Part shown: piece after piece, positions 1-64,000 of the stretch
How the letters are laid out: every line of letters starts with the position of its first letter
Position numbering within the stretch: the stretch's first letter is position 1
Source of the DNA: Dehalococcoidia bacterium
GTDB taxonomy: Bacteria; Chloroflexota; Dehalococcoidia; Bin125
Direction: 5' to 3'
Length of the DNA: 64,000 nt
Assembly: GCA_965262235.1 (NCBI GenBank)
Contig: OZ253504.1
Span: 2,582,354-2,646,353, forward strand
The notes under the pieces: generated by a model
Databases searched by the model: none
Seen by the model: the letters and a program-made list of their open reading frames with translations, nothing else
What the model was told of the DNA's origin: nothing
Position numbers and translations under genes: made by a program

Positions 1-99
1 CAGCGATCGCTCTGGGACATCGTCGACGCCTGCGAAACCACCGAGCAGGCCCAGGCCATTATCGGCGGCAACGCGGCGAAGGTCTGGGGGCTGGACTGA
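1..99 (+). CDS. 3' end of an amidohydrolase-family gene (partial, runs off window start)
   Basis: Frame 1 reads ...IIGGNAAKVWGLD* with stop at 97-99, a typical C-terminus of metal-dependent amidohydrolases. Confidence 0.35.
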   Translation, partial: QRSLWDIVDACETTEQAQAIIGGNAAKVWGLD

Positions 100-121
100 C
101 ATTCGCGATCGAGGCATAGCC

Positions 122-562
122 GTGGACGAGGTTGACGTCACGAAGGGGGAAAACCGGGTCTGGTTTGGGCCCCTGTGCGTGGCGCGAATTGACGACGGTC
201 GATGCCAGATCGAGGTACGCGACGATGCCGGGCGGACGCATCCGGTTGAAGTGCCCGATTACCTGATCGAGATGGTGCGTGGCGCGCTAGGCAAGTGCGT
301 GCAGATCAGCTGCATGGAGACCAAGGACGACGACGGCAATCTGAAGGCCACGGCCTATTTCCTACGCCTGCTGACGCCCGGTGAGATCGGCCCACTCCTA
401 CCGACGAAGTCGTGGCGCGAACGCGCGATCGAGCAGGGTATTGACCCGGATGATCCCCCGAATATTTTGCCCGCCGTCGCAGCGATGCTCCCGACCCGCG
501 ACGATGCCGTGAGGTTCGGCCGAGAACTGGAGAAGCTGCGCGGTCGGAAGATCTTTGACTGA
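122..562 (+). CDS. hypothetical protein, possible antitoxin partner of the downstream PIN gene
   Basis: 146-aa ORF with GTG start; its end overlaps the start of the PIN ORF by 8 bp, a typical TA-operon arrangement. No recognisable motif. Confidence 0.4.
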   Translation: MDEVDVTKGENRVWFGPLCVARIDDGRCQIEVRDDAGRTHPVEVPDYLIEMVRGALGKCVQISCMETKDDDGNLKATAYFLRLLTPGEIGPLLPTKSWRERAIEQGIDPDDPPNILPAVAAMLPTRDDAVRFGRELEKLRGRKIFD

Positions 563-1043
563 CGATCCGATCTCGGCGCAAGCTGCGTCACTGGACACGA
601 GCGTCTTCCGACTGCTGGTTCACGCACGGAGCGATGATCCCGACTATCGCCCGCTGACCCGGCGCCGCGCGCTCCAGCTGACGTACTTCGTCGACGCCGA
701 GCTGCGCGCCGTTCGGTGGGACACCGACGATGCCGATCCTGCGCGCGCCCTGCGCACCCGTTGCACAACAACGGGACCTCCGGACGAGCGAACGAAAGAT
801 GCGTTCGTGCGGGCCAAGCGCGCCTTCGACTCGCTTGGATTCTCGCAGGCGCAGCGAAATCACACTGACCTGTGGATCGTGGCACAGACAGCCCAGAGTC
901 GCCTTGCCCTCATCACTCACGACAGGTCGATGGTTCGGATCGCGCACGCGCTCGGTGTGGAGACACTCACGTTGCTCCCTGACATTGAGCAGCAGTTGGC
1001 CGACGATCGGCGGCGCCTGGCGGAGCTTGCGCGCGACGCCTAG
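555..1043 (+). CDS. PIN-domain ribonuclease (VapC-like toxin)
   Basis: N-terminal LDTSV segment and C-terminal DLWIVAQTAQSRLALITHDRSMVRIA segment match the PIN fold acidic-residue pattern. Close paralog of the ORF at 42999-43481. Confidence 0.6.
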   Translation: MTDDPISAQAASLDTSVFRLLVHARSDDPDYRPLTRRRALQLTYFVDAELRAVRWDTDDADPARALRTRCTTTGPPDERTKDAFVRAKRAFDSLGFSQAQRNHTDLWIVAQTAQSRLALITHDRSMVRIAHALGVETLTLLPDIEQQLADDRRRLAELARDA

Positions 1044-1147
1044 ATCAGGCCGGCGCCCGACAGCTCTTCGAGCTGCTCGCCTCTGAGGCCGAGTTCTGCG
1101 CTCGGCACCTCCCGCGTGTGCTCGCCGAGCAGGGGCGCGCTCCCACG
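1040..1147 (-). pseudogene. 3'-terminal remnant of a family-III CoA-transferase gene (duplicate of the end of the gene at 1349-2548)
   Basis: About 100 bp nearly identical to 1346-1452. Minus strand reads ...AELGLRGEQLEELSGAGLI* against the intact ...SAELGLSADQLEELSGAGVI*. No upstream coding continuation. Confidence 0.5.
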
Positions 1148-1149
1148 GA

Positions 1150-1345
1150 ACTCATCACACTGTCGAACTCACAGTGGTTGTTCGCCTGTCACATCTGGAA
1201 GACAACGAACCTTGTCTGCCAGATCGTCGCCGAAGTGACAGACAAATCTCTTTGCCTTGAATGTATGACAAGTGAACCGGCTTGCCTGTCACCCTCGAGC
1301 CGATGTGGAAGACAAACTCGCTTGTCTCTCAGGTATGACAGGCAA
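1150..1345. repeat. hairpin-rich, lower-GC element with nested inverted repeats (candidate MITE or structured ncRNA)
   Basis: Inverted repeats cactgt/acagtg, ctgtcac/gtgacag (twice) and agacaa/ttgtct (twice) within about 200 bp, bounded by 100-bp direct repeats (1043-1147 and 1346-1452). Confidence 0.4.
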
Positions 1346-1348
1346 CGA

Positions 1349-2548
1349 TCAGATCACGCCGGCGCCCGACAGCTCCTCGAGCTGATCGGCGCTGAGGCCG
1401 AGCTCTGCGCTCAGCACGTCGTGGGTGTGCTCGCCGAGCAGGGGGGCGCGCTGGTGGACGGCGGGTGACTCTGAGAGCCTGATCGGGCAGCCGAGCAGCG
1501 TCATCGGACCGCGATCGGGGTGCTCGATATCGACTAGCATCCCGCGCTCGCGCATGTGCTCGTTGTTGAAGACCTCCCCGCTGTCGAGCACTGGTCCGGT
1601 CGGCACGCCGGCTGCGCCGAGGATCTCCATCACCTCGAACTTGGTGTGCTGCAGCGTCCAGGCTTCAATCGCCTCGCGCAGGTCGGCGCTGCCGTCGCGC
1701 GAGAAGCTGCGTGGGTCGTGCGATTCGAGCAGGTCATTGCGACCGATCGCCCCGAGCAGCGCAGCCCACATGCGACCGTTCGCGACTACCACCCAGACCC
1801 AGTCACAGCGAGCGCCCGGCTTGCAGGGGAACAGACCGGTCGGAGACGTTTGACCGTCGCCGTAGGGCGGCACCGGGTCGCCGAACACTTCGCGACGCGT
1901 CATTGGGACGCGCGTGTAGTTCGTCACCGCTTCCTGCATCGAGAGCTCGACCTGTTGGCCCACCCCGTCGCGCTGACGCTGCCAGAGCGCCGCCAGCATG
2001 CCGATTGCGGCCTGCACGCCCGTGCCGGTGTCGCCCATCGTCGGCCCCGGTTTGAGCGGCAGCGTGTCCGCGGTCCCGGTCAACGACATCGCGCCGCCGG
2101 TCGCCTGCGCGATCATGTCGAACGACTTCGTGTGGGCCCACGGCCCGGTCGTTCCGAAGCCCTTGACGGTGCAGTAGATCAGCTGGGGGTGCAGCTCCTT
2201 GAGCACGTCGTAGCCGACTCCCAGCCGTTCCATCGTGCCCAGCGTGAAGTTCTCCACCACGATGTCGAAGTTCGGCACGAGTCGCAGGAACAGCTCGCGA
2301 CCGGCGTCCGACTTGAGGTCGATCGTGACCGATTTCTTGTTGTTGTTGAGCGTGATGAAGTAGGTCGAGTCGACGCCGTCGTCACCGCGCAGCCCCCGCC
2401 CCGGTTCGCCGCGTCCGGGCGGCTCGACCTTCACAATGTCCGCCCCCAGCCAGCCCAACGCCTGCGTCGAGGAGGTCCCCGCCTCGTATTGCGTCAGGTC
2501 AAGAATCCGAACATCCGCCAGCGCACGGTCCATCAGCAGCTCCTTCAA
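1349..2548 (-). CDS. family III CoA-transferase (CaiB/BaiF)
   Basis: N-terminus VRILDLTQYEAGTSSTQALGWLGADIVKVEPPGRGE matches the CaiB/BaiF signature; 399 aa. Confidence 0.85.
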   Translation of the reverse strand: MKELLMDRALADVRILDLTQYEAGTSSTQALGWLGADIVKVEPPGRGEPGRGLRGDDGVDSTYFITLNNNKKSVTIDLKSDAGRELFLRLVPNFDIVVENFTLGTMERLGVGYDVLKELHPQLIYCTVKGFGTTGPWAHTKSFDMIAQATGGAMSLTGTADTLPLKPGPTMGDTGTGVQAAIGMLAALWQRQRDGVGQQVELSMQEAVTNYTRVPMTRREVFGDPVPPYGDGQTSPTGLFPCKPGARCDWVWVVVANGRMWAALLGAIGRNDLLESHDPRSFSRDGSADLREAIEAWTLQHTKFEVMEILGAAGVPTGPVLDSGEVFNNEHMRERGMLVDIEHPDRGPMTLLGCPIRLSESPAVHQRAPLLGEHTHDVLSAELGLSADQLEELSGAGVI

Positions 2549-2587
2549 GTGGTTTAATCGAGGGTAGCGATCCCGAGCGGGCGAGCG

Positions 2588-2785
2588 TCAGTCGCTGACC
2601 TCTTCGAAGGAGAAAGACCGGACGCCGATGCGCTCGCTGGCGTGTTCGAGGGTGATCGCGCAGAGTCGGCCGCCGGAGTCGAACTCAAGCAGCGTTTGCT
2701 CGTCAAGGTCGCGGGATTCCTCAATCGGCTCGGCGCACAGCTCGAGGTAGAGCGTGTCCGTGTCGGCGAAGTAAGTGACCTTCAT
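2588..2785 (-). CDS. DUF2283 domain protein
   Basis: MKVTYFADTDTLYLEL... matches the DUF2283 N-terminus. Start trimmed to the internal Met at 2785 (ORF track extends to 2905). Lies 20 bp downstream of the MTase gene on the same strand. Confidence 0.55.
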   Translation of the reverse strand: MKVTYFADTDTLYLELCAEPIEESRDLDEQTLLEFDSGGRLCAITLEHASERIGVRSFSFEEVSD

Positions 2786-2804
2786 GGCGTGGAATTCGTT
2801 GGCG

Positions 2805-5732
2805 TCAGATGACGAGCTTCGCGCCTGGGGGCCGCGCTTTGCCGCCATGCACGGAGGGTTCGGCGCACCACTTGGCGGCAAGTCGGCGCACTCCTTCGTA
2901 GACATCCTCGTCGAAGCCGAGCAGGTCGCAGATGACTCGCCGGTCGAGCAAGGCGCGATTGGGGTCGGCGTCCGCGAGGTAGGCGGGCTCGAGTTCTAGT
3001 TCGCGGAACTCATCGAAGATCGCTTCGGCATTGAAGAGCTGGATTGCGTTCAGCGAAGTCAGGTCGAGTATAGGCAAGTTGTGCATTGTCTTGACAGTCA
3101 TATCACCTCTCCCTGCCTGTGAGCGATTCGAGTGCCACCAATAGAGGAGCAGACCAAGGGTGCAATTTCCCCACAACGCAAAAGCGCAGTCATATGTATC
3201 GTTATCGAAGATGACGTTCGGCCAGGCACGACCTCCGGCGGCTTTTGTCTCGGTCATGGCCACTGCCAGAGGTTGAGAAGTGAACCGAAATCCCCGGCTA
3301 ACGTGTGAGCGGCTCACTGATTCCCACCGGTTAGATGCATTCAACTCCATGCCTGGTCGCACGATGAACTGCGAATCTGGGTGGCAGAGTATTTTGGTTT
3401 CCCGTTGAGCATTGTGTGTCCACAACGCAGGATAAGTCGCGGTCGGACTTGCAGAGGCTCGTTTGAACGGACCCTTGTGCGCGGTACTAATAAAGAGCTG
3501 AGAGTCGAGACCTCGACGGCCGATCTTGCCGAGAGCCGAAATTGCTAGTTCTGTGGGGTAGGCGTTCGGTGGGAGCCATAGCTTCCCATCGGAGAGCGAA
3601 GCGGCGATCTGGCCCACGGCTGCATCCGAGAGCCGCGCGGCTCCCCATCCAGCGTCAGAGTGAGGTGCCGGAGCGTCCAGAGTCTCTCCCACATGTTCGT
3701 CACCGATGGAGACAATCGTTCCCCCAAATGGTCCGCCTTCGACCTTTCGGATGGATTCATGGCGCGAAAGGGCCATCGCCATCCCGCTCGCATCGGCAAG
3801 GTTTCGGGGACGTCCGAGAATTGACGTGAACTTGCCGCGCGAGTCGGCGTCGCTCGGTACACGTTTCGCAGGTCGCTTTCTGGCGATGACCAGGCATTCG
3901 GCCACCCCGGTATCGTTGGAGAACGACAGGGCATGGTCCTCGCCCTCCGCGATGGTTAAGATCGTCAAGTCTTCATACTCCGCTGCGAGTAATGTCCGCA
4001 CTTTCTTCCAAGAAGACGCGTTGACCATTGATGCAAGCAGCACAAAAGCCATTACTCCTCCCTTCTTCAGCTTTCGATGTGCTATAGAGACGAATGCCGA
4101 TCCCAGGCCCGCGTGACCGTGATACGTAGTGCCTTTCGCCAGCTTCTTCACCTCAGCAGCCATGTCCGCTTGGTCTGCTTCAGTGGCGTTGAATGCGGCG
4201 AAAGCGGCGTTCAAGACCGCGTCGCCTGCATCAAAGTGCTTGGTATTACTGGTGAACGGCGGATTCATGATGACCAGATCGAAGCCGATGTCCGGAATGT
4301 CAACGGTCACCTGCGCCGCGGTCTCCTCTCCCGCACTGCCGGTGCGGAGGGCAGGATCGCTGGTGTTGAAGAGCGTTAACAGGTGCGATTCCTTTAGCAG
4401 CTCCAGCGAGCCGACCTGTACGCCGCCGTCTTCCTGGCGTCCGTAGGGCATCGTGTAGAGGCGCGACTGTTGATAGTCGATGTTGGGCTGCCCGCCGGCC
4501 AGAGTTGCGCCGGTGATGTGCACCGCCGAGGGCATCACGTCGCAGCCGTAGAGGACTTGCTCCATCATCGGGGCGTGGAGCTTGGCGGGATCGCCGCCGG
4601 CGCGTTCGTGACGGGCGGCGATCTGGTCGTAGACGGCGGAGAGCAACGCGCCGGTGCCACAGGCGAAATCGCCTACGCGGAGTTTGCCGATGGCGTCCGC
4701 ATCGGACCAGTCGATGTCTTGCAGTTTGGCGACCGCGAGGCGGGCCAGCAGCGCCGCGGAGGCAGGGCGGGTGTAGAACGTGGCGAGGTACTTCCGGTCG
4801 GCGATCAGGCGCTGGAAGATGCGGCCCGTGAGGTCATGCGCGTTGTCGATTCCGGCCGCGTCTATCTCTTGGGCGGTCTCGCGCAGTGCGGCGAGGATGT
4901 GCGCGGCCGCGCCGGACGGCAGTTGCTCGACGATGTCCTTGGCGATGGCGAAGATGGGGAAATAGTTGATCGCGAGGATCTGGTCCCAGGCGGAGAGTGT
5001 TTCTTCCTGCGGGTTGGCGACGCCGGGGCCGCAGACCATGTGGAGCGGTTTGACGCCCTCGTGCATGCCGGCGATTCGTTCGTGGAAGACAAGCGCGTTG
5101 GCGATGATGGCGCAGGCCATGCGGCGGGTCTGCGGCACGTTGCGCATGCCGAGCAGATCGGCGACGGCGCGCACGATTCCGCGCTGGGTGTCGCTCATCT
5201 CATCGAGCACGCTGGCGGCGCGCTCGATCCCCGCCTGGAGGGAATCGGCGGCCCGGTTCACTTCCTTCTGCGGCATCGAGACGAGCCGGATCAGGTCGGC
5301 GAGGTCCTCGATTCCACCGTCCAGCCAACCTGATTCGGGGAAGCGGATGCGCCGCTCGTCCTTGTCGAACTCGTCGTAGAGCACGCACCAAGAGAGGCGC
5401 GTCTGCTGCAGGGCCTCGTTCAGGTCAGCTGCGGTGCGCAGCGGGGTGGGATAGCGCAGCGCGATCGCCGCTTCGATGGCTCGCGACTCACCGATGACAA
5501 TCCTGCCCAGCCGGTCGGCGGCTTCTTGCTCGGCGGTGTAGGCGGGCATGAACTCCGCTTCGACGACGACGGGTGATCGGCCGGGCGCGGTGATCAGGTT
5601 GTCGAGCTGCCAGGCAGGATGTCCGACGATCAGCTGGGTGTGCTCGGAGCGAACGAGGCAGGCCCCCACCATCCGTTTCAGCAGACCGCCCAATGCGGTG
5701 TTGACGCTCGGCTCCGTCTGTTGGGAGGGCAT
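2805..5732 (-). CDS. large N6-adenine DNA methyltransferase-domain protein, Type IIG/IIL (MmeI-like) or PglX-like
   Basis: Gamma-class MTase motif I DFACGTGALL and motif IV NPPF about 140 aa downstream. 975 aa with about 340 aa N-terminal to the MTase core and about 450 aa C-terminal (TRD-like). The C-terminal half (about 3000-4100) is markedly AT-richer than the flanks. Confidence 0.75.
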   Translation of the reverse strand: MPSQQTEPSVNTALGGLLKRMVGACLVRSEHTQLIVGHPAWQLDNLITAPGRSPVVVEAEFMPAYTAEQEAADRLGRIVIGESRAIEAAIALRYPTPLRTAADLNEALQQTRLSWCVLYDEFDKDERRIRFPESGWLDGGIEDLADLIRLVSMPQKEVNRAADSLQAGIERAASVLDEMSDTQRGIVRAVADLLGMRNVPQTRRMACAIIANALVFHERIAGMHEGVKPLHMVCGPGVANPQEETLSAWDQILAINYFPIFAIAKDIVEQLPSGAAAHILAALRETAQEIDAAGIDNAHDLTGRIFQRLIADRKYLATFYTRPASAALLARLAVAKLQDIDWSDADAIGKLRVGDFACGTGALLSAVYDQIAARHERAGGDPAKLHAPMMEQVLYGCDVMPSAVHITGATLAGGQPNIDYQQSRLYTMPYGRQEDGGVQVGSLELLKESHLLTLFNTSDPALRTGSAGEETAAQVTVDIPDIGFDLVIMNPPFTSNTKHFDAGDAVLNAAFAAFNATEADQADMAAEVKKLAKGTTYHGHAGLGSAFVSIAHRKLKKGGVMAFVLLASMVNASSWKKVRTLLAAEYEDLTILTIAEGEDHALSFSNDTGVAECLVIARKRPAKRVPSDADSRGKFTSILGRPRNLADASGMAMALSRHESIRKVEGGPFGGTIVSIGDEHVGETLDAPAPHSDAGWGAARLSDAAVGQIAASLSDGKLWLPPNAYPTELAISALGKIGRRGLDSQLFISTAHKGPFKRASASPTATYPALWTHNAQRETKILCHPDSQFIVRPGMELNASNRWESVSRSHVSRGFRFTSQPLAVAMTETKAAGGRAWPNVIFDNDTYDCAFALWGNCTLGLLLYWWHSNRSQAGRGDMTVKTMHNLPILDLTSLNAIQLFNAEAIFDEFRELELEPAYLADADPNRALLDRRVICDLLGFDEDVYEGVRRLAAKWCAEPSVHGGKARPPGAKLVI

Positions 5733-5798
5733 GATTCTAGGTTAGGCGGCAGTGACTGCGCCGCACAACCGTTCGAGGACAACCGGAGATGTCACTCT

Positions 5799-6179
5799 TC
5801 ACCCGGGTTCCGCATCAGGCGGATATAGCCTTCGCGTTCGAAAGTCGTCCATGACCTCCATGGAGATGCAGTCGACCAGGCTGCAAGTCTTGTCGGAGAG
5901 ATTTTCGTAACGAGTAAGTGCTCGCGCGAAGAGGCCAGGGCGTTGCGCGACGACTTCAATGTTAGGGTTCGCATATAGACTACGGGTCAGTTTGGCGGCG
6001 GCGGCGCGAAGCTGCCGTCGCTTGTTCAAACGCGCCAGCACTTCGCTGAGCACACTGTCGGTAGTGACGATCTGCGCGTGTCCGACCGCTTCCTCCGCGA
6101 CGACGGCGGCCTCGTGAAGGTTATCCGCCGGATTGACCTTTGCGATCCAGAATGCGGCGTCAGCGAACACGCGGTGCAT
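5799..6179 (-). CDS. PIN-domain nuclease
   Basis: MHRVFADAAFWIA...IVTTDSVLSEV...SLVDCISMEVM...DD shows the PIN acidic residues. Alternative upstream start at 6227 would overlap the preceding gene. Confidence 0.55.
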   Translation of the reverse strand: MHRVFADAAFWIAKVNPADNLHEAAVVAEEAVGHAQIVTTDSVLSEVLARLNKRRQLRAAAAKLTRSLYANPNIEVVAQRPGLFARALTRYENLSDKTCSLVDCISMEVMDDFRTRRLYPPDAEPG

Positions 6180-6198
6180 CGGGAGAACACCCGTGGGA

Positions 6199-7113
6199 TC
6201 AGTGAGCGGCGCTGAAATAGTCGTCATGCCGGGCTGCCAAGTCTTGAGGCAGGGAGCCCCACTCGTCGTCAGGGACAGCTGCGAAGGCGGCGGTGACCAT
6301 CTCAGAAACGGTGGGGGCGGTCGGGTCGAACACCCAGTTTTCTAGACTGACATCGTCGATCGAATCGACGCGGTCGATGCGGTAGATTTCACCGTCGCTC
6401 CGGTAGCGTCCGAATCCGCGGACTCGCAGTTCGATCGAGTCGTGCTCGTGCAGGGCAGCTGTGATTTGGTCTTCCTGTTCCGGGGAGAAGATCGCGTTGA
6501 CGGACTCCGTCGTGCTCAACCATAGCTGGAAGGTGTGTCGGTGCACGTCGGCGGCGAGGACACGGCCAATCACGTCAACGATGTCATCAACGGTGTTGGG
6601 AAGGCGCCGGCGGAACTGTGCGCGTGCGATGTCATTGATTCGTGTCGGACGGCGATTCGCCGGCACGAATGCCAATGTAGCTCCGGAGGGAAGTCGCGAC
6701 CCAAGCTGGGCGTAGGTGTCGCAGAGGCTAGGGGTGAGTGCGGACGGCGGTTCCGTATCGCCTGAGACGGCGTCGTATGCGTCGCCCATGAACTTGACGG
6801 CCTCCGACAGTTCATTGTCGAACAGATCAAGCTGCTGGCCAGCAGTAGGCGAGCGGTCAAGGATGACAATAGTACTGCCCGATCTGATCTCGTGCATATG
6901 CACTTGTAGCGAATCAGTGAACCGCCGTGGCAATCGTTCGCGGTGCGGGTGACTCAGTTTCCACCTGGCCTTGGCAGTGTCAGAAATCGCACGCATGACC
7001 TTGACGACTTCCTCGAGGGCGCGATCGTCCAAGGCGCACGAGTCGTAGATGCCGCCAGAGAAACGCAGTTCGACGAGGGGGCTTTTGCTTTGGTCCATCG
7101 GTCCACTCCGCAC
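6199..7113 (-). CDS. hypothetical protein (304 aa), first gene of the MTase-containing cluster
   Basis: Long ORF with the lower-GC codon usage of this islet; no recognisable motif. Co-directional and tightly spaced with the PIN and MTase genes. Confidence 0.45.
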   Translation of the reverse strand: MRSGPMDQSKSPLVELRFSGGIYDSCALDDRALEEVVKVMRAISDTAKARWKLSHPHRERLPRRFTDSLQVHMHEIRSGSTIVILDRSPTAGQQLDLFDNELSEAVKFMGDAYDAVSGDTEPPSALTPSLCDTYAQLGSRLPSGATLAFVPANRRPTRINDIARAQFRRRLPNTVDDIVDVIGRVLAADVHRHTFQLWLSTTESVNAIFSPEQEDQITAALHEHDSIELRVRGFGRYRSDGEIYRIDRVDSIDDVSLENWVFDPTAPTVSEMVTAAFAAVPDDEWGSLPQDLAARHDDYFSAAH

Positions 7114-7204
7114 GATTATGGTAACCGACGCAGTGCAGGCAGTTCGGCATGGGGTTGTGCTCAGGCGCGAGCACCGTTGGCATCCGCGCTGGGGCGGGGG
7201 CGCG

Positions 7205-9457
7205 TTAGTGGGCGATCACGATCACGCCGCTTCGTTCTAGGGTGGCGAGTTCGTCGGCTCTTGAGATTCCGCTGAGGATTTCGTCGGCGTTGGAGCCGAG
7301 GATGGGGGCGGGCTGGCCGGGGACTACGGGGGTGCGGCTGAGGATCGCGGCGGGGCCGTTGGTGCGGATCTTGCCGCGGCCTTCGTGGTCTCTGGTGATC
7401 GAGAGGCCGCGGGACTGCGCCCAATCGCTCTCCATCGCCTCATCGACGGTGATCACTTCGGCGACGCCGATTCCCGCGCCGCGGAAGTGTTCGAGCCAGT
7501 GACTGACGGGATGGGCGCGAATGCGCCACTCGAGCTCCGCCTGCAGGCGATCACCTGCAGAGGCGACACCGCTGAGGCCGGGAACGCCCTCCAGCGCGGG
7601 GATGTCTCGCTCGCTCGCGCCGAGGAAGATCCAGCCGTCGGCGGCTTCGTAGAGGCGCTGCAGCGGGCCTTCGCCGAGCGCGCTCTGTCCGCGCGGCTCG
7701 GTCCAGGTCTTGCCCTCGTAGCCCTGCAGGAGCGACGACTGGAGGGTGCCCGCGGTGCGCGCCAGCGCGGTGTAGATCTCCTGCCCCTGACCGGTCCGCT
7801 CGCGGTGATAGAGCGCCATGCCCACGCCGAACGCGCCCATGATGCCGGTGCCGTAGTCGTTGATCGGGAACGGCTGGAGGGTCGGCGGATCGTCGCCGCC
7901 GTAGCGCGTCTGCATGCCCGTGGCGGCCTGCGCGAGCTGCTCCCAGCCGGCGCGCTCGGCCCACGGGCCGATCTCGCCGAAGGCGTTCAACGACGCGTAG
8001 ACGATGCCAGGGTGGCGCGCCGCGACATCTGCGTAGCCGATACCGAGTCGCTCGACGGCGCCCTTGCGGTAGTTCTGGACGACCACATCGGCGCCGGCGA
8101 CGAGGTTGTTGAAGATGTCGATTCCCGCCGTGGACTTGAGATCGAGCATGATGCTGCGCTTACCGCGGTTGACATCTTCGTGGAATCCGCCGCCCTCGCG
8201 TTTGGGGTCGTCGATCTTGATCACGTCAGCGCCGAACTCGGCCAGGGTTCGTCCGCAGGTCGGGCCGGCGAGGATGATGCAAAGGTCGATCGCGCGCATG
8301 CCCTCGAGCGCCTTCGAGAGTCGCGGTACGCCCTGGTAGGGCGCCGGCGGCTGCGCGGCAGCGACGCTCTCGAGGATCGCTTCGCGGTCGGCGTCGGGAG
8401 CGCGCTGTGCGTGGCCCGGCGCTCCGGGCGTGCGCGACATCCGCACCTGGATGCCCGGCTGCAGCATGGGGCCGAGGTCGGGGTCGTCGATCTCCACGAC
8501 CGCCTCCGACTGACGTGCATGTTCCTCGTGCAGCCACTCGGCGCTGTCGAGGCAGCGAACCGTCGGCGGGCCGGCCGCGTTGATCAGTTCTTCCCACTCC
8601 ATCGCAGGGCGCGTCTTGAAGATCTCGCTGAGGCGGCGGCGCGCCTCCGCCGCGAGTTCCGGTGAGCCGGCGAGCTGTGCCGATTGCGACCAGGGCTCGT
8701 CGAGCCACTCGGGGACGCCGGCGGCCTCACAGAACTGGCGCACGAAGTATGAGAACGCCGCATGGAAGAAGACCCAGCGCCCATCGGCGCACTCGTAGGC
8801 CGCGACCCACGGCATCTGTCGGCGCGTCGTGTCCTGTCCGATCACGCGCAGACCGGAGACGCCGACCGCCTGATAGATCGCGTCGTGCAGCGGCGACTCG
8901 ATGCGCTGGCCGAGCCCATCGCGCTCGCGTGCGACGAGCGCCATCGCGGTCGCCGTCACGCCGACGAACGCGCCGTAGACGGAGGCGATCGGGATCGCGG
9001 TGTAGATCGGCCGTGTCGAGGGCGTCCCGCCGAGCCGGGCGAAATATGTGCCCACGCCAGCGGAAACGACGCCCTCCCAAGCGGCGATGTCGCGCCGCTC
9101 GTCGCGCGCGCTGAAGCCGGGCATCGAGAGATAGATCAACCGGTCGTCGCGCGTGGTCATCTGCTCCGCGCCGAGGCCCAGGCGGTCCATCACGCCGGGG
9201 CGGAAGTTCTCGATCACGACATCGGCCGAGGCGATCAACTGCTCGGCGGTGCGCCGGTCGGCGCCCTGCTTGAGATCGAGGGCGATGCGCGACTTGCCGC
9301 GGTTCCAGATGGCGTTGGCGGGCGTGTCCCACGCGGGACCGCCGCGCGGGTCGACGCGAATCACCTCGGCGCCCTGGTCGGCGAGCAGCATGCCGGCGAG
9401 CGGCCCGGGGACCCACTGCCCAAAGTCGATTACGCGGAGTCCATCGAGCGCGCCCAT
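7205..9457 (-). CDS. tandem two-domain family III CoA-transferase (CaiB/BaiF x2 fusion)
   Basis: Two CaiB-type N-terminal signatures: LRVIDFGQWVPGPLAGMLLADQGAEVIRVDP and MRAIDLCIILAGPTCGRTLAEFGADVIKIDDP; 750 aa. Confidence 0.8.
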   Translation of the reverse strand: MGALDGLRVIDFGQWVPGPLAGMLLADQGAEVIRVDPRGGPAWDTPANAIWNRGKSRIALDLKQGADRRTAEQLIASADVVIENFRPGVMDRLGLGAEQMTTRDDRLIYLSMPGFSARDERRDIAAWEGVVSAGVGTYFARLGGTPSTRPIYTAIPIASVYGAFVGVTATAMALVARERDGLGQRIESPLHDAIYQAVGVSGLRVIGQDTTRRQMPWVAAYECADGRWVFFHAAFSYFVRQFCEAAGVPEWLDEPWSQSAQLAGSPELAAEARRRLSEIFKTRPAMEWEELINAAGPPTVRCLDSAEWLHEEHARQSEAVVEIDDPDLGPMLQPGIQVRMSRTPGAPGHAQRAPDADREAILESVAAAQPPAPYQGVPRLSKALEGMRAIDLCIILAGPTCGRTLAEFGADVIKIDDPKREGGGFHEDVNRGKRSIMLDLKSTAGIDIFNNLVAGADVVVQNYRKGAVERLGIGYADVAARHPGIVYASLNAFGEIGPWAERAGWEQLAQAATGMQTRYGGDDPPTLQPFPINDYGTGIMGAFGVGMALYHRERTGQGQEIYTALARTAGTLQSSLLQGYEGKTWTEPRGQSALGEGPLQRLYEAADGWIFLGASERDIPALEGVPGLSGVASAGDRLQAELEWRIRAHPVSHWLEHFRGAGIGVAEVITVDEAMESDWAQSRGLSITRDHEGRGKIRTNGPAAILSRTPVVPGQPAPILGSNADEILSGISRADELATLERSGVIVIAH

Positions 9458-9520
9458 CGGTGCCTCCTCTGCTGCGTGTGTGGGCGCAGGGTAGCTAGGC
9501 GCCGCGGGCGAGTTGCCTCG

Positions 9521-10120
9521 CTACCCGCTCAGCAACGCATCGGCCGCTTCGTCTATCACGGCGATGAATTCGGCTGGCGAGCGATCGTTGTGCAGGACCA
9601 GATTCGCTTTGGGCGCGCGTTCCTGCCAGGGCGTGGCCGACGCCCAGCGTTGCTCGGCCTCGGGGCGGGTGAGATCGTTGCGCGCCATCAGGCGCTGCAG
9701 CGCGGTCTCGGCGTCGCACGCGACGAGCCAGCCGGCGTCGCAGATCTGCATGTAGGGGCCCTCAAAGAGCCGCACGGCTTCGAAGACCGCGAGCGGCTGC
9801 GTGGCGTCGCGCAGCTCCGCGAGCAGGCGCATGAACTCGCCCTCGATGTCGCCGATCGCGGTGCGCAGTGCGGCGAGTCGCTCGGCGTTGCCGAAGACCA
9901 GCGCGCCGAGTGCCTTGCGGTCGATCGCGCCGCTCGCGGCGGTGACCTGCTCGCCGAACTCGGCGACGATCCGGCCGTGCGCGTCGGTACCGGGCTCATA
10001 CATCGCGTGGACGTAGCGGTCGGCGTCGAGGTGCGATGCGCCCCAGCGGTCAACCAGGCGTTGGCAGAGCAACGATTTCCCGGCAGCGATGGCGCCGGTG
10101 ACCCCGAGGACGATGGCCAT
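9521..10120 (-). CDS. coaE: dephospho-CoA kinase
   Basis: MAIVLGVTGAIAAGKS P-loop start and CoaE-like length. Start trimmed to the internal Met (track ORF extends to 10156). Confidence 0.8.
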   Translation of the reverse strand: MAIVLGVTGAIAAGKSLLCQRLVDRWGASHLDADRYVHAMYEPGTDAHGRIVAEFGEQVTAASGAIDRKALGALVFGNAERLAALRTAIGDIEGEFMRLLAELRDATQPLAVFEAVRLFEGPYMQICDAGWLVACDAETALQRLMARNDLTRPEAEQRWASATPWQERAPKANLVLHNDRSPAEFIAVIDEAADALLSG

Positions 10121-10188
10121 GATGATGCCCCTCGTGGCGGGAATAGTAGGGTACAAGAAATACGCGTTGTGATCGGCAATCCGGCTGC

Positions 10189-10686
10189 GTGGAGTGCGGG
10201 ATGAGTGAGTTCGAGCCGTCAGACGACGTGCCGTCGGGCACGCATGTGGCGCTGCCGATCGCCGAAGCTCACGTGAATGCCAATCTCGACTCGATCGATG
10301 CGATCGATTCGAAGGCGATGTTTCTCATCGGTCTGAATGTGGCGGGCGTCGGGATCTACGTCAGCGCTGTGGTAGCGCTCGGCTGGGGACTGGAGTGCAC
10401 GATCGCGCCCATCGCGTTCTTCCTCATCGCGACAGGCATCGGAATGTGGAGCGTGTGGCGCCTGAAGATTGCGCAGTTCCCATCGCCCGCTTCGATCATC
10501 GCGCTGCTGGGGGAGCACCTGAGCGACGAGCAGGTGGCGTGGGTCTTGCTCCATGGCATCGCCGAGGCGTCTCGCATGATCGAGCCGGTGCTCGAGCGCA
10601 AAGCGAGGCTCACGTTGGTCCTGCTGGTGCTTACCGTGAGCCACTCGGTAGCGATCGCGGGTAGCGCCGCTATCTGCGCCGGTTAG
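10189..10686 (+). CDS. hypothetical membrane protein
   Basis: 165-aa ORF with 3-4 hydrophobic helices (IGLNVAGVGIYVSAVVALGW..., IAFFLIATGIGMWSV..., LTLVLLVLTVSHSVAIAG). Confidence 0.4.
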   Translation: MECGMSEFEPSDDVPSGTHVALPIAEAHVNANLDSIDAIDSKAMFLIGLNVAGVGIYVSAVVALGWGLECTIAPIAFFLIATGIGMWSVWRLKIAQFPSPASIIALLGEHLSDEQVAWVLLHGIAEASRMIEPVLERKARLTLVLLVLTVSHSVAIAGSAAICAG

Positions 10687-11068
10687 ACGCCCTTGATGGT
10701 CCAGCCCGGCTTGATGCGCGGCAGCGGTCGCCGCTGGCCGGATCGGTCAGGCGTTGCGCGCTCGACGTCGGCTTCGTCGCCATTCGCGGGTACGTCCCGG
10801 TCGGAAGCTGCTGCGGCCATCTTTGACCCCCTTGTGCGTGTGTCGAGGGTATCAGCCGCATTGCGATGCGGTGCGCTCTTCCAGGGATTGCGCGCCGCTT
10901 CGCCGTGCCGCCGCCACCACTCGGCGATCCGTGCGTGGGCGGCCCCGTTCGCTTCCTGAGGCGAAGTCTTCGGTTCGCTGCCCACCGCCTCAGTCCGTCT
11001 GTTACAGAGTGCGGGCCCGATCAGGCTCGTCCCGGCGACTGGTGGCCGGGGCCAGGGCCGTAGGTCGC

Positions 11069-11686
11069 GTGTATTCTCGGCGAACGGTGTCTAACGACTT
11101 TTACCGATGCTCGTGGGCCGGCGAGAACAATGCGGAGGTCGCGTACCACGACGAGGAGTGGGGCGTGCCGCTGACCGATGACGTGGCGCTGTTTGAGTGC
11201 CTGACGCTTGAGGGGGCGCAGGCAGGGCTCTCGTGGAGCACGATTCTGGCGCGTCGCGAGGGCTATCGGTCGGCCTTCTGGGGCTGGGACCTGGAGCGGA
11301 TCGCGGGGGCGTCGGACGATGATCGGGAGACGCTGCGGGGCGATGTGAGGATCATCCGCAATCGGTTGAAGATCGCGGCGACCGTCGACAACGCCATCGC
11401 GACGCTGGCGCTGCGCGCCGGGGGACGCTCGCTGACGGAACTCGTCTGGGCCTACGCTGAACCCAGCGCAGGCCTCGGCGAGCTGGGCGACGTGCAGGCC
11501 CAGACCGTCGGCTCGCGGGCGCTGAGCCGCGAACTCAAGAGTCTTGGCTTTCGCTTCGTTGGACCCACCATCTGTTACGCCTTCATGCAGGCGAGTGGAA
11601 TCGTCAACGATCATCTGGCGCGGTGCTTCCGCCATGATCCGGTCGAAGCGTTGCGCCGGCCGTTGCTCGATCGCGCGATACCCTGA
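11069..11686 (+). CDS. tag: DNA-3-methyladenine glycosylase I
   Basis: YRCSWAGENNAEVAYHDEEWGVP...GLSWSTILARRE...FVGPTICYAFMQASGIVNDH collinear with Tag. Start uncertain (GTG at about 11069 or 11087); the Arg-rich N-terminal extension of the track ORF looks spurious. Confidence 0.8.
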   Translation: MYSRRTVSNDFYRCSWAGENNAEVAYHDEEWGVPLTDDVALFECLTLEGAQAGLSWSTILARREGYRSAFWGWDLERIAGASDDDRETLRGDVRIIRNRLKIAATVDNAIATLALRAGGRSLTELVWAYAEPSAGLGELGDVQAQTVGSRALSRELKSLGFRFVGPTICYAFMQASGIVNDHLARCFRHDPVEALRRPLLDRAIP

Positions 11687-11704
11687 GCGGACAAACGACG
11701 GGAA

Positions 11705-12508
11705 GTGGACATGACCTACGAACACCTCCGGGTTGAGATCGACGACCAGATCGCGACGATCACGCTGGACCGTCCGGAGAAGCTGAACGCGCTCTCGCGC
11801 GACCTGCACAACGAGATGGTCGCCGCGGCCAATGCCCTGCAGGCCGACGACGACGTGCGTGTGCTGATCGTCACGGGCGCCGGCCGGGGCTTCTGCTCGG
11901 GCGCGGACCTGACCGCGCGCCCATCGGCAAACGGCGTCTCCGAATCGCAGAATGCGCGGCTCGACGAGTTCGGCTGGGTCGGGGCGCAGGCGCTCGCCTT
12001 CGGCCAGATCGACAAGCCGACGATCGCGGCGGTGAACGGGGTCGCGGCGGGCGCGGGGATGAGCCTCGCGTTGGCCTGCGACATCCGCGTGGGCTCGGAG
12101 AAGGCGCGCTTCAAGACCGTGTTCCTCGAGCGCTCGCTCTCGCCCGACGCGGGCATGACGTGGTTCCTGCCGCGGATCGTGGGCTACGCCAAGGCGGCCG
12201 AGCTGGTGCTGACCAGCCGCTTCGTCGAGTCCGACGAGGCGCTGGAGATGGGTCTGCTCAACACCCGCGTGGCTCACGACGAGCTGATCTCGGCGGCGCG
12301 CGCGACTGCCGCGCAGATCGCATTCTGGCCGCCGCTCGCCGCCCGGTCGGCGAAGCGCGTCATGCAGCGCAACCTCAACGCCACGCTCGAAGAGGGCCTG
12401 CGAAACGAGATCACCGCGATCTCTCACGCCACCCGATCGGCGCACGATGTCGCCGAGGCGCAGGCCTCGTTCGTTGAGCGTCGTCAGCCGAACTTCACCG
12501 GCCAGTGA
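11705..12508 (+). CDS. enoyl-CoA hydratase/isomerase (crotonase family)
   Basis: ITLDRPEKLNALS...VLIVTGAGRGFCSGADL crotonase signature; 267 aa. Confidence 0.85.
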   Translation: MDMTYEHLRVEIDDQIATITLDRPEKLNALSRDLHNEMVAAANALQADDDVRVLIVTGAGRGFCSGADLTARPSANGVSESQNARLDEFGWVGAQALAFGQIDKPTIAAVNGVAAGAGMSLALACDIRVGSEKARFKTVFLERSLSPDAGMTWFLPRIVGYAKAAELVLTSRFVESDEALEMGLLNTRVAHDELISAARATAAQIAFWPPLAARSAKRVMQRNLNATLEEGLRNEITAISHATRSAHDVAEAQASFVERRQPNFTGQ

Positions 12509-13005
12509 GCGAGATTCGGATCCGCGAGGCGACGCCGCAGGACGCAGCCGAGATCCTGCGTTTCATTCGTGGGCTGGCCGAGTTCGAGGGTGAGCCGGCT
12601 GAGACGGTCAAAACGACCGAGGACGACATCCGCGCCCACGGCTTCGGGCCGGACCGCCAGTTTGAGACGCTGATCGCGGAGCGCGATGGTTCGCCGGTCG
12701 GCATGGCGCTGTTCTTTCCGCATTACTCGACCTGGGAGGGCCGGCCGGCCCTTTATCTGGAGGACCTGTTCGTCGACGCGGACGCGCGCGGGACGGGGGC
12801 TGGATATGCGCTGATGCAGCGGCTGGCGGAGATCGCCGATGAGCGCGACTGGACCCGGCTCGACCTCGCGGTGCTCGATTGGAACCCGGCGCGGCGCTTC
12901 TACGAGCGGATCGGCATGACCCACGAGTCGGAGTGGCTCACCTACCGCATGGGGCAGGACGCGATCGCCGCGCTGGCGCAGAATGAGGCGCCGCGGGAGG
13001 GCTGA
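12505..13005 (+). CDS. GNAT family N-acetyltransferase
   Basis: 166 aa with RGTGAGYALM GNAT motif; 4-bp ATGA overlap with the upstream gene. Confidence 0.75.
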   Translation: MSEIRIREATPQDAAEILRFIRGLAEFEGEPAETVKTTEDDIRAHGFGPDRQFETLIAERDGSPVGMALFFPHYSTWEGRPALYLEDLFVDADARGTGAGYALMQRLAEIADERDWTRLDLAVLDWNPARRFYERIGMTHESEWLTYRMGQDAIAALAQNEAPREG

Positions 13006-13021
13006 GTCAGGAGGGTTGAGC

Positions 13022-14236
13022 ATGGCCGAGATCACTGTCTACGGCGCGCCGTGGTGCCCGGACTGCCGGCGTGCCAAGCAGTTCCTTGCGGAGCACCGCG
13101 TCGAGTACGACTGGGTCGACATCGACCAGGACGCCGCCGCGCGGGCTCACGTTGAGCAGTTGCAGGGCGGCGGCCGGACGATCCCAACCGTCGTGCTGGG
13201 CGACGGTCGGATGCTGCTTGAGCCGGACAACGACGAGCTGGCGCGCGCGCTTGAGCTGCAGGTGAGGCCGAGCCGCTCGTTCTACGACCTCGCGATCGTC
13301 GGTGGTGGGCCGGCGGGTCTCGCGGCCGCGATCTACGCCGCGCGCGAGGGGATCGACACCGTCGTGGTCGAGCGCTCCGCGCTGGGCGGCCAGGCCGGCG
13401 TCACGAACCGGATCGATAACTACCCCGGATTTCCGGACGGGATCAGTGGGGACGAGCTGGCCAGGCGTTTCATCGAGCAGGCCGAGCGGTTCGGCGTCGA
13501 GCTGCTCTCGGCGGTGGCGACCAGCTCGATCTCGAAGCGCCCCAGCACAGGAGACGTGCAGCTGGGGCTGTCCAGCGGCGACGAGATCGGTGCGCACGCG
13601 GTGATCCTGGCGCCGGGATCGACCTATCGGCGCCTCGATGTCCCCGGAGAGACCGAGCTGATCGGCGCCTCCGTGCATTTCTGCTCAACCTGTGACGGTC
13701 CCTTCTACCGCGGGGCTGGAGAGCTGGCGGTGATCGGCGGCGGGAACTCCGCGCTCGAGGAGGGCTTGTATCTGACCCAGTTCGCCGATCGGGTGCGAAT
13801 CATCCACCGCGGCGACGCGCTGCGCGGATCGCAGGTGTTGCGCGACAAGGTTCGCGACCACGATCGGGTCGACCTCATGCTCGGCACGACGGTCGAGGCG
13901 ATGCGCGGCAACGGGTCGATCTCGGCGCTGACGCTGCGCGACCGAGCAAGCGGCGAGCTCTCGGAGTACGCACCAGATGGGGTGTTCGTGTTCATCGGCC
14001 TGCAGCCCAACACCGACTTCCTGCCGCCCGAGATTGCGGTCGACGAGCGCGGATTCGTCGTGACCAACGCGCAGTTTGAGACCTCGATCGCCGGCGTGTT
14101 CGCAGCGGGCGACAGTCGCGCCGGCTCGACCAAGCAGCTGGGCGCGGCCGTCGGGGAGGGGATCACCGCGCTGATGATGGCGCGGCAGTATCTGCAGGGC
14201 CACCAGCACATTCGCGCGGCCTCGCGGGGGGACTGA
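13022..14236 (+). CDS. trxB: glutaredoxin-like domain fused to thioredoxin-disulfide reductase
   Basis: N-terminal ITVYGAPWCPDCRRAKQFL (Grx/NrdH-like CPDC). Then GGGPAG FAD motif, CSTCDG redox-active disulfide and GGGNSA NADPH motif. Start trimmed to MAEITVYG. Confidence 0.8.
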   Translation: MAEITVYGAPWCPDCRRAKQFLAEHRVEYDWVDIDQDAAARAHVEQLQGGGRTIPTVVLGDGRMLLEPDNDELARALELQVRPSRSFYDLAIVGGGPAGLAAAIYAAREGIDTVVVERSALGGQAGVTNRIDNYPGFPDGISGDELARRFIEQAERFGVELLSAVATSSISKRPSTGDVQLGLSSGDEIGAHAVILAPGSTYRRLDVPGETELIGASVHFCSTCDGPFYRGAGELAVIGGGNSALEEGLYLTQFADRVRIIHRGDALRGSQVLRDKVRDHDRVDLMLGTTVEAMRGNGSISALTLRDRASGELSEYAPDGVFVFIGLQPNTDFLPPEIAVDERGFVVTNAQFETSIAGVFAAGDSRAGSTKQLGAAVGEGITALMMARQYLQGHQHIRAASRGD

Positions 14237-14240
14237 GTCG

Positions 14241-16808
14241 TCAGGTCCGGCCGTCGCTGAGCGGCGGCGCGGTGACGATCGCCCGGTCCGACTCGAACTG
14301 CGCAACCTCCGCCGTGCTGAAGCCAAGCTCGCTGAGGATCACGCGATTGTGCTCGCCGAGCGCAGGACTGGGCCGCATCGCCAGCTCCGGCGCCTCGCTG
14401 AAGTGGAGCGGCGAACCGGCGTATTCGAACGTCCCGACACCGGGCTGATCCCAGTCGACAACGAAGCCGCGTTCGCGCAGCTGCCTGTTGTTGAATAGGT
14501 CGCGATTGGTCAGCACCGGCATCGCTGGGACCCCCGAAGCCTGAAGGCGCTCGGCCAGCGCGAAGCGCTCCAGCCTGGTGGTGTGGGACGAGATCAGCGC
14601 ATCGATCTGGTCGTGATGGGCCCGGCGACCGGCAGCGTTGAGCCACTCGGGGTTGCGCAGTGCCTGGTCGTCAATGACCTCGCAGAACTGGAGCCAGGCT
14701 TCGTCGCTGTCGATGGTGATCGCGATCCAGACATCAAGGCCGTCGGCAGCGTCCTCGCCCGCGGGCAGGCACGGGTAGACGCCCTGGGGCGCCGCCGACC
14801 AGTCGCGGTTGGCGCGCTGCTGGGGCGGGCCGCCGATTGAGGTCAACAGCGCGAGCTCGCCGCTGATGCCGACGTACGTCTCAAGCTGCGAGATGTCGAC
14901 GAACATCCCCTCGCCGGTCCGTTCGCGCTCCGCGAGCGCGGCGATCAGGGCAAACGCGGTGTGTATGCCGCCGACCGGATCGGGGAATGCGTGGCCGAGT
15001 TTGAGCGGTCCGGCCCCGGGGTATCCGGTCACGGTGGTGGCCCCGGAGTGGGCTTCGAGGATGGGACCGTACGAGACTCGCTGCTGCAAGGGCCCGGTGT
15101 GGCCGTAGCCCGTCGCGGAGATCGAGATGATCCGCGGATTCCACTCGCGGATCGTCGCGTGATCGATCCCCAGGCTGCGCGAGCCGCGCGGGCTGAAGTT
15201 GTCGAGCACCACGTCGGCCGACTCCACCAGCCGGCGCCAGATCCGCTTGCCCTCGGCGGTCTTCAGGTCAGCGCAGAGACTGCGCTTGTTGCGGTTCATC
15301 TTGGTGAACGATCCACCGCGGTTCCAGACTGCGGGGATCGGCTCCGCGTGGGGCTGCGAGCCCGAGCGTTGCTTGCGTCCGGGTGCATTGGGCCGCGGGA
15401 GGATTCCGGCCGCCCCCCGGGTGTGCTGCTCGACCTTGATCACATCTGCGCCGAGATCGCCGAGCGTGCGCGCGGCCAACGGGCCAGCCCAGGCGTAGCC
15501 GAATTCAACCACACGGATCCCCTCGAGCAGCCGCGTCGCGCCGGCTTCAGTGCGGGTTGGTCGCGTCGCGCGCAGGATCGGCGTCGGACGCCGCTCGCCG
15601 ACGAGCGGACGCGTGCCGCTGTCGAGGAGCACGCCGTCGCCGACGAGCTGTCGCAGCTCGTTGGGCGCGCAGCCTGCCTCGGCGAGCACTTGCGCGGTGT
15701 GCTGGCCGAGCCTGGGGGCGGCTCGAAACTCGGAAGGGCTGGACGGCAGCCGGAACGGGAGCCCGGGCATCCGCGCGCCGGCGCCGAGCTCCTCGGGCGA
15801 CACCCAGAAGTCGCGCTCCCGCAGCTGCTCGTCGTCCAGCGTTTCGTCGAGCGACAGCACGGCACTGGCGGGCACGTGGTGGCCCTGAAGCGCGTCGACC
15901 ACTTCGCTGCGGCTGCGGGACATCAGCCATGGCGCCAGGCGCTGATCGATCTCGTCGGCGTGGTCGGCGCGGCCGGAGCGGGGCGCGTTCGCGCCGTAAC
16001 GCGGATCATCGGCCATCTCCGGCATCCCAATCGCGGCGCAGAGGTTACGCCACTGCGCCGGGCTCGGCGCCGCGATGCAGACCCAGCCGTCGCGGCAGGG
16101 GAAGAGCGCGACCGGGTGCGGCGTATCGACGTGCCGATTGTTGGTGCGCCGTTTGACGACCCGCTGCCAGGAGTACTGCACGAAGCTCCACTGGTGCGAG
16201 GCGGCCATCGCTTCCATCGTGCCGACATCAACCAGCTGGCCGCGACCGCTCTTGCGCCGCTCATGCAGCGCGGCCAGCGCGCCGACGGCCGCGGTGACAC
16301 CGGCGACGTAGGCCGACCAGGGGCCCGCGCCCTGCACGGGGGCGCGCGCGGGATCGCCGCTGATGTAGAGGTAGCCGCTCGCGGCCCAATCGCAGAGGTC
16401 GCTGCCGCTCCAGCCGGACCACGGGCCGCTCGCTCCATAGCGCGATACCGACACGTGGACGAGCTCGGGATTGCGCGCGCGAATCCTGGCATCGAACTCA
16501 TGCGCCGTCTCGGGATTCTCGTCCGCTGAGCTAATCACCACATCGGCGTGGTCGATCAGTTCGTCGAGCCAGCGCTGGCCGGCGGGATGATCAGCGTCGA
16601 GCGCGACGCTCTGCTTCCACGCCGCGAGGTATTCAAACAGGGCGCTGCGACCCGTCGCTTGCGTGCGCAACAGCGGTGGCATGCGCCGCAACGCAGATCC
16701 TTCGAGCGGCTCAACCAGCGTGACATCGGCGCCGGCGGTGGCGAGCAGCCGCCCGGTGTACGCCCCGGCCACACTCTGGCTCAGCTCGAGCACGCGCAGG
16801 TCGATCAT
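14241..16808 (-). CDS. tandem two-domain family III CoA-transferase (CaiB/BaiF x2 fusion)
   Basis: MIDLRVLELSQSVAGAYTGRLLATAGADVTLVEP and IRVVEFGYAWAGPLAARTLGDLGADVIKVEQ signatures; 855 aa. Confidence 0.8.
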   Translation of the reverse strand: MIDLRVLELSQSVAGAYTGRLLATAGADVTLVEPLEGSALRRMPPLLRTQATGRSALFEYLAAWKQSVALDADHPAGQRWLDELIDHADVVISSADENPETAHEFDARIRARNPELVHVSVSRYGASGPWSGWSGSDLCDWAASGYLYISGDPARAPVQGAGPWSAYVAGVTAAVGALAALHERRKSGRGQLVDVGTMEAMAASHQWSFVQYSWQRVVKRRTNNRHVDTPHPVALFPCRDGWVCIAAPSPAQWRNLCAAIGMPEMADDPRYGANAPRSGRADHADEIDQRLAPWLMSRSRSEVVDALQGHHVPASAVLSLDETLDDEQLRERDFWVSPEELGAGARMPGLPFRLPSSPSEFRAAPRLGQHTAQVLAEAGCAPNELRQLVGDGVLLDSGTRPLVGERRPTPILRATRPTRTEAGATRLLEGIRVVEFGYAWAGPLAARTLGDLGADVIKVEQHTRGAAGILPRPNAPGRKQRSGSQPHAEPIPAVWNRGGSFTKMNRNKRSLCADLKTAEGKRIWRRLVESADVVLDNFSPRGSRSLGIDHATIREWNPRIISISATGYGHTGPLQQRVSYGPILEAHSGATTVTGYPGAGPLKLGHAFPDPVGGIHTAFALIAALAERERTGEGMFVDISQLETYVGISGELALLTSIGGPPQQRANRDWSAAPQGVYPCLPAGEDAADGLDVWIAITIDSDEAWLQFCEVIDDQALRNPEWLNAAGRRAHHDQIDALISSHTTRLERFALAERLQASGVPAMPVLTNRDLFNNRQLRERGFVVDWDQPGVGTFEYAGSPLHFSEAPELAMRPSPALGEHNRVILSELGFSTAEVAQFESDRAIVTAPPLSDGRT

Positions 16809-17662
16809 GCGTACCGGAGGGGCACGGCGCCCTGATAGATGCCCGGTATCCAGCTGCCGTCGACGCGCCGCGCCGCGTCGATCAACGCGGGGGCCATGCC
16901 TTCGGCGGCGTGGTACAGCTCCTCCACGTCCTCAAACGAGCCGGCGCTGTCGGCGCGCAGGCCGGGACGCCAGACGACCGTCGGCACCCCGGCCGAGAGG
17001 TGGTCCAGCTCGTTACGGGTGCGCTGCTCGACGGCGACCTCCATCGAGCGAGCCAACACATCGATGATGCCGCGCGGTCGCCGCGGCGAGGGCGGTGAGC
17101 CGAGGTCGACGGCGATGATCTCCGTCGCCCCCTGCGCCACGGCGGTCTCGAGGTCGAGCCCGGTGACCACTCCGGCGTCGACGTACCACTCGCCGCGGAT
17201 GCGGACCGGGGGGAACACCCCGGGGATCGCGCAGGAGGCGAGCACGGCATCGATCACCGAGCCGTTGGAGAAGACCTGCTTGACACCGCGGTCGAGGCTG
17301 GTGGCGGTGATGTACAGCGGAATCTCGGCGGCCGCGAGTTCGTCGACCGTGACGTAGGGCTCGATCAGCTGGCGGAGAAACTCGTTGGAGTAGAGGCTCA
17401 TCCGCCCGAGCAGCAGATTACGGCCGATCCGCAGGAGGTTGCGGTCCCACATGCGCTGGTCGCGCAGCGCACGCCAGACGTCGGCCAGGCCGTCGATGTT
17501 GTGCGGATGAAACGCGAGAAAGGCGCCGTTGAGCGCGCCGACGCTGGTGCCCACGATCATGTCGGGGTTAATGTCGAGGTCCATCAAGCGCTGCAGAAAC
17601 GGCACCTGGCAGATGCCGAGGTTGCCGCCGCCGCTCAGGACGAGAGCCAGGCGTTGCGCCAA
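16805..17662 (-). CDS. patatin-like phospholipase
   Basis: LVLSGGGNLG oxyanion motif, GTSVGA serine motif and a downstream DAG-type motif. 4-bp overlap with the downstream CoA-transferase gene. Confidence 0.8.
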   Translation of the reverse strand: MAQRLALVLSGGGNLGICQVPFLQRLMDLDINPDMIVGTSVGALNGAFLAFHPHNIDGLADVWRALRDQRMWDRNLLRIGRNLLLGRMSLYSNEFLRQLIEPYVTVDELAAAEIPLYITATSLDRGVKQVFSNGSVIDAVLASCAIPGVFPPVRIRGEWYVDAGVVTGLDLETAVAQGATEIIAVDLGSPPSPRRPRGIIDVLARSMEVAVEQRTRNELDHLSAGVPTVVWRPGLRADSAGSFEDVEELYHAAEGMAPALIDAARRVDGSWIPGIYQGAVPLRYA

Positions 17663-17681
17663 TCCTCCGCCCCCTCGTTGA

Positions 17682-18116
17682 TTAGCGATTCGGTCGGCGG
17701 TCGGGAACGATCTCGGTCAGAATCCCGTTGGCCGACTTGGGGTGGAAGAAGGATGCGGTGATGTCCTCGATCGGGCCGCCGAAGTCGATGTAACGCAGCC
17801 CGTTCTCGATGAACTGCTTGGTATCTGCGACGACGTTGTCGCTGGCGTAGCCGAGATGGTGCAGACCGGGGCCGTTGCGCTCGAGGAACTTGCCGATCCC
17901 GCTCACGTTGTCGTCGGGCAGCAGGATCTCGATTCGGGTCTCGCCGAGGTTGACCTTGACGAAGAAGATCCTGGTCCGCTCGGGGGCGAAGTAGCCGCCC
18001 TTGGGCATCGGGGTGCGCTCGGGGTCCCAATCGAGCCCCAGCCGGTCGACGAGCACATCGCCAGCCTGTTCCAGGCTGTTCGACACGATCCCGATGTGGT
18101 CCAGGTGGGTGATCAT
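17682..18116 (-). CDS. VOC-family protein resembling methylmalonyl-CoA epimerase
   Basis: HIGIVSNSLEQA...GLHHLGYASDNV...FFHPKSANGILTEIV pattern typical of MCE/glyoxalase-fold enzymes; 144 aa. Confidence 0.65.
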   Translation of the reverse strand: MITHLDHIGIVSNSLEQAGDVLVDRLGLDWDPERTPMPKGGYFAPERTRIFFVKVNLGETRIEILLPDDNVSGIGKFLERNGPGLHHLGYASDNVVADTKQFIENGLRYIDFGGPIEDITASFFHPKSANGILTEIVPDRRPNR

Positions 18117-18167
18117 CTCGTCCTCTTCCGCGCTGCTGCTCGTTGGGGCGTTTGCAAAGACTACTGA

Positions 18168-19502
18168 CTACTGCACGGACCGGATGCGCGGCGACAGCGC
18201 GGCCGTCGCGGCGGTGGCCGCGAGCAGACCGATCGCCATGCCAGCGACGGCCCAGCGGATGCCCAGCCCCTCGGCGAGGAGGCCGAGCACGAACGCGCCG
18301 AGCGACATCAGGCTGAACTGCATCATCAGCACCGACATCGCGCGCCCGCGGAACGCCGGCTCGGCGTGCTCCTGGATCAGCGTGGCCGAGACCGACATGC
18401 GCCCCGATTGGCCGACGCCCAACACGAGCATCAGCGCCAGTGAGAGCCAGAGCCAGGAGGAGACGGCGATGCCGAGCACGCCGAGGCCGAGCAGTGCGCT
18501 GAGGCCGAGCAGCAGCCAGCCGCGCCGACGCCGGGCCATGCCGGCGAGTCGCAATGAGGCGAGCAACGCTCCAGCGGCGGACACCATGCCGAATGCGCCG
18601 GCCAGGGCGGCGTCGGCGCCGAACACATCCTGCACGAAGCCCGGCAGCATCGGCTGAAACGGCATGCCCAGCGCGGAGACGACGAACGAGAGCAGCAGGA
18701 TCATCCGCAGCGTGCGATGTCCGGCCATGTAGCGGAAGCCAGCCGCCATGTCGGTCAGGGCTTCGCGAGGTCCGCCCACGCCGCCCGTCGCCTGCGCCGG
18801 GACGCGCGGCACCTTGAACATCGTTACGATCGCGATCAGGTAGCCGGCGGCCATCACGTAGAACGTGCCGCCCGCGCCAATGCTGTAGAGCAACAGCCCG
18901 CCGAGGCCGGGGCCGACGAACTGCATGATGTTCATCGCGGCGGCGGCGAGCGAGACGCCGTTCATCAGCCGCTCGCGGCTCACGATCTCGGAGACCATCG
19001 ACTGGCGCGCGGGCACCATCATCGCGACCAGCACGCCCTGGAAGACGGCCGAAGCGATCAGGTGCCAGAACTCAAGGACGCCCAGCACGGCCAGCGTGCC
19101 GATCGTGAGCGTGTTTGCCAGGCCGATGATCTGGAAGACCTGCGTGACCGTCTTCTTGGGGAAGCGGTCGGCCACGACCCCTCCGTAGGGCCCGAGCAGG
19201 AGCTGCGGCAGGGCGGAGCCGATCGCGACGACGCCGAGTGCGAAATACGAATCGGTGAGCTCGAAGACGAGGAACGAGCGGACGAAGATCTGCATGATCG
19301 CCGCGCCCATCTGCCCGAGCGTGGAGACGAAGAACCAGGCGAACGCGGGCTCGGAGAATGAGGCGAACGTGCGCGAGCGTCCGAACAAGGCGTGGAGCAG
19401 GGAGTTCTGCGACGCAGCTCCGTTGGGCGAGCGCTGGCCGGCCGATCGCGCGACCAGGTCGGGCTGCGGACGAGCAGGCGGGCGCTGCGGGGCGGGGGGC
19501 AC
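18168..19502 (-). CDS. MFS transporter
   Basis: About 12 predicted TM helices with the GPYGGVVADRFPKK MFS loop motif; 444 aa. Confidence 0.8.
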   Translation of the reverse strand: MPPAPQRPPARPQPDLVARSAGQRSPNGAASQNSLLHALFGRSRTFASFSEPAFAWFFVSTLGQMGAAIMQIFVRSFLVFELTDSYFALGVVAIGSALPQLLLGPYGGVVADRFPKKTVTQVFQIIGLANTLTIGTLAVLGVLEFWHLIASAVFQGVLVAMMVPARQSMVSEIVSRERLMNGVSLAAAAMNIMQFVGPGLGGLLLYSIGAGGTFYVMAAGYLIAIVTMFKVPRVPAQATGGVGGPREALTDMAAGFRYMAGHRTLRMILLLSFVVSALGMPFQPMLPGFVQDVFGADAALAGAFGMVSAAGALLASLRLAGMARRRRGWLLLGLSALLGLGVLGIAVSSWLWLSLALMLVLGVGQSGRMSVSATLIQEHAEPAFRGRAMSVLMMQFSLMSLGAFVLGLLAEGLGIRWAVAGMAIGLLAATAATAALSPRIRSVQ

Positions 19503-19603
19503 TGCCCAACGTTAGAGGTGGCCGCCGCTAAATGCGGTCTGGTGCAGGTTGCCGCGGGTTGGGGCGGTGGAACATGCCAGCAGGGTTCGATGCGTTGGGG
19601 CAG

Positions 19604-20296
19604 CTAATCCCACAGCCGCGCGAAGTCGAGCGTGAAATCGGGCAGGACCTCTTCGCCCGAGATGGTCTCGGGGCGCTCCAGCCGTTCGGGCTCGGAGCCG
19701 TCGGCTCGGTAAATCCAGACCAGTTCGCGCAGCGGGTCGATCAGCCAGCCGAGCTGCGCGCCGAAGCGCATCCACTCATCCATGCGCCGCCGCTGCGAGG
19801 CGACTGTCTCGCTTGGTGAGATGATCTCGACGACCAGTGCGGGGCAGAGGCTAGGCAGGCCGTGTTTGCGCTCGTAGGTGCTCAGCGAATCGAACTGTTC
19901 CTGGGTCATCCAGGAGACATCGGGAATCCGCACCGCGCCGACGGCGCGCTCGGGATCAACGGGTCCATCAGGGTCTTCGAGCCGGAATCCGCCGCTTGCG
20001 TCACGGACATCCCCGCCCGCCCCGGCCCAGGTCCAGATCATGATCTGAGTCACGATCCGCGCGCCGAACGAGGGACTCTCGCCATTCGGTGAGGGAGAGA
20101 TGATCAGGTCTCCTTCCGAGGTGCGCTCGAACGGCCCGAGTTCGTTGAGAGCCGCTAGCTCTGAGAGGGTCCAGTCGGTCAGCCGCCACTCGGAAGGGAG
20201 GCGGAGCACGATCGGGTCGCGAGCGGTCGCGAACTCCTCGATCGCCGGGGCGACGGTCGGCTTGGCGGGAGTGGAGACCATGAACTCCTCCGTCAC
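19604..20296 (-). CDS. Uma2-family (DUF820) putative restriction-endonuclease-like protein
   Basis: PALVVEIISPSE...RRRMDEWMRFGAQLGWLIDP matches the Uma2 PD-(D/E)xK-like core. Paralog of the gene at 36653-37342. Confidence 0.7.
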   Translation of the reverse strand: MTEEFMVSTPAKPTVAPAIEEFATARDPIVLRLPSEWRLTDWTLSELAALNELGPFERTSEGDLIISPSPNGESPSFGARIVTQIMIWTWAGAGGDVRDASGGFRLEDPDGPVDPERAVGAVRIPDVSWMTQEQFDSLSTYERKHGLPSLCPALVVEIISPSETVASQRRRMDEWMRFGAQLGWLIDPLRELVWIYRADGSEPERLERPETISGEEVLPDFTLDFARLWD

Positions 20297-20350
20297 TCGT
20301 TGTCTTCACCCATGATACGGATGCTGCGGGCGCAGTGTCGGGCCGCGCAG

Positions 20351-21127
20351 CTAGCCGCCGTAGACCCAGCCGGTGTAGAGCGACGTGAGCGGGCGGCCGA
20401 CGGCCGACTCCACCGCGCCGTCGACGACCCGCGAGAGGGCCAGCACGTGGCCGCCGACCGGGACGAACTGCTCGACCTCGCAGGCGATCCAGGAGAGCGC
20501 GTCGTCCAGGACCGGCGCGCCGCCGTCGAACAGCCGGTGCGCGACGCCGCGCATCTTGTCGGGCTTCTCATGGAGCGTGCTGCGACCCTTGATCTTGCTC
20601 GGGTCGGAGGGTTGTAGGAACGTGGCGGCGAGGTCCATGCCGGATTCGGGCAGGATGTTGACGGTCAGTTGGCGCGTCGCGCGCGCGTTCTTCAGCGATG
20701 TCGAGTCGCGCTCGAAGGCGATGCAGACGACGCGTGGATTGAACGAGACCTGCATCACCCAGTCGGCGACCATGACGTTCGGGTTGCCGTCCGCGGTGAC
20801 CGTTCCGATCACGTAGACGCCGTAGGGCAGGGAGTGGAGCGCTTCACGGATGCTGACATCCTGGCGCCGCTCGCGGCGGGTCAGCGCCGTCGTGTTGTTC
20901 GTCGGAATGATCGGTTCAACGGTCGGCGCGTCGGCCGCGAGCAGCAGTTCGACCGCGGCGTTGATTTCGAGCATTCGCTCGCCGGCGGCCTCGTCGTCGG
21001 GATTCTGGTCGGGGTGGAAGACACGCGCGAGGCGTCGGTAGCGGTCGCGGATCGCGCCCGCGTCGGCATCGATGCCGACCCCGAGCAGGTCCGCGGCTTC
21101 GGCCATCGAGTTGGGGATCGGCATCAA
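20351..21127 (-). CDS. J-domain (DnaJ-like) protein fused to a flavin-reductase-like FMN-binding domain
   Basis: N-terminal RDRYRRLARVFHPDQN (HPD motif), then GVYVIGTVTADGNPNVMVADWVMQVSFNPRVVCIAF (flavin reductase-like split barrel). Confidence 0.65.
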   Translation of the reverse strand: MMPIPNSMAEAADLLGVGIDADAGAIRDRYRRLARVFHPDQNPDDEAAGERMLEINAAVELLLAADAPTVEPIIPTNNTTALTRRERRQDVSIREALHSLPYGVYVIGTVTADGNPNVMVADWVMQVSFNPRVVCIAFERDSTSLKNARATRQLTVNILPESGMDLAATFLQPSDPSKIKGRSTLHEKPDKMRGVAHRLFDGGAPVLDDALSWIACEVEQFVPVGGHVLALSRVVDGAVESAVGRPLTSLYTGWVYGG

Positions 21128-21137
21128 TTTCGTCCGT

Positions 21138-23291
21138 TCAGTCGGCCGACCGCAGGTGGCGGTCGAAGTACTCGGCGAGTTTGCGTTCCTGGTATTCGAG
21201 GCCGGCGGCGTCGCGCGGCATGTGCCGCTCCTGGGGGAAGAGCAACAGGTCGTAGTCCTTGCCCGCGGCGGTCAGCGCCGTGATCAGCCGCGCGGTGTGG
21301 CGGAAGTGCACGTTCTCGTCGATTCCGCCGTGCACGAGCAGGAGCTGCCCCTGGAGTTTGTTGGCGTGCGTGAGCAGCGAGGCTTCGCGATAGCCCTCGG
21401 CGTTCGACTGCGGCGTGGCCATGTAGCGCTCGGTGTAGCCCGTGTCGTAGCCGTCCCAGTCGGAGACGGGCGCGCCGGCGACGCCGACGCGGAACAGGTC
21501 GGGCCGGCGCAGCATCGACATCACCGTCATATATCCGCCGTAGGACCAGCCGTAGACGCCGACTCGGCCAGGGTCGGCGTCGCCCGAGTCGGCGAGCTGC
21601 TGCACCGCGGCCGCCTGGTCGTCGACCTCGATCGTGCCCATCCGCTGGTGCAGATGCGCCTCGAACTGGAGCCCGCGGCCGGCCATCCCGCGGTTGTCGA
21701 GCTTGAGCACGAGGAAGCCCTGCTGGGCGAGGTATTGCGCGCGCATGTCGACTGTCAGCCCCCATGCGTCGAGCACGGTCTGGGCGTGCGGCCCGCCGTA
21801 GACGGCGACGAGTAGCGGCGCCGGGCCGTCGGCGGACGATTCGGGCGGGCGGTAGAGCGCGCCGTAGAGGTCGGAGCCATCGGCGGCGCGGAAGGTCCGA
21901 AGCAGCGGCGGCGCGAGGCCCAGTGACGGCGCCGTGACGTCCGGCTGCTCGTAAAGCATGGTCGCCGCTGAGCCATCGGTGCGCTGCACGCGGACGCAGG
22001 GGGCGCGTTCGAGCGATGAGCCGACGGTCGCGAGCCACTCGCCGTCACGCGACAGCACTCCGCCCTGCACTCCACCGGCTTCGCTCAACCGCTCAGGCTC
22101 GCCGCCAGCGAGCGGGACGCGATAGATGTGGCGTTGCAGGGGCGACTCGCGGGTCGCACCGAAGTAGATCAGGCCCCGTTCCTCGTCGACGCCGACCAGG
22201 TCCGTCACCATCCATTCGCCCTCGGTCAGCGTGCAGACGAGCGAGCCGTCGTCGCTGCGCAGCGAGAGGTGGCGGAAGCCGGAAGCTTCGCTGGCCCAGA
22301 GGAAACTGCCGTCGTCGAGCCCGCGGGCCTCATCGCCGATGTTGATCCAGGGCGACTGTTGCTCGTCGATCAAGGTTTCGGCTGCGCCGTCTGTGCTGTC
22401 TGTGCCGAACGCGATGAGGCGCAGACGGTCCTGCTTGCGGTTGAGCCATTGGGCGACGAGCCGGCCGGCCGGCGCACCGGGCTGCGGCCACCAGGCGACA
22501 CGCACCAGGTAGCCGTCCTCATCGGGCAGTTCGAGCCAGCGGATCGGGCCGCCGGCGGCGGGGACCACGCCGAGCTGCGCGGTGGCGTTGGCCGCTCCTG
22601 AGAAGGGATAGCGGTGGCGTTCGACCTCGGGCCGGTCCATGCCCTGGTGGACGATCGGGTACTCGGGGATGTGCCGCGAGTCGACGCGCACCAGCGCGAT
22701 CTGCTGCCCATCGCGGCTCCACCAGTGGCCGCGCAGCTGGCCGAACTCCTCCTGCGCGATGTAGTCGGCGAGGCCGAGCGTCAGGCCGTCCTCGGCCTCG
22801 TTGGTCAGGCGGGTCAGTTCGCCGCTCTCGCGGTCGAGCACGTGCAGATCGCCATCGCGTACGAACGAGACGCGGCCGCCATCGGGGCTGAGAGTGGGCT
22901 CGACCGCGGCTTCGGTGTCCCGCAGCTCTGCGGGGTCGCCGTCGCCCACGACGACTCGCAGGAGCGGGCCGCCGGGGATTAGCAGGACGGGCGGGTCGGC
23001 GTCGCGCGCCCACGAGTAGGACGTGACGCCGAGTTCGCGGGTGCGGGTGCGCTCGCGGCGCAGCTCTTCTTCGCGCGTCAGCTCGGCGGGGGCGTCGTCG
23101 GGGCCGACGAGGACGCTGCGTTCGCCGGTCTCGAGATCGACGCGCCAGAGCGACCGCACGAGGCTGCCCGACGCGCTGTGGAGCCAGGTCAAGGCGCTTC
23201 CGTCAGGCATGAAGCCGATGCCGGCGGGGCCGGCCATGCCGGGCCGCGGGTAGCTGGCGACCTGCGCGAGGGTGAGGCGCTGATTGGTCAC
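21138..23291 (-). CDS. S9 family serine peptidase (dipeptidyl-peptidase / prolyl oligopeptidase type)
   Basis: N-terminal beta-propeller-like region plus C-terminal alpha/beta hydrolase with GWSYGG nucleophile elbow; 717 aa. Confidence 0.85.
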   Translation of the reverse strand: MTNQRLTLAQVASYPRPGMAGPAGIGFMPDGSALTWLHSASGSLVRSLWRVDLETGERSVLVGPDDAPAELTREEELRRERTRTRELGVTSYSWARDADPPVLLIPGGPLLRVVVGDGDPAELRDTEAAVEPTLSPDGGRVSFVRDGDLHVLDRESGELTRLTNEAEDGLTLGLADYIAQEEFGQLRGHWWSRDGQQIALVRVDSRHIPEYPIVHQGMDRPEVERHRYPFSGAANATAQLGVVPAAGGPIRWLELPDEDGYLVRVAWWPQPGAPAGRLVAQWLNRKQDRLRLIAFGTDSTDGAAETLIDEQQSPWINIGDEARGLDDGSFLWASEASGFRHLSLRSDDGSLVCTLTEGEWMVTDLVGVDEERGLIYFGATRESPLQRHIYRVPLAGGEPERLSEAGGVQGGVLSRDGEWLATVGSSLERAPCVRVQRTDGSAATMLYEQPDVTAPSLGLAPPLLRTFRAADGSDLYGALYRPPESSADGPAPLLVAVYGGPHAQTVLDAWGLTVDMRAQYLAQQGFLVLKLDNRGMAGRGLQFEAHLHQRMGTIEVDDQAAAVQQLADSGDADPGRVGVYGWSYGGYMTVMSMLRRPDLFRVGVAGAPVSDWDGYDTGYTERYMATPQSNAEGYREASLLTHANKLQGQLLLVHGGIDENVHFRHTARLITALTAAGKDYDLLLFPQERHMPRDAAGLEYQERKLAEYFDRHLRSAD

Positions 23292-24709
23292 GCGGACAGC
23301 GCCTCGCGGCGGAGCGCTTCGATTTCGTCGGCGTCGCTGGGCAGGGCCGCGCTGAGCACCTCGCAGCCGTCGGCGGTGACCAGCACGTCGTCCTCGATGC
23401 GAATCCCGCCAAACTCAGCCTCGGAGCTGAGCAGCGCATCGATGCGGTCCCAGTTCGCCTGTTCGCGGTAACGTCGGCGGCGCTCGGGATCGGTCAGGAG
23501 CGCGGGGATGAAATAGATGCCCGGCTCGACGGTGACGACATAACCCGGCTCGAGCGGTAGGTCTGCGCGCAGGTAGGCGAGCCCGAATCGGTCTTCGGGA
23601 ACGCGGCCTTCGAGGTACCCGCCGCAGTCGTGAGTGGCCAGCCCGAGCATGTGCCCGAGGCCGTGAGGGAAGAAGAGGGCGTGTGCGTCGGATGCGACCA
23701 GGTCGCCGGCTGCGCCGACCAGAATGCCGGCGTCGACGAGGCCCTCAGCGATGGTCTGGGAGGCCTGGAGGTGGAGCTGCTTGTATTCGACGCCCGGCCG
23801 CAGCGCGTTGATCGCCGCTCGTTGCGCGGTCAGCACCACGTCGTAGAGGTGGCGCTGGAGCGGTGTGAACGCTGCGGCGACGGGGAAGGTGCGGGAGACA
23901 TCGCTGGCGTAGCCGTGTACCTCGGGGCCGGCGTCGATCAGGACGAGCTCGCCGTCGTTGAGAACGCGATCGCCCGGCGTTCCATGCAGGATCGCAGAGT
24001 TGGGCCCGCTGCCGACGATTGACCCGTAGGCGGTGCGCTGCCCGCCGAAGCGGAAGAACTCGGCCTCCAATTCGATCTGCACGGCTCGCTCGGTCAGCCC
24101 GGCACGGGCGAATCGCCAGGCGCGCAGGTGGCCCTCAACGGCGGCGTCGACGGCGCGGCGCATGTGCGAGAGTTCGAGTGCATCCTTGGCACGCCGACGC
24201 TCGGCGAGCGCCTTGCCGACGCGCTCGGTTGCGCCGTCGTCCACGACCACTTCAAGCGCCGACCAATTCTCGACGCCGTACTCGGCGCCGCGCTGCTCGA
24301 TGTCGCGGTTGCCGAGCAGGGCCAGCGGGAGGCCGCGGCGTGCGTTGAGCCAAGCGCCGAGCGCTGAGAAGTCGTCGGTCTCGATTCCCGTGCGCTCCGC
24401 CTGTTGGTCGGCAGTGGGCGGCTCGCTCATCCAGACGCGGTCGTCGATCGAGAGCGAGGGCGTGAACAGCCGCCAGCCAGCATCGGCCTCCCAGACCAGC
24501 GTGGCGCCGGGCTCAGCGACACCGCTGAGGTACTGAAACTCGGGGTGAGCGTGGAAGTCGTGGAACTGGTCGGTGCCGTCGATTGGGATCGGGACGCCGG
24601 CGGCGGCCACGACTGGGCCAGGTTTGCCTGCAGGGCCGGAGAGGCCGCGCCAGGCGTCTTCAACGCGCGCGCGGCGGGCCTGCAGAGCGTCGGCAGGATT
24701 GGCGGTCAT
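23288..24709 (-). CDS. pepP: Xaa-Pro aminopeptidase (M24B)
   Basis: HGLGHMLGLATHD and VTVEPGIY metal-ligand motifs; 4-bp overlap with the downstream S9 peptidase gene. Confidence 0.85.
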   Translation of the reverse strand: MTANPADALQARRARVEDAWRGLSGPAGKPGPVVAAAGVPIPIDGTDQFHDFHAHPEFQYLSGVAEPGATLVWEADAGWRLFTPSLSIDDRVWMSEPPTADQQAERTGIETDDFSALGAWLNARRGLPLALLGNRDIEQRGAEYGVENWSALEVVVDDGATERVGKALAERRRAKDALELSHMRRAVDAAVEGHLRAWRFARAGLTERAVQIELEAEFFRFGGQRTAYGSIVGSGPNSAILHGTPGDRVLNDGELVLIDAGPEVHGYASDVSRTFPVAAAFTPLQRHLYDVVLTAQRAAINALRPGVEYKQLHLQASQTIAEGLVDAGILVGAAGDLVASDAHALFFPHGLGHMLGLATHDCGGYLEGRVPEDRFGLAYLRADLPLEPGYVVTVEPGIYFIPALLTDPERRRRYREQANWDRIDALLSSEAEFGGIRIEDDVLVTADGCEVLSAALPSDADEIEALRREALSA

Positions 24710-24730
24710 GGACTCAAGTGTACCGACGGT

Positions 24731-26695
24731 TCAGGTCTCGACGGCGACCACCTCAACGAGCAGCTGCCCCTCTTCGACCGTCGCCCCGGCTTCGCAGCGG
24801 ACCGAGGCGACGCGCCCACCGGCGAGCGCCGGCAGCAGGTGCTCCATCTTCATCGCCTCGAGCACGACCAGCGTCTGACCGGCCTCGACGAGATCGCCCT
24901 CGGCGACGAGCACCGCCGCGATCGTGCCCGGCATCGGCGCGTGGACCGCGTTGGAGCCGCCCGCGCGTCGCCGCGTCCCGGCGGAGCGGTCGCGTTCGGC
25001 GGTCGTGAAGGCCCATGAGCGCTCGCCGTGGCCGACGATCACACCCCATCGGGAGCGTTGTGTCGACCACGATTGGCGACTCCGGGCGATGCTGAGTTCG
25101 AGCCCATCCGCCGTGCGGTGAGCGTTGACGGTGGTGTTTGCGCCGCCGTCGACGCTCGCCTCCCACGTGGCGTTCGCACCCACGACGCGTTGCAGGGTGA
25201 CGGTGTGCTCGCTGCCATGCAGCGCCAGCCGCGCGGTGGTGTCGCCGGACGAGCGCCAGCCGCCGGTCGCGCCCTCGATGCGCGGCAGCGCGGCATCGAG
25301 CGCCGCCGCGATGAGCGCTGCGTTCGGCGTGTCGCGCGGCCCGAGCTCGGTGCGCTCCAGCCAGCCGACATCAACGCCGCCGGAGCGAAAATCGTCGGAG
25401 CTGAGGATGCCGACAAGCTGGTTGACGTTGGTGCGCAGGCCGGCGATCGCCGTGCCTTCGAGCGCCGCGACCGAGCGCGTCAGCGCTTCCTCGCGATCGG
25501 CGCCGTGCGCGATCACCTTGCCGAGCAGCGGGTCGTAGTGCGGCGTGACTGCGGAGCCCGCTGCGACGCCGAGATCGTTGCGCACGCCGGCCGCGCTTGA
25601 GGGCGCGAACCAGGTCAGCCGACCGATCGAGGGGAGGTAGTCGCGGGTTGGGTCCTCGGCGTAGACGCGCGACTCGATGGCGTGGCCCTGCCAGTGAATC
25701 TCGGTCTGCGAGATCGGCAGTTCCTCGCCCATCGCGATGCGTAGCTGCAGCTCGACCAGGTCGAGGCCCGTGACGGCCTCGGTGACAGGATGCTCGACCT
25801 GCAGGCGGGTGTTGACCTCGAGGAAGACGAACTCGTTGTCGGGCAGCAGCAGGAACTCAACCGTGCCCGCATTCTGGTAACCCGCCGCGCCGATGATCGC
25901 GAGGGCGGCCTCGCCGAGGCGGTGGCGCAGGTCGTCGTCGACGCCCGGCGCCGGCGCCTCTTCGATGACCTTCTGGCGGCGGCGCTGCACGGAGCAGTCG
26001 CGCTCGCCGAGATGGACGGCGTTGCCGAATCGGTCGGCGAGGACCTGCACCTCGACGTGGCGGCCGTCAACGATCGCCCGTTCGACGAGCAGGCGGCCGT
26101 CTCCGAAGGCCGACTCGGCTTCGCGGCGCGCGGATGCGATGGTCTCCACCAGGTCGTCGGGCGCTTCGGTCAGCAGCCGCATGCCGCGCCCGCCGCCGCC
26201 GGCGGCTGCCTTGAGCATCACGGGGTAGCCGAGCTGCCCGATCGCCGCGGCCAACGCTTCGTCGCCCTCGTCCTGCTCGATCCCGTCTGCAACGGGGACG
26301 CCCGCTGCGACCGCGAGCTGCCGGGCCTGCGCCTTGTCGCCGAGCTGCGACATCACGTCGGCCGGGGGGCCGATCCAGACCAGGCCGGCGTTGGCGCAGG
26401 CGCGCGCGAACTCGGCGTTCTCCGAGAGAAAGCCGTAGCCGGGGTGCACCGCATCGGCGCCCGAGCGCGCCGCGGCGTCGAGCAGCGCGGGGATGTTGAG
26501 ATAACTCTGAGCAGCGGGCGCCGCGCCGATCGGGATCGCGGCGTCTGCTGCGCGCACGTGCAGGGCCCCGCGGTCGGCGTCGGAGTAGACCGCGATCGAG
26601 TGCACGCCGAGTTCGCGGCAGGTGCGCGCGATCCGGACGGCGATCTCGCCGCGGTTGGCGATCAGCACGGCGCGGGGCAGCAGCGTGTTGGGCAT
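24731..26695 (-). CDS. acyl-CoA carboxylase alpha subunit (biotin carboxylase + biotin carboxyl carrier domains)
   Basis: N-terminal AVLIANRGEIAVRIARTCRELG biotin carboxylase signature; C-terminal VLEAMKMEH biotinylation motif; 654 aa. Confidence 0.85.
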   Translation of the reverse strand: MPNTLLPRAVLIANRGEIAVRIARTCRELGVHSIAVYSDADRGALHVRAADAAIPIGAAPAAQSYLNIPALLDAAARSGADAVHPGYGFLSENAEFARACANAGLVWIGPPADVMSQLGDKAQARQLAVAAGVPVADGIEQDEGDEALAAAIGQLGYPVMLKAAAGGGGRGMRLLTEAPDDLVETIASARREAESAFGDGRLLVERAIVDGRHVEVQVLADRFGNAVHLGERDCSVQRRRQKVIEEAPAPGVDDDLRHRLGEAALAIIGAAGYQNAGTVEFLLLPDNEFVFLEVNTRLQVEHPVTEAVTGLDLVELQLRIAMGEELPISQTEIHWQGHAIESRVYAEDPTRDYLPSIGRLTWFAPSSAAGVRNDLGVAAGSAVTPHYDPLLGKVIAHGADREEALTRSVAALEGTAIAGLRTNVNQLVGILSSDDFRSGGVDVGWLERTELGPRDTPNAALIAAALDAALPRIEGATGGWRSSGDTTARLALHGSEHTVTLQRVVGANATWEASVDGGANTTVNAHRTADGLELSIARSRQSWSTQRSRWGVIVGHGERSWAFTTAERDRSAGTRRRAGGSNAVHAPMPGTIAAVLVAEGDLVEAGQTLVVLEAMKMEHLLPALAGGRVASVRCEAGATVEEGQLLVEVVAVET

Positions 26696-26723
26696 GGCGC
26701 GAGTCTAGACTCGCGCCATGCCC
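26690..26723. promoter_or_regulatory. 34-bp perfect palindrome spanning both divergent start codons (candidate shared operator)
   Basis: gggcatggcgcgagtctagactcgcgccatgccc equals its own reverse complement. It contains the CAT (minus-strand ATG) of the carboxylase gene and the ATG of the PurO-like gene. Confidence 0.5.
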
Positions 26724-27464
26724 GATCGTCTTCTCGACCTCGCGCAGCGGAACTTCCGGCAACACCTCGCCGAGAATTCGTACCCGGGGCGGGGGATAGT
26801 GATCGGTCGGCTGGAGAGCGGCGACTGGATTCAGCTGTACTGGATCATGGGCCGCAGCGCGAACAGCAGGAACCGCAAGCTGGTGTCGAGCGAGGGCGAG
26901 CTTCGTACCGAGCCGCTCGACGCGGCGCTCGCGGAAGATCCGACCAACATCATCTACGAGGCGATGCTCGAGGCGCCGGACGTGTTCGTGGTCTCGAACG
27001 GTGACCAGACGCGCACGATCCTCAATGCGCTGGCGCACGGTGATCGGTTCGAGGACGCGCTGGCGACGCGCGAGCGCGAGGACGACGCGCCCAACTACAC
27101 ACCGCGCATCGCCGGGCTGATCGACCTACGCGGCCGGACGCACCAGCTGCCCGCACAGCTCAGCCTCGCGATCCTGCGCGCGAGCGACGCGGACGCCGGC
27201 GAGACCGACCGGACGATCTATCGGCCGGCATTGCCGCCGCCGGGGCTTGGCCAGGGGCTCACGACGTACGCCGGAGATGGCAGCCCCCTGCCGCCATTCC
27301 GCGGCGACCCGCTGTGGTTACCAATGGTCGGGAATGTTCAGGCGATCCTTGACACGTATTGGCAGGCGCTCGACGCGAACAATCGAATCGCGCTGGCGGC
27401 GAAGCAGATACCGACCGACGGGGGCGAGACCCAAATTCACCTCCGCGGCTCTGGAGCGGAGTAG
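26718..27464 (+). CDS. PurO-like (archaeal-type) IMP cyclohydrolase homolog
   Basis: YPGRGIVIGRLESGDWIQLYWIMGRSANSRNR and VFVVSNGDQTRTI...NYTPRIAG align by memory with the PurO pattern Y.GR...GR..G....RSFPNR / VVSNG..T.TI...NTPRIA. Confidence 0.5.
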   Translation: MPDRLLDLAQRNFRQHLAENSYPGRGIVIGRLESGDWIQLYWIMGRSANSRNRKLVSSEGELRTEPLDAALAEDPTNIIYEAMLEAPDVFVVSNGDQTRTILNALAHGDRFEDALATREREDDAPNYTPRIAGLIDLRGRTHQLPAQLSLAILRASDADAGETDRTIYRPALPPPGLGQGLTTYAGDGSPLPPFRGDPLWLPMVGNVQAILDTYWQALDANNRIALAAKQIPTDGGETQIHLRGSGAE

Positions 27465-27469
27465 GCGGC

Positions 27470-29881
27470 ATGGCCGAGCATGAGGGCGCGCTGTCGGGGC
27501 TGACGGTGGTGCAGATCGGCTCAGGGCTCGACTCGGCCTACGCCGCGAAACTGCTCTCGGACCTGGGCGCGCGGCTGATCGTCGTCGAGCCACCCGATGG
27601 CGCGCCGCTGCGGACGCGTCCGCCGGTCGCCGACGGGGCGGGGCACGGGGCGATCTGGGCGCACCTCGCCTCGGGTGCGGAGTCGGTGGTTCCGGCCGAT
27701 CGCCAGGATGCCCGGCGAATTCTGCGCTCGTTGCTCGCTCATGCCGATGTGCTGCTGACGGATGGGACATCGCAGTCGCAGCAGGACCTGCCGACCGCGC
27801 CGCACGCGCGGCTGATCACTGCCGACCTATCGGCCTGGGGACGGTCGGGGCCGTACGCGGAGTGGCGTGAGAGCGACATCGCGACCTGGGCGATGGGCGG
27901 CTACATGTATTTCACGGGTGAGCCCGACCGCGAGCCGCTGATCATCCCGGGCAGCCAGAGCGCGATCCACGCGGGCGTGCATTGCGCGCTCGCTGTGCTT
28001 GCGGCGGTGCGCGAGCGTCGCCGCTCGGGGCACGGCCAGCAGATCGAGCTGTCGCAGCTCGAGGCGAATCTGTCAGCGCATGCGTGGCTGGTCTCGTCGT
28101 GGACCGCCAGCGGGCAGGCGCTGCTGCGCACGGGGCATGACTTCACCAGGACGCGCGACGGCTGGGCGCATTTCATGCAGATGGTGCCCAACCCGAACGT
28201 CTTCCTGCTGATCGACCAGCCGGAGCGGATGGACGAGGTGATCGCCAACGACATCGACACGTGGCGGCGGGCAGTGGCGGGCGTGTACCGCGAGGTGGAG
28301 GCCTGGGCGCAGGACGTTGATTCAGAGGAGGTGGCGACCCGCGCGCAGGAGCTGCGAGTGGCCTGCACGCCGATGCTCGATGCGGCCGGGCTGGATCGAA
28401 ATCCTCAGCTCGCGGCGCGGGGCTGGTGGGAGACGGATTTGGACGCCGAGCTCGGGGAGCTGCGGTTCCCGGGCCCGGCGTACCAGCTCTCGCGAACGCC
28501 CGCGCATCGAGGCGGCCCCGCGCCGCAGCTCGGCGAGCACAGCGCGGCGATTCGGGAGGAGTTCGTGGGGCGAGCCGCGCCGCCTGCGCCGAGCGCGATG
28601 CCGACCGATGCCGGGCCGCTGGAGGGGCTGACTGTCGTTGAGCTGACCTCGAACTGGGCCGGGCCGATCGCCGGACGCCACCTGGGCGACCTCGGCGCGA
28701 ATGTGATCAAGCTGGAGTGGGCGGCGCGTCCCGCGACGCGCGCGTTGTTCATGCCGGGGCCGACGCAGGACCCGCAGCGCTATCCCTATGACCGCGCGAT
28801 GTACTTCAATCTGCTCAATCGCAACAAGCGGGATGTGATCGTGGATCTGGCGACCGAGCAGGGGCGCGAGGTGTTCAGGGCGCTGATCGCGCGCGCCGAC
28901 GTGTTCATCGAGAACAACAGCGCGCGCGTGATGCCGAACCTTGGCCTGGGCTACGACGCGATGAGCGAGGTCAACCCGCGGCTGATTTACGTGTCGATGT
29001 CGGGCTTCGGCGCGACCGGCCCGTGGCGCGACTGGAGCGCGTACGGGTCGAACATCGAGGCGTCGTCGGGCCTGGCGTCGGTGACGGGCTACGACGAGTC
29101 GCAGGTCTATCGCACGCCGGTGTTCTACGCCGACCCGGTGGCGGGCAATCACGCGGCGGTGGCGATTCTGGCGGCGCTGGAGGAGCGTGAGCGCTCGGGG
29201 CTGGGGCAGTTCATCGATGTCGCGCTGAACGAAGCGGGCGCCTGCCACTTCCTCGAGATGCTGCTCGACTATCAGGCGACGGGCACGATCCGGCGGCCGA
29301 ACGGCAACCGCGACGAGCGATTCGCGCCGCAGGGCGCCTATCGCTGCGCGGGTGATGACTGCTGGATCGGCCTGGCGGTGCAGAGCGACGAGGAGTGGCC
29401 GCTGCTCGCGGAAGCGATCGGTCGCCAGGACCTGGCGGACGATCTGGAGCTGGCGACGCTCGCCGGTCGCCAGGGGCGACACGACGAGCTGGATGCGGCG
29501 ATCCACACCTGGACGCAGGGATACGAGCAATACGAGGCGGCGTGGATCCTGCAGCGGGCCGGCGTCTCGGCCGCGCCGGTGCTGGCCAACTGGCAGGTGC
29601 TGGCCGACCCGCATCTGTTTCATCGCGGGTTCTACGTGCCGATCGAGCATCCCGTGGTAGGGGTCTACCCGTTCCCCTCGTGGCCCTGGCGCTTTTCGCG
29701 GACGCCGGCGCGGGTGAGGCGCGCGGCGCCGCGGTTCGCCGAGCACAACCGGGAGGTTCTGTCGGAGATCGGCTTGTCGGAGCAGCAGATCCAGCAGCTC
29801 TACGACGAGGGGATCACATCCGATGCGCCCACGGCCCCGACGCTGGTCGTCCGTTCGGGCCTGTCGGCGCCCGACGACTAA
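27470..29881 (+). CDS. tandem two-domain family III CoA-transferase (CaiB/BaiF x2 fusion)
   Basis: LTVVQIGSGLDSAYAAKLLSDLGARLIVVEPP and LTVVELTSNWAGPIAGRHLGDLGANVIKLEW signatures. Start trimmed to MAEHEG (track ORF starts at 27359). Confidence 0.8.
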   Translation: MAEHEGALSGLTVVQIGSGLDSAYAAKLLSDLGARLIVVEPPDGAPLRTRPPVADGAGHGAIWAHLASGAESVVPADRQDARRILRSLLAHADVLLTDGTSQSQQDLPTAPHARLITADLSAWGRSGPYAEWRESDIATWAMGGYMYFTGEPDREPLIIPGSQSAIHAGVHCALAVLAAVRERRRSGHGQQIELSQLEANLSAHAWLVSSWTASGQALLRTGHDFTRTRDGWAHFMQMVPNPNVFLLIDQPERMDEVIANDIDTWRRAVAGVYREVEAWAQDVDSEEVATRAQELRVACTPMLDAAGLDRNPQLAARGWWETDLDAELGELRFPGPAYQLSRTPAHRGGPAPQLGEHSAAIREEFVGRAAPPAPSAMPTDAGPLEGLTVVELTSNWAGPIAGRHLGDLGANVIKLEWAARPATRALFMPGPTQDPQRYPYDRAMYFNLLNRNKRDVIVDLATEQGREVFRALIARADVFIENNSARVMPNLGLGYDAMSEVNPRLIYVSMSGFGATGPWRDWSAYGSNIEASSGLASVTGYDESQVYRTPVFYADPVAGNHAAVAILAALEERERSGLGQFIDVALNEAGACHFLEMLLDYQATGTIRRPNGNRDERFAPQGAYRCAGDDCWIGLAVQSDEEWPLLAEAIGRQDLADDLELATLAGRQGRHDELDAAIHTWTQGYEQYEAAWILQRAGVSAAPVLANWQVLADPHLFHRGFYVPIEHPVVGVYPFPSWPWRFSRTPARVRRAAPRFAEHNREVLSEIGLSEQQIQQLYDEGITSDAPTAPTLVVRSGLSAPDD

Positions 29882-29916
29882 CTGGCTGCTGAAAGTGTCA
29901 AGGCGTCCGCTCTTGC

Positions 29917-29940
29917 TCTCCCCCCACGGTGCGGGGGGAG
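29917..29940. terminator. GC-rich hairpin (stem tctcccccc/ggggggag) between convergent genes
   Basis: Perfect 8-9 bp G/C stem with 7-nt loop; no T-tract, so function as a terminator is inferred only from position. Confidence 0.3.
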
Positions 29941-30044
29941 ATGTCACGTAGTGACAGAAGGGGGCTCCGACCATGCCGGACCGGATGCGCCAGGCCGTTG
30001 CGTCGGGGCGGCAGGCCCCCCTCTGCCTTCGGCATCTCCCCCCG

Positions 30045-30069
30045 CGGGGCGGGGGGAGAGGGGATCGGG
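30045..30069. terminator. second copy of the GC-rich hairpin (stem tctcccccc/ggggggaga)
   Basis: Same 9-bp stem as at 29917, about 127 bp away; lies before the stop of the minus-strand gene at 30086. Confidence 0.3.
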
Positions 30070-30085
30070 CTTCTTCAGAGCATTC

Positions 30086-30454
30086 TTAGCAATACGACAT
30101 CGACGAAGACGGACCGGCGAGGCCGCACTCAAGCGGCTCACCGTCGGGCCCTCGCCAGACTTGGCCGTCCCAGGTGTACCCAGGTGGGTCCAGTGTGTAG
30201 CCGTCGGGGTGTACGCGTCGCGGGCCGGGCCCGAACGGCCGGCTGGGGTGGTCAATATGGAAGCCGTGTTCGTCGAGATACGGCACGCAGTTCCGCTTCT
30301 CGCCTTCAGGCCAATCCACATCCTCGAAGTGGCGAAACGCCCACAAGATCGCGTCGAGCGACGTCTTCACGTGCGCCGGCTCGACGTACTTGTCATCTGA
30401 CGTTCGACCGCCCGCGTCGGCGGATCGATCCGCCGGTGTTCGCTCCGCGACCAT
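30086..30454 (-). CDS. hypothetical protein
   Basis: 122-aa ORF with high-GC3 codon usage; no recognisable motif. Confidence 0.35.
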   Translation of the reverse strand: MVAERTPADRSADAGGRTSDDKYVEPAHVKTSLDAILWAFRHFEDVDWPEGEKRNCVPYLDEHGFHIDHPSRPFGPGPRRVHPDGYTLDPPGYTWDGQVWRGPDGEPLECGLAGPSSSMSYC

Positions 30455-30541
30455 CGTCGCCTCCGCTCATCCACGATCACAATACATCGTTTACGGGCAT
30501 CCTGGTGACTAGCTAGCCACTGGTGATCGTCGTCGGGCGCG

Positions 30542-31297
30542 TCAAACGAGCGGCCAGGGGACGGCGCGACGGTTTTGGGGGGGATTGGGCAGGTGACGCT
30601 CGGAGAGGGCGCGAATCGCACGCTGCCGCAGGATCTCGAGCTCCTGCTCGGTGAGCAGTTCGGCGAGCGCGCTGTGGGCCGGACCGGCCGCTTCCAGGTC
30701 GCCGGCCAGCTGCTCGACATCGCTGAGCAGCTGCTCCGAGATTTCGTCGCCCGCGTAATCCCAGATCACCGTGCGGAGCTTCTCGTCGACGTGGAAGGAG
30801 AGCCCGTTGTCGATGCCCCAAAGGTGGCCGGCCTCGCCTTCGAGGATGTGGCCGCCCTTGCGGTCGGCGTTGTTGGCCAGCCAATCGAAGAGCGCGAACT
30901 GACGCATCCGCTCGGCGTGCTGCTCGCGCAGCTCGAAGAAGGTGCAGCGGTAGTCGGTCGGGATGTAGGCCTGTAGCGAGCCAACGCCCAGCTCCAACCC
31001 TTCCGCGCGCTTCACGGTTGGCGGAATGATCGACCAGGCCAGCGCCCGCGAGAGCCGGTAGGCCGCGACCTCGCGGCGGTAGAGCTCGGGCGGGAAGTCC
31101 CAGAGCGGGTTCTCGCCGCGCGCCGGCTTGTAGATCGCGTAGCCCGACTCGGGCGCGGCCTCGTGCTGCAGCTCGACGATGAACACGCGGTTCGAGGCGT
31201 AGGGAATTCGCGCCCCGTCGACCACTTCGCCGTGCAGCAGCCAGTCTTCGATCTCGTCGCCGGCAGGGTCCCACGAACGGTCGGGGAAGCGGTCCAT
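30542..31297 (-). CDS. PI3/PI4-kinase-like protein (SCO1664-family-like)
   Basis: IYKPARGENPLWDFP and LANNADRKGGHIL resemble lipid/protein kinase-like catalytic loops; 251 aa. Assignment from memory of family patterns. Confidence 0.45.
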   Translation of the reverse strand: MDRFPDRSWDPAGDEIEDWLLHGEVVDGARIPYASNRVFIVELQHEAAPESGYAIYKPARGENPLWDFPPELYRREVAAYRLSRALAWSIIPPTVKRAEGLELGVGSLQAYIPTDYRCTFFELREQHAERMRQFALFDWLANNADRKGGHILEGEAGHLWGIDNGLSFHVDEKLRTVIWDYAGDEISEQLLSDVEQLAGDLEAAGPAHSALAELLTEQELEILRQRAIRALSERHLPNPPQNRRAVPWPLV

Positions 31298-31303
31298 GCG
31301 CGG

Positions 31304-32089
31304 TCAGCCGCTGTTGCTGATCTGGATGGCGTCGCCGACGGAGATTCGGCCGCCGCTGACGACGTTGGCTTCGACGCCGAAGTCGAGGTGGCCGTAGTTG
31401 TCTTTCAGCACACCCATCAGCTCAGTGTCGCGGCCGGCGCCGGTCGGCGAGGCGTTGATCGCGTTGCAGCGGACGAGCCGCGCGGTTACATCGATCTCAA
31501 CCTCCGGACCGACGCGCAGGCGGCGGCCGACCCAGTCGAACTCGGACCACGCCTCGATGCCTTCCACGGCGAAGTTCAACCGGAAGCGCCGGAAGTCGAC
31601 ATCGACCGTGGCGACATCGGAGAGGTCACTGAGGCTGTCGAGCCCGGCGAGACTGATCTGGGTCGGACCGCGGTCGGTATAGCGGCTCGAGCCGTCGCCG
31701 AGCAGCACCAGCGGCTCGCGCTCGGGTCGACCGCTCAGCGGATTCTCGTCGAACGTGCGCACCACATCGGCCAACCGGTCGGCGAGGGCGGTGCGCTGCC
31801 GTTGGTCGGCTACGTCGGCCGATTGTTCGGCGCCTTCGAACGCGAGCGAGAGGCGGCCGGTGGCGGAATCGAAGCTCGCGGCGACACGTGGCAGATCGGG
31901 GGTGTTGAGCAGCGTGACCGACTGGCGCTTGGAAACCCAGCCGATCGGACCGACGCGCTCGGCGTTGCCGAACGCGAAGATGAAGGCTCGGTCACCGAGA
32001 ACCGATTGGCCCGGTTCGAGTTGCAGCGTCTCAGCCGGCTGGGCGGTGAGGCCCTTGACGGGGTAGACGTAGCAGGCGTTGATCTTCAT
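31304..32089 (-). CDS. MOSC domain protein
   Basis: FRRFRLNFAVEGIEAWSEFDWVGRRLRVG...RLVRCNAINASPTGAGRD matches the MOSC beta-barrel and conserved Cys region. Confidence 0.75.
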   Translation of the reverse strand: MKINACYVYPVKGLTAQPAETLQLEPGQSVLGDRAFIFAFGNAERVGPIGWVSKRQSVTLLNTPDLPRVAASFDSATGRLSLAFEGAEQSADVADQRQRTALADRLADVVRTFDENPLSGRPEREPLVLLGDGSSRYTDRGPTQISLAGLDSLSDLSDVATVDVDFRRFRLNFAVEGIEAWSEFDWVGRRLRVGPEVEIDVTARLVRCNAINASPTGAGRDTELMGVLKDNYGHLDFGVEANVVSGGRISVGDAIQISNSG

Positions 32090-32126
32090 GGCTGCTGGCC
32101 AATCACTCTGTGGGTCATGTCGGCGG

Positions 32127-33173
32127 TCATCTCGGTGGTCCGAGCATCTCGAAAAACTCTGATTCGGAGATCACATCGATCTTGTGGCCCTCGGCGATCA
32201 GCTCGTCGGCGCGGAGTCGATCACGCTGGGCCGGCCCTTGCGCACCGTGTTCGATCGTATGGTCCGCGACGATCAGGAGGGTCGTCTCCTCGCTGAGCGC
32301 GGAACTGACCGTCAGCCCGGCGCGCCGGGCGACGATCTGCAGTGCGGCCGGCGCGACCAGCGACGAGCAGCTGACGACGACTGTCTCATCGTAGCGGCGG
32401 CGCTTCAGTCGCCGCAGCCGTCGCTTACGGGTCTTGCGTGGCTTGGCCGGGGTGGGTGGCGTGGCTGGGACGTCGGCTTTCGCGCGCTGCGGGCGCGCGG
32501 TGGGCTTGGTCGGCTCAGCGGGCTTGGTGGCCTGGGTGCGCTTGGCGGGCTTGGTGGATTTGGCGGGCTTCGATCGTGGCGCGGGGGTGCTGCCGGGCGC
32601 TGCTGGTGCGGGCGCACGAGTGGGCGCACGAGCGGGCGCACGCTCGAGCTCGATGATCGGTTCGATCGTCCGCGCGCCGGTTTTGCGCATCGCGGCGAGG
32701 ATCACGTGACCGGCGGCCTTTGCGTCGGCGAGCGCGTCGTGGTGGGCGAAGCGGTAGCCGATCATTCGGCAGACCTCTGCGAGGCCGTAGCCGTCGCGGG
32801 AGCGATGCGGCCAGGTTCGGCGCGTGACCAGCGCGGAATCGAGCCAGCGCCAGCTCGGCGGCGGCAGGTTGGCTCGCGCCGCCGCCTGCGAGATCGCCGA
32901 GCGGTCGAACTGCGTGTGATGCACGACGACGCTGTCGGCGACGAACTCGTTGAGGCGCGGGAGCGCCTCTGCGAAGCGCGGCGCCCTCGCCACCTTGTCG
33001 CGGTCGATCCCGTGGATGCCGACGTTGACCGCGGCGAAGTAGTCCTGCGGATCGACCAGGGTGTAGAACTCGTCGACGATCGCGCCGCGCTCGAAGCGCG
33101 CCGCGCCGATCGAGCAGATCGACGCGTAGTCGGAGTTGGCTGTCTCGACATCGAGCGCGACGAACGAGCTCAT
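32127..33173 (-). CDS. DEDDh 3'-5' exonuclease with Pro/Lys-rich linker and C-terminal BRCT domain
   Basis: N-terminal FVALDVETAN...HHDALADA exonuclease motifs. Low-complexity PAPA/KPAK linker, then BRCT-like segment ETVVVSCSSLVAPAALQIVARRAGLTV...LLIVADH. Confidence 0.75.
   Translation of the reverse strand: MSSFVALDVETANSDYASICSIGAARFERGAIVDEFYTLVDPQDYFAAVNVGIHGIDRDKVARAPRFAEALPRLNEFVADSVVVHHTQFDRSAISQAAARANLPPPSWRWLDSALVTRRTWPHRSRDGYGLAEVCRMIGYRFAHHDALADAKAAGHVILAAMRKTGARTIEPIIELERAPARAPTRAPAPAAPGSTPAPRSKPAKSTKPAKRTQATKPAEPTKPTARPQRAKADVPATPPTPAKPRKTRKRRLRRLKRRRYDETVVVSCSSLVAPAALQIVARRAGLTVSSALSEETTLLIVADHTIEHGAQGPAQRDRLRADELIAEGHKIDVISESEFFEMLGPPR
32434..32650. repeat. degenerate short tandem repeats inside the exonuclease linker coding region
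   Basis: Repeated gcgggcttggtgg and gggcgcacgag units encoding the PKPA-rich linker. Confidence 0.7.
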
Positions 33174-33175
33174 GG

Positions 33176-35728
33176 TTAGCCGCCAGCGGCAAAGGCCTGA
33201 CAGGCGCGGGCGCGGCGCAACTCGTCGAGCGCCTCGCGCAGGTTGCGGGCGAGCAGCAGATCGCCGTCGCCGAGCTGTTCAAGCAGGTTAGCCGAGCGGT
33301 TGACGACCTCGTCGATCGCGACGTGGCCGGGGTAGAGCGCGCCGAACCAGCGCGTCGCGTACTCCTTGTCGCGTTCGGCGAACACGCCACGCACCTCCTC
33401 GAAGAAGCGGCCGACGTAGGGCTGTAGCAGCGCATCCTGAGGCTTCCACCAGAAGCCGTGCATTGCGGCGCCGAGGATGTGCAGCGAGGCCTCGCGGTCC
33501 TCGCGGAAGCGTGACCAGGCCGCTGTCTTGATCGCGGCGTCGGCGCGCGAGGCGCGCACGGTCTCAGCGGCGCGCTGGCCGCGGTCGGAGCCGTCGCGCT
33601 CCAGTTCTGGAGCGAGCCGTTCGAAGCCTCCCTGCATGTCGTAGGCGACCGACTTGGTCACCAAACTCCAGCGCATGTCCTGGTCGAGCTCGAAGCCTTC
33701 GATGTCGACGCCGTCGTCGGCGAGCGCGAGCAACCGCTGGATTCGCTCGGGCTCCTGCGCCGAGCCGATCAGGATGCGCGCCCAGACGATCCGGAAGTCC
33801 GCGTCAGCGGTCGAGAAGAGCCCATCCCAGGCGAGGTCGAAGAGTTGGGCCGCGCGATCGAGCCGCTGCGATTCGGGCAGGTAGCGACCGATCGCGTAGA
33901 GCGCGTGGTTGGCGATGGTCTGCATGATCTCGAGCGTGCCCTCGCTGCCGAGCTTGTCGGCCGCGAGCGCGACGAAGTCACCGGCGGAGAACTGCTGGTC
34001 GCGCACCATGTCCCACAGGGTGTGCCAGAAGAGCAGGCGCTCGAACGGCGCGTCGAAGCGATCGATCTGTTCCTGCACGAACGACAGCGAGCGGTCGTCG
34101 AGCGCGATCTTGGCAAACGCGTGGTCGCCGTGGTTGGGGAAGACGGCGGCCGGCGCGCTGATCCCGACGAGGCCCTCGACGACGGTTTCGGGACCGTCGA
34201 GGTCGACCGGCACGGCGTCGCGCAGCACCGGGCCGTCGTCGCCGGCGTCGTAGATCGCCACCTCGGTCCGGTGCGGACGGAGGTCGGTGTGCTCCGCCGG
34301 TGCGGTCTGGACCATGGTGAAGGAGTTCACTTCGCCGTCGACGACGCTGTAGTTGGCGGCCAGGGTGTTGACGCCGGCGCGTTCGAGCCACAGTTCCGAC
34401 CAGCGGCCCAGCTCGCGGCCGGAGCCTCGCTCGAGCGCGGCGAGGAAGTCGGCCAGGGTCGTGTTGCCCCAGGCGTGGGTCTGGAAGTAGTCCCGCATGC
34501 CGTCGCGGAAGCCCTCGGCGCCGAGGAAGGCGACGAGCTGCTTGAGCACCGCAGCGCCCTTGCCGTAGGTGATCCCGTCGAAGTTCAGGAACGTGGCGTC
34601 GGTGTCGGGCACGTCGCCGGCGATCGGGTGGGTGGTGGGGAGCTGGTCCTGCTCGTAGGCCCAGGCCTTCATCCGCGCGTGGAAGGCCGACCAGGCGGAC
34701 GACTCGAAGCGCGTGGCCTGCTCCATCGAGAGGTAGGCCATGTAGGTCGCAAACGACTCGTTGAGCCAGAGGTCATTCCACCACTGCATCGTGACGAGGT
34801 CGCCGAACCACATGTGGGCCATCTCGTGCAGCACGACCTCGGCGCGGTTGAGCCGCTGGATGTCGGTCGGCGGGTCGCGGAAGATCATCCGCTCCGAGTA
34901 GGTGATACAGCCGACGTTCTCCATCGCGCCCATGTTGAACTCGGGCACGAAGACCTGGTCGTACTTGTCGAATGGGTAGCGGAAGTCGAAGAAGTCGGAG
35001 TAGAAGGTCAGGCCCTGGCGGGTGACCTCGAAGAACTCGTCGGCATCGAAGTACTCGGCCAGCGAGGAGCGGCAGCAGACGCCGAGCGGCGTGTCTTCCC
35101 AGCGGTCGTCGAAGCGCACGTAGGGACCCGCCGCGAGCGCGAGCAGGTAGGTGCTGAAGCGCGGGGTGGTCACGAAGCGACGCCGCGTGCGTTCGCCGGC
35201 ATCGACTGACTCCGTCTCGGCGACCGGGTAGTTGGCGATCACCTCCCAGGCGCTGGGAGCGGTGACGGTCAGGTCGTAGGTCCCCTTGAGGTCGGGCTGG
35301 TCGAAGCAGGGCAGCAGACGGTGGGCGTCGTAGGGCTCGAAGTGGGTGTAGAGGTATTCGGCGCCGTCCTGTGGATCGATAAACTGATGCAGTCCTGCGC
35401 CGATGTGGTCGTAGTCGTTGGTGTAGTGGACGCGCACCTCGTTGGCAGCGGCCAGATCGGCGCCGTCGAGATAGAGACGGTTGCGCTCATGCCGCGCGGC
35501 CCGCTGGACGCCGTTGACGGTCAGCGAGTGGATCTCGCGACCCGTGAAGTCGAGGAATGCGCCCGCGGCGGGAGCGGCGTGGCTGAAGCGGATCGCGGCT
35601 TCGGCGTCGTAGGTCTCGGAGCCGGCGGTCAGGGAGAGGGTGAGGTCGTAGGCGACGTCCGAGATCGCCGCGGCCCGGTCTTCCGCCTCGTTCTGCGTCA
35701 AGACATTGGGGCCCGCTAGTTCGGCCAT
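33176..35728 (-). CDS. pepN: aminopeptidase N (M1 family)
   Basis: GAMEN motif and HEMAHMWFGDLVT...E zinc-binding motif; 850 aa. Confidence 0.9.
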   Translation of the reverse strand: MAELAGPNVLTQNEAEDRAAAISDVAYDLTLSLTAGSETYDAEAAIRFSHAAPAAGAFLDFTGREIHSLTVNGVQRAARHERNRLYLDGADLAAANEVRVHYTNDYDHIGAGLHQFIDPQDGAEYLYTHFEPYDAHRLLPCFDQPDLKGTYDLTVTAPSAWEVIANYPVAETESVDAGERTRRRFVTTPRFSTYLLALAAGPYVRFDDRWEDTPLGVCCRSSLAEYFDADEFFEVTRQGLTFYSDFFDFRYPFDKYDQVFVPEFNMGAMENVGCITYSERMIFRDPPTDIQRLNRAEVVLHEMAHMWFGDLVTMQWWNDLWLNESFATYMAYLSMEQATRFESSAWSAFHARMKAWAYEQDQLPTTHPIAGDVPDTDATFLNFDGITYGKGAAVLKQLVAFLGAEGFRDGMRDYFQTHAWGNTTLADFLAALERGSGRELGRWSELWLERAGVNTLAANYSVVDGEVNSFTMVQTAPAEHTDLRPHRTEVAIYDAGDDGPVLRDAVPVDLDGPETVVEGLVGISAPAAVFPNHGDHAFAKIALDDRSLSFVQEQIDRFDAPFERLLFWHTLWDMVRDQQFSAGDFVALAADKLGSEGTLEIMQTIANHALYAIGRYLPESQRLDRAAQLFDLAWDGLFSTADADFRIVWARILIGSAQEPERIQRLLALADDGVDIEGFELDQDMRWSLVTKSVAYDMQGGFERLAPELERDGSDRGQRAAETVRASRADAAIKTAAWSRFREDREASLHILGAAMHGFWWKPQDALLQPYVGRFFEEVRGVFAERDKEYATRWFGALYPGHVAIDEVVNRSANLLEQLGDGDLLLARNLREALDELRRARACQAFAAGG

Positions 35729-35839
35729 CGCGTGATCCTCCTGTGAAGCTTGAATTTGCCGCGGATCGTATCAGCCTCGAACACGCGCCCGTCTACCATG
35801 CGGTTCGATTCACCCGATCGACACACAGCGGAGCGCAGC

Positions 35840-36619
35840 ATGCCCGACAGCAGCCACGAGGAACACCAGATCGAGGTCGCCGGCCTCCCCATCCAGCTGC
35901 GTCGCGGCGGGTCGGGATCGACGCTGCTGGTGGTGCACCAGGAGACCGGAAATGCCGGCTGGATGCCGTTCCACGATGCGCTCGCGCAGTCACATGATGT
36001 GCTGCTGCCGACGCTGCCGGGCTGGGACGGCACGCAGCGCGGCGAGTGGATGCGCAATCCGCGCGACCTCGCGTCGGTGCTCCAGCTGCTGCTCGACGAG
36101 CTTGCCGTCGAGCGTTGCTCGGTCCTCGGCCTCGGCTTCGGCGGCTTCCTCGCCGCGGAGATGGCGGTCGCCAACCAGGCGCGGATCGATGGCCTGGTGC
36201 TGGTCGGTGCGATGGGCCTGCAGGTCGAGGGCGCGGAGATTCGCGACCAGTTCCTGGAGGGTCACGAGGACTACGTCCAGAGTTGCTTTTACGACGTGGC
36301 GAACTTCCACGCGCTGTTCGGCGAGACGCCTAGCACCGAACAGCTGATCGCGTGGGACGCGAACCGCGAGATGACCGCGCGCACGGCCTGGAAGCCGTTC
36401 CTCTACAGCCAGGGGCTGCCGCATCTGCTGTCCTCGGTGCGCGTGCCTGCGCTGGTGGTGCATCCGGAGCACGACACGGTCGTCCCGCTGGGTTGCGCGG
36501 AGGCCTACGCGCAGCGGCTCGGCAACGCCCGGCTCGAAACGCTGGCGGATGCCGGACACCTCGCCGAGGCGGAGCAGGCCGACGCGCTGGCGGGGATGAT
36601 CACGGGCTTTCTTGGCTAA
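35840..36619 (+). CDS. alpha/beta hydrolase
   Basis: VLGLGFGGFLA nucleophile-elbow-like motif and HDTVVP...H C-terminal region. Start trimmed to the ATG at 35840. Confidence 0.7.
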   Translation: MPDSSHEEHQIEVAGLPIQLRRGGSGSTLLVVHQETGNAGWMPFHDALAQSHDVLLPTLPGWDGTQRGEWMRNPRDLASVLQLLLDELAVERCSVLGLGFGGFLAAEMAVANQARIDGLVLVGAMGLQVEGAEIRDQFLEGHEDYVQSCFYDVANFHALFGETPSTEQLIAWDANREMTARTAWKPFLYSQGLPHLLSSVRVPALVVHPEHDTVVPLGCAEAYAQRLGNARLETLADAGHLAEAEQADALAGMITGFLG

Positions 36620-36652
36620 GCTGACACTGATGGAGGGGAGGGAGCGCCTCGG

Positions 36653-37342
36653 ATGGTGACGACGCGGACACGGCCGGCGGGAGCAGTGGAGGCCGCCGGT
36701 CCGGCCCCCTGGGAGATGCTGACGATCTGTCTACCGGAGGAACTGAAGTTGACCGACGGGCTGCTGGAAGAGCTGAGCGGCCTCAACCCTCACTGGAAGA
36801 TCGAGCGCGGACACGACGGGGAGTTGGTGCTGACGATGGCCTCGGGCGGAGCGAGCGCAGTGATCGGTGGGAAGATTGGTAGCAGGGTCTGGGCGTGGCT
36901 GGAATCTGGCGGCGGTGGAATCGCGCTCGACGCGAGCGCCGGTTACAACGTGATCGACCCCGAGGGCGGCGCGCCGATGCGCAATCCCGACGTGTCCTGG
37001 ATCAGTGACCAACAACTCGAGCCGATGGACGGCGTGCCGCCCCGCGAGGGGTTCTGGGATCTGTGTCCCACGTTCGTAGTCGAAGTACGCTCGCCGAGCG
37101 ACACGGTCGCGGCGCAGCGCCGACGGATGGTCGACTGGATCCGCTTTGGCGCGCAGCTAGGCTGGCTGGTCGACCCGCAAGGCCGTGCGTTGTGGATTTA
37201 TCGGGCAGACGGGGAGCCTGAGCAGCTGGAGCGCCCCGCTGCGGTGAGCGGCGAGCAGGTGCTGGAGGGCTTCGTGTTCGACTTCACGCCGATCTGGACG
37301 ATGCTGGATCGCGGGGACGAAGCGGCTGATCACGCTGAGTGA
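36653..37342 (+). CDS. Uma2-family (DUF820) putative endonuclease, paralog of 19604-20296
   Basis: PTFVVEVRSPSD...RRRMVDWIRFGAQLGWLVDP; highly similar C-terminal half to the other Uma2 copy. Confidence 0.7.
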   Translation: MVTTRTRPAGAVEAAGPAPWEMLTICLPEELKLTDGLLEELSGLNPHWKIERGHDGELVLTMASGGASAVIGGKIGSRVWAWLESGGGGIALDASAGYNVIDPEGGAPMRNPDVSWISDQQLEPMDGVPPREGFWDLCPTFVVEVRSPSDTVAAQRRRMVDWIRFGAQLGWLVDPQGRALWIYRADGEPEQLERPAAVSGEQVLEGFVFDFTPIWTMLDRGDEAADHAE

Positions 37343-37401
37343 AGGGCATGCGCTTTGGTCTCGGCGCGCGGAGGCGATTACGGGCTTTTCCGGTTGAGTG
37401 A

Positions 37402-39544
37402 CTAATGCAGGTGTCGAGCGTCTTCGTTCATCGAGCGACGGTCGGTCTGTTGCTCGCGATCCTGACGCTTGTGTTGTCGGGTTCGTTGGCGCGGGCGCAG
37501 GATCCTCCGCTGGGGGTGGAGGTGCTGTAGGGCGGTTGAGGTTGGGCTGGGACACCGCTTCGGGCAAGATTGGACGCTGGTCTCGCCGCAACGGCGCATC
37601 CTCGCCGCGGACACGCCCGCCGACGCCTGGCGCGTGAGTTCGGCGGTCGGCGTGCCGATTAGCCCGACGCACGTGCGGATTACGATCGAGAATCGAGGCG
37701 CCTGGACCGACGCGCGCAGTGCGGGCGAATTCGTCGCGCAGATCAACCAGGTGCGTCAGTGCAGCCGCTGCGGCTGGTTGAGGCTGCAGCTGAGCGATGA
37801 TCGGCTCGAGCTCCAGACCTACTCGGACGACTGCACCCACCTGACCGCGATCGGCGCTACGGACATCGCGAATCCCATGAGCGAAGGACGGCAGGAGCTG
37901 CGCGTCGCGGCGCGCCGCCTGGCAGGCGGCGGGATCGAACTGGGACTCCAGCGCCGCGCCGAGTCCGGCTGGGACGCTCTCCAGCAGCCGGAGGATTCGA
38001 TCGTCCCCGCCGATCTCACGGTCGGCGTCTGGTATGCCACATCGCCGATCTCGCTGCCGCCGCCGCCGGCCAGCGTGGAAGCCGACCTGCGTCGCGGCGC
38101 ATCGATCGAGAGGGTCGGAGATGAGCTGCAGGTCAGCGTCGACGGCACGACCTACCGCACCAACTGCGGAGAGCTCCAGCTTCGTTCGTTCCGGACGACA
38201 CTGCTGTTGGACACGCGCGACGAGCAGTGCGATCGGTCGGTCGCGCTCGCCACGGTCTGTGCCTCGGCGGACGTGGGCCGCGACTGCGGCGTCCAACGGA
38301 CCCAGGCGTATCGCTGGGAGACGCGCCAGGAGCGCACCGCGAGGTTCGGGCACATACCGCTCACGGAGACGGAGACGGAGACGGAGACGGAGGACGTTGT
38401 CGACGCGATATTCGCCGACTACTTCGCGTCGGGGCGACGCGCTCCGAGAGTGGTCGCCTGGAGCGGTGATACCGCCCACTTCGACGGCGCCAAGAACCAG
38501 ATCGTTCTCTCCGAGAGCAGTTTTGCGTTCGACACCGTCGCACATGAGATGAGTCACGCGCTGCTGTCGGCTGCGCGGATTCGGAATCCCGGCCACGACG
38601 GCTCGCACACCGCGCTGATCATGGAATTTTGGGGGCGCTACGTACTGCTGATTGATGTTTCTGAGGCGCGAGCTGACGCGCGCGCGAGCGATCTCGATGT
38701 CGCCGAGCGACCGCGTCCGGCCCCGCGAGGCGACGCTGGCATCGTGGCGGTGCGAGACATTCTCTGCGCTGAGTCCGTGACGTCGGACGCGCTCTGCCGC
38801 GCCTTCGATGGGCAGATGTCAGTGCTCGGCGCGCAGGCGACCACTGACCTATACCTCGGCAGTGGGAGGCGCGGTGACGATTTGTCGTGGACGACGGGCG
38901 TTGATTCCCAGACGAGCGGCATGTGGACCTCTATCAGGCAGGACGCTGCAGTCGTGGGGGCGTCGGACGCGCGGGCGCTATTTCGGGTCAGATGCACCAC
39001 CGCAGACGAACTTGATCTCCGTGTTTGGTGGTCCGGCGTTCCCGACCTCAATGGTGAGGTGACCTACCAAATCGGAGAACTTCAGGCCGTCGACGCTCGC
39101 TGGCTCACCGGCAGCGGCAGCGGGCCGGGCGGACCGTGGCTGTATCACCAGGCGCCGGGTCCTATGGGCATTGCGCGCGCGTTCAGCTGGGCCGCCCGTT
39201 CAGGCGGAGAGCTGAGCTTCAGCTTCGAGCTCTACGGGCGGATTTATTCAACCACGTTCGATCTCGATGCGATCTTCAACACACCGGCGCAACCGAATCT
39301 CGCGCAGTGTGGGTCGCTCGCGGAGCCGCCGGCGCTCGGTGAACCGGTCACGGGGTTTTGTCGGTACGGCCCGCATTTCTGGTGGAACACGCAGCTGAAC
39401 TCCGAGACGGGCGCGCTGCTCACCGCTGTGGTCCGCGAGACGGCAGTCGAGGGAGCGGATGCGGCGCTCGCGCGCCTCCGGGTCGTATGTGTGTACGACG
39501 ACACGCTGGCTGTGACCTGTGGTGGCGTGGCGTTCCGGAACTGA
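37402..39544 (+). pseudogene. secreted HExxH-motif protein gene with an apparent frameshift after the signal peptide
   Basis: 37402-37530 encodes a signal peptide (MQVSSVFVHRATVGLLLAILTLVLSGSLARAQDPPLGVEVL*) ending in a stop. The 691-aa ORF (37469-39544) continues in the +1 frame. A G5 run at 37512-37516 is the likely indel site. Body contains FAFDTVAHEMSHALL (HExxH). Confidence 0.45.
38363..38392. repeat. (ACGGAG)x5 hexanucleotide microsatellite encoding (TE)5
   Basis: Five perfect tandem ACGGAG copies inside the HExxH ORF. Confidence 0.9.
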
Positions 39545-39813
39545 GCCCCGATGTGAGCTTGCGGATCGGTGAGCTTCCGCAGCAGGACGTGACCTCGCTG
39601 ACGAGCATTGGCAGATGGGGGGACAACGACTGGAGCTTCCACGGGGCGCCGGACTCTCGCTCGCTCGTGCAGGCGCTCGGTTGGGCCGCCGGCGCCGGCG
39701 CCAACTTCAGCGTCAGCTTCGTGAGCGACGGGGCGACCTACAGCGCCAGCTTCGACCGCGACGGGCTCTTCGAGACACCCGTCCAGCCCAACCTCGCGCG
39801 CTGTGGGCATTAG
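39515..39813 (+). pseudogene. frameshifted second copy of the about 95-aa C-terminal domain of the HExxH protein
   Basis: Alternate frame reads DLWWRGVPELSPDVSLRIGEL...FSVSFVSDGATYSASFDRDGLFETPVQPNLARCGH, paralogous to RVWWSGVPDLNGEVTYQIGEL...FSFELYGRIYSTTFDLDAIFNTPAQPNLAQCGS upstream. A 1-nt deletion relative to copy 1 lies just before TGGTGG. Confidence 0.4.
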
Positions 39814-39843
39814 ACTGCCCGCCAACGACTGAAGGAGACCGCC

Positions 39844-41091
39844 ATGCATTTGATGTACTTCACCGAGCAACCGATGTCGGCCTATGACGAGGCGTCGGCT
39901 GAGGAGGGCGTGACGGCGCTGCTGTTCCCCAACTCCAACTTCGACTCGGAGGCGGGCAGCCGCCTCTACCGCGACCGCCTGACCGAATACCAGTTCGCCG
40001 AGGAGGTCGGGGTCGACGGGATCATGCTGAACGAGCATCACAACGCGCCGTTCTGCATGCAGGCGAAGTGCAACATCTGGGCTGCCGTGCTCGCCGGCGC
40101 GACCGAACGGGTGAAGATCGTGCTGCTCGGCAACCCGCTGCCGCTGGCCGACAACCCGATCCGGCTCGCCGAAGAGCTCGCGATGATCGACATGATCTCG
40201 CAGGGCCGGCTCGTCTCGGGCTTCGTCCGCGGCGGCGGTTCCGAGCAACTCGCGACCGGCGTCAACCCGGCCTACAACCGCGAACGCTTCGAGGAGGCCC
40301 ACGACCTGATCGTCGAGGCCTGGACGCGGCCCGGTCCGTTCCGCTGGGAGGGCAACCACTACCAGCACCGCGTGGTCAATCCCTGGGCGACGCCGATGCA
40401 GCAGCCGCATCCGCGGATCTGGATTCCCGGTGTGCTCTCGCGCGAGACGGTGGTCTGGGCGGCCAAGCACCGCTACCCCTACATCGCGCTGAACACCACG
40501 ATCGAGGCGACCAAGCGGATCTGGCAGACCTACGACGAATCGGCGCACGAGGTTGGCTACGACCCGGGCCCCGAGAACCGCGGGTACCTGCTGCGCGTGC
40601 ACGTCGCGGACACGACCGAAAAGGCGATCGAGAACGCGTCGCAGTTCATGTGGATGCAGGGTGAGTTCACCGGCCTCGCGCATCCGGTCTGGAGCAACCC
40701 GGCCGGCTACGCCTCGCCGCGCAACCGCGAGGCGTTGGTCGAGGTGATGAACGGGCGCCGCCCGCCGCCGCGCGCGAGCACCTTCGAGAACCAGATCGAA
40801 AACATGCAGATCATCGCCGGCACGCCCGACGAGTGCATCGCCAAGCTGCGGATCATCCTCGAAGCGACGCGGCCCGGCATCCTCGCGCTGTGGGGCAACG
40901 ACGGCCGCGTGACGCATGAGGACTCGATGCGCTGCATCGAGCTGCTCGGCACCGAAGTCATGCCCGCCGTCCGCGAAATCGGCGCCGAGCTGGACCTCGA
41001 CGGGCCGTTCGACTCCGAGCCGCCGGTCAGCATCCGCTACGACGAAGCCGCTCAGGCGCGAGTCGCGGCGGGCGCAGCGGCCGGCGACTAA
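39844..41091 (+). CDS. LLM-class flavin-dependent oxidoreductase (luciferase-like monooxygenase)
   Basis: MHLMYFTEQP start, TIM-barrel LLM pattern, 415 aa. Confidence 0.85.
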   Translation: MHLMYFTEQPMSAYDEASAEEGVTALLFPNSNFDSEAGSRLYRDRLTEYQFAEEVGVDGIMLNEHHNAPFCMQAKCNIWAAVLAGATERVKIVLLGNPLPLADNPIRLAEELAMIDMISQGRLVSGFVRGGGSEQLATGVNPAYNRERFEEAHDLIVEAWTRPGPFRWEGNHYQHRVVNPWATPMQQPHPRIWIPGVLSRETVVWAAKHRYPYIALNTTIEATKRIWQTYDESAHEVGYDPGPENRGYLLRVHVADTTEKAIENASQFMWMQGEFTGLAHPVWSNPAGYASPRNREALVEVMNGRRPPPRASTFENQIENMQIIAGTPDECIAKLRIILEATRPGILALWGNDGRVTHEDSMRCIELLGTEVMPAVREIGAELDLDGPFDSEPPVSIRYDEAAQARVAAGAAAGD

Positions 41092-41136
41092 CCGACCAAC
41101 ACGCTCGCCAACACGTTCGAAGGCACTGAGGAGATC

Positions 41137-41913
41137 ATGGCAACCATCGACATTCTGCTGCACGGCTACTCGTTCGGGACCGACTCGGGCACGCCGGCGT
41201 TTTGCAGCGTCATCCTGGTCGAGTCCGAGGGGCGTCGGGTGCTGGTCGACACGGCGCACGTCGGCCGTCGGGTCCAGCTCCAGGAGGCGCTCGCTGCGCG
41301 CGGCCTGACCGCCGACGACATCGACGTGATCCTGATGACGCACGCGCACTGGGACCACGTGCAGAACTTCGACGCGTTCCCGAACACGCCGATGGCGATC
41401 CACCCGTGGGAGCGCAAGTACGCCAGCGATCCGCACGTCAACGACTGGGCCACGCCCAAGTGGACCGGCGCGGCGATCGAGACGCACACGCTGCAGGAAG
41501 TCAGCGAGGGCGACGAGTTGGCCAAGGGCGTCACAGTGATCGATCTGCCGGGTCACTCGCCCGGCAGCATCGGCCTGCTGGTCGAGACCGAGGCGGGTCT
41601 TGCGGGCCTGACCGGCGATGCGATGCACACCGCGGCGGCCGGGATCGCGGGGCGCAGCCCGCTGGTCTTCTACAACGAGACGCAGGCCAACGACAGCATC
41701 GCCAAGATCGTCTCCGCAGCCGAGTTGCTCTACCCGGGCCACGACCAGCCGTTCCGGATCGTCGATGGCGCGCCGGTCTACATCGAGCCGTTCAAGCTGA
41801 CGCTCTCGGGCGTACAGCCACAGATGGAGGGGCTCACCTTCGCGCCGCCGCCGGCGGGTCCGATCGTGCCCTGGATCATGCCGGGCATCGGGGATCAGCC
41901 GACGTACGACTAA
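41137..41913 (+). CDS. MBL-fold metallo-hydrolase
   Basis: THAHWDH metal-binding motif and DLPGHSPG. Confidence 0.8.
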   Translation: MATIDILLHGYSFGTDSGTPAFCSVILVESEGRRVLVDTAHVGRRVQLQEALAARGLTADDIDVILMTHAHWDHVQNFDAFPNTPMAIHPWERKYASDPHVNDWATPKWTGAAIETHTLQEVSEGDELAKGVTVIDLPGHSPGSIGLLVETEAGLAGLTGDAMHTAAAGIAGRSPLVFYNETQANDSIAKIVSAAELLYPGHDQPFRIVDGAPVYIEPFKLTLSGVQPQMEGLTFAPPPAGPIVPWIMPGIGDQPTYD

Positions 41914-41926
41914 GCTCCGCCAGCGG

Positions 41927-42811
41927 GTGCGCATCGCGCGAATCGGCGGCCGTCGGGTCGCGTATGAAACGTATGGCGACCCGCGCGGCCAACCCGTCCT
42001 GATCATTCACGGCGCCTGGGGCGGGCCGTCGTCCAGCCTGTGGAACGGGCCGCGCCTGCGTTGGTCAGCGCCCACCGATGGTCTGCGCCTGATCTGGTAC
42101 GACCGCCGGTGCGCCGGTCTCTCGCAGTACGACACGCAGCCGTTCGCACTCGAGGACCTGGCATACGATGCCGTCGAGGTTCTCGACTACCTGCAGATTG
42201 AACGGGCCGCGGTCATCGCGACTTCCGCAGGTGGTCCGATCGGCATGAGATTGGCGCTCGGTCATCCGGACCGGGTCTCAGCCCTGGTGCTGCTCAACAC
42301 GGGCGCGGCGTTGATGTCGTTGAATCCAACGGGAGTCAATCTCGACGACCCGTTCGTCGCTGATCGGCTCGAGACGGTCGCCAGGCGCATCGGGCTGTTG
42401 AAACTCATGGAATCCAAGGGCGTCGAGGCGGCGATTCAGCAATCCGAAGAGGAGTGGCGAACGCCGCCGGAGCCGGAGAGCGCGGATCCAGAGCTGGCTG
42501 CGTTTCGAGCGAATCGTCTGCGTGCCCTGAGCCGGTTGTCGCAAAGCGAGCTGGTGCGGCTGGGGCGAGGAGCCTTGCTGAACATGCAGGCGCAGCGGGG
42601 CATTGACCTTGCTGATCGACTGCACGGGATCAACTGTCCGACTCTGATCGTCCACGGAGATGCCGACACGACCGTGCCCATCGACTTCGGACGCGCCACG
42701 GCTGAGCGGATCTCAGGAGCCGAACTCGCCATTCTCCATGCCGCTGGCCACGGTCTGATCGCTCATGCCCAAGCGCAGTCCATGCTGGCAAAGTGGTTGT
42801 TGGGAGTCTAG
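41927..42811 (+). CDS. alpha/beta hydrolase
   Basis: VLIIHGAWGG, ATSAGG nucleophile elbow, C-terminal HGDADTTVP...AGH. Confidence 0.75.
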   Translation: MRIARIGGRRVAYETYGDPRGQPVLIIHGAWGGPSSSLWNGPRLRWSAPTDGLRLIWYDRRCAGLSQYDTQPFALEDLAYDAVEVLDYLQIERAAVIATSAGGPIGMRLALGHPDRVSALVLLNTGAALMSLNPTGVNLDDPFVADRLETVARRIGLLKLMESKGVEAAIQQSEEEWRTPPEPESADPELAAFRANRLRALSRLSQSELVRLGRGALLNMQAQRGIDLADRLHGINCPTLIVHGDADTTVPIDFGRATAERISGAELAILHAAGHGLIAHAQAQSMLAKWLLGV

Positions 42812-42820
42812 AATCGGGAC

Positions 42821-43039
42821 ATGACCACGACAGAGCCCAGTCCGGCAACCTCGCAGATCAGCGAACGCGCCCGCCAGCGCGGAGTCGAGTTGTGGAGCGG
42901 CGAAGAACTGGTCGACATGCTGGACAAGATCTGCGAAGGCATGACTCAGGAAGAGCGCGAAGCGCTGGCCGACGAATTGGACCCCAAATGGCGCGACGAT
43001 GGCGGGCCTGAGTGGCGAACGGCGGACGATTTCAGTTGA
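42821..43039 (+). CDS. small hypothetical protein, possible antitoxin of the downstream PIN gene
   Basis: 72-aa acidic ORF immediately upstream of and overlapping the PIN gene. Confidence 0.35.
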   Translation: MTTTEPSPATSQISERARQRGVELWSGEELVDMLDKICEGMTQEEREALADELDPKWRDDGGPEWRTADDFS

Positions 43040-43481
43040 TACCAATGTGCTCAGCGCCATAGTGGGGCGGAGCGATGTCGGGGGCGCCTACCGAGATTTG
43101 TTGCGAAACTTCAGCGCGGTGGTGACGTATTTTGTGCGCGCTGAAATACAGGTGATCGACTGGCGACCAGCGGCATGGGACATCCTTGCAGTCTTTCTCA
43201 AAGATGATAATGCGTTTGACCCGCCAGGCTATGATGTGATCGAAGAGTATGTGCAGCTCAAACGGACAGCCATTGCGCTTGGCTTGCGCTATGGCGCAGA
43301 GCGGGAAGATCTCTGGATGCTGGCCCAGACTCGTAGCGTACAGCTGCCGGTGATGACTCACGATCGCAACGCCGCTCGCGTAGCACGGGCGGTTGGAATG
43401 CCAGTGGTGACCGCGTTATCCGACATCGAGGCGGACTACGCCCGTGATCGCGGGAGATTGGCGAGAACTCGATCGCGCTAA
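42999..43481 (+). CDS. PIN-domain ribonuclease (VapC-like toxin)
   Basis: ISVDTNVLSAIV N-terminus and EDLWMLAQTRSVQLPVMTHDRNAARVA C-terminus. Paralogous to the PIN ORF at 555-1043. Confidence 0.6.
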   Translation: MAGLSGERRTISVDTNVLSAIVGRSDVGGAYRDLLRNFSAVVTYFVRAEIQVIDWRPAAWDILAVFLKDDNAFDPPGYDVIEEYVQLKRTAIALGLRYGAEREDLWMLAQTRSVQLPVMTHDRNAARVARAVGMPVVTALSDIEADYARDRGRLARTRSR

Positions 43482-43518
43482 CTAAGTTCCAAGAACATCG
43501 CGCCCCAATGCGCCTCGA

Positions 43519-43866
43519 TCACTCTTCCTCAATCTCGATATCAGACCAGTCGTAAGCGTAGACCTGCGTGACCATTCCGCGCCACCAATGATCATTTTCC
43601 AGATTCAGCTGCATGCCTTCGGGCGCAAAACCCGCGCTGGGGCGCATTGTCGCCTTGCTCACCGCAATCGCAGGAAGCCATGGTCGCTGGTGTTTGCGAC
43701 AGACTTCGTCGCGGATGTAGCCCAACGGTAGGTTTACTCCTGGCGGGAACAGGCCGGTTGCATCCGCTAGCTCCTGATACGTGATTGTACGCATGTCTTG
43801 CGCGCGCTGCTTTAGTATCGCGAGCACTCTGTCGGTCTTGGCTGGAACTCTTACACGTTCGCTCAT
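43519..43866 (-). CDS. hypothetical protein with MGMT-like/winged-helix DNA-binding-type segment (no catalytic Cys)
   Basis: TITYQELADATGLFP...LGYIRDEVCRKHQRPWLPAIAVS resembles the Ogt/Ada C-terminal DNA-binding region but lacks PCHR. 4-bp overlap with the upstream CoA-transferase gene. Confidence 0.35.
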   Translation of the reverse strand: MSERVRVPAKTDRVLAILKQRAQDMRTITYQELADATGLFPPGVNLPLGYIRDEVCRKHQRPWLPAIAVSKATMRPSAGFAPEGMQLNLENDHWWRGMVTQVYAYDWSDIEIEEE

Positions 43867-45119
43867 GACAGCTCCGACAACACCTCGGCGGTGTGCTCGC
43901 CGAGCAGTGGTGGGCGCCTTGTGATTCCCCAGCTTCCCTTGGTGAGCTGATAGGGGGCGCCTGGATAGATCACTTCGCGACCCAGCTCCGGGTGTTCCAC
44001 CTTGACCTGCATGCCGCGGTCGACGAAGTGCGGGTCTTCGAGCGCCTCCTCGGGGCTGTGAATCACGCCGACCTGGAAGCCGAGGTTCTGGGCTTTGGTG
44101 AAGAACTCGTAGGCGCTGAGTTTCGACGCCAGCAGGTCGAAGGCCTGTCGGCCGGCGCCGAAGATCGCGAGCAGTTCCTCGTTGTTGCTGTTGAAGACAT
44201 CCGCCAGGGAGAACGATTCCAGCCCGGCGCCAACCTGCAGGAGCGCCGCTTCGGGAAGTTCATCCAGGAGGCCTTCCTCTTCCAACCAGCGGTAGACGAT
44301 GCCGAACTCGGCTGGGCGACGAGCCGGGATGCCGGTGTTGACGTAGCGACCGTCGGCACACTTGATCTGCGATGGCATCGACGGTGCGACGCCGGCGTGA
44401 CGGCCAGTCTGCCGTTGCACGGTCGCATGTGCGACCAACCATGAGTACGAACCGGATTCGGTCGTCACGTTGACGGATGCGTTGATATTGACGTTGATGT
44501 GCTGGCCGAGACCCGTGAGATCGCGATGTAGCAACGCTGTCAGAATCGACATAAAGGCGTAGTTTGAGCCCGTGTGATACGCCTGCTGTCCGCCGCCGCG
44601 CACCGGTGGCAACGAGTGATCGTCGTACCCGTTCATCCAGGTGAAGCCGCCGTTGGCGGCCAGTGTCAGGTCCGTGTGAGGCTCGTCGTCCCTCACCGAC
44701 CCGAAGCCGAAATTGGTGATCGTGCACCAGATCAACTTTGGGTTGTCGGACATCAGCTGATCAAACGACAGACCCAGGCGACCAACCGGATCGTATGTAG
44801 CGGTGTCGAAGATCACGTCGGCTGACTGCACCAGCTTGACGAATGCGTCGGCGTTGGACTGGTCGTCGAAGTCCATCACGATGCTGCGCTTGGACGTGTT
44901 GTAGTACCAGAAGAACAGCGATCGCTCACTGTCCGGTTCGTCGTCGACGAACGGTTCATACTGCCGCGACGGGTCGCCTTCCGGCGGCTCGATCTTGATC
45001 ACGTCGGCGCCCATGTCGGCCATCAGCTTGCCGCACCAGGCGCCGCGCTCATCACCGATCTCGAGCACGCGAAGGTCGTCGAGGGCCATCATCGCCAGGG
45101 GATTTGAGCTGGTTGTCAT
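43863..45119 (-). CDS. family III CoA-transferase (CaiB/BaiF)
   Basis: LRVLEIGDERGAWCGKLMADMGADVIKIEPPEGDP; 418 aa. Confidence 0.85.
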   Translation of the reverse strand: MTTSSNPLAMMALDDLRVLEIGDERGAWCGKLMADMGADVIKIEPPEGDPSRQYEPFVDDEPDSERSLFFWYYNTSKRSIVMDFDDQSNADAFVKLVQSADVIFDTATYDPVGRLGLSFDQLMSDNPKLIWCTITNFGFGSVRDDEPHTDLTLAANGGFTWMNGYDDHSLPPVRGGGQQAYHTGSNYAFMSILTALLHRDLTGLGQHINVNINASVNVTTESGSYSWLVAHATVQRQTGRHAGVAPSMPSQIKCADGRYVNTGIPARRPAEFGIVYRWLEEEGLLDELPEAALLQVGAGLESFSLADVFNSNNEELLAIFGAGRQAFDLLASKLSAYEFFTKAQNLGFQVGVIHSPEEALEDPHFVDRGMQVKVEHPELGREVIYPGAPYQLTKGSWGITRRPPLLGEHTAEVLSELS

Positions 45120-46393
45120 TAGATCACGCCCTCTTCGTGGAGCCCGGCGATCTCGTCCGGGCTCAAGCCCAACAGCTCGCCGTAGACGTAGTCGTTGTCC
45201 TCACCCAGCACGGCCGCGCCTCGCGTCATCGACCAATCCGTCTTCGACAGGTGCGCGGGGATGCCGTCGACACGGACGCGTCCCATCTCCGCCTGTCTGA
45301 TCGTCGGCCAGAGGCGGGCCTCGGCGGAGTTCGGGTCCTGGTCGATCCGTTGTTCCGGCGTCTGCACGGGATTGGCCGGCACGCCGGCGGCGCGCAGCAG
45401 CTCCGTCGATTCGAAGGGGTCGCGACGCAGACACCACTCAGCGATGTTCGCGTCGAGCTGATCCTGCGCCGCCACGCGTCCCGAGAGCTGGCCGTAGCAA
45501 TCGTCAGCAGCCCAACCACAACCGTCGGCGGCCAGCACGTCGCGCATCGCGTGCCAGTCCACGTCGTTGCGGCAGGCGATTGCGATCCAGGCCTCGTCGA
45601 ACGATCCGGGAATCGGCATGGCCGCGTAGATGTTGTGCGGGGCCATCGCCGGATGCAGCGAGTGATTGGCGTCGGGATAGCCATCGCGGCGCAGCGGTCG
45701 ACCATTGACGGTGTAGTCCAGGAGCACCGGACCGTTCAACGTGATCGCTGCTTCGGTTGCCGCGACATCGACGTACTGCCCCTCGCCGGTGCGATTGCGA
45801 TGGTGGATCGCCAGCATGATCGCCATCGCCATGAAGTAGGAGCCGGTGTGGTCCATGTAGGAGTAGCCCCAGCCGGCCGGCGGCTGATCGGGAAGCGCCG
45901 AGGACATCGTCAGCCCGCTGGTCGCCTGAACGATTGGTCCCCATGTCTTGAACTTCTCGTACGGGCCGGAGTGACCGAAGCCGCAGTTGGAGACATAGAT
46001 GATGTCTTCCCTGATCTGCTTGAGCTGCTCGTAGTCGTAACCCCATGAGCGCATCACGCCGGAGGAGAAGTTCTCGGTCACGCAGTCGGAGATGGCGACC
46101 AGCCGCTCGAATAGCTCGCGCCCCTTTTCGGTCTTGATGTTCAGCGAGACCCCGAGCTTGCCCACGTTGTGGTTGTTGAACGGTCCGCCCAGCTCGGGGC
46201 CGCGCCGGTCGTCCACATAGGGCGGCATCCCACGCAGGATGTCCCAGCGGCCGTGGTTGGAGGGGTCCTCGATGCGGATCACCTCGGCACCGAAGGCGGC
46301 CATGAATTTGGTCGCGCCAGCGCCGGCGAGCTGCCCGGTGAAATCGCAGATGCGCAGGTGCCCGAGGGCGCCGCGTCCGCCTGGTCGCCTCAT
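45119..46393 (-). CDS. family III CoA-transferase (CaiB/BaiF)
   Basis: LRICDFTGQLAGAGATKFMAAFGAEVIRIEDPSNHG; 424 aa; 1-bp overlap with the downstream paralog. Confidence 0.85.
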   Translation of the reverse strand: MRRPGGRGALGHLRICDFTGQLAGAGATKFMAAFGAEVIRIEDPSNHGRWDILRGMPPYVDDRRGPELGGPFNNHNVGKLGVSLNIKTEKGRELFERLVAISDCVTENFSSGVMRSWGYDYEQLKQIREDIIYVSNCGFGHSGPYEKFKTWGPIVQATSGLTMSSALPDQPPAGWGYSYMDHTGSYFMAMAIMLAIHHRNRTGEGQYVDVAATEAAITLNGPVLLDYTVNGRPLRRDGYPDANHSLHPAMAPHNIYAAMPIPGSFDEAWIAIACRNDVDWHAMRDVLAADGCGWAADDCYGQLSGRVAAQDQLDANIAEWCLRRDPFESTELLRAAGVPANPVQTPEQRIDQDPNSAEARLWPTIRQAEMGRVRVDGIPAHLSKTDWSMTRGAAVLGEDNDYVYGELLGLSPDEIAGLHEEGVI

Positions 46394-46516
46394 CGCCGTC
46401 CCCCTCTCGAGCGCCCCGGTCGAGCCGTCAGCTTGGGCGCACGCGCGGAAGTTTAGCGCCCGCCTCTATTCTGCCCCCAGCTCACAACGAACACGCACGA
46501 CTCAGGAGGCGGGGCA

Positions 46517-47290
46517 ATGGCTAACAAGGTGGCGCTGATCACGGGCGCGAGCCGCGGGATCGGGAAACAGCTGGCGATCGACTTTGCCGACGCGGGCTAC
46601 GACATCGTCGCGGTGGCGCGCTCGACGGCCGATTCACCGACCAAGCTGCCCGGCACGATCGACGAGACGGCGCAGCTGGTCCGTGACGCGGGCCAGCGCT
46701 GCATCACGATCGGCGCCGACCTCCAGGAGGTTGACGCGATCGACCGGATCGTCGACGCGACCTACGCCGAGCTGGGCCAGGTAGACGTGCTGATCAACAA
46801 CGCCGCGGTTGCCCCTCCGGGGAAAGCGCTCGATGGTTCGCGCAACCGTTGGCGGCTGGCGGTCGACATCAATGTCAACGCGCCGTTCTATCTGATGCAC
46901 GCGATCTGCCCGCGGATGGTCGCGAGCGGAGGCGGCGCGGTGATCAACATCGGCTCCGGCGCGGCGATTTCGCCCGAGTTCGGGCGCGTCTCCTACACGA
47001 CGACCAAGCGCGCCCTCGAAGCGATGAGCGAATCGCTGGCGCACGACCTCGCCGGCACCGGCGTCTCGGTCAACTGCCTGCGCCTCGAGCTTTCGGTCTA
47101 CTCGGAGGGCTACGCGTTCACGCTTGGGGAGCGCGCCAAAGAGATGGAGTTCGAGGACCCGATCATCATGTCCGACGCGTGCCTGTGGATGGTCGCCCAG
47201 GGCCCGGAGTGGACGGGCCGGATCGTCACCATCGCCGACCTCCGCAAGTACGGCGCGGTCCGCCCTCAGACGCTCAAACAGTTCGACTAA
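46517..47290 (+). CDS. SDR family oxidoreductase
   Basis: VALITGASRGIGK Rossmann motif and YTTTK active-site region. Confidence 0.85.
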   Translation: MANKVALITGASRGIGKQLAIDFADAGYDIVAVARSTADSPTKLPGTIDETAQLVRDAGQRCITIGADLQEVDAIDRIVDATYAELGQVDVLINNAAVAPPGKALDGSRNRWRLAVDINVNAPFYLMHAICPRMVASGGGAVINIGSGAAISPEFGRVSYTTTKRALEAMSESLAHDLAGTGVSVNCLRLELSVYSEGYAFTLGERAKEMEFEDPIIMSDACLWMVAQGPEWTGRIVTIADLRKYGAVRPQTLKQFD

Positions 47291-47350
47291 GATGCCGGTC
47301 GGTCGATCCCGCCAGTGTGATATTCGCGCGGCGGCGGCGTAGGTGGACGC

Positions 47351-48793
47351 TCACGCACCGTCTCCTTGTGGGAGTTCCGGCGCGGTCAGCTGGCGTACCT
47401 CCAGCTCGACGGAGGCGGGGCCTTCGATGCGGCGCGACTCCTCGACGGCGCCCAGCTCCTCGATCCGGCGTGCCTGGACCAGCACGCGCGACTGAAACGA
47501 GCCGACGCTGCTGTTGTAGGCGCGCACCGCCGATGTCAGCGCCTTGCCGACGTTGCCCACATGGTCGGAGTACGTCGCCAGACGCGTGTAGAGCTCGCGC
47601 GACGTGTCGGCGATCTCCTGCGCGTTCTGCTGGATGTCTTCCTGCTGCCAGGCCACGCCGATGGTCCTGAGCAGTGCGATCAGCAGCCCCGGACTTGCGA
47701 TCAGCACCTTGTGCTGGGTCCACGCGTCCTCCCAGATGGTCGGCTGCGCGACCATCGCCGCGTCCAGAATCGTCTCCGTCGGCACGAACAGCACGACGAA
47801 GTCGGGCGACTTGCCATCGATCGCATCGGCGTAGTTCTTGCTGCCCAGGGCGCGCGCGTGGTTCATCAAGGCTGCCGCGTGCTGGCCCAACGCCGCCCGC
47901 TGTTCGTCGTCGTCGTGAGACTCGTTCGCGCGCAGATAGGCCTCCAACGGCGTCTTCGCGTCGACGGGGACGCTCAACCCGCGCGGTAGCTTGATCACCG
48001 CGTCGGGACGGATCGCGCCGTCCTCGGTGACGGTGTGCTCCTGCCGCGAGTAGTCGACGTGCTCACGCATTCCGGCGACCTCCAGCACGCGCTCGAGTGT
48101 GAGCTCGCCCCAGCGTCCCCGCTGCTGCGGTGAGCTCAAGGCCTGGCGCAGGCCGGTCGTGGTCGCGCGAAGCTCGCCGATCTGCTTGCCGGCGCTGCCG
48201 ATCAGCTCGACCACCATGCCGTAGGCGTTCTCGCGCTTCTCCTCGATCTCGCCGACGCGCTTCTGCAGCTTCTCCAGCGTTTCGCCGACCGGCTTGACCA
48301 GGTTGTCGACGGCCTGCTGGCGTTTCTCGAGGTCCGTGTCGGCGAGTTCGCGGTCGCGCTTGAACTGATCCTCGGCCTGTTTGCGGAACCCCTCGTTGCT
48401 CAGCTGCAACGCATCGAGCGCCAGGCCCTTGAAGCGCTGTTCGAGATCCGCTCGGTACTGCTCAAGTTCCTCGCGGCGCGCGCGATGCGACTGCTCCAGC
48501 GCGGCGACGGCCTCCCGAGAGGTCGCAAGCTCGCGGCGCAGTCGCTGGATCTCCGTCTGCGCTTCAATCTCCTGCTCGCGGGCTCGCCGCAGTTGGTCCG
48601 AGCGCTCTTCGAGCGAGGTCTGGGCTGCGGCCAGATCGATCTGCGCGCTGGTCAGCCCGTTGGCAGTCTCCGCCTGCGAAATGCGCAATTCGTCGACCTG
48701 CTCGCGTGCGAGCCCTGCGCTGCGTTGGGCCCACAGCCAGCCGACGAATCCGCCCAGCGCCACGATCGCCAGCACAACGACTGCGATCTCCAT
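47351..48793 (-). CDS. rmuC: DNA recombination protein RmuC
   Basis: N-terminal TM helix, long coiled coil, and C-terminal RmuC region (SPDFVVLFVPTE...LIASPGLLIALL). Confidence 0.8.
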   Translation of the reverse strand: MEIAVVVLAIVALGGFVGWLWAQRSAGLAREQVDELRISQAETANGLTSAQIDLAAAQTSLEERSDQLRRAREQEIEAQTEIQRLRRELATSREAVAALEQSHRARREELEQYRADLEQRFKGLALDALQLSNEGFRKQAEDQFKRDRELADTDLEKRQQAVDNLVKPVGETLEKLQKRVGEIEEKRENAYGMVVELIGSAGKQIGELRATTTGLRQALSSPQQRGRWGELTLERVLEVAGMREHVDYSRQEHTVTEDGAIRPDAVIKLPRGLSVPVDAKTPLEAYLRANESHDDDEQRAALGQHAAALMNHARALGSKNYADAIDGKSPDFVVLFVPTETILDAAMVAQPTIWEDAWTQHKVLIASPGLLIALLRTIGVAWQQEDIQQNAQEIADTSRELYTRLATYSDHVGNVGKALTSAVRAYNSSVGSFQSRVLVQARRIEELGAVEESRRIEGPASVELEVRQLTAPELPQGDGA

Positions 48794-48922
48794 GAGCTAC
48801 CTCCGCTTCGATTTCGTAAACCCCAGGTCCACGCGAGTTGGGCCGGGAACTCTCGGGCCGGGCGAGCGTCTTGCACTCCAGGCACGCGACTTCGCCGAGC
48901 GTAGGGTGAGGTCGGATTCGGC

Positions 48923-49708
48923 GTGAGGAGGCAACGGGTGAGGGCATTGATCGCCACTCTCTCGCTTGTGATCGCGCTCGCGATCAATCTGGTCGCGTGC
49001 TCGTCAAACGATCGAATGTCGGGTGAGGTGTTCTGGATCGGCGGCGATGTCGACCTGCCCGAGGGCGCCGTGCTGCGCGTCGCGCTGTCGGATGTGAGCT
49101 TCGCCGATAGCTCCGCGATCGTGGTGGCTGAACAGCTGATCGAGGATGTTGGCTCCCTGCCGCAGCGGTTTTCGTTCAGCTTCGACCGCGGCCAGATCGA
49201 GCAACGAAACGACTACAGCTTGTCGGCACGGGTCGAGCTGGATGGGCAGCTGCTCTACATCGATGACACTGTACACAGCGTCCTCACGGGTGGCAGTCCC
49301 GGGCGCAGCGACATCGCGGTGGTCTCCGTCAACTCGAACGATCCGTGCCGCGAGCCGCTGCCCGGCTCCGTCGGCTTCTACGACGACGGCCGTTGGGAGG
49401 GGACGAGCATTCCTCCTGGCGCCGTCGCCACCATCCGCTTGCTCGATGTCTCCGATCCCGACACTCCGACCAGCGTGACCGAAACGGTCGTTGAGGACCT
49501 CACTGAGTTCCCGATCGAGTTCGAGCTGCCGCACGGCGGTGTCAGCGTCGATCGGCATCACCGCTATGAGCTGGAAGCGACGGTCACGCTCGACGGGCGC
49601 GTGCTCTTCGACGATGACGTCCACGACGCGCACCGGATGCTCCCCTTCGCGGTCTGCCCGAGCGTCGACCGGCCGCTGTTCATGGAGGTGTATCGGGTTG
49701 GCGAGTGA
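48923..49708 (+). CDS. YbaY-like lipoprotein (two tandem repeats)
   Basis: Signal peptide with LVAC lipobox. Two YbaY-type repeats (LRVALSDVSFADSSAIVVAEQLI... and TIRLLDVSDPDTPTSVTETVVEDL...). Confidence 0.5.
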   Translation: MRRQRVRALIATLSLVIALAINLVACSSNDRMSGEVFWIGGDVDLPEGAVLRVALSDVSFADSSAIVVAEQLIEDVGSLPQRFSFSFDRGQIEQRNDYSLSARVELDGQLLYIDDTVHSVLTGGSPGRSDIAVVSVNSNDPCREPLPGSVGFYDDGRWEGTSIPPGAVATIRLLDVSDPDTPTSVTETVVEDLTEFPIEFELPHGGVSVDRHHRYELEATVTLDGRVLFDDDVHDAHRMLPFAVCPSVDRPLFMEVYRVGE

Positions 49709-49778
49709 CGGCCCGGCTGAGCCGGTCGAGGTGCGATAATGGGCCGTGAAGCCCGCACACTGTTGACCGGAGATTGAC

Positions 49779-51368
49779 ATGGAAGTCCCGCTGCTCGTCA
49801 CCGATTTCCTGCGACGCGCGACGAAGCTGTACGCCGATTCGGAGGCAGTGGTCGATGGCGATCAACGCCTCAGCTGGCGCGAGTTCGGTGAGCGCGTCAA
49901 CCAGCAGGCCAACGCGTTGCTCGAGATGGGGATCGGGAAGGGCGATCGCGTGGCGATCATCGCGCCAAACAGCCACCAGTTCCTTGAGACGTTCTACGCC
50001 ACGGCCTCGATCGGCGCGATCATCGTGCCGGTCAACTACCGCCTGATCCCGTCCGACTTCGAGTACATCCTGCAGCACTCGACCGCGCGGGTTGTGCTCG
50101 TCGACGCCGAGTTCACTCACCTGGTCGACCTGATCCGCAGCGCGGCGCCGTCGGTCGAGCACTACATCGCGGTCCCCTACGGCGACGCGCCGATCGCGCC
50201 GGGCTGGACCGACTACGAGGTCTGGATCGGCGGCCAGCCGACCTCTGCGCCGCCGGACCCGGGCCTCGAAGAGACCGACCTGCTCAGCATCAACTACACC
50301 TCCGGCACGACCGCGCGGCCCAAGGGTGTGATGATCACCCACCGCAACGCCTACATCAACACCTACAACTTCATCGCCCATCTGCGCATTCAGCAGAACG
50401 ACGCGGAGCTGTGGACCCTGCCGATGTTCCACGCCAACGGCTGGGGCGGCGTCTATGCGATCACCGCGATGGGCGGCAAACACGTGGTGCTGCGCGCGCC
50501 GGAGGCCGACGACATCTACCGCCTGATCCAGGACGAGCGCTGCACGTTTGCCTGCATGGCGCCTGCGGTGCTCGCGCGGATCCTCGAGTTCGAGCGCAAG
50601 GACGAGTTCGAGATCACGACGCGCCCGCGTTTCACCGTCGCGGGCGCGCCGCCGCCGCAGGCGTTCATCGAGCGGCTCGAAAACGAACTCGGCTGGGAGT
50701 TCATGCAGATCTATGGGCTGACCGAGACCTCGCCGATCCTCACCGTCGCCCAGCCCAAGCCGCACGTCGAAGTCGGCTCGCCCGCCTACTTCCGCAACAA
50801 GGTCCGCGCCGGGCATGAAGTCATCGGCGTCGATGTCAAGATCGTCGATGACGTCGGTGATGAGGTCGAGTGGGACGACGAATCGATCGGCGAGATCGTC
50901 GCCCGATCCAATGTCGTCATGCGCGGCTACTGGGAGCAGCAGGCCGAGACCGACAAGGTGATCGTCGACGGCTGGTTCCACACCGGCGACATGGCCACGG
51001 TCAACTCGGAGGGCTACATCAACATCGTTGACCGCGCGAAGGACGTGATCATCTCGGGTGGCGAGAACATCTCCTCAATCGAGGTTGAAGACGTGCTCTA
51101 CCAGCACCCCGGGGTGCTGGAGGCCGCCGTGATCGGCGTTCCCTCGGAGCAGTGGGGCGAGACGCCGCTGGCGCTGATCGTGCCGCGCGAAGGACAGGAA
51201 GTCACGCGGGACGAGATCGTCGCGCACTGCCGAGCCCAGATGGCCAGCTTCAAAATCCCCCGCCGGGTCGAGTTCGTCGAAGAGCTGCCCCGTACCGCCA
51301 CGGGGAAACTGAAGAAGTTCGAGCTGCGCGAAACCTACTGGGAGGGCGTCGAGAAGCGGGTGAATTGA
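49779..51368 (+). CDS. AMP-dependent acyl-CoA synthetase/ligase
   Basis: INYTSGTTARPKGVMITHRN AMP-binding motif and C-terminal GKLKK; 529 aa. Confidence 0.85.
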   Translation: MEVPLLVTDFLRRATKLYADSEAVVDGDQRLSWREFGERVNQQANALLEMGIGKGDRVAIIAPNSHQFLETFYATASIGAIIVPVNYRLIPSDFEYILQHSTARVVLVDAEFTHLVDLIRSAAPSVEHYIAVPYGDAPIAPGWTDYEVWIGGQPTSAPPDPGLEETDLLSINYTSGTTARPKGVMITHRNAYINTYNFIAHLRIQQNDAELWTLPMFHANGWGGVYAITAMGGKHVVLRAPEADDIYRLIQDERCTFACMAPAVLARILEFERKDEFEITTRPRFTVAGAPPPQAFIERLENELGWEFMQIYGLTETSPILTVAQPKPHVEVGSPAYFRNKVRAGHEVIGVDVKIVDDVGDEVEWDDESIGEIVARSNVVMRGYWEQQAETDKVIVDGWFHTGDMATVNSEGYINIVDRAKDVIISGGENISSIEVEDVLYQHPGVLEAAVIGVPSEQWGETPLALIVPREGQEVTRDEIVAHCRAQMASFKIPRRVEFVEELPRTATGKLKKFELRETYWEGVEKRVN

Positions 51369-51442
51369 GCGGGATGTCGATGCCGGCGGTGCGCGCAATG
51401 GCGAATCCCCGGGGACGCGTGCCGCTACTGTAGGTCTCGCAG

Positions 51443-52636
51443 ATGAGCGGGGGGACGATGGCGATCACGCCTCGAATCGATGTCGATCCAGGGTTGATCG
51501 AGTGGGCGTGCGTACGGTCTCGCGTGCAGCGAGCAGATCTGGAGCGGAAGTTCAGGGGACTCCCGAGATGGCTTGCGGGAGAGGAGTCTCCAACTTCGGC
51601 GCAGCTCCAGTCGTTCGCGAAGGCAACGTACACGCCGTTTGGCTATTTCTTCAGTCCAGAGCCCCCAGCAGACGCTCTGCCTGTCAGCGATTTTCGGGTC
51701 CGAACGGGCGGGCTACTGGATCGACCTTCACCACATTTGCTGGACACGATCTACAACTGTCAGGATCGGCAGGCGTGGTATCGCGACTATCTGCAGGCGA
51801 GTGGAGAGCCGCCTGTTGACTGGATTGGATCGCAGGTCCTCGAGGGCGATCCGACGACGGCGGCGAGACGATTTGCTCGCGAAGTAGGTTTGGGCGTGGA
51901 GTCCCGATCTGGTGCGTCAACCTGGGAGGATGCGCTGAGGGATGCCCGACGGATGTTGGAAGCCGTGGGCGTATTGGTGATGGTGAACGGTGTTGTGGGA
52001 AACAATACCCGCAGGCGGCTCGATCCCGACGAGTTCATCGGATTCGCGCTGGCAGACGATCTGGCGCCCTTGATATTCATCAACAACGCCGACTACAAGG
52101 CGTCGCAGATGTTCTCGGTGGCTCACGAGATCGGGCATCTACTCTTGGGCGAGTCTGGAGTCTCCGACGATTCAGTCGGCGTAGAGCAGGCGCCAGACAA
52201 CGAGAGGTGGTGTGATCACTTCGCGGCAGAACTATTGGTTCCCGAAGCAGATCTGCAAGCGCAGGATCTCGACTTCAGGGAAGTGGCCCGAGATGATCTA
52301 CAGAGCTTAGCGCGCCGATACAAGGTCAGTAAGGTCGTGGTGCTGCGTCGCCTGCGAACGGTGGGTCTCATCGGTATTCGTCGGTATTCTGACCTGTTCG
52401 CTGAAGAGCGACAAGAATTCGCGGCGCGGCGAGCAGCACGCGATGGTGACACCGGCCGCGGAGGGAACTTCTACAACACATTCTTCCAGAGAACCGGACG
52501 CCGATTTGTCTGGGCCGTGGTAGCCAGCACCTTGGGCGGGCAGACGACATACGACGAAATGTCGAGATTACTTGGAATTAGCACGTTCGAGACTTTCGAC
52601 AAGATCGCGGCGGACTTTGGAATGGCGCGCCCATGA
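51443..52636 (+). CDS. XRE-like N-terminal region fused to ImmA/IrrE-family zinc metallopeptidase
   Basis: FSVAHEIGHLLLGE (HExxH of COG2856 ImmA/IrrE). 397 aa; 4-bp overlap with the downstream DUF4411 gene. Confidence 0.7.
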   Translation: MSGGTMAITPRIDVDPGLIEWACVRSRVQRADLERKFRGLPRWLAGEESPTSAQLQSFAKATYTPFGYFFSPEPPADALPVSDFRVRTGGLLDRPSPHLLDTIYNCQDRQAWYRDYLQASGEPPVDWIGSQVLEGDPTTAARRFAREVGLGVESRSGASTWEDALRDARRMLEAVGVLVMVNGVVGNNTRRRLDPDEFIGFALADDLAPLIFINNADYKASQMFSVAHEIGHLLLGESGVSDDSVGVEQAPDNERWCDHFAAELLVPEADLQAQDLDFREVARDDLQSLARRYKVSKVVVLRRLRTVGLIGIRRYSDLFAEERQEFAARRAARDGDTGRGGNFYNTFFQRTGRRFVWAVVASTLGGQTTYDEMSRLLGISTFETFDKIAADFGMARP

Positions 52637-53130
52637 CCGATCTCATCGACGCAAACGTCTTGATCGAGGCTTACCGAAGATACTATAGCATGGACATTTG
52701 TCCTGGGTTTTGGGACTGGCTCGGTGGTGCCTTGGCTCTCGGCGATGTCGTTCTGATTCCGCAAGTCGCGCGTGAAGTGACGCCGCGTTCTCAGATCCTA
52801 ATCAACTGGCTCCGTAATGATGCAACCATCCAGGAGCCGAGGAATCTCGCGCCAATCGATCACTCTCGTCGGCAGGTGACGGCCAGGGTCAATCAGTTGG
52901 GGTGTACTCCCTATTCTGTGAACAAGTTTATGCTTGGCGGCGATTTCCACTTGGCTGCTTTCGCAGATGCTGGGGGTCACAGGATTGTCACACTTGAGAC
53001 AAAAGAGGATCCTAACAAGTCGAGCAGAAGACTCAAGCTTCCAGACCTCTGTGACTCCATGGGCATCGAGTGGGCAAGGCCGTTTCAGATGCTTAAGGAC
53101 CACGGAGTGCGGTTCGAGTGGTCTGGATAG
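52633..53130 (+). CDS. DUF4411 (PIN-like) family protein
   Basis: MTDLIDANVLIEAYRRYYSMDICPGFWDWL matches the DUF4411 N-terminal pattern. Distinctly lower GC than the surroundings. Confidence 0.6.
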   Translation: MTDLIDANVLIEAYRRYYSMDICPGFWDWLGGALALGDVVLIPQVAREVTPRSQILINWLRNDATIQEPRNLAPIDHSRRQVTARVNQLGCTPYSVNKFMLGGDFHLAAFADAGGHRIVTLETKEDPNKSSRRLKLPDLCDSMGIEWARPFQMLKDHGVRFEWSG

Positions 53131-53309
53131 CTTCGGTGCCCGACCGTCAGTGGGTGGACTCTGCTGTCCGCCTTTATGACGCCGCTGGGTCGCCTAGTCT
53201 TGGGGGCATTCACGTCCCCTGTGCCCCAGCGCACGGTACGGCGAAGCTCCTGTGCGAACTCCCCCGCTCTTGACTGTAGATTCACTACTCCAGCTACGCT
53301 CAATAGCAG

Positions 53310-54239
53310 CTAGCCCAAGACGCCGCTGAGGAAGCTGTTGACGCGGTTTGTGCCGTCCATGCCGGCGGGGGTGGGGAAGTTGTCGAAGCCGTGGGGGGCC
53401 TCGGGGAACACGTGGAGGTCTGTCTCGTGCCCGGCCGCCTCCCAACGGGCCGCCATGAAGAGGGTGTCATCGAGCAGCGGATCGAGCGTGCCCACGATGA
53501 AGATCGCCGGGGGCATGTCGTGCAGACGCGCCAGCAGCGGCGTCACGTCGGGGTCGTCGCGGTCCGCGGGGTCCACATAGTGGTCGATGAACCACTCCAT
53601 GATCGGGCTCGAGAGGATCAGGTTGCGCTCGCCCCAGAGCCGGGCTGAGGGCGAATGCCGTAGGTCGTAGACGCCGTAGATCAGCGCCGCGCCGAGGAAG
53701 CCGGTGTAGCCGTGGTTGTCGCGCATCCGCAGCAGCGTGGTTGCCGAGAGGTGCCCGCCGGCCGACTCGCCGCCGATCGTGAACTTGTCGGCGCCGAACT
53801 CCGACTGACCGTTCTCGACCAGCCAGACAGCGGCCGCTTCGCAGTCGTCGTTGCTGGCCGGCCAGCGATGCTCGGGCGCCAGTCGGTAGCCGACCGAGAC
53901 CACGGCCTGCTGGGTCGCCTGGGCGCGCTCCCAGAGCCGCTCGTCGGCGCCGTCGTGCGAGCCGATCACCCAGCCGCCGCCGTGGATGTGCAGGTAGACG
54001 CCGTTCACGACCTCCGGCACGAAGACGCGGATCGGAATGTCGCCGGCCGGCCCGGCAATCGTGCGCTCCTGCGCGATGTCGTCAAGGCGCGGCGGCGGCG
54101 GCCCAAACGGCCCACCCTCGGCCAGCGCGTCGCGCACCTCCTGCGCGCCCATCTCGTTCCACGGCTTGGCATCGGCCGAGAGCGTTTCGATCATCTGGTT
54201 CAGCGCCACCGTCTGCGGATCTGCTCGCATCACACTCAC
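53310..54239 (-). CDS. alpha/beta hydrolase, esterase/lipase (HSL family)
   Basis: HGGGW oxyanion motif and GESAGG nucleophile elbow. Confidence 0.8.
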   Translation of the reverse strand: MSVMRADPQTVALNQMIETLSADAKPWNEMGAQEVRDALAEGGPFGPPPPRLDDIAQERTIAGPAGDIPIRVFVPEVVNGVYLHIHGGGWVIGSHDGADERLWERAQATQQAVVSVGYRLAPEHRWPASNDDCEAAAVWLVENGQSEFGADKFTIGGESAGGHLSATTLLRMRDNHGYTGFLGAALIYGVYDLRHSPSARLWGERNLILSSPIMEWFIDHYVDPADRDDPDVTPLLARLHDMPPAIFIVGTLDPLLDDTLFMAARWEAAGHETDLHVFPEAPHGFDNFPTPAGMDGTNRVNSFLSGVLG

Positions 54240-54361
54240 CCTTCACGGTTCGGATTGAACTCAGTATACGAAGGCCCACGGTTCGAACAAGCGTCCTGTG
54301 ATCGGCTAGAGTCTCGCCGTGCGATGCTAGGGAGCCGGAACCCCGACCGAGAGGAACGCTG

Positions 54362-54829
54362 ATGCCGCTGCCCGATTCGATCGAAGCCACCGCCAACGGA
54401 CTGATCTCACGCCTGTTGGACACGATCGACGGCCTGACCGCCGAACAGCTCGACGCCCGCCCGCTCGACGAAGCGAGTTCGCTGTTCATCCTCGTGACCC
54501 ACGCCATCTCCGCGACCGAGTGGAACTTCGTCGAAGTGCTCGCCGGCGGCAACGTCGACCGCACGCGACAGGTCGAATTCGACGCGCAAGCCGCCGACTT
54601 CGACGACCCCGCTGGCATGTTGCGCGACCGCTGGGCGAGCGCTCGAGACGCGATCCACAACGCGCTCGCCTCGCTCGATGACGACGAGTGGGACCGCCTG
54701 CGGATGCACATTTTCCAGCAGCGCGAGATCACGGGCTGGGATGTCGTGTGCTCCGCCCTCGCGCACACCGGCGAGCATGTCGGCCACGCCGAACTCACCC
54801 GCCAGATGCTCGACAACGAAGCGCTCTAG
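54362..54829 (+). CDS. DinB/YfiT-like (DinB_2) metal-dependent four-helix-bundle protein
   Basis: LVTHAISATEW...ALAHTGEHVGH His-rich pattern typical of the DinB_2/mycothiol-dependent-enzyme-like fold. Confidence 0.65.
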   Translation: MPLPDSIEATANGLISRLLDTIDGLTAEQLDARPLDEASSLFILVTHAISATEWNFVEVLAGGNVDRTRQVEFDAQAADFDDPAGMLRDRWASARDAIHNALASLDDDEWDRLRMHIFQQREITGWDVVCSALAHTGEHVGHAELTRQMLDNEAL

Positions 54830-54866
54830 GCCGAACTACGATTGATCGCCGAGGAGTCCGCGACCG

Positions 54867-56018
54867 ATGATCATCACCCGCCTGGTGCTGGAGAACTGGC
54901 GCAACTTCCGCGAAGTCGACATCGCGCTCCAGCAGCGTACGTTTATCGTCGGCCCGAACGCATCAGGCAAGTCGAACCTGCTCGACGCCGTGCGGTTTCT
55001 CCGCGACGTGTCGAACGACGGTCTGCAGCGAGCCCTCGACCAACGCGGTGGCATCTCCAAGATCCGCTGCTTGGCCGGACGCCAGGCACCAGGCGTCACG
55101 CTCGACGTCAGCATCGGCGCCTCTGACGATCAGTCGCCGCAGTGGCGTTACCGGCTGGGAATCCGCCGGGAACCGACCGGGCGTCACCGAACGCTCGTCA
55201 CCACCGAGCAGGTTTGGAATGCGGAGGGCGAACTGCTGATCGACCGCCCGAGCGACCGTGAGCGCGACGATCCTGAGCTGCTAACACAGACGGCGATCGA
55301 GCAGGTGAGCGAGAACCGCGGGTTTCGCGACATCGCAGCATTCTTCAAATCGGTGAGCTACCTGCATCTGGTTCCGCAGATGATTCGCTACGGGGATGAG
55401 TCGCGCCAGGCGTCGTCGGGCAATGATCCCTTCGGGCGCGGCTTTCTGGAGCGCATCGCCGAGACACCGGAGCGGACGCGTGAGCGTCGCCTGCGCAAGA
55501 TCGGTGCACAGCTACATGCAATCCAGCCGCTGTTCGATGGGACCCTGGTCGTTGCCAGGGACGAGCGCGGCCAGCCGCACCTCGAGGCGCGTTTCGACCA
55601 CTGGCGCCCGAAGGCAGGCAAGCAGCGCGAGGATCAGTTTTCGGATGGCACGCTGCGCCTGATCGGCCTGCTCTGGGCGCTCATGGAAGGCTCCGGCCCG
55701 CTGTTGCTGGAAGAGCCGGAGCTGTCGCTACAGAACGACCTGGTCAGTCAGCTGGCCGCGATGTTCGCTCGTGTCGGCAAACGCGAGCGCCAGGTGCTCG
55801 TCACGACGCACTCGCCCGATCTCCTGGACGATGAGGGGATCATGCCCGAGGAGGTCTTGCTCATCGAGCCGTCGAAGAACGGTTCGGTGATCACGTCGGG
55901 CGCGGAAGATCTCTCGGCGGTTGCGATCTCCGAACATGGCGGGCATGTGGGCGACATGCTGCTCGCGATGGCCGTCAGGCGTGGCGGCGCTCAGCTGCCC
56001 CTTCGCTCTGCGCAATGA
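54867..56018 (+). CDS. ABC/OLD-family AAA ATPase (AAA_15/AAA_21-like)
   Basis: Walker A GPNASGKSNLLDA, signature-like FSDGTLRLIGLL, Walker B LLLEEPE, H-loop VTTHSP; 383 aa. Confidence 0.75.
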   Translation: MIITRLVLENWRNFREVDIALQQRTFIVGPNASGKSNLLDAVRFLRDVSNDGLQRALDQRGGISKIRCLAGRQAPGVTLDVSIGASDDQSPQWRYRLGIRREPTGRHRTLVTTEQVWNAEGELLIDRPSDRERDDPELLTQTAIEQVSENRGFRDIAAFFKSVSYLHLVPQMIRYGDESRQASSGNDPFGRGFLERIAETPERTRERRLRKIGAQLHAIQPLFDGTLVVARDERGQPHLEARFDHWRPKAGKQREDQFSDGTLRLIGLLWALMEGSGPLLLEEPELSLQNDLVSQLAAMFARVGKRERQVLVTTHSPDLLDDEGIMPEEVLLIEPSKNGSVITSGAEDLSAVAISEHGGHVGDMLLAMAVRRGGAQLPLRSAQ

Positions 56019-56593
56019 CGGTTCGCGTCGCGGTTGAAGGGCGCCTCGATCTCGTGGTTGTCCAGCGACTGCTGTCAGACCATGATCTCGTCGCGGCGCC
56101 GGTTCGACGGGCCCGTGGCCGTGATGCCATCTTGGACAGGCTGATGGGATACAACGTCGCGGCCGAACGCGAGCCGTGGTTGGTTCTGGTCGACCTTGAT
56201 CGCGATGTGTGCGCCGCTGAGGCTGTGCAGCTGTGGCTTCCTCATCCTGCAGCACGAATGACCTTTCGAATCGCAGTCCGTGCCGTGGAGGCATGGCTGT
56301 TGGCGGATCGCGGAATCGCGAGATTCCTCCGAGTGCAACCGCGCTTCCTCCCTGAAGACCCAGATGCGCTCGGCGATCCGAAGCGTCGCCTTGTACAGAT
56401 TGTGAGCGAGGAGTGTCGGTCTTCATCGGTCCGCTCAGCGATCATGCGTTCCGACGGCAGCACTCGTGCGGGGCAGCGTTACAACGAATTTCTTGCGGAG
56501 TTCGTGTCGAACGATTGGGATTGGCGCGGCGCTGCCCGGCGGTCCGACTCGCTTCGACGCGCCGTTGAGGCGATCGCTCGGATCGGCGGTTGA
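56015..56593 (+). CDS. small TOPRIM-like protein (DUF4276-like) coupled to the ATPase
   Basis: RVAVEGRLDLVVVQRLL (conserved Glu), LVLVDLDRD (DxD) and VRAVEAWLLAD fit a minimal TOPRIM/DUF4276 pattern. ATGA start-stop overlap with the ATPase gene. Confidence 0.5.
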   Translation: MTVRVAVEGRLDLVVVQRLLSDHDLVAAPVRRARGRDAILDRLMGYNVAAEREPWLVLVDLDRDVCAAEAVQLWLPHPAARMTFRIAVRAVEAWLLADRGIARFLRVQPRFLPEDPDALGDPKRRLVQIVSEECRSSSVRSAIMRSDGSTRAGQRYNEFLAEFVSNDWDWRGAARRSDSLRRAVEAIARIGG

Positions 56594-56680
56594 ACGAGGA
56601 CTCGGCGCGGGACTGGGGAGCGACGGCGGGCTGACGGGGCGATGCCTCTATCCTGAACGCAATCACGCACGCAGCTCCCC

Positions 56681-57625
56681 ATGAAACGGACAGCGAACAT
56701 GCCAGTTGACCCTGCCGCTCAGGTGTTGCTTGACCAGCTTGCGGAAGCCGGCGGGCCCGACATCTCAGAACAGACCCCCGAGGAAGCCCGCGCGATGATC
56801 GAGGGCTTCGCGATGATGCAGCTCGGCGCCCCCGAGCCGCCCATCGTCTTCGACCGCACGGTGCCCGGCCCCGCCGGCGACATCCCTGTCCGCGTCTACG
56901 CGGCCGAAGGCGACAACCTGCCGGTGCTCGTCTTCTTCCACGGCGGCGGCTGGGTCGTCGGCAACATCGTGTCGCACGACGGCGTCTGCAAGCAGCTGCT
57001 GGCCGAGCTCGGCGACGCGGTCGTCGTGGCCGTCGACTACCGCCTGGCGCCCGAGCACAAGTACCCCGCGGCGGCCGACGATTGCTACGCCGCGACGGCG
57101 TGGGTCGCCGAGAACGCCGACCAGATCGGGGGCGACGGCTCGCGGGTCGCGGTCTGCGGCGATAGCGCGGGTGGCAACCTCTCAGCCGTCGTGGCCCAGA
57201 TGGCGCGCGACAAGGGCGGCCCCGCGATCGCCGCGCAGATTCTGCACGTGCCGGTGACCGACCACAACTATGACCGCCCTTCTTACAGCGACAACGCTGA
57301 GGGCTATCTGCTCACGCGCGCCAGCATGGTCTGGTTCTGGGACCACTACCTGTCCAGCGCGGAACAGGGCCAGGAGGCCTACGCCTCGCCGCTGCAGGCC
57401 GACGACCTCTCCAACCTCGCCCCGGCGCTGGTCCAGACGGCCGAGTACGATCCGCTGCGCGACGAGGGCGAAGCCTATGCCGCGGCGCTGACCGAGGCCG
57501 GCAACGAGGTGACGGTGCGTCGCTACGACGGGCAGATTCACGATCCGCTGATGATGTTCGCGATCAATCCCGCCGGGCTCGAAGCGCTCAAGGAAGCCGC
57601 CGAGTTCGTGACCTCGCGCTGGTAA
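56681..57625 (+). CDS. alpha/beta hydrolase, esterase/lipase (HSL family)
   Basis: FFHGGGW and GDSAGG motifs; 314 aa. Confidence 0.85.
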   Translation: MKRTANMPVDPAAQVLLDQLAEAGGPDISEQTPEEARAMIEGFAMMQLGAPEPPIVFDRTVPGPAGDIPVRVYAAEGDNLPVLVFFHGGGWVVGNIVSHDGVCKQLLAELGDAVVVAVDYRLAPEHKYPAAADDCYAATAWVAENADQIGGDGSRVAVCGDSAGGNLSAVVAQMARDKGGPAIAAQILHVPVTDHNYDRPSYSDNAEGYLLTRASMVWFWDHYLSSAEQGQEAYASPLQADDLSNLAPALVQTAEYDPLRDEGEAYAAALTEAGNEVTVRRYDGQIHDPLMMFAINPAGLEALKEAAEFVTSRW

Positions 57626-57695
57626 CCGAGCGCTGGTAATCACGCGCTGCTAATCACCCTCCGGTAACCACCGGGGCCAGACGTTGGGCTGACCG

Positions 57696-58622
57696 ATGCC
57701 AATCACCGCTGAAGTGCAGGAGATTCTCAAGCTGCGCGCCGCGGCGCCGGCGATGCACACGCTCTCCGTCGAGGAAGCGCGCATTTCGTCCGCCGCCGGG
57801 CGTATTCAACCCGACCCGCCGGAGCCCGTCGCCCGCATCGAAGACTTCACGATTCCCGGCCCCGCGGGTGACATCCCGGTGCGGCTCTACTCGCCCGATC
57901 CCGATACCCAACTACCCGCCGTGGTGTACTACCACGGCGGCGGGTGGGTGGTCGGCGACCTCGACTCGCACGATCCGCTCTGCCGCGCGCTCGCCAACCG
58001 AGCGAACGTGGTCGTGCTGTCCGTGCACTACCGTCTCGCCCCCGAGCACAAATACCCCGCCGCAGCCGACGATTCGTACGCAGCCGCGCAATGGGTCAGC
58101 GAGCACGGCGCGGAGATCGGGGCCGACGGCTCACGGATCGTTGTCTGCGGCGACAGCGCCGGCGGCAACCTCTCGGCGGTCGTTTCGCTCATGGCCCGCG
58201 ACCGCGGCGGCCCCGGACTGCGCGGGCAGGTGCTGATCTACCCGGTCACGAACCTCGACTTCGGGACCGACTCCTACCGCGACAACGGCGACGGCTCGAA
58301 GGGGCTGTCGGAAGACGGCATGCGCTGGTTCTGGCAGCACTACGTCCGCACGCAGTCCGAAGGCTTCGAGCCCTACGCCTCGCCGCTACGCGCCGACACG
58401 ATCGCCGACCTGCCTCCCGCCCTGGTGATCACCGCTGAATACGACGCGCTTCGTGACGAAGGCGAGCTCTATGCGGATCGCCTCGAGCGCGGCGGCGTCA
58501 CGACCCAACTCACGCGCTACGACGGCGTGATCCACGGGTTCGTGGGCATGTTCGCGGCGGTGCCCGAGGGCAACACGGCGGTGAATCAGATCGCCGAGTT
58601 TCTCAAGGAGACGCTCGCCTGA
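57696..58622 (+). CDS. alpha/beta hydrolase, esterase/lipase (HSL family), tandem paralog
   Basis: YYHGGGW and GDSAGG; strong similarity to the upstream esterase (shared HYRLAPEHKYPAAADD). Confidence 0.85.
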   Translation: MPITAEVQEILKLRAAAPAMHTLSVEEARISSAAGRIQPDPPEPVARIEDFTIPGPAGDIPVRLYSPDPDTQLPAVVYYHGGGWVVGDLDSHDPLCRALANRANVVVLSVHYRLAPEHKYPAAADDSYAAAQWVSEHGAEIGADGSRIVVCGDSAGGNLSAVVSLMARDRGGPGLRGQVLIYPVTNLDFGTDSYRDNGDGSKGLSEDGMRWFWQHYVRTQSEGFEPYASPLRADTIADLPPALVITAEYDALRDEGELYADRLERGGVTTQLTRYDGVIHGFVGMFAAVPEGNTAVNQIAEFLKETLA

Positions 58623-58629
58623 GCGACGG

Positions 58630-59004
58630 CTAGTCGGCTAGCTGAGCCTGGAAGGCGGCAGCGTCGAAATAGTCGCGCCAGCGCGCGATCTTGCCGTCGC
58701 GCAGCTCGAAGACGCCGCAGACCTGCCCTGCGACCTCCTTGCCGCGCATGTGAAAGCGGTCGATGCGCTCGTTCAGCACGACATCGCCATCGACGGCCTG
58801 GTAGACGATCTCCCAGCCGCGCGAGGTCAGCCCCGCCACGCCGGCCAGCGCTTCGCGCACCGCTTCGATGCCCTCGGCGGGGGCCATCGGCATGTTGTGG
58901 TAGACGGCGTCGTCGGTGAAGTAGCTGGCGAGCGTGTCGACGTCGGGGTGCTCGACATCCCACTCCCTGATGAATGCAGTCACGACCTCTTCGGGCGTAG
59001 CCAT
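58630..59004 (-). CDS. SnoaL-like / limonene-epoxide-hydrolase-like (NTF2 fold) protein
   Basis: EEVVTAFIREWDV...YHNMPMAP...RWRDYFD pattern. Start trimmed to MATPEE. Confidence 0.6.
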   Translation of the reverse strand: MATPEEVVTAFIREWDVEHPDVDTLASYFTDDAVYHNMPMAPAEGIEAVREALAGVAGLTSRGWEIVYQAVDGDVVLNERIDRFHMRGKEVAGQVCGVFELRDGKIARWRDYFDAAAFQAQLAD

Positions 59005-59034
59005 GCCATTGCCTCTCGGTTGCAGGGTCAAAGT

Positions 59035-60087
59035 CTAGAGATTGCTCTGGGCCAGCTCGGCCATCAGCTCCAGCGCATCGGGCTGCTCGCTGTTGACGGT
59101 GACGCCGGTGATGTAGCTGTCGGCCCAGGCGCGGTAGCGCTCGCGGATCCGCGCCGGCGGGCCGACCAGCGACTGTTCGTCGAGGAAGTCGTCGGGGACC
59201 GCTTCCATCGCCTCCGCCTTGCGGCCGGCCATGTAGAGCTCCTGGATCCGCTCGGCCGCCTCGCCGTAGCCGCGCCGAATCATCGACATCTTGTGGAAGT
59301 TGAGCGTGCGGTGGCCCATGCCGCCGACGTACAGAGCGACGTTCGGCTTCATCTTGCGCAACGCGCTGCCGACATCGTCGGTCAGCTCAACGGTGCAGGA
59401 TGCCTGAACCTCGAAGTCGGACCAGCCTTTCGGCTGTCCGGTCTTCGCCTCGGCGCGGCGGAAGCCTTCTTCGATCCAGGGCACAAACAGATCGGCGTTG
59501 TGCGGCGTCAGCCCGAGCGGAAGCCAGCCGTCGGCGATCTCGGCGGTCAGCTTGACGTTGGCCTCGGCGCCGGTGCCCAGCCAGATGGGGATGTGCGGGT
59601 TCATGTGCAGAATCGAGCGCAGCGGCTTGGCCAGTCCGCTGCTGCCGGGGCCGTCGTACGGCAGCGAAATCTCCTTGCCGTCGTGTGTGACTGGCGCTTC
59701 GCGAGCGAGGATCTTGCGGATGATCGCCACATAGTCGCGAATCCTCGGGTTGGGCCGACCCCACGGCTGGCCATACCAGCCTTCGACGATCTGCGGGCCG
59801 GACACGCCAATCCCGACGATGACGCGGTCGTGACCAGCCAGGGCGTCGATCGTCGCCGCGGTCATCGCGGCGTTGGCCGGTGTGCGGGCGGCCAACTGGA
59901 TGACGCCCGTGCCCAGCCGAATTCGCGCGGTCAGCGCCGCCGCGTAGGCCAGCGGCGAGAACGCGTCGGAGCCGTAGGCCTCGGCGGTCCAGATCGAGTC
60001 GTAGCCGAGCGCCTCCGCGCTCTGAATCTGTTCGATGGGCAGCCGCATGTCGGCGCCCGAATAGCCGAGCGCGAGTCCGAGTTTCAT
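59035..60087 (-). CDS. LLM-class F420-dependent oxidoreductase
   Basis: MKLGLALGYSG start and TIM-barrel LLM pattern typical of the F420-dependent subgroup; 350 aa. Confidence 0.75.
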   Translation of the reverse strand: MKLGLALGYSGADMRLPIEQIQSAEALGYDSIWTAEAYGSDAFSPLAYAAALTARIRLGTGVIQLAARTPANAAMTAATIDALAGHDRVIVGIGVSGPQIVEGWYGQPWGRPNPRIRDYVAIIRKILAREAPVTHDGKEISLPYDGPGSSGLAKPLRSILHMNPHIPIWLGTGAEANVKLTAEIADGWLPLGLTPHNADLFVPWIEEGFRRAEAKTGQPKGWSDFEVQASCTVELTDDVGSALRKMKPNVALYVGGMGHRTLNFHKMSMIRRGYGEAAERIQELYMAGRKAEAMEAVPDDFLDEQSLVGPPARIRERYRAWADSYITGVTVNSEQPDALELMAELAQSNL

Positions 60088-60121
60088 TCGCGTCGTCCTT
60101 TCAAGTTGGCTGTGGAGTCGA

Positions 60122-60745
60122 TCAGCTCAAGGTGATTCGCCCCTTGGGGCCTTCGATGATCGCGATCAGCGCTGGCGCGTCGCCCTGCTCCACGCGCAGC
60201 TCCACGCCCAGCGCCGCCAACGCCTGCTGCACGGCCGCACGGTCCGGATGCACGCCGTGGAAGTCGACCAGGTGGCAGCCTTTCACGGCGGTCTCGCTCG
60301 GGTGCAGGGCGTCGCCCCAATCGATCATGAATGGGACGAGGCCATCCATCAGCGGCGGCCAGCCGCTGATGCTCAGGCGCCAGTCGAGTCGTGTGCCGTC
60401 GGCCAGCACGCGGCCCAGCGGTTGCACCGTGCCGAGGTCATAGCCCGCCGCTCGGGCCGCTTCAACCCGCTGCTCGATCTCCGCGCCGGCCTTTGCGCAC
60501 CAGTGCGCGACCTTCGTCTGATCGGTCAGGTGCATGCCGAACGGCAGCGGTCCCTCATGGCCGGCCTGCTGCGGATCCGGACCGATGATTTCGATGTAGG
60601 CGCCATCCTGCAGCGCGACGAGGTGGTTGTAGACACCGCGGCCCTCGAAGCGACCGCCCAGCTCCGCGTACACGCCCGTCGCCGCCTCGAATGCCGCGAC
60701 CGAGGCCTGCACGTCCTGCGAGGCCAGCACGATGTGGTCGATCAT
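60122..60745 (-). CDS. VOC-family (glyoxalase-like) protein
   Basis: MIDHIVLASQDV...YIEIIGP pattern of the glyoxalase-like domain. Confidence 0.6.
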   Translation of the reverse strand: MIDHIVLASQDVQASVAAFEAATGVYAELGGRFEGRGVYNHLVALQDGAYIEIIGPDPQQAGHEGPLPFGMHLTDQTKVAHWCAKAGAEIEQRVEAARAAGYDLGTVQPLGRVLADGTRLDWRLSISGWPPLMDGLVPFMIDWGDALHPSETAVKGCHLVDFHGVHPDRAAVQQALAALGVELRVEQGDAPALIAIIEGPKGRITLS

Positions 60746-61944
60746 CAGGTCGTCATCCTCCCGTGCGCGGCTTCAAAGGCCGCTTGTGTCTGTTCCCTGA
60801 GCTCCGCGTCGCTGAGCCAATCGAGCGCCGTCAGTGTCATTGCCCGAGCGGCGCGCAGCGTGGCGTCGTGGGCGCTGTCGCTGGCGGCGGCCGCGGTGAA
60901 CCCGGCGGTGTGATTCCCCGCATCGGCCTCGATTGCGTAGATCGGGTGCAGGCTGGGCAGCACGTGCGAGACGTTGCCCATGTCGGTGCTCCCGAAGCCA
61001 CCGGGCGCCGGGCCCGCGAGGTCGAGCGCACGCACACCCTCGCGTTCCGACCAGTGGCGCCCGAACAGGTCGTGCAGCACCGAGTTTGAGGCGAGGTCGC
61101 TGTAGCGCGGCCCGAGCCAGGTCAGCGTCATCGCTGTTTCGGTCGCCTCAGCAGCGCCACGGAAGCAGGCTTCGACGCGTTGGCACATCTCGTCAAGCAA
61201 TCCCTCGCGCGGCGCGCGCACGTAGAACTCCGCGGCGGCGCGGTCGGGGATGATGTTCGGTTTGTCGCCGCCGTGGTGAATCACCCCGTGAATCCGCACC
61301 TCGGGACGCGACTGCTGGCGCAGTAAACCGATCGCCTGGTAGGCCAGCACGAACGCGTCGAGCGCGTTGCGCCCTTCCCAGGGCGCGGCTGCGGCGTGCG
61401 CGTTGCGGCCGGTGAACTCGACCATGCAGGTGTCGATCGCCAGGACGGGCGGGCTCAGCAGGTCCGCTGTGCCGGGATGGACCATCAGCGCCGCGCCGAC
61501 GCCCTCGAAGGCGCCCTCATCGATCAGCCGAATCTTGCCTCCGCCACCCTCTTCAGCGGGCGAGCCGAGCACGCGGACGCGCCCCTCGATCCCGGTTGCA
61601 TCGAGCGCGGCCGCGAGGCCGAGGCCGGCCGCGACGCCCGCCATCGCGATGAGATTGTGCCCGCAGGCGTGGCCGATCTCCGGCAGCGCGTCGTATTCAC
61701 ACAGCACGCTGATGCACGGCCCGCCGGCGCCGTGCTCGGCCTGGAACGCGGTCTCCATGCCGTAGGCCCCGCGTTGCACCGCCCACGAGTTCGCCTCGAG
61801 GAAGTCCGTCAACACGCCATGCGCGTGAGTCTCTTGGTAGTTCTCCTGCGGATGCGCGTGGATGTCGAGGCTGAGCGCCCGCAGCGCATCGGACGCGCCG
61901 TCGATCGCTCGGGTCGCGGCCTGCTCGCCGCTCGCTGCGCTCAT
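60745..61944 (-). CDS. M20-family amidohydrolase
   Basis: ALSLDIHAHPQENYQETHAHG, GHACGHN and C-terminal M20 dimerisation region. Trimmed to the internal Met (M146 of the 544-aa track ORF) because the extension overlaps the SDR gene in another frame. Confidence 0.8.
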   Translation of the reverse strand: MSAASGEQAATRAIDGASDALRALSLDIHAHPQENYQETHAHGVLTDFLEANSWAVQRGAYGMETAFQAEHGAGGPCISVLCEYDALPEIGHACGHNLIAMAGVAAGLGLAAALDATGIEGRVRVLGSPAEEGGGGKIRLIDEGAFEGVGAALMVHPGTADLLSPPVLAIDTCMVEFTGRNAHAAAAPWEGRNALDAFVLAYQAIGLLRQQSRPEVRIHGVIHHGGDKPNIIPDRAAAEFYVRAPREGLLDEMCQRVEACFRGAAEATETAMTLTWLGPRYSDLASNSVLHDLFGRHWSEREGVRALDLAGPAPGGFGSTDMGNVSHVLPSLHPIYAIEADAGNHTAGFTAAAASDSAHDATLRAARAMTLTALDWLSDAELREQTQAAFEAAHGRMTT

Positions 61945-62759
61945 TCCGTAAACCAGCCGCCGTCGGGGTGAATGATCTCGCCGGTGACGTATGACGATTC
62001 TTCGCTGGCCAGCCACAGCGCCGTGTTCGCGATCTCGCGCGGCTGGCCGAAACGCTTCATCGGCGTCAGCGAGAGCACCCACTGGTTGAGCGGCTCGTCG
62101 CCCTGGATCGCAGCGGTCATCGGCGTCTCGATGAAGCCCGGGCCGATCGCGTTGACCCGGATGCCGTCCTGCACCAGTTCCTGTGCCAACACCTTGGTCA
62201 GCATCCAGACGCCCGCCTTCGAGACGCAGTAGTTGGCGGCTCCGGCCATCGGGAACTTGGCCATGATCGAGGCGATGTTGATGATCGCGCCGCCGTTGCC
62301 CAGCTCGACCATCCGCCGCGCGCAAGCGCGGTCGGTCAGCATCACGCCGGTGAGGTTGACCGCCATCACCTTTTCCCACTGCTCAATCTCTTGATTGGCG
62401 ATGAACGACGCCGTGCGGTCGGGTCCCAGCTCCTGCGCCTCGCCGCTCACGTACTCCGCGTTCGAGACGCCTGCGGCGGCGACCACCACGTCGAGCCGGC
62501 CGAATTCCGCGACGGCGCGGTCGGCCAGCGCCTCGTTGTCGGCCTCCGACGATGTGTCGCAGCCGATCACCACGGCGCGCCGTCCGAGCGCCTCAACTGC
62601 GGCGACCGTGTCGGCTGATCGGTCGGGCAGCAGGTCTGCGAGCAGGACATCGGCGCCCTCCTCTGCGAAGCGAATTGCGCACGCGGCGCCGATCCCGCTC
62701 GCACCCCCGGTGATGACCGCGGCTTTGCCGGCGAGGGCTCCCGTTGGTTCGTCCGCCAT
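61941..62759 (-). CDS. SDR family oxidoreductase
   Basis: AAVITGGASGIGAA Rossmann motif and YCVSK active site. Confidence 0.85.
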   Translation of the reverse strand: MADEPTGALAGKAAVITGGASGIGAACAIRFAEEGADVLLADLLPDRSADTVAAVEALGRRAVVIGCDTSSEADNEALADRAVAEFGRLDVVVAAAGVSNAEYVSGEAQELGPDRTASFIANQEIEQWEKVMAVNLTGVMLTDRACARRMVELGNGGAIINIASIMAKFPMAGAANYCVSKAGVWMLTKVLAQELVQDGIRVNAIGPGFIETPMTAAIQGDEPLNQWVLSLTPMKRFGQPREIANTALWLASEESSYVTGEIIHPDGGWFTE

Positions 62760-62979
62760 GTTCGCCTCCTGCGCTGCATTGCGTTCGGATTACACAAGCC
62801 GATGTTAGTCCTGCCCCTGATCGCCTGCACGTGCTTGCAGGAGTATGATCGTGTTGCTCGGTTCCGCGTGCAAGACGCCGCCCCCCACTGTGTGGCGGCG
62901 TGGAGGCCCTTGATGCCTCGTCGCCCACTCATCATCTTGAGCGTCGCGCACCTGATTCGCCTTGGGAGGCCGGTCACTG

Positions 62980-64000
62980 ATGCCTGAGTCGTCGTCCGAT
63001 ATCGCATCCCCGGTCATTGAGCGCGAACGCGTCACTGTGCGCTTCGCGGGAGACTCCGGCGACGGCATGCAGCTCGCTGGGAATCGATTCGCCGACGCCA
63101 CTGCCGTCTTCGGCAACGACTTCAGCACGTTGCCGGACTTCCCTGCCGAAATTCGTGCGCCCGCGGGCTCGCTGGCCGGCGTCAGCTCGTTCCAGATCTC
63201 GTTCGCGCAGCACCAGATCTTCACCCCGGGCGACGAGCCCGACACGCTGGTCGCGATGAACCCCGCAGCGCTCAAGTCGCACCTCAACGCGCTGATTCGC
63301 GGCGGCCTGCTCGTCGTCAACAAGGATGCGTTCACCAACGCCAACCTCAAGAAGGCCGGCTATCCGACCAATCCGCTGACGGATGGCTCACTTGACGGCT
63401 TCCGAATCATCGAAGCGCCGGTCACCACCGCGGCTGTCGCGGCCGTGAATGACCTGGGGCTCTCCACCCAGCATTCTGAGCGGACCAAGAACTTCTTCGC
63501 CCTCGGGCTCGTGTACTGGCTCTACGACCGCGACCTCGAGCCGACGCTCAACTGGATCGAAGAGCGCTTCGGCCGGGTGCCCAACCTCGCCGAGGCCAAC
63601 CGTCGCGCGCTGTTCGCCGGCCACGCCTACGGCGAGACGACGGAAATCGCCGACGCGCACGTGCGCGTACCGCCGGCCCAGCTGCGACCCGGCGAGTACC
63701 GCACGATCACCGGCAACCAGGCGCTCTCGATGGGCCTCGTGGCCGGCGCCCAACTCGCGGGCCTCGACCTCTTCTACGGCTCCTACCCGATCACGCCGGC
63801 CTCCGACGTGCTCGTCGATCTCGCCGCGCTGCGCAACTTCGGTGTCCGAACCTTCCAGGCTGAAGACGAAATCTCGGCTGTCGGCTCGGCTATCGGGGCC
63901 GCCTACGGCGGGGCGCTGGGCGTGACCGGCACCAGCGGTCCCGGCATCGCGCTCAAGTCGGAGGCGATTGGCCTTGCCGTGATGACCGAGCTGCCGCTCG
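62980..64000 (+). CDS. korA: 2-oxoacid:ferredoxin oxidoreductase alpha subunit (partial, runs off window end)
   Basis: VTVRFAGDSGDGMQ N-terminal KorA-type signature; GGGAGG RBS upstream of the ATG at 62980. Confidence 0.8.
   Translation, partial: MPESSSDIASPVIERERVTVRFAGDSGDGMQLAGNRFADATAVFGNDFSTLPDFPAEIRAPAGSLAGVSSFQISFAQHQIFTPGDEPDTLVAMNPAALKSHLNALIRGGLLVVNKDAFTNANLKKAGYPTNPLTDGSLDGFRIIEAPVTTAAVAAVNDLGLSTQHSERTKNFFALGLVYWLYDRDLEPTLNWIEERFGRVPNLAEANRRALFAGHAYGETTEIADAHVRVPPAQLRPGEYRTITGNQALSMGLVAGAQLAGLDLFYGSYPITPASDVLVDLAALRNFGVRTFQAEDEISAVGSAIGAAYGGALGVTGTSGPGIALKSEAIGLAVMTELPL

Follow-up and report, generated by a model that had tools for sequence, protein, structure and literature searches.

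Asymmetry of the catalytic aspartate in three two-domain family III CoA-transferases, probable single-chain heterodimers

The main new result, read from the sequences, is an asymmetry of the catalytic aspartate between the N- and C-terminal units of three fused family III (CaiB/BaiF) CoA-transferases, here P1, P2 and P3. The C-terminal units retain this residue, and the N-terminal units have serine or alanine in its place. The three genes come from one window, that is, the whole stretch of 64,000 nucleotides that was analysed. Taking the sequences together with the structure models, we consider it probable that P1, P2 and P3 are covalent heterodimer-type family III CoA-transferases with one working site each. 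P1 is the odd one of the three, its N-terminal half having both the CoA-binding motifs and an invariant serine.

Three fused genes

The open reading frames of 750, 855 and 803 aa listed in the preliminary description of the window are all present:

7205..9457, minus strand: P1, fused family III CoA-transferase of 750 aa (open reading frame and translation)
14241..16808, minus strand: P2, fused family III CoA-transferase of 855 aa (open reading frame and translation)
27470..29881, plus strand: P3, fused family III CoA-transferase of 803 aa, ATG start at 27470

The mechanically called frame of P3 opens at TTG 27359, and homologues of 799–805 aa favour the ATG at 27470. The Pfam profile search finds two full-length stretches of PF02515 (CoA_transf_3) in each protein, with whole-protein E-values of 5e-160 for P1, 3e-183 for P2 and 7e-160 for P3, and whole-protein scores of 533–609 bits at a cut-off of 23.3 bits. 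Hence each gene is indeed a head-to-tail fusion of two family III units, as had been proposed, and not one CoA_transf_3 domain with an unrelated extension. Two N-terminal signatures per frame had also been noted, and the pair given as the example, LRVIDFGQ...ADQGAEVIRVDP and MRAIDLCI...FGADVIKIDDP, is found entirely inside the 750-aa P1.

The reading frames of all three genes are uninterrupted, each gene being a single ORF, and their GC3 (0.86–0.87) is in line with that of the neighbouring genes. The halves of each fusion are joined by a linker of 20–45 aa, which in P2 is predicted to be disordered:

15540..15617, minus strand: P2 inter-unit linker, aa 398–423, pLDDT below 50 in the AlphaFold2 model

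The genes had been called tandem, which is not the case: P1 and P2, on the minus strand, are 4.8 kb apart with six unrelated genes between them, and P2 is separated by 10.5 kb and nine unrelated genes from P3, which is on the plus strand. The identity among the three proteins is only 25–37% per half. For P2 and P3 it is 37% in the C-terminal and 30% in the N-terminal halves; by sequence, P3 is a paralogue of P2.

Catalytic aspartate in the two halves

The nucleophilic aspartate of the family is Asp169 in Frc and CaiB. The units of the fusions, and the single-domain gene S1 used for comparison, are as follows:

8339..9457, minus strand: P1 N-terminal unit, aa 1–373; Ser159 (codon 8981–8983) in place of Asp; NRGK and ENFRPG kept
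7205..8338, minus strand: P1 C-terminal unit; Asp534 (codon 7856–7858)
15573..16808, minus strand: P2 N-terminal unit, aa 1–412; Ala166 (codon 16311–16313) in place of Asp; NRxKRS and ENFRPG degenerate
14241..15572, minus strand: P2 C-terminal unit; Asp610 (codon 14979–14981)
27470..28600, plus strand: P3 N-terminal unit; Ala165 (codon 27962–27964) in place of Asp; CoA motifs degenerate
28601..29881, plus strand: P3 C-terminal unit; Asp555 (codon 29132–29134)
1349..2548, minus strand: S1, single-domain family III CoA-transferase; keeps Asp

In the catalytic column of the alignment (column 200), the N-terminal halves of P1, P2 and P3 have S, A and A, respectively, and all C-terminal halves as well as S1 have D. 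The HMMER alignments set Ala166 of P2 against the aspartate of 4ed9, 10uh and 9fn0_B, and Ser159 of P1 aligns with Asp156 of MCR.

The same asymmetry is seen in the fused homologues. The C-terminal aspartate is present in every aligned member of the P2 (121/121), P1 (136/136) and P3 (113/113) families, while the N-terminal position is occupied by aspartate in two of 121, none of 136 and none of 113 proteins, respectively, that is, in two out of 370. In the P1 family this position is serine in 136/136. In the P3 family (n = 113) it is variable, with Glu in 52, Gln in 41, Ala in 8, Ser in 6, Gly in 3, Pro in 2 and Cys in one protein, but never Asp. An N-terminal half lacking the nucleophilic aspartate leaves at most one canonical transferase site per chain, and the active-site pair suggested earlier does not agree with the loss of this residue from P1, P2, P3 and 368 of the 370 homologues.

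The halves differ in overall conservation as well. The number of columns conserved at 95% or above is 28 in the N-terminal versus 65 in the C-terminal half of the P2 family, and 71 versus 147 in the P3 family, the N-terminal half thus having about half of the C-terminal count. In the P1 family the numbers are nearly equal, 95 and 104, and the N-terminal CoA motifs NRGK and ENFRPG are invariant or nearly so.

Predicted structure and a proposed single site

Family III enzymes form an interlocked dimer, with the sites situated at the interface where the large domain of one protomer meets its partner's small domain. The AlphaFold2 models of the whole chains have pLDDT 90.5 and pTM 0.93 for P1, and pLDDT 88.8 and pTM 0.92 for P2, the latter despite the disordered linker. 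In these models, the pTM values imply confident packing of the halves into compact bodies. Of the fixed heterodimer-like active-site pair envisaged in the preliminary description, the heterodimer-like arrangement is supported for both proteins by these predictions, and the second site is not supported.

Each half superposes on monomers of homodimeric family III enzymes with TM about 0.8–0.9. The closest fold match of P2 is BbsEF (9fn0), with TM 0.92 to chain B/D and 0.86 to chain A. The closest PDB match of the P2 N-terminal half is the Asp-less BbsEF chain 9fn0_A (E 4e-40), and the C-terminal half matches chain B. The closest PDB sequence matches of the P1 N-terminal half are alpha-methylacyl-CoA racemases (E about 1e-24).

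BbsEF, the succinyl-CoA:(R)-benzylsuccinate CoA-transferase (9fn0/9fol/9fun), resembles the fusions in having one Asp-less and one Asp-bearing protomer: in the HMMER alignment, chain A has tyrosine at the aspartate position and chain B has aspartate, and a deposited entry bears the title 'D178-CoA adduct'. However, BbsEF consists of two polypeptides encoded by adjacent genes, whereas the fusions are one chain, and the identity is only about 28–30%. SmtAB and succinyl-CoA:o-phthalate CoA-transferase also belong to family III and have two subunits. The homodimeric Frc, YfdW, YfdE, CaiB and SUGCT share the domain, the aspartate and the CoA-binding motifs with the C-terminal halves of the fusions, but contain two identical sites per dimer, unlike the fusions with their one chain and one aspartate.

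We propose that each chain supplies both protomers of the usual interlocked dimer, one per half, and that these pack together. One competent site per chain would then be formed by the Rossmann domain of the C-terminal half and the small domain of the N-terminal half, and the symmetry-related second site would be dead. The C-terminal aspartate would be the sole nucleophile, yielding acyl-Asp anhydride and Asp-CoA thioester intermediates. The N-terminal halves of P2 and P3, which have lost the CoA-binding motifs too, would act as a structural or substrate-pocket partner, in the same role as the subunit without the aspartate in BbsEF and similar two-subunit enzymes. The presumed reaction converts an acyl-CoA (succinyl- or acetyl-CoA) and a carboxylic acid to a new acyl-CoA without ATP.

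Two observations go against this description. The glutamate found in 52/113 members of the P3 family could in principle serve as a nucleophile; this objection is tempered by P3 itself having alanine there, and many P3 orthologues glutamine. Further, since the P1 N-terminal half is as conserved as the C-terminal one and keeps the CoA motifs, the label of a dead partner may not do it justice.

Fused and split forms

The fusions had been regarded as unusual, but in each of the P1, P2 and P3 searches the matches listed include at least about 110–120 clusters, formed at 90% identity, of homologues that are fused over their full length. The two-domain fusion is a widespread and common architecture, with a precedent already in DddD. 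Fused forms of the same two partners are found in Acidimicrobiia, Chloroflexota, Entotheonella, Bradyrhizobium, Mycobacterium, Nakamurella and Gammaproteobacteria, and those found on plasmids by tblastn are labelled only 'CoA transferase'. At twelve loci (L008, L014, L015, L023, L031, L036, L042, L064, L080, L027, L063 and L070), an Asp-less and an Asp-bearing gene are adjacent. The occurrence of the same partners fused in some genomes and adjacent in others provides Rosetta-stone support for heterodimer-type pairing.

Beyond the fusions, the window contains three more family III domains, S1 and those of a split pair (43863–46393), the only pair in the window that matches the two-gene layout of BbsEF-type enzymes:

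45119..46393, minus strand: unfused partner A, family III, 424 aa; Asp D181 and the ENF motif kept
43863..45119, minus strand: unfused partner B, family III, 418 aa; Ala at the Asp position, ENF motif degenerate

In the sequence TAATG, the stop of partner A and the start of partner B overlap. A counterpart of S1 is situated directly downstream of the P1 orthologue in a relative whose P1 is 84% identical.

The P1 family comprises at least 120 clusters, and its named members among the matches listed all belong to Chloroflexota or Dehalococcoidia. In the tree, the two halves of P1 are sister domains, which indicates a separate, more recent duplication; P1 thus seems to have arisen by an independent duplication and fusion.

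Alternative explanations

Could both halves be active, with two different transferase sites per chain or a CoA hand-over between the halves? Both are complete domains, the P1 N-terminal half keeps all CoA-binding motifs and equals the C-terminal half in conservation, and many P3 orthologues have glutamate at the N-terminal position. Yet we find this quite improbable, given the loss of the nucleophilic aspartate from the N-terminal half in the window proteins and nearly all homologues and the loss of the CoA-binding motifs from the P2 and P3 N-terminal halves. Frc mutants D169A, D169S and D169E, which exist as PDB entries, are reportedly inactive. Nor does anything support the intramolecular CoA transfer raised earlier: the model of an intramolecular transferase, TIGR04253 (Mct, 2-methylfumaryl-CoA isomerase), scores the three fusions at 59, 126 and 99 bits, far under its cut-off of 725. 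A more restricted alternative, which we rate as rather unlikely, applies to the P1 family, where the N-terminal half might have acquired a new function with a bound acyl-CoA and without aspartate chemistry. This half might serve allosteric control, accommodate a second substrate, or house, at the invariant serine, an active site of the hydrolase, lyase or isomerase type. The conservation of Ser159 and of both CoA motifs, the separate, more recent duplication and the top PDB matches, which are non-transferase racemases of the family, agree with such a function. On the other hand, the interlocked fold could by itself impose this conservation for structural reasons, and we know of no family III enzyme with serine at the catalytic aspartate position. 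Moreover, in alpha-methylacyl-CoA racemase (MCR/AMACR), a non-transferase of the same fold, the catalytic pair is His126 and Asp156, which in the 1x74 alignment correspond to Ala/Trp and Ser in the P1 N-terminal half; the P1 halves were rejected as racemases because these catalytic residues are missing. It is unlikely that the P1 family is a new kind of two-function family III enzyme in which the C-terminal half is the Asp-dependent transferase and the N-terminal half, with its CoA-binding motifs and invariant serine, acts on the new acyl-CoA in a second step, either by allosteric control or as a lyase, hydrolase or isomerase. If it is, P1 would combine activation and transformation in the manner of DddD, on carboxylates derived from dissolved organic matter.

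A DddD-type bifunctional CoA-transferase/lyase, which makes the CoA ester of a substrate such as DMSP and then cleaves it, is another candidate for all three fusions, although a very improbable one. Alcolombri et al. are said to have identified in 2014 the catalytic residue of DddD as Asp602, which would fall in the C-terminal domain, as in the fusions. DddD (Marinomonas, Halomonas, Endozoicomonas) is the characterised enzyme of the same architecture, a single polypeptide of about 820–840 aa with two CaiB-type domains, residues 1–416 and 439–821 (PMC7174347). DddD is also the top Swiss-Prot match of SAR202 Chloroflexi CaiB/BaiF paralogues (Landry et al. 2017, PMC5395668). However, the hosts of DddD are Proteobacteria, whereas the nearest named homologues of the fusions belong to Chloroflexota, and no DddD name occurs among the about 360 homologues listed. 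The DddD operon contains a DMSP transporter, a regulator and genes of the 3-hydroxypropionate pathway (PMC7174347, PMC10664990), but the fusions lack a ddd operon context: the window genes scanned against Pfam include no ddd-type neighbours, that is, no BCCT transporter, LysR regulator or DddB/DddC-type dehydrogenases. The identity of only 25–37% per half argues against one substrate common to all three of these divergent paralogues. Finally, the probability that the fusions are artefacts, in which a frameshift from sequencing or assembly has merged two adjacent genes, is negligible. The two partners are indeed also known as split, adjacent genes, but the frames are unbroken, the GC3 is normal and the linkers are conserved. 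Hundreds of independent assemblies show the same fused lengths, some of them on contigs of at least 3 Mb, presumably complete genomes, and this recurrence effectively refutes the artefact.

Implications and gene neighbourhood

SAR202 and sponge-symbiont-type Chloroflexota have large expansions of CaiB/BaiF paralogues, thought to channel unusual carboxylates into CoA-dependent degradation with no ATP spent (PMC5395668, PMC6306507). If the fusions are single-chain heterodimers with one site, as we prefer, many of these paralogues may be obligate asymmetric pairs, fused or split, with a single active site, and such pairing would halve the apparent number of enzymes in these genomes. For annotation, the aspartate should be looked for in each domain, an Asp-less domain being a likely partner and not an enzyme; in practice, Asp-less and Asp-bearing partners should be expressed jointly. 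The asymmetry of the fusions does not reveal a new mechanism.

The neighbours of the fusion genes in the window encode a patatin, a glyoxalase-fold protein, an MFS transporter, peptidases, biotin carboxylase and others, and no bbs-type beta-oxidation operon was found among them. This gene content points to a putative aerobic lifestyle with degradation of dissolved organic matter. Two neighbours are close to the fusion genes:

16805..17662, minus strand: patatin-like hydrolase gene, stop overlapping the P2 start (ATGA)
26718..27464, plus strand: IMP-cyclohydrolase-like gene, ending 5 nt ahead of the P3 start

The ATGA overlap suggests possible translational coupling of the patatin-like gene and P2, and the arrangement recurs at another locus (L001). 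Coupling of fusion genes to esterase/lipase genes suggests carboxylates from ester hydrolysis; carboxylates freed by esterases are thus one possibility for the substrates, the neighbourhoods being weak and non-conserved. The link between the IMP-cyclohydrolase-like gene and P3 differs in orientation at one locus (L083), where P3 is inverted. Outside the lineage the P3 neighbourhood is not kept; Ilumatobacteraceae have an alpha/beta-hydrolase and a P450 as neighbours instead.

Fused two-domain CoA-transferases

Three long ORFs, P1, P2 and P3, were found as proposed in the preliminary description. Each encodes two complete family III (CaiB/BaiF) CoA-transferase units, as the Pfam search yields two full-length stretches of PF02515 (CoA_transf_3) in every protein (whole-protein E-values 5e-160, 3e-183 and 7e-160, respectively).

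P1: 7205–9457, minus strand, long ORF of 750 aa
P2: 14241–16808, minus strand, long ORF of 855 aa
P3: 27470–29881, plus strand, 803 aa, ORF counted from the ATG at 27470

The mechanical ORF call for P3 begins at the TTG at 27359, but since the homologues are of 799–805 aa, the start is assigned to the ATG at 27470. The G+C content of the window is high (61–71%), and GC3 of the three genes (0.86–0.87) is the same as in the adjoining genes. A profile scan in six frames features nine family III domains in 64 kb: six in P1–P3, one in the single-domain gene S1 (1349–2548, minus strand) and two in an adjacent pair of genes (45119–46393 and 43863–45119).

None of the NCBIfam equivalog models matches P1–P3 at or above its own cut-off. 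None of the chains among the PDB sequence matches exceeds 456 residues, hence no fused member has a solved structure. The fusion itself is common and has a precedent: the DMSP CoA-transferase/lyase DddD also carries two CaiB domains in one chain, residues 1–416 and 439–821 (PMC7174347). No ddd-type neighbours are seen among the scanned genes of the window, and no homologue of P1–P3 among the matches listed bears the name DddD.

Asymmetry of the halves

In the alignment of the six halves and S1, the column of the nucleophilic Asp contains Ser, Ala and Ala in the N-terminal units (N-halves) of P1, P2 and P3, respectively, and Asp in all three C-terminal units (C-halves) and S1; the codons were confirmed in the DNA. 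Independent HMMER alignments with solved proteins pair Ala166 of P2 with the Asp in 4ed9, 10uh and 9fn0_B, and Ser159 of P1 is aligned by HMMER with Asp156 of the M. tuberculosis racemase. In DddD, the catalytic residue is reportedly Asp602 (Alcolombri and co-authors, 2014), which would fall in the C-terminal domain.

Residues at the nucleophilic-Asp column in full-length aligned family members
P1 family, n = 136: C-half Asp 136/136; N-half Ser 136/136
P2 family, n = 121 (the set includes the three window proteins, so the counts are not purely of P2 homologues): C-half Asp 121/121; N-half A 59, S 29, G 11, E 7, Q 7, T 3, D 2, others 3
P3 family, n = 113: C-half Asp 113/113; N-half E 52, Q 41, A 8, S 6, G 3, P 2, C 1

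Judging by these alignments, the asymmetry is a family property and not a local mutation. The N-halves of P2 and P3 have lost the NRxKRS and ENFRPG CoA-binding motifs, and the number of their strongly conserved columns is about half that of the C-halves (P2 family, 28 vs 65; P3 family, 71 vs 147). In P1, the CoA-binding motifs of the N-half are nearly invariant and the halves are equally conserved (95 vs 104 columns). Of all this, only the P1 family, in which the Ser is invariant and the N-half keeps its CoA-binding motifs, could conceal something new.

Predicted structure and mechanism

AlphaFold2 models built on family alignments have pLDDT 90.5 and pTM 0.93 for P1, and pLDDT 88.8 and pTM 0.92 for P2, where confidence is low over a long stretch only in the linker (398–423) and in a loop (465–477). 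Since pTM exceeds 0.9 over 750–855 residues with two units on a flexible linker, the mutual arrangement of the units in both chains is predicted confidently, and the halves may interlock as in the usual family III dimer. In the fold comparison, every half can be superposed on a monomer of family III, and chains B/D of the benzylsuccinate CoA-transferase BbsEF (PDB 9fn0) match P2 with TM 0.92.

In published family III structures, the substrate pocket lies where the Rossmann domain of a protomer meets the small domain of its partner, and the conserved Asp forms covalent intermediates (PMC9196870). By analogy, each chain would have one competent site, formed by the C-half Rossmann domain and the N-half small domain. 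There, CoA would pass from a donor thioester to a carboxylic acid independently of ATP. The symmetry-related site would lack the nucleophile; in P2 and P3 its CoA-binding residues would also be gone and it is presumably vestigial, and that of P1 may have kept the ability to bind CoA esters. The suggested heterodimer-like nature of each fusion agrees with Asp-less and Asp-bearing halves in one chain. The proposed active-site pair does not, as the N-halves have no nucleophilic Asp, and there is no sign of the intramolecular CoA transfer offered as an alternative.

Fused and split pairs

BbsEF, already known, consists of two subunits, whereas P1–P3 are single chains. Among PDB sequences, the P2 N-half matches chain A of BbsEF best (9fn0_A, E 4e-40), in which Tyr occupies the Asp position; chain B, among the best PDB matches of the P2 C-half, keeps the Asp. 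A deposited BbsEF entry bears the title "D178-CoA adduct". Further two-subunit heteromeric family III enzymes are SmtAB and phthalate CoA-transferase. Given the DddD fusion and these heteromeric enzymes, P1–P3 belong to known kinds of enzyme, of which they are uncharacterised representatives.

Scanning a single genome for each species shows that, among the matches listed, both fused and split forms of the same pairing occur. Again among the matches listed, single fused ORFs are seen in Ca. Poriferisodalis, Tepidiformaceae, Ca. Entotheonella, Bradyrhizobium, Mycobacterium/Mycolicibacterium, Nakamurella, Gammaproteobacteria and Anaerolineaceae; adjacent genes have the Asp-less one first in nine loci (L008, L014, L015, L023, L031, L036, L042, L064, L080) and the Asp-bearing one first in three (L027, L063, L070); three Dehalococcoidia proteins (L032, L039, L040) are fusions in the reverse order. 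The window has a split counterpart of the P1–P3 fusions:

45119–46393, minus strand, upstream gene, Asp and ENF motif kept
43863–45119, minus strand, downstream gene, Ala at the Asp position, degenerate CoA motifs

The start of the downstream gene overlaps the upstream stop by one base (TAATG). In a rough neighbour-joining tree (about 130 domains, no bootstrap), this pair groups with the three reverse-order fusions. The Asp-less and Asp-bearing partners form two mirrored groups in that tree with fused and split members interleaved inside, which suggests an old heterodimer fused several times; P2 and P3 belong to this system as paralogues. The P1 halves are mutual closest relatives, an indication that they were duplicated and fused separately. 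As a possibly useful generalisation from sequence, the fusions and many adjacent pairs may each be an asymmetric pair of obligate partners that share a single active site.

Hints to the substrate

The gene context gives weak hints to the acid substrate of P1–P3. The P2 start and the stop codon of a patatin-like hydrolase gene overlap (ATGA), also in the relative whose P1 is 84% identical. In one member of the Ilumatobacteraceae, a P3 homologue is situated 3' of an overlapping alpha/beta-hydrolase gene and 5' of a P450 gene. Esterases, luciferase-type monooxygenases and short-chain dehydrogenases abound in the window, which also contains an enoyl-CoA hydratase and an acyl-CoA synthetase. This content agrees with the model put forward for SAR202 and sponge Chloroflexota, where an enlarged set of CaiB/BaiF paralogues attaches oxidation products to CoA (PMC5395668, PMC6306507). 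The nearest named homologues of P1–P3, among the matches listed, come from Chloroflexota/Dehalococcoidia and Acidimicrobiia metagenome-assembled genomes.

Paralogues in the window include three Abhydrolase_3 esterases (53310–54239, 56681–57625, 57696–58622), two luciferase-like monooxygenases (39844–41091, 59035–60087) and two Uma2-family proteins (19604–20296, 36653–37342). Such clusters are typical of Chloroflexota degrading dissolved organic matter. A 691-aa ORF without a Pfam match (37469–39544, plus strand) has coding-like GC3 of 0.79. Upstream of the patatin–P2 pair, a gene at 17682–18116 (minus strand) encodes a 144-aa Glyoxalase_4 protein. Methylmalonyl-CoA epimerases are among the members of this Pfam family, so the protein could be an epimerase of CoA esters with a link to P2.

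Gene neighbourhood

The fusions had been described as tandem, but six genes separate P1 from P2 and nine separate P2 from P3, the latter being on the opposite strand.

Between P1 and P2: dephospho-CoA kinase; ORF without a Pfam match; methyladenine glycosylase; enoyl-CoA hydratase; GNAT acetyltransferase; glutaredoxin/thioredoxin-reductase-like
Between P2 and P3: patatin-like hydrolase; glyoxalase-fold protein; MFS transporter; Uma2 protein; DnaJ-flavin reductase; DPP-IV-type peptidase; M24 peptidase; biotin carboxylase/BCCP; IMP-cyclohydrolase-like protein

The arrangement believed to be present here, a true tandem, is observed in Dehalococcoidia UBA6926 (locus L069), where two fused two-domain family III genes (6717–9158 and 9219–11627) lie side by side; the N-half of each has Tyr and the C-half Asp.

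The region between S1 and P1 (2588–7113), with lower G+C (0.61–0.65), contains a DUF2283 gene, a 975-aa Eco57I-like methylase/restriction gene and a 304-aa ORF without a Pfam match. The P1 and S1 orthologues adjoin directly in locus L001 (P1 84% identical). This region looks like an inserted restriction-modification island.

In locus L083, from a relative with 67% identity, the P3 orthologue (8001–10400) alone is inverted, the neighbours being otherwise syntenic with the window: M1 peptidase, MOSC protein, 251-aa gene, P3, IMP-cyclohydrolase-like, biotin carboxylase, M24 peptidase, DPP-IV. No long inverted repeats flanking P3 were found in the window. A perfect 34-nt palindrome at 26690–26723 (GGGCATGGCGCGAGTCT/AGACTCGCGCCATGCCC) covers both start codons of the divergent biotin carboxylase and IMP-cyclohydrolase-like genes and is a candidate operator site. 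Just 3' of P3, there is a 28-nt inverted repeat (29916–29943 and 30033–30060) whose arms are 86% complementary, each being itself a C6/G6 hairpin (CTCTCCCCCC...GGGGGGAG), possibly a REP-like element or else a terminator.

Follow-up and report, generated by a model that had tools for sequence, protein, structure and literature searches.

A perfect 34-bp palindrome across two divergent start codons in uncultured Dehalococcoidia: a probable bidirectional core promoter for leaderless mRNAs

The divergent locus and its start codons

The window, i.e., the whole 64-kb stretch of Dehalococcoidia DNA analysed here, contains two divergent genes whose start codons are separated by 22 bp. On the minus strand, the gene at 24731..26695 encodes a protein of 654 amino acids (aa) in which domain annotation recognizes biotin carboxylase, BT (MCC-alpha-like) and biotinyl carrier (BCCP) domains (referred to below as the carboxylase). 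On the plus strand, an IMP_cyclohyd (PF07826, PurO-like) protein of 248 aa is encoded at 26718..27464, as indicated by domain annotation and homologue alignment. It is followed by a gene for a family III CoA-transferase of 803 aa (27470..29881, plus strand; two matched domain stretches, with gene calls also in orthologous loci), which starts 5 nt past the PurO-like gene and is probably carried on the same transcript.

The ATG of the carboxylase occupies 26693..26695 on the minus strand (CAT on the plus strand), and that of the PurO-like gene occupies 26718..26720 on the plus strand. Neither open reading frame (ORF) can be extended upstream, because an in-frame TAG, which is part of the -10 hexamer described below, lies 12 nt before each start in both frames. 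The start position of the PurO-like gene is identical in all aligned homologues (25/25), and the next in-frame start codon of either gene would cost conserved residues. Both start codons are firm.

An exact look-up of the PurO-like protein of the window in public assemblies returned no record, and the orthologous loci were reached by a homologue search. Gene callers misplace starts of this kind: the carboxylase start was put at the second ATG in two related loci (L004 and L005), and gene calling also produced a spurious ORF in L168 and left the 5′ portion of the carboxylase uncalled in L002.

A perfect palindrome covering both translation starts

Positions 26690..26723 of the window, GGGCATGGCGCGAGTCTAGACTCGCGCCATGCCC, are identical to their own reverse complement and form an exact 34-bp palindrome, which belongs to neither strand in particular. 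Its arms are 17 nt each, 100% complementary and without a spacer, and its centre falls between 26706 and 26707. The two -10 hexamers with their 6-nt spacers all fall inside it, as do the start codon and codon 2 (CCC, Pro) of each gene. The first-pass annotation had described this self-complementary stretch over the two divergent starts, and the sequence bears it out. The same holds for its remark that both proteins begin with Met-Pro (MPNTLL... in the carboxylase and MPDRLL... in the PurO-like protein), which they do because the palindrome spans both ATGs and the second codons. The core also contains GAGTC and GACTC, which are of the GANTC type.

The palindrome is single in the 64-kb window even when up to 3 mismatches are allowed, and the runner-up perfect palindrome is 20 nt long. 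It was matched in none of 100 dinucleotide-preserving shuffles; by our own estimate, a perfect palindrome of 17 pairs is expected by chance about 5e-5 times in 64 kb at ~70% GC. Its recurrence in independent assemblies, made from different samples, rules out an artefact of assembly.

Promoter architecture and the leaderless signal

The centre of the palindrome, AGTCTAGACT, consists of two -10 hexamers of the TANNNT type on opposite strands, which overlap in a common self-complementary TA (26706-26707). The hexamer of the PurO-like gene, TAGACT (26706..26711, plus strand), is invariant in 14 of 14 orthologous sequences, and its last T lies 7 nt before the A of the ATG at 26718. The hexamer of the carboxylase is likewise TAGACT (26702..26707, minus strand; AGTCTA on the plus strand); most members of the imperfect sister group described below have TAAACT instead, and L166 retains TAGACT. 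According to the alignment, each hexamer is separated from the putative transcription start by a 6-nt spacer or discriminator, CGCGCC at 26712..26717 on the plus strand and its mirror image (GGCGCG on the plus strand) at 26696..26701 on the minus strand. The last four spacer bases are the main variable positions of the element and co-vary with their mirror positions. The overlap also places T-12 of each promoter in a base pair with A-11 of the other, an arrangement kept in the 14 orthologous sequences.

On both strands, the first T of TANNNT is located 12 nt before the ATG, which is the position expected for leaderless promoters. It was reported that leaderless genes account for ~4.7% of genes in Chloroflexi and that their signal is a TANNNT 12 bp upstream of the start (PMC3160421). 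Among the coding frames of the window, TANNNT is found at -12 in 3 of 55, in agreement with the reported proportion, and an SD-like (Shine-Dalgarno-like) motif occurs near a candidate start in 38 of 55. When TANNNT followed by ATG or GTG opening a long coding-like ORF was counted in the window and 7 close relatives, a spacing of 6 nt was strongly enriched, with 28 matches vs 0-5 at most other spacings. Twelve of these 28 matches lie at other genes, which code for an MFS transporter, an M24 peptidase and a methyltransferase. A second peak (11 matches at a spacing of 15) was set aside as a separate enrichment, being mostly the carboxylase's own second in-frame ATG. In addition, the sole near-copy of the half-site in the window, at 42804, reads TAGAAT-N6-ATG and precedes a 72-aa ORF, which is followed by a PIN-domain gene.

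No Shine-Dalgarno motif (GGAG, GAGG or AGGA) is present in the 22 bp between the two starts, GGCGCGAGTCTAGACTCGCGCC, and no convincing -35 element was found on either side of the palindrome. TANNNT-type promoters of GC-rich bacteria usually have no visible -35 element. A scan with E. coli-type promoter and terminator consensus sequences returned nothing at the site, which is uninformative for TANNNT promoters because such a scan needs TTGACA/TATAAT-like matches. On sequence grounds, TANNNT-N6-ATG without a Shine-Dalgarno motif is the signature of leaderless mRNAs, and the first nucleotide of either transcript is most probably the A of its own ATG (26718 on the plus strand and 26695 on the minus strand), which would put the two starts 23 bp apart.

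Conservation and covariation of the arms

The arrangement CAT-N6-AGTYTAGACT-N6-ATG occurs in every orthologous carboxylase/PurO-like locus recovered, which amounts to 14 distinct sequences from uncultured Dehalococcoidia whose orthologous proteins share 62-95% pairwise identity. Across the orthologues, the core CGAGTYTAGACTC is invariant and the 4 nt before each ATG are variable.

Six sequences from three deep lineages constitute a perfect group, in which the palindrome is exact over 34-42 bp. All 17 of 17 pairs are paired in every member; 14 are invariant, 3 have changed on both sides and none has changed on one side. Over 11 sequences, 5 pairs have changed on both sides, and the observed covariation score was reached in 0 of 500 shuffles. 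In the perfect group the symmetry runs into both coding regions by species-dependent amounts, and both proteins open with MP, MSD, MSN or MPE. The lineages of this group are 68-77% identical in protein and differ in only 1-2 of 7 free pairs. The sister group, at a similar depth, is imperfect, with 4-7 mismatches within the 17 pairs. The prediction that residue 2 would be common to both proteins in all orthologues failed in L164, L166 and L168; therefore, perfect symmetry is limited to one part of the tree.

The 18th mirror pair from the centre, just beyond the palindrome of the window, is T.G in the window and in L008 (Asn3 in the carboxylase and Asp3 in the PurO-like protein), C-G in L001 (Asp3 in both) and T-A in L009 (Asn3 in both). 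As read from these sequences, L001 and L009 are two resolutions of the same pair in opposite directions among near-identical genomes, as copying from arm to arm predicts. Perfect and conserved arms, paired complementary changes and variable arm ends (34-42 bp), which are the features of inverted repeats maintained by template switching, are all found at this locus.

A probable bidirectional promoter and the proposed copying of its arms

We consider it probable (roughly 0.6) that two leaderless mRNAs originate from the palindrome, which would act as a minimal core promoter in both directions and owe its symmetry to arm-to-arm copying, possibly together with selection. RNA polymerase would dock at the palindrome in either orientation via the -10 hexamers of the sigma-70 type, and transcription would set in 7 nt beyond the hexamer, on the A of the respective ATG. 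Both messages would thus begin with AUG and be translated without a Shine-Dalgarno interaction. Because the footprints of polymerase in the two orientations overlap, one binding event should exclude the other.

With regard to the symmetry, the perfection of the palindrome exceeds what two promoters need. The arms could pair within a strand, and a template switch at such a quasi-palindrome, in the course of replication or repair, would copy one arm to the other, which would either erase a new mutation or transfer it to the mirror position and could also lengthen the arms into both coding regions. It was reported that template switching perfects and maintains inverted repeats and yields compensatory changes in one step (PMC5941160, PMC8794818). 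Arm-to-arm copying is the proposed reason for the joint changes in codons 2-4 of the two unrelated proteins.

The symmetry may owe something, in addition, to selection that favours promoters and initiation of equal strength in the two directions. Neutral copying alone leaves the slow evolution of the arms in the perfect group and the mismatches of the sister group unexplained. As the arms evolve slowly in the one and are mismatched at similar depth in the other, an extra constraint in the perfect group is likely, e.g., binding of a protein, selection for a cruciform or a need for balanced expression.

A stronger form of the proposal is tentative. Here the palindrome would be a self-correcting, actively maintained element in which ~17-21 bp per side are kept identical by intrastrand pairing, so that core-promoter, initiation and 5′-mRNA sequence would be the same in both directions and a 1:1, mutually exclusive switch would be built in. 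Extrusion of a cruciform, driven by the supercoiling that transcription generates, may gate this switch. If this were true, the N-termini of two unrelated proteins would, as a by-product, be forced to co-evolve (MP/MP, MSD/MSD, MSN/MSN and MPE/MPE). The extra N-terminal ATG of the carboxylase, which precedes by 9 nt the Met4 found in most orthologues, may itself have arisen when the promoter and start of the PurO-like gene were copied in inverted orientation.

Alternative explanations

It is possible, though unlikely, that the palindrome is an operator at which a dimeric or tetrameric regulator acts on the overlapping promoters and represses or activates both genes together, a function that could coexist with the bidirectional promoter. 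The two-fold symmetry is perfect over 34 bp, with both -10 hexamers at its centre; the arms have changed more slowly in the perfect group than the corresponding positions in the sister group, which suggests an extra constraint there; and the bidirectional promoters of E. coli bioA/bioB and acrA/acrR are known to be regulated via a common region. However, no gene for a helix-turn-helix or other regulator is found among the genes scanned within ~8 kb on each side, the window and ~225 kb of sequence from close relatives contain no second site, and for a single dimer 34 bp would be a long site. Where the arms vary, both sides change in a complementary manner, as expected from strand pairing or arm copying and not from protein contacts; the conserved half-sites and uncorrelated arm variation that characterize an operator are not what the alignment displays. 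The symmetric stretch moreover enters both coding sequences to an extent that differs by species (34 to 42 bp). Neither a BirA/bioO-type operator nor a GANTC-methylation switch found support in the analysis. Of the shared operator suggested in the first-pass annotation, the part that stands is a symmetric control element common to both starts; a dimeric regulator as its mechanism is disfavoured by the lack of a regulator gene among those scanned within ~8 kb and of a second copy in the stretches compared, and by the complementary arm changes.

It is rather improbable that the DNA hairpin or cruciform is itself the selected feature, such that negative supercoiling between the diverging polymerases extrudes the palindrome, hides both -10 elements and feeds back on both genes. 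Each strand is predicted to fold as DNA into a hairpin of 16 pairs (-22.1 kcal/mol; z-score -6.3), the centre TCTAGA is the AT-richest part, and the perfect group has evolved as a stem would, i.e., slowly and with two-sided changes only. The proposal is, however, a deduction at every step, a length of 34 bp is near the lower limit for cruciform extrusion in vivo, and since the sister group works with 4-7 mismatches, a cruciform is unnecessary for expression.

An RNA hairpin is a poor candidate. It would form in leadered transcripts starting inside the opposite gene, occlude each start codon and control translation, much as the earlier suggestion of an RNA hairpin over both starts would have it. 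If the region were transcribed, a stem of 18 pairs (-38.4 kcal/mol) with the AUG inside would result, and the covariation fits pairing. A stem of such strength would, however, simply block initiation, and the 22 bp between the starts contain no Shine-Dalgarno motif. The best-conserved part of the element is formed by the -10 hexamers at leaderless spacing, whereas in a hairpin the least constraint is expected at the tip, and the mismatches of the sister group have no G.U bias on either strand, with A.C, G.G and T.C all seen. Because the transcripts most probably start at the A of each ATG, the hairpin would be absent from them. In the folding check proposed at the outset, the AUG would be buried in a strong stem if this were transcribed; with no Shine-Dalgarno motif and a TANNNT ending 6 nt before each ATG, occlusion by RNA is not favoured. 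A scan of the region against Rfam returned no family, the best match being sbcD RNA at 17 bits vs a threshold of 40 (E=0.7).

The 16-nt core was also found in 76 metagenome contigs, once per contig and beside unrelated genes; this number is within the range of chance, for a collection whose size in bases is not given, and is not read as enrichment. In one of these contigs (L105), an unrelated gene pair (methyltransferase/alpha-beta hydrolase) is separated by CAC-GGCGCGAGTCTAGACTCGCGCC-GTG, a perfect palindrome of the same design. A tblastx comparison of L105 with all loci of the analysis, made for taxonomy, gave weak and uninformative matches only. These 76 contigs are what a generic REP/MITE-like repeat could call upon, and such a repeat, a terminator or an artefact is effectively refuted, since the palindrome occurs only once per sequence, be it the window, a related locus or a metagenome contig, lies at the same orthologous place within this gene pair in 14 sequences, recurs in independent assemblies, and has no T-tract or terminator-like site between genes that diverge. 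The many unrelated intergenic copies that would have marked it as a generic repeat in the first-pass annotation did not appear, neither in the window nor in the ~225 kb of relatives.

Comparison with known systems and significance

Bidirectional promoters have been reported in which divergent starts lie 7-25 bp apart, with preferred distances of 18, 10 and 23 bp, and key -10 positions (-12, -11 and -7) are paired across the strands (PMC12825309; bioRxiv 10.1101/2020.01.31.928960). The element described here resembles these promoters of Warman, Grainger and co-workers, and specifically their 23-bp class, in its -10 elements on opposite strands, its reciprocal T-12/A-11 pairing and its putative starts 23 bp apart; like them, it is flanked by divergent genes and would give rise to two mRNAs. 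In the promoters of that study, pseudo-symmetry is confined to the -10 region and the products are mostly leadered or non-coding RNAs, whereas the symmetry here is exact over 34-42 bp, includes the start and the following codons, and concerns two predicted leaderless mRNAs.

The TANNNT at -12, the lack of a Shine-Dalgarno motif and the ATG/GTG start are shared with leaderless promoters of Actinobacteria, Deinococcus-Thermus and some Chloroflexi; unlike those, two mirror-image promoters are fused back-to-back via a common TA. Inverted repeats maintained by template switching likewise have arms that are perfect across species, two-sided changes that are Watson-Crick only and an arm length that varies by lineage. 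Here, unlike in the known cases, functional promoter elements and the beginnings of two protein-coding genes lie within the arms, and the copying, which is read from sequence, would also homogenize the N-termini of two unrelated proteins. A long inverted repeat over both divergent -10 regions is also typical of palindromic operators, such as E. coli bioO/BirA at bioA-bioB and those of the TetR family, from which the present element differs in having no cognate regulator gene among those scanned within ~8 kb and in arms that co-vary instead of forming conserved half-sites.

Bidirectional -10 promoters and leaderless promoters are already known; what is unusual is the perfect match of the arms across species over the first codons of two genes. 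If the preferred reading of a bidirectional leaderless promoter with copied arms is true, every core signal needed to start transcription and translation of two genes would fit into ~28 bp, and three phenomena that have been described separately, namely bidirectional promoters with -10 symmetry, leaderless mRNAs and inverted repeats kept by template switching, would be joined in one element. The locus would also offer a system in which it can be tested whether exact promoter symmetry yields balanced and mutually exclusive divergent expression. In this poorly studied, uncultured lineage of Chloroflexota, covariation that extends into two coding regions would be a concrete case of DNA-level copying, or of selection for symmetry, dictating the N-termini of proteins.

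Palindrome and the Divergent Start Codons

The sequence at 26690-26723, GGGCATGGCGCGAGTCTAGACTCGCGCCATGCCC, is exactly self-complementary, with arms of 17 nt and no spacer. It is single in the 64-kb window even with up to three mismatches, no match arose in dinucleotide-preserving shuffles, and the next-longest perfect palindrome within the 64 kb is 20 nt. The perfect 34-bp palindrome described in the first-pass annotation is thus borne out; it is real and far beyond chance. GC content is ~61-71% across the window and ~70% around the locus, and the closest genomes are MAGs of uncultured Dehalococcoidia (Chloroflexota) with chromosomes of ~3 Mb.

On the minus strand, the palindrome contains the start codon (CAT, 26693-26695) of a 654-aa carboxylase gene (24731-26695) with biotin carboxylase, MCC-alpha-type BT, and biotinyl-carrier domains. 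On the plus strand, it contains the ATG (26718) of a 248-aa PurO-like gene (PF07826, IMP-cyclohydrolase-like), which is followed after 5 nt by a family III CoA-transferase gene (803 aa). Both start assignments are firm: an in-frame TAG lies 12 nt upstream of the start in each frame, and therefore neither ORF can be extended, while the PurO-like start position is identical in all 25 aligned homologues. The window carboxylase also offers no alternative ATG at codon 4; the orthologues that have one, the majority, all lie outside its own lineage.

Automatic gene callers handle this locus poorly, placing the carboxylase start at the second ATG in the orthologous loci L004 and L005. In L168 (1-3041), they report a spurious 1036-aa plus-strand ORF that covers the carboxylase, and in L002 (1013-1690; contig at 2.3x coverage) the gene is called only as a 225-aa C-terminal fragment, with a 643-aa carboxylase frame open from the palindrome ATG. 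The core GAGTCTAGACTC (26701-26712) also carries an XbaI site and two GANTC motifs (the HinfI/CcrM-type recognition sequence) flanking a shared TA. A gene with N6_N4_Mtase and Mrr_cat domains lies ~3 kb downstream in L004 and L005; in L012, L013, and L028, sequence identity places it at the same position.

Back-to-Back -10 Hexamers and Predicted Leaderless Initiation

At the palindrome centre, AGTCTAGACT, the hexamer TAGACT occurs on both strands (26706-26711, plus; 26702-26707, minus), the two copies overlapping at the central TA. Exactly 6 nt separate each copy from an ATG, the A of which sits 7 nt past the last T of the TANNNT hexamer. A TANNNT motif beginning ~12 nt upstream of the start codon is a published signature of bacterial leaderless genes, carried by ~4.7% of genes in those Chloroflexi genomes in which it has been detected (PMC3160421). 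The 22-bp interval separating the two starts has no Shine-Dalgarno-like motif.

The signal was also examined within the lineage, in ~210 kb from the window and seven close relatives, by counting TANNNT followed by an ATG or GTG that opens a long ORF with high third-position GC. There were 28 such pairs at spacing 6, as against 0-5 at each of the remaining spacings between 0 and 14; a peak of 11 at spacing 15 mostly reflects the carboxylase's second in-frame ATG. Twelve of the 28 precede other genes and are conserved across genomes (MFS transporter, M24 peptidase, and DNA methyltransferase), the M24 peptidase gene lying just downstream of the carboxylase. Among the coding frames of the window, 3/55 have the leaderless signal and 38/55 an SD-like motif near a candidate start.

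The MFS transporter gene (18168-19502, minus) shows the leaderless-type signal TAACGT-TGGGCA-GTG, which is kept in L008 and L009. The M24 peptidase gene (23288-24709, minus; start 24709) is preceded by TACACT, 7 nt, and ATG inside the 21-nt gap past the carboxylase stop codon, and in its orthologues this hexamer recurs, spaced 6 or 7 nt from the start; the peptidase gene is probably served by a leaderless-type promoter of its own rather than by co-transcription with the carboxylase. A search of the window for the palindrome half-site returned a sole near-copy, at 42804 with one mismatch, which again has a -10-like hexamer at this spacing (TAGAAT-N6-ATG). This ATG (42821) opens a 72-aa ORF without a Pfam match that is overlapped by a PIN-domain gene (160 aa, 42999-43481). 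The region (42809-43481, plus) looks like a VapBC-type toxin-antitoxin pair with a predicted leaderless antitoxin mRNA.

Many bacterial promoters are bidirectional, with -10 elements that coincide on opposite strands; divergent start sites are most commonly 18 bp apart, 10 and 23 bp also being common, and at these spacings key -10 positions are base-paired with each other (Grainger et al.; PMC12825309, bioRxiv 10.1101/2020.01.31.928960). The palindrome resembles these promoters in that the start sites inferred for it, 26695 and 26718, lie 23 bp apart and T-12 on either strand is paired with A-11 of the opposite promoter; from these start sites, it would belong to the 23-bp class of this known kind. 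The best-supported reading of the sequence, to which we give a probability of about three in four, is that the palindrome acts as a core promoter in both directions, giving rise to two leaderless mRNAs. Polymerase bound in one orientation should exclude the other, because the footprints would overlap completely.

Conservation and Copies Elsewhere

The arrangement CAT-N6-AGTYTAGACT-N6-ATG is kept in every recovered orthologous divergent carboxylase/PurO-like locus (14 distinct sequences, with 62-95% identity in the concatenated proteins). The core CGAGTYTAGACTC is invariant, and the positions that vary are mainly the four just upstream of each ATG. The PurO gene of more distant Dehalococcoidia lies directly behind an AICAR formyltransferase gene in the same orientation, and no such element is found there. 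What is conserved is therefore a pair of back-to-back -10 hexamers, each set at a constant distance from a start codon.

Neither the palindrome nor its 12-nt core occurs more than once in the window or in any related locus, which argues against a generic repeat. The 16-nt core GCGAGTCTAGACTCGC was found in 76 contigs of the JGI metagenome collection, one copy each, adjoining unrelated genes. In GC-rich contigs, it often lies 11-17 nt upstream of divergent ORF start codons, for example between an alanyl-tRNA-synthetase-like gene (assigned by N-terminal sequence) and its divergent neighbour. In L105 (JGI contig Ga0070741_10000074, 356 kb, 73% GC), positions 3999-4026 form a 28-bp perfect palindrome, CAC-GGCGCGAGTCTAGACTCGCGCC-GTG, with both GTG starts at the same spacing as in the window and the inter-start 22 bp identical. 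It separates a divergent class I methyltransferase and alpha/beta hydrolase, genes unrelated to those of the window, and is an independent instance of the same design rather than a member of a repeat family. Longer perfect palindromes surround GCGAGTCTAGACTCGC in further unrelated contigs, some of them low-GC (L096 and L112, 86 bp; L158, 58 bp; L103 and L157, 48 bp, whose arms again contain CAT...ATG).

Symmetry of the Arms

Mirror pairs were numbered outward from the centre, pair 1 being 26706 with 26707. The palindrome is perfect in six of six genomes of one group, which spans three deep lineages (68-77% protein identity): the window group (window, 34 bp; L001, 38; L008, 34; L009, 38), L002 (42), and L003 (36). 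Across the 17 pairs, 14 are invariant, three have changed on both sides, and none on one side only, all cells being paired. Pair 9 is A-T in L002 and C-G in the rest, pair 11 is A-T in L003 and G-C in the rest, and pair 15 is A-T in L001, L008, and L009 and G-C in the rest; the covariation score was matched by only 2 of 500 shuffles. Pair 15 falls within codon 2 of both genes, so that both proteins go jointly from Met-Pro to Met-Ser. The N-termini shared by the two proteins read MSD in L001, MSN in L009, and MPE in L002. Pair 18, just beyond these 17, differs within the near-identical window group: the window and L008 have T.G (Asn3/Asp3), L001 has C-G, with Asp3 in both proteins, and L009 has T-A, with Asn3 in both. 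The same mismatch has thus been resolved in opposite directions, each time non-synonymously and making the two N-termini alike. This symmetry is unusual and exceeds the needs of two promoters.

The sister group (L166, L168, L164, L011/L028, and L004/L013/L005) keeps the promoter architecture, yet has 4-7 mismatches within the 17 pairs; in most members pair 2 is T.G, so that the carboxylase hexamer reads TAAACT. In the combined set of 11 sequences, two-sided changes occur at five pairs, one of which, pair 10, has flipped from G-C to C-G. The covariation score of this set was reached by none of 500 shuffles, and pairing falls from 90% to 23-44% when the partner is shifted by 1-3 columns.

Origin of the Symmetry

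The complementary two-sided changes point to pairing between the arms. Template switching at quasi-palindromes has been documented to perfect, maintain, and lengthen inverted repeats and to give compensatory changes in one step (PMC5941160, PMC8794818). Such arm-to-arm DNA copying would yield an exclusively Watson-Crick state with variable arm ends, would give opposite resolutions at pair 18, and would spread into weakly constrained N-terminal codons. It is tentatively suggested as the simplest way in which the arms were kept exactly complementary across species. The combined account, a bidirectional leaderless promoter with arms kept complementary by template-switch copying, appears fairly probable.

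Copying alone leaves the slow evolution of the perfect arms and the decay in the sister group unexplained, and an added constraint in the perfect group is therefore possible, for example a need to balance promoter and initiation strength, a regulator bound at the site, or selection for a cruciform. For the cruciform, which is possible, a DNA hairpin of -22 kcal/mol was computed. The operator for a dimeric regulator put forward in the first-pass annotation is a minority possibility: it could supply such a constraint, but protein contacts do not predict complementary two-sided changes, and the genes scanned at 16.8-35.7 kb (including patatin, MFS, Uma2, DnaJ-flavin reductase, DPP-IV-type peptidase, M24 peptidase, MOSC, RNase T, and M1 peptidase) yielded no DNA-binding regulator domain. 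The annotation's other proposal, an RNA hairpin occluding both starts, is disfavoured, although it too would pair the arms, because the predicted transcripts begin at the ATGs and lack the stem, the would-be tip is the most conserved part, sister-group mismatches show no G.U bias on either strand, and a -38 kcal/mol stem over the AUG would block initiation.

Genomic Context of the PurO-like Gene

Within the surrounding region, one ORF (20351-21127, minus) joins an N-terminal DnaJ (J) domain to a flavin reductase-like domain, an uncommon pairing. In distant Dehalococcoidia (L006, 1826-6768), AICAR formyltransferase and PurO genes are followed by RNase T and M1 peptidase genes, a purine-synthesis context. 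The latter two are also downstream in the window (32127-35728). In the window's clade, the divergent carboxylase, with no adjoining carboxyltransferase gene, takes the place of the formyltransferase, and a double CoA-transferase is inserted downstream, the PurO-like and CoA-transferase genes together spanning 26718-29881. The PurO-like protein of this clade may have a different partner or role.

What the first reader, a model, noticed from the sequence alone, without database searches (positions are those of the whole stretch)
26718..27464. Archaeal-type PurO-like IMP cyclohydrolase homolog in a bacterial locus, divergent from an acyl-CoA carboxylase gene
The 248-aa product aligns by eye with the PurO family (YPGRGIVIGR...GRSANSRNR; VFVVSNGDQTRTI...NYTPRIAG). 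PurO is the archaeal replacement for the PurH cyclohydrolase domain and is sporadic in bacteria. Here it sits between a biotin carboxylase gene and a CoA-transferase gene rather than with purine genes, suggesting a different role.
Basis: partly seen in the sequence, partly recalled or inferred. Interest (0 to 1): 0.5.

Follow-up and report, generated by a model that had tools for sequence, protein, structure and literature searches.

The report
Bacterial PurO purine enzyme, displaced gene
This gene very probably encodes the bacterial form of PurO, the enzyme for the last step of purine synthesis; a genome rearrangement separated it from its partner gene purV, so its position beside acyl-CoA genes does not indicate a new role.

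Summary
ORF 26718-27464 (+) encodes a 248-aa protein that matches Pfam PF07826 (121 bits, cutoff 28). Its confident model (pLDDT 96) superposes on archaeal PurO (2NTK, E 2e-13, TM 0.76-0.79).

The interpretation of a different role is not supported. The window comes from a Dehalococcoidia (Chloroflexota) genome. In 13 related species genomes the orthologue directly follows a stand-alone AICAR formyltransferase gene (purV), often with a TGATG overlap, at the same syntenic position.

The biotin-carboxylase-linked genes form one derived clade. Their 24 conserved PurO-motif positions are unchanged and dN/dS is 0.15-0.2. Genomes with the window's gene order still carry an AICARFT-only purV, about 31 kb upstream in a genome whose PurO is 94% identical.

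The CoA-transferase is convergent in 16 species, absent in two and separated by a toxin pair in one. Distant family members are fused to PurN or PurS.

Bacterial PurO paired with purV was described in 2019. This is an ordinary new member.

Not proven: absence of PurH or PurJ, and enzyme activity.

Side observations: a 34-nt perfect palindrome spans both divergent start codons, and an unexplained Fno-PurO gene pair occurs in other phyla.

The parts
26718..27464 (+). purO, bacterial type: predicted IMP cyclohydrolase (FAICAR -> IMP), 248 aa. It has an N-terminal helix (residues 2-18) ahead of the Ntn-like core.
   Evidence: ORF. PF07826 at 121 bits. Family profile against MthPurO 2NTK, E 2.7e-15. 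AlphaFold model pLDDT 96.2, pTM 0.93. Foldseek 2NTK/2NTM/1KUU E ~1e-13, TM 0.76-0.79 over the whole target. Motif residues Y22 R25 R46 S47 R51 Y80 N94 G95 T98 E121 D123 T128 R130 are invariant or near-invariant. dN/dS 0.15-0.20.
26690..26723 (.). 34-nt perfect palindrome GGGCATGGCGCGAGTCTAGACTCGCGCCATGCCC. It covers the 22-bp spacer plus the first two codons of both divergent genes (both proteins begin Met-Pro). It contains TAGACT at 26706-26711 (+) and, mirrored, at 26702-26707 (-), each 6 nt from its ATG. Putative back-to-back promoters for two leaderless mRNAs, or a symmetric operator. This is inference only.
   Evidence: Longest perfect palindrome in the 64-kb window; the next is 20 nt. 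The core GAGT(C/T)TAGACTC is conserved in L001 and L009-L014/L030. L011 carries a symmetric change on both arms. The BC-proximal half, TAGACTC 5-6 nt before the BC ATG, is also kept in the lineages with a ~96-bp spacer. The sigma-70 consensus scan found nothing.
24731..26695 (-). Context only: biotin carboxylase + BT-like + BCCP (acyl-CoA carboxylase alpha-type subunit), divergent from purO. It is the last gene of the block that separates purV from purO in this lineage.
   Evidence: Pfam Biotin_carb_N / CPSase_L_D2 / Biotin_carb_C / BT_MCC_alpha / Biotin_lipoyl. No NCBIfam equivalog cutoff reached. Adjacent to purO only in one Dehalococcoidia clade.
27470..29881 (+). Context only: tandem-domain family III CoA-transferase, 803 aa, starting 5 nt after the purO stop. 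It is probably co-transcribed with purO here.
   Evidence: PF02515 in two stretches, 532 bits. Gene called as 803 aa with a 5-nt gap in L001. Junction sequence GGAGCGGAGTAGGCGGCATG. On the opposite strand in 16 species genomes, absent next to purO in L073 and L075, separated by a PIN toxin pair in L006/L019.
30542..35728 (-). Context only: the conserved downstream anchor block. It comprises a 251-aa protein with a weak PI3/PI4-kinase-like hit, a MOSC protein, an RNase_T-type exonuclease and an M1 aminopeptidase. It marks the ancestral position of purO.
   Evidence: Pfam. The p251/M1 core of the block follows purO both in purV-purO loci (L004, L015-L018, L020, L021, L024, L057, L066, L070) and in BC-linked loci; MOSC and RNase_T are detected in only some of the purV-purO loci.

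Best explanation
The gene encodes the bacterial-type PurO, an IMP cyclohydrolase with an Ntn-hydrolase-like fold and no N-terminal nucleophile. It closes the purine ring of FAICAR to give IMP, the last step of de novo purine synthesis. It works with a stand-alone AICAR formyltransferase (PurV, a PurH that lacks the cyclohydrolase domain) encoded elsewhere on the chromosome.

The ancestral arrangement in this part of the Dehalococcoidia was epimerase-purV-purO, followed by the convergent 251-aa / MOSC / RNase_T / M1-peptidase block. In the window's lineage a block of about 30 kb that ends with DPPIV-M24-BC now lies between purV and purO. A tandem CoA-transferase gene was inserted downstream of purO. 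purO therefore has its own start region, the palindromic 22-bp spacer shared with the BC gene.

Shown: family membership, fold, motif conservation, purifying selection, synteny, and purV on the same chromosome in close relatives. Inferred: the catalytic activity, the absence of any other cyclohydrolase (PurH or PurJ), and the promoter reading of the palindrome.
For: - Family and fold: PF07826 at 121 bits. Profile against solved PurO, E 2.7e-15. Model pLDDT 96. Foldseek best hits are the three MthPurO entries (E ~1e-13, prob 1.00, TM 0.76-0.79, whole target aligned); the next hits are proteasome and other Ntn folds at E > 1e-3.
- Active site: positions aligned to MthPurO Y2, R5, R25, S26, R30, Y59, N73, G74, T77, E104, D106, T110 and R112 are invariant or >=90% conserved in 79 diverse family members. 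They are identical in all genomic-context groups. The bacterial signatures noted by Cruz et al. (Ser26 conserved; Tyr56 replaced) fit S47 and T76/N77 (PMC6486802).
- Operon: purV-purO with a TGATG overlap or a gap of at most 21 nt in 12 of 13 species genomes.
- Fusions: PurN-PurO (P0266, P0234) and PurS-PurO (P0204) in members 41-44% identical to the query.
- Partner in the same genome: AICARFT-only purV (388-390 aa, PF01808 only) on the same chromosome as window-type purO. Confirmed by record name in two genomes (+24, 17+25). Confirmed by coordinates in OZ244584.1, whose PurO is 94% identical: purV at 3,103,198 and purO at 3,135,282, same strand. Confirmed by contig-length match in four more members of the >=90% PurO cluster.
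- Evolution: the BC-linked genes form one derived clade without long branches. dN/dS is 0.15-0.20.
- Precedent: bacterial purO paired with purV and anticorrelated with purH was described in 22 genomes (PMC6486802).
Against: - No enzyme assay or complementation exists for any bacterial PurO in the literature I could search.
- The protein fails the curated archaeal PurO equivalog models (46 and 38 bits against 150 and 158). Its sequence similarity to solved PurO covers only the N-terminal ~60%.
- I could not test whether these genomes also encode a full PurH or a stand-alone PurJ.
- purV was not shown in the window's own genome. It is not in the 64 kb, and the purV locus of the closest genome does not overlap the window.
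- I recalled the identity of the three proposed catalytic side chains (Arg, Glu, Tyr) in MthPurO numbering from memory, because Kang et al. 2007 was not available.
- In 13 loci of other phyla the 53-66% identical gene is coupled to an F420:NADPH oxidoreductase instead of purV. This is unexplained.
Confidence: 0.85

Rival explanations
1. The PurO-like protein has been recruited to acyl-CoA metabolism. It would work with the neighbouring biotin carboxylase and tandem CoA-transferase, for example as an Ntn-type amidohydrolase or cyclase on a CoA-linked substrate.
For: BC-purO adjacency is kept across a clade whose PurO identity spans 56-94%. In the window's subgroup the CoA-transferase starts 5 nt after the purO stop, or overlaps it by 8 nt in L002. 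The two divergent start codons share a conserved palindrome.
Against: The CoA-transferase is on the opposite strand in 16 species genomes, missing in L073 and L075, and separated by a PIN toxin pair in L006. L060 has purV-purO-CoA-transferase, so the CoA-transferase insertion did not depend on the loss of purV. All 24 PurO motif positions are identical to those of purV-linked orthologues, branches are not lengthened, and dN/dS is 0.15-0.2. The position equivalent to the Ntn nucleophile is Tyr22, behind a 20-residue helix, so Ntn-type hydrolysis is not expected. The same genomes keep an AICARFT-only purV that needs a cyclohydrolase partner.
Confidence: 0.05
2. The bacterial PF07826 branch as a whole is not an IMP cyclohydrolase. 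It would catalyse a different ring closure or opening on a nucleotide-like substrate, and the link to purV would reflect a related but distinct step.
For: No bacterial member has been characterised. It falls far below the archaeal equivalog cutoffs. It has ~45 extra residues and a divergent C-terminal half. In 13 Myxococcota, 'Deltaproteobacteria' and Spirochaetales loci the gene directly follows npdG/Fno, the F420:NADPH oxidoreductase.
Against: Tight purV-purO operons. PurN and PurS fusions. The positions aligned to the MthPurO ligand-binding and catalytic residues are conserved. The whole-chain structural match to PurO is ten orders of magnitude better than to any other fold member. Anticorrelation with purH was reported for bacterial purO (PMC6486802). 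An AICARFT without its cyclohydrolase domain produces FAICAR, which needs exactly this activity.
Confidence: 0.07
3. The gene is a redundant or decaying remnant, and the cyclohydrolase step is done by a PurH or PurJ elsewhere.
For: I could not exclude the presence of PurH or PurJ. Three bacterial genomes with both purH and purO are reported (PMC6486802, Table 1).
Against: The reading frame is intact, the motifs are invariant and dN/dS is 0.15-0.2 across orthologues at 79-95% identity. The gene is retained in every genome of the clade sampled. The AICARFT gene in the same genomes lacks the IMPCH domain.
Confidence: 0.03

Closest known systems
Bacterial PurO paired with PurV (Cruz et al. 2019, Genome Biol Evol 11:1235, PMC6486802)
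   Same: A PF07826 protein of the bacterial branch. Partner is a stand-alone AICARFT (purV). purV-purO operons occur in relatives. Active-site positions are conserved, including the bacterial signature Ser (Mth Ser26 = S47) and the loss of Tyr56.
   Different: That survey found 22 bacterial genes in Firmicutes, Actinobacteria, Spirochaetes, Fibrobacteres and Epsilonproteobacteria and does not mention Chloroflexi. Here the gene is in Dehalococcoidia and has been separated from purV. I had no sequences from that paper, so I could not test whether this protein falls inside their bacterial clade.
Archaeal PurO (MTH1020 / MJ0626; PDB 1KUU, 2NTK-2NTM; TIGR01922)
   Same: Same four-layer Ntn-like fold (TM 0.76-0.79). 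Same N-terminal motif set (YxGR, RS..R, Y, SNG..T, YE.D...TPRI). Same predicted reaction.
   Different: About 21% identity. Scores 38-46 bits against equivalog cutoffs of 150-158. 248 aa against ~200 aa, with an extra N-terminal helix (2-18) and a C-terminal half that does not align by sequence. Archaeal PurO commonly pairs with PurP or PurV-N.
PurH IMPCH domain / stand-alone PurJ (MGS-like fold)
   Same: Same predicted reaction (FAICAR -> IMP) and the same pathway position, after AICARFT.
   Different: Unrelated fold and active site: an analogue, not a homologue (PMC6797443).
Ntn hydrolases (proteasome beta subunits, penicillin V acylase, acid ceramidase)
   Same: Same core fold. They are the next structural hits after PurO.
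   Different: E-values ten orders of magnitude weaker. There is no N-terminal Cys/Ser/Thr nucleophile and no sign of autoprocessing; the equivalent position is Tyr22, behind a helix.

Membership tests
Pfam PF07826 IMP_cyclohyd (PurO superfamily) | Score above the family gathering threshold over most of the model | tested here: met
   121 bits against 28.1; profile positions 1-188 of 192.
Archaeal PurO equivalog (TIGR01922 purO_arch / NF003167) | Score above the curated equivalog cutoff | tested here: not met
   37.6 against 158.35 and 46 against 150; only residues 22-136 align. The protein is therefore not filed as an archaeal-type orthologue.
PurO (functional class, any domain) | Four-layer alpha-beta-beta-alpha Ntn-like fold that matches solved PurO better than other Ntn proteins | tested here: met
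   Model pLDDT 96.2. Foldseek 2NTK/2NTM/1KUU E 2-5e-13, TM 0.76-0.79, 234-246 aligned columns; the next hit is at E 1.8e-3.
PurO (functional class, any domain) | No N-terminal nucleophile and no autoprocessing | tested here: met
   Tyr22 occupies the position of Mth Tyr2 and is preceded by a confidently modelled helix (2-18). Met1 is >=90% conserved in the family. Processing itself cannot be tested in silico.
PurO (functional class, any domain) | Conserved ligand-binding and catalytic side chains (Arg, Glu and Tyr proposed by Kang et al. 2007, as summarised in PMC6797443) | tested here: met
   R51 (Mth R30), E121 (Mth E104) and Y80/Y22 (Mth Y59/Y2) are invariant or >=90% conserved, as are R25, R46, S47, N94, G95, T98, D123, T128 and R130. 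Caveat: I recalled which residue numbers are catalytic from memory, because the primary paper was not available.
Bacterial purV/purO system (Cruz et al. 2019) | Stand-alone AICARFT (purV) in the same genome, often adjacent | tested here: met
   Adjacent in 13 related species genomes. Same chromosome but distant in genomes with the window's gene order, including members of the >=90% PurO cluster. Not shown for the window's own genome.
Bacterial purV/purO system (Cruz et al. 2019) | Absence of full-length PurH and of PurJ (anticorrelation) | not testable with these tools
   Only +/-10 kb of each genome could be fetched, and the capped searches could not be restricted to one genome.
PurO (functional class, any domain) | FAICAR -> IMP activity | not testable with these tools
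   Needs an enzyme assay or delta-purH complementation.

The most novel reading that the evidence does not exclude
The bacterial PurO-like family may have a second role or an unrecognised coupling. In at least 13 Myxococcota, 'Deltaproteobacteria' and Spirochaetales genomes a 53-66% identical gene is translationally coupled to Fno/NpdG (F420:NADPH oxidoreductase), next to HGPRT and class II ribonucleotide reductase genes and without purV within 10 kb. In the window's clade the gene shares a conserved palindromic start region with a biotin carboxylase and is co-transcribed with a tandem CoA-transferase. If these links are functional, the enzyme may act on something other than, or in addition to, FAICAR.
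Probability: 0.07. Interest if true: 0.55.

Novelty: new member of a known kind. Interest (0 to 1): 0.15.

Why it matters
It matters little for new biology, but it is useful for annotation. A gene outside its expected neighbourhood should not be read as neofunctionalised until synteny in sister lineages has been checked. The results also show that the bacterial PurO/PurV solution for the last two purine steps is much more widespread than the 22 genomes reported in 2019: at least 576 species genomes, and typical of Dehalococcoidia and other Chloroflexota. No bacterial member has been tested biochemically in the literature I could search. This well-behaved 248-aa protein (pLDDT 96) would be a reasonable candidate for that test.

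Tried and rejected
- Exact-sequence look-up of the window protein in public assemblies found nothing on record.
- tblastn of purV against the window gave no hit better than E 0.38.
- I tried to read Kang et al. 2007 for the 14 active-site residues, but the paper is not held. The Cruz et al. supplement is not held either. Residue mapping therefore rests on the HMM alignment to 2NTK/1KUU plus the four residues named in Cruz et al.
- The search for related loci with the diverse alignment A1 failed because no stretch was conserved enough. I repeated it with the closer alignment A2.
- The first set of purV clusters did not include the window's species. The third homology search, with a window-type purV as query, solved this.
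- The purV locus of OZ244584.1 does not overlap the window. The window's first ~16 kb is not colinear with that genome, so I could not place purV relative to the window.
- The sigma-70 consensus scan of 26400-27000 found no promoter or terminator. The promoter reading of the palindrome is therefore only an inference from geometry and conservation.
- The idea that the ~210-aa genes upstream of purO in Anaerolineae and Chloroflexia are PurN is rejected. They are a deoxynucleoside kinase, NUDIX, HAD, GNAT and other proteins, with no common partner.

Full report
**1. Observation**

The ORF at 26718-27464 (+) is real: ATG start, 248 aa. It matches Pfam PF07826 (IMP cyclohydrolase-like) at E 6.3e-35 and 121 bits, against a gathering score of 28.1, over nearly the whole model.

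The neighbours are as described:
- A biotin carboxylase + BT-like + BCCP gene lies on the minus strand (24731-26695). Its start codon is 22 bp from the PurO start.
- A family III CoA-transferase with two complete domains follows on the plus strand.
- That gene's real start is most likely the ATG at 27470, 5 nt after the PurO stop. The gene is called this way, as 803 aa, in a 95%-identical contig.

There is no tRNA gene in the window. There is no AICARFT (purH/purV) homologue either.

**2. What the protein is**

By sequence it is only distantly related to the solved archaeal PurO. A single-sequence search gives E 8e-4, and only residues 20-135 align. It falls far below the curated archaeal PurO equivalog cutoffs, at 46 and 38 bits against 150 and 158.

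A profile of 79 diverse family members raises the match to MthPurO to E 2.7e-15. An AlphaFold model built on that alignment is very confident (mean pLDDT 96.2, pTM 0.93). Foldseek places the three MthPurO entries first (E 2-5e-13, probability 1.00, target-normalised TM 0.76-0.79, 234-246 aligned columns for a ~205-residue target). Proteasome subunits and other Ntn-fold proteins follow only at E > 1e-3. The whole chain is therefore a PurO fold, not just the N-terminal half.

The family-invariant or >=90% conserved positions are Y22, G24, R25, G30, R46, S47, S50, R51, R53, Y80, N94, G95, T98, E121, D123, T128, R130 and I131. Many of them align to MthPurO Y2, G4, R5, G10, R25, S26, R30, Y59, N73, G74, T77, E104, D106, T110, R112 and I113.

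The literature summarises the mechanism as resting on an Arg, a Glu and a Tyr side chain (PMC6797443). All three residue types are conserved at aligned positions. The exact catalytic numbering is from my memory, because the primary structure paper was not available.

Cruz et al. 2019 note that Ser26 is fully conserved in bacterial PurOs and that Tyr56 is replaced. Here the aligned residues are S47 and T76/N77, which fits the bacterial type.

The position of the Ntn nucleophile is Tyr22, behind a modelled helix (2-18). Ntn-type hydrolysis is therefore not expected.

**3. Organism and distribution**

The closest species-representative genomes are Dehalococcoidia MAG chromosomes, OZ250140.1 and OZ244584.1, at 94% protein identity. 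About 94% nucleotide identity extends over at least 20 kb.

The family is large:
- 6,984 hits among the 8,000 candidates scored in the 90%-clustered database.
- 2,065 clusters at 50% identity with E <= 1e-3.
- At least 576 species genomes matched by only two peptide patterns.

These span Chloroflexota (Dehalococcoidia, Anaerolineae, Chloroflexia, and Ktedonobacteria including the cultured Thermosporothrix hazakensis), Myxococcota, Desulfobacterota-type MAGs, Spirochaetales, Phycisphaerae, Victivallales and Pelagicoccus. Source databases already name some of them 'IMP cyclohydrolase'.

**4. Genomic context decides the interpretation**

Among the 80 fetched species loci:

| Arrangement | Count |
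|---|---|
| purV immediately upstream of purO (one of these, L060, also has the CoA-transferase downstream) | 13 |
| BC(-) / purO(+) / CoA-transferase(+), the window's order | 8 |
| BC(-) / purO(+) / CoA-transferase(-), convergent, so not co-transcribed | 16 |
| BC but no adjacent CoA-transferase (L073, L075) | 2 |
| None of these | 41 |

In L006/L019 a PIN toxin pair on the opposite strand sits between purO and the CoA-transferase.

In the purV-linked loci, the purV stop and the purO start overlap (TGATG) or lie at most 21 nt apart in 12 of 13 cases.

The purV-linked loci of the Dehalococcoidia carry the same downstream genes as the window: always the 251-aa protein and the M1 peptidase, and in some also MOSC or RNase_T. 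They also carry the same gene upstream of purV, an epimerase/DUF1731.

**5. Evolution**

A neighbour-joining tree puts all BC-linked genes in one clade. That clade is sister to one purV-linked clade and nested among others. Its branches are not lengthened.

All 24 motif positions I checked are the same across all context groups, with two single-sequence exceptions among the 26 BC-linked genes. dN/dS against orthologues at 79-95% identity is 0.15-0.20.

**6. The partner gene is still in these genomes**

A search with the L004 purV, and a second with a window-type purV, returned only AICARFT-only proteins (388-392 aa, PF01808 alone) among the close hits. I linked them to PurO carriers in three ways:
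- **By record name:** ctg28378_264x_c (= OZ251457.1) holds purO at ~1.168 Mb and purV at ~1.599 Mb. ctg717517c (= OY820591.1) holds them about 30 kb apart.
- **By coordinates:** in OZ244584.1 (PurO 94% identical to the window's), purV is at 3,103,198-3,104,364 and purO at 3,135,282-3,136,025, on the same strand.
- **By contig-length match:** four more members of the >=90% PurO cluster, with contigs of 3,198,307, 3,238,225, 793,144 and 68,449 bp. L014, L030, L032 and L038 also match.

In all the purV loci read, purV keeps its epimerase/DUF1731 neighbour.

The simplest history is this. A block of about 30 kb, running from a leuA-like gene to DPPIV-M24-BC, came to lie between purV and purO. Independently, the CoA-transferase was inserted between purO and the 251-aa gene; L060 shows that insertion with purV still attached.

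**7. Independent functional links**

Two family members 41-44% identical to the query are fused to a PurN-type formyltransferase domain. One is fused to PurS.

Cruz et al. 2019 (PMC6486802) described 22 bacterial purO genes. These mostly co-occur with purV, are anticorrelated with purH, and 15 of them lie in purine gene context. Chloroflexi are not mentioned in that paper.

**8. Conclusion on mechanism**

The gene is best explained as the bacterial-type IMP cyclohydrolase. It completes purine synthesis after a stand-alone AICARFT (confidence 0.85).

Its position next to BC and the CoA-transferase is a lineage-specific rearrangement, not evidence for a new role. The recruitment hypothesis gets about 0.05.

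The wider doubt, that the bacterial branch as a whole does something else, gets about 0.07. It stays open because no bacterial member has been assayed in the literature I could search, and because of the Fno association described below.

**9. What remains unproven**

- The absence of PurH or PurJ in these genomes.
- purV in the window's own genome. The window's first ~16 kb is not colinear with OZ244584.1, and the purV locus does not overlap the window.
- The enzyme activity itself.

**10. Side observations**

(a) The 22-bp spacer plus the first two codons of both divergent genes form a 34-nt perfect palindrome (26690-26723). It is the longest in the window; the next is 20 nt.
- A TAGACT hexamer lies 6 nt upstream of each ATG.
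- The core is conserved across the clade, and L011 shows a symmetric change on both arms.
- The geometry suggests two back-to-back leaderless promoters with overlapping -10-like boxes, or a symmetric operator. The consensus sigma-70 scan finds nothing, so this is inference only.

(b) In 13 loci of other phyla the PurO-like gene directly follows Fno/NpdG, in some cases with overlap.
- The NpdG assignment is solid: TIGR01915 at 226 bits against a cutoff of 150, plus matches to PDB 5N2I and 1JAX.
- A class II ribonucleotide reductase lies downstream in 8 of them.
- An HGPRT-like gene is nearby in the Myxococcota locus L003/L026.

(c) The CoA-transferase is a single-chain tandem of two family III domains.

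**11. Verdict**

The family assignment is right, although the protein belongs to the bacterial branch and not the archaeal one. The 'different role' reading is not supported. This is a new member of a known kind, and interest is low (0.15).

Noticed in passing
window 26690-26723: A 34-nt perfect palindrome (GGGCATGGCGCGAGTCTAGACTCGCGCCATGCCC) spans the start codons and second codons of the divergent BC and purO genes. It is the longest perfect palindrome in the window. TAGACT lies 6 nt upstream of each ATG, and the core is conserved in relatives, with a symmetric change on both arms in L011. It may be overlapping leaderless promoters or a symmetric operator.
   Followed up: partly
L022 159-1573; L026 (=L003) 8371-14066; also L023, L033, L036, L044, L049, L051, L053, L055, L061: In Myxococcota, 'Deltaproteobacteria' and Spirochaetales MAGs, a PurO-like gene 53-66% identical to the window's directly follows a bona fide npdG/Fno (F420:NADPH oxidoreductase). 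In L022 the two overlap by 4 nt. A class II ribonucleotide reductase is often downstream and an HGPRT-like gene nearby, with no purV within 10 kb. The reason for the Fno-PurO pairing is unexplained.
   Followed up: partly
window 27470-29881 (+): The CoA-transferase is a single polypeptide of ~803 aa with two complete family III CoA-transferase domains. Family III enzymes are normally interlocked homodimers, so this would be a covalently fused pseudo-dimer. It is conserved at 66-95% identity across the Dehalococcoidia clade, on either strand. It reaches no NCBIfam equivalog cutoff.
   Followed up: no
window 24731-26695 (-): The biotin carboxylase/BCCP subunit (with a weak MCC-alpha BT domain hit) has no carboxyltransferase partner among its immediate neighbours. 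Downstream on its strand are an M24 Xaa-Pro aminopeptidase and a DPP-IV/S9 peptidase.
   Followed up: no
window 1-8000, 42000-46000 and 52000-54000: G+C content is lower (0.61-0.65) than the ~0.69 of the rest of the window. I could not check whether the window left of ~16700 is colinear with the closest genomes: the fetched loci L009 and L010 end there, and the purV locus of OZ244584.1 does not match the window. This may be inserted or variable DNA.
   Followed up: no
L006 10754-11382; L001 6128-6433: PIN-domain toxin genes (with a small upstream partner in L006) are inserted at the purO/CoA-transferase boundary or just after the CoA-transferase in related genomes. This marks the spot as a recurrent insertion point.
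   Followed up: no
P0266, P0234, P0204 (family members from the representative library): Natural fusions of the PurO-like domain with PurN-type formyltransferase (478 and 430 aa) and with PurS (333 aa). P0226 carries an N-terminal lectin-like stretch (weak hit).
   Followed up: partly

Follow-up and report, generated by a model that had tools for sequence, protein, structure and literature searches.

The gene on the plus strand at positions 37405 to 39813 of the window (the whole 64 kb stretch of DNA that was analysed) is probably a genuine, recently inactivated and decaying pseudogene of a fast-evolving gene for a secreted, zinc-protease-like protein of an uncultivated member of the Dehalococcoidia. 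Intact orthologues lie in a shared gene order, lesions disrupt the reading frame, and constraint has been lost on the window lineage. Three readings had been offered from the letters of the DNA alone. That of a decaying pseudogene is upheld by the orthologues, several independent lesions and the substitutions, that of a homopolymer-driven contingency locus finds no support, and that of an assembly error we judge unlikely. The event itself is ordinary and, as a pseudogene, the locus is of little importance. The protein family is uncharacterised, and the annotation is corrected in that the deposited 636-residue protein is a fragment.

With the provisionally repaired window protein as the query, full-length relatives were found of 803 residues and 84% identity (P0001), 805 residues and 81% (P0002) and 806 residues and 71% (P0005), together with distant relatives of about 800 residues and 34–41% identity (P0007–P0009). 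A further match, P0003, is a fragment of 636 residues with 100% identity and represents the gene call of the window's own 3.43-Mb contig. Comparison with orthologues in related genomes, which the sequence-only reading had suggested as a check, reveals intact single-frame genes at the matching position in assemblies of related Dehalococcoidia. Such genes, encoding 799–808 residues, are present at loci L001–L003 and L007–L012; at the six further distant orthologous loci the intact single ORF, 799–808 residues long, holds the HExxH motif and a C-terminal QPNLxxCG ending. In the close and two distant relatives the order of genes is shared in whole or in part. An M1 aminopeptidase, an alpha/beta hydrolase and usually Uma2 precede the protease-like gene, and downstream lie a luciferase-like monooxygenase, an MBL-fold hydrolase and a second alpha/beta hydrolase. 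Synteny covers the full flanks of L001, L003 and L009 and part of those of L002 and L010, with L007, L008, L011 and L012 assigned by sequence match alone. The region is evidently the remnant of a single gene for a protein of about 800 residues.

The neighbourhood is plastic. Two Uma2 genes follow the gene in L010 (5000–6509), an N6/N4 methyltransferase is inserted and Uma2 is absent in L009 (8438–9325), and a DDE transposase lies downstream in L001 (11997–12944).

Three consecutive plus-strand ORFs were confirmed by reading positions 37200–40100 together with the ORF listing. The residual 5′ ORF (37405–37530) encodes 41 residues, MQVSSVFVHRATVGLLLAILTLVLSGSLARAQDPPLGVEVL, comprising a signal peptide and ten mature residues, and closes with a TAG stop at 37528–37530. 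Its N-terminus aligns up to GVEV with the intact orthologues P0005 and P0001 and, by inspection, is a signal peptide because of a basic residue, a hydrophobic core and an A-R-A/QD site. The earlier description of a signal-peptide ORF ahead of a body in the next frame is therefore accurate. The body ORF (37469–39544, 691 residues) occupies the frame next to that of the 5′ ORF, and the tail ORF (39358–39813) is in the first frame again.

Alignment with the orthologues and an AlphaFold2 model of P0001 delineate the parts of the gene. Beta module 1 (37532–37888, second frame), matched to the strands at residues 38–156 of P0001, has had its first strand and turn removed by a deletion. Beta module 2 (37889–38278) opens with a RQELRVAARRLxxGGIELGLQRR hairpin that repeats the motif of module 1. 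A putative SprT-like minimal zincin domain follows (38279–38818). The HExxH motif reported in the body is found there, in the segment FAFDTVAHEMSHALL (38522–38566), as HEMSH at 38543–38557, and a conserved Gly-His within 38588–38608 contributes a candidate third zinc ligand. Two IalB-like beta domains complete the protein, copy 1 at 38843–39313 and copy 2, divided over two frames, at 39344–39810. A premature TGA at 39542–39544 closes the body ORF past the second frameshift, and the stop codon with which the ancestral gene ended is still there at 39811–39813, after QPNLARCGH.

The two C-terminal copies pair without gaps over 152 residues with 41% identity (E = 4e-33), far beyond chance. The duplication seen in the first reading of the letters stands, with a domain of about 150 residues and not about 95. 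It is evidently ancient rather than recent, because both copies occur even in orthologues of only 34–41% identity. No third copy or paralogue was found within the window.

Lesions were located in a MAFFT alignment of DNA from the window and five syntenic loci (six sequences), supplemented at the 5′ end by protein alignment. Lesion 1, at 37520–37535, is a net 23-nt deletion with the loss at 37525–37535 and shifts the frame by +1. The orthologues read GVEV-R[LV]VA[RQ]VL[DE][SG]G-AVEVG, compared to the window where only 7 nt (CTGTAGG) separate GVEV from AVEVG; eight conserved residues of the beta hairpin are missing at the junction. Set against L001, whose allele is the closest here, the window sequence has lost 18 nt between two AGGTGC direct repeats, a GGGCG-GGGCG tandem is down by one unit, and a G>T change at 37528 makes the TAG stop. 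The G5 homopolymer at 37512–37516, proposed as the indel site, is not where the damage lies. It is G5 in six of the six aligned sequences, and the deletion sits a few bases downstream. A G5 to G4 repair was considered and rejected; it opens a frame but gives GWRCCRAVEV, a mismatch to the orthologous GVEVRLVARVLDSGAVEV, and the run is invariant.

Lesion 2 is a 1-nt deletion at 39517/39518 that shifts the frame by −1, a T being missing from the window (ACC-TG) relative to the orthologues (ACCTTG). In the DNA alignment the window reads GTGACC-TGTGGTGG and the orthologues GTGACCTTGTGGTGG or GTGACCGTGTGGTGG, confirming the suspected single-base loss just upstream of TGGTGG. The missing T belongs to a TT dinucleotide, and at neither frame-breaking lesion does a homopolymer exceed 2 nt. 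The two deletions total −24 nt (−23 and −1), a multiple of three, and the first and last ORFs are therefore in a common frame. Lesion 3 is an in-frame hexanucleotide repeat, (ACGGAG)5 at 38363–38392, which exceeds its orthologous counterpart by 12 nt and places Thr-Glu where the family has the invariant Ala-Gln of an E-A-Q motif.

Is the gene still under constraint? Private amino-acid changes were scored against conserved columns, defined as those identical in three distant orthologues. Of the window's 36 private changes, 12 strike such columns (W>S, L>R, P>L, D>G and G>C among them), compared to 13 of 131 in the intact lineages L001–L003 (Fisher p = 0.0013). With four indel-adjacent changes removed the figure is 8 of 32 (p = 0.036). 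The expectation for an unconstrained sequence is 28%, from which the window is not different (p = 0.46) and the intact lineages are (p = 7e-7). The private changes of the window gene strike conserved positions as expected without constraint, and this signal is independent of indel calling. The dN/dS on the private branch of the window is approximately 0.57, not clearly higher than the 0.41–0.58 of the intact lineages; therefore the neutral period appears to have been short and constraint to have been lost recently. Pairwise dN/dS of the gene is 0.39–0.59 for all pairs, intact against intact included, whilst the neighbouring genes give 0.00–0.31, mostly ≤0.25, at similar dS. The argument for decay is weakened because the family was already under weak constraint. 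The six flanking genes together span about 7 kb of coding sequence; every one of them is complete, reads through without a frame break and shares 84–100% amino-acid identity with its orthologue.

The consequences can be envisaged as follows. The net 23-nt deletion just past the signal peptide would split the export signal from the rest of the protein and make a stop, such that translation from the native start would yield only the 41-residue peptide. An internal start in the body frame, for example GTG 37634 or 37652 (the deposited call, P0003, starts at one or other of these), would give a product without the signal peptide, short also of the first hairpin and of some 100 C-terminal residues. 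The second, 1-nt deletion would cut short the last domain, and the repeat expansion and several radical substitutions may later have struck invariant residues. A cytoplasmic fragment of this type is unlikely to function because the family has many invariant cysteines and is apparently built for export.

The window gene is one of several damaged copies: of six close strains, three have a broken gene (that of the window, L004/L006 and L005). In L004 (about 3924–3944) and L006 (about 6032–6052; OZ250140.1) a G8 run has gained 1 nt, some 20 nt from the position of the window's deletion, owing to which the gene call starts late (733 residues). L004 and L006 match at 100% over a stretch of 10.2 kb and hence are not independent evidence, and their frameshift could be a sequencing error given the 5.9x coverage of the L004 contig. 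L005 (4001–6417), on the 33x contig ctg60135_33x_l, lacks one A where the surrounding sequence is not repetitive, and its gene is called in two pieces of 554 and 251 residues. The gene of L003 (4001–6418, 17x contig), from the same sample as L005 (ERZ25072854) and 99.5% identical to it over the gene, is intact.

Do the lesions belong to the organism or to the assembly? An artefact, in which the organism's gene is intact and the long-read assembler or a mixing of strain reads at a hypervariable locus made one or both of the frame-breaking indels, is the less likely answer by some distance, and there are grounds for taking it seriously. A benchmark reports that metaMDBG assemblies carry indels backed by no read, which corrupt ORFs and affect thousands of genes (bioRxiv 10.1101/2025.04.22.649783), and contigs of the relatives bear metaMDBG-style names. 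A Wellcome Sanger genome note on a sponge also used metaMDBG and lists Dehalococcoidia MAGs, a tentative pointer to the source habitat that carries no weight in the argument here; a literature search for the sample and contig accessions gave no papers. On the 4x contig L002 the otherwise conserved downstream alpha/beta hydrolase is divided over two frames (5403–6286), so low-coverage contigs of such data can carry frameshifts in conserved genes. The frameshift of L004/L006 falls in a homopolymer on a thinly covered contig, and a mosaic, strain-variable locus is a setting in which consensus errors are likelier. The window allele is also without independent confirmation, as it occurs in a single contig of the protein collection searched and an exact-match scan of JGI metagenomes for its deletion junction found none. 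However, a 23-nt loss between direct repeats coupled to a substitution would be unlike a polishing error, the single missing T comes from a TT pair and not from a long homopolymer, and the six neighbouring genes are free of frame breaks. Two signals do not depend on indel miscalls: the excess of radical changes among invariant residues, and the expanded repeat lying over an invariant motif. We infer that the lesions are present in the organism's DNA and not merely in the assembly.

Two further explanations were weighed. A contingency, or phase-variable, locus in which reversible slippage at simple repeats toggles a surface protein is suggested by the disruption of a secreted or surface-type, fast-evolving gene in half of the close strains, by the frameshift within the G8 run of L004/L006 and by the in-frame hexanucleotide repeat, the length of which differs among strains. 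For the window it is very improbable, since both frame breaks are outside any repeat tract able to slip back, the G5 run does not vary, a 23-nt deletion is irreversible and conserved residues have been lost too. Programmed recoding, with a +1 then a −1 ribosomal frameshift producing the full-length protein from three ORFs, would be compatible with shifts that cancel and leave the first and last ORFs in one frame, but we give it almost no credence. Every intact orthologue is single-frame, the eight hairpin residues are absent at the 5′ junction, and no slippery heptamer was seen at either junction on reading the sequence. Nor is the arrangement conserved in any relative, the frameshifts of L004 and L005 being at other positions. 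The pseudogene remains our preferred reading.

The locus evolves quickly. Across the wider clade the protease-like protein retains 34–41% identity, compared to 74–78% for the M1 peptidase and 81–93% for the monooxygenase. The gene is also a mosaic. A 5′ patch (37430–37705, the first 280 nt or so) is 90–95% identical to L001 and 73–84% to L002–L005, and a 3′ cassette (38906–39804, the last 900 nt or so) is 83–100% identical to L002–L005 and 52–71% to L001. Between the allele classes dS exceeds 1.2 in the C-terminal cassette; it is 0.06–0.13 in the zincin domain and 0.1–0.4 in the flanking genes, with most at 0.1–0.26. Mosaic structure and cassette dS imply recombination among strains. Being much less constrained than its neighbours, mosaic and disrupted in half of the close strains, the gene is a candidate strain-level variable surface factor in this uncultivated lineage. 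A bolder proposal is that of a hypervariable, recombining surface-protein gene, repeatedly knocked out in co-existing strains because its loss is favoured, for example in evading a phage or host by which it is recognised. The window would then be a snapshot of an arms-race locus and not of random decay. We regard this as possible but doubtful; selection could underlie the recurrent loss of a variable exported protein, and on the present data relaxed constraint is the simpler reading.

What did the intact protein look like? The HMM search proposed for the repaired translation gave no Pfam or NCBIfam family above threshold. An exhaustive profile search identified 1,499 representative proteins with shared parts, 47 of them at E < 1e-30. 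The AlphaFold2 model of the orthologue P0001, built on a 43-sequence alignment with a mean pLDDT of 89.8, displays an N-terminal helix (residues 3–30) and two beta modules (about 33–160 and 165–300), each opened by a hairpin of the form [VL]RVxARxLxxGxhEhGhQ...W. An alpha/beta domain (about 301–475) carries H384-E-x-x-H388 and G400-H401, and two beta domains of about 150 residues follow (about 485–640 and 650–803). In P0001 numbering H384, E385, H388 and G400-H401 are invariant in the family alignment; the window has HEMSH...PGHDGSH.

The candidate ligand set of the SprT-like proteins is present, with HExxH and a downstream histidine as the candidate third zinc ligand. The Pfam SprT-like profile (PF10263) scores 15.1 bits, under the gathering cut-off of 25.6, and gives sub-threshold matches in 20 of 43 relatives (best E = 5.7e-5). 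With the model, other minimal zincins, namely selecase, abylysin, HtpX and ArdC, also came up. The model of the duplicated C-terminal domain gave a fold match to solved IalB; the Pfam IalB family (PF06776) matched neither the protein nor its 43 relatives, and a profile search of the PDB with the IalB-like domain returned no IalB chain. Sequence searches of the PDB with profiles of the whole protein, the IalB-like domain and the zincin domain produced no usable matches, and with the whole model Foldseek found none in the PDB at E ≤ 0.001. From the modelled structure the central domain looks like a SprT-like zincin and the C-terminal pair is IalB-like in fold, sequence-based membership being reached in neither case.

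The beta-hairpin module of about 60 residues (RVxARxLxDGxhEhGLQ...W; 37532–37700 and 37889–38060 in the window) has no counterpart in Pfam. Copies of it occur in hundreds of proteins, some of them 1,000–4,000 residues long with LRR, cadherin/Calx-beta or RCC1 repeats (P0052, P0054–P0056 and others), and it looks like an undescribed extracellular module. An extracellular role is in keeping with the LRR, cadherin, Calx-beta, LysM or RCC1 repeats of relatives that have it.

As a working model, the ancestral protein may have been an exported or surface-held zinc protease, with the beta modules and the IalB-like pair binding the target. The intact orthologues define an unannotated exported architecture of SprT-like zincin, tandem IalB-like domains and the hairpin module, parts of which occur in approximately 1,500 representative proteins, giant proteins with LRR, cadherin or RCC1 repeats among them.

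Elsewhere in the window a GC3 frame scan for more frameshifted genes over the 64 kb gave no clear case. A 920-residue ORF on the minus strand (39244–42006), antisense to the luciferase-like and MBL-fold genes, looks like a spurious product of high GC content because the GC3 coding signal and the orthologue matches are on the plus strand; the same applies to several more long antisense ORFs in the window. Also on the minus strand, a 975-residue ORF (2805–5732) contains NPPF, a motif characteristic of N6-adenine DNA methyltransferases, shows a weaker GC3 signal in its 3′ half, and is followed by a small ORF (2588–2905) with a product beginning MKVTYFADTDTLYLEL. The junction at 2588–2905 was considered as a frameshift and rejected in favour of a separate small gene. 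An acquired island of the defence or restriction type may lie at 2588–5732.

With the SprT-like/Spartan (Wss1-type) minimal zincins (PF10263; PDB code 6mdx) the protein shares the HExxH helix, a conserved Gly-His about 13 residues on, a small alpha/beta domain as judged by the model, and Pfam matches that are consistent though sub-threshold. It differs in possessing a signal peptide and conserved cysteines, on account of which it is probably extracellular, and in its partners, which are beta-sandwich and IalB-like domains with no match to a DNA-binding family in Pfam. In view of the signal peptide, these partner domains and a score short of the Pfam gathering cut-off, a role in DNA-protein crosslink repair would not be expected. 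The likeness to IalB, the Bartonella invasion-associated locus B protein (PF06776; PDB code 3dtd), does not extend to sequence, and IalB is a stand-alone protein of about 180 residues whereas here a tandem pair is fused to a protease domain. As is usual for bacterial pseudogenes of surface or secreted proteins, the locus combines small frame-breaking deletions at short direct repeats with further lesions, intact neighbours and a function that is present or absent from strain to strain. Nothing essential sets it apart from them; what is unusual is that so many lesions crowd into a single gene and that two other close strains have independent frameshifts.
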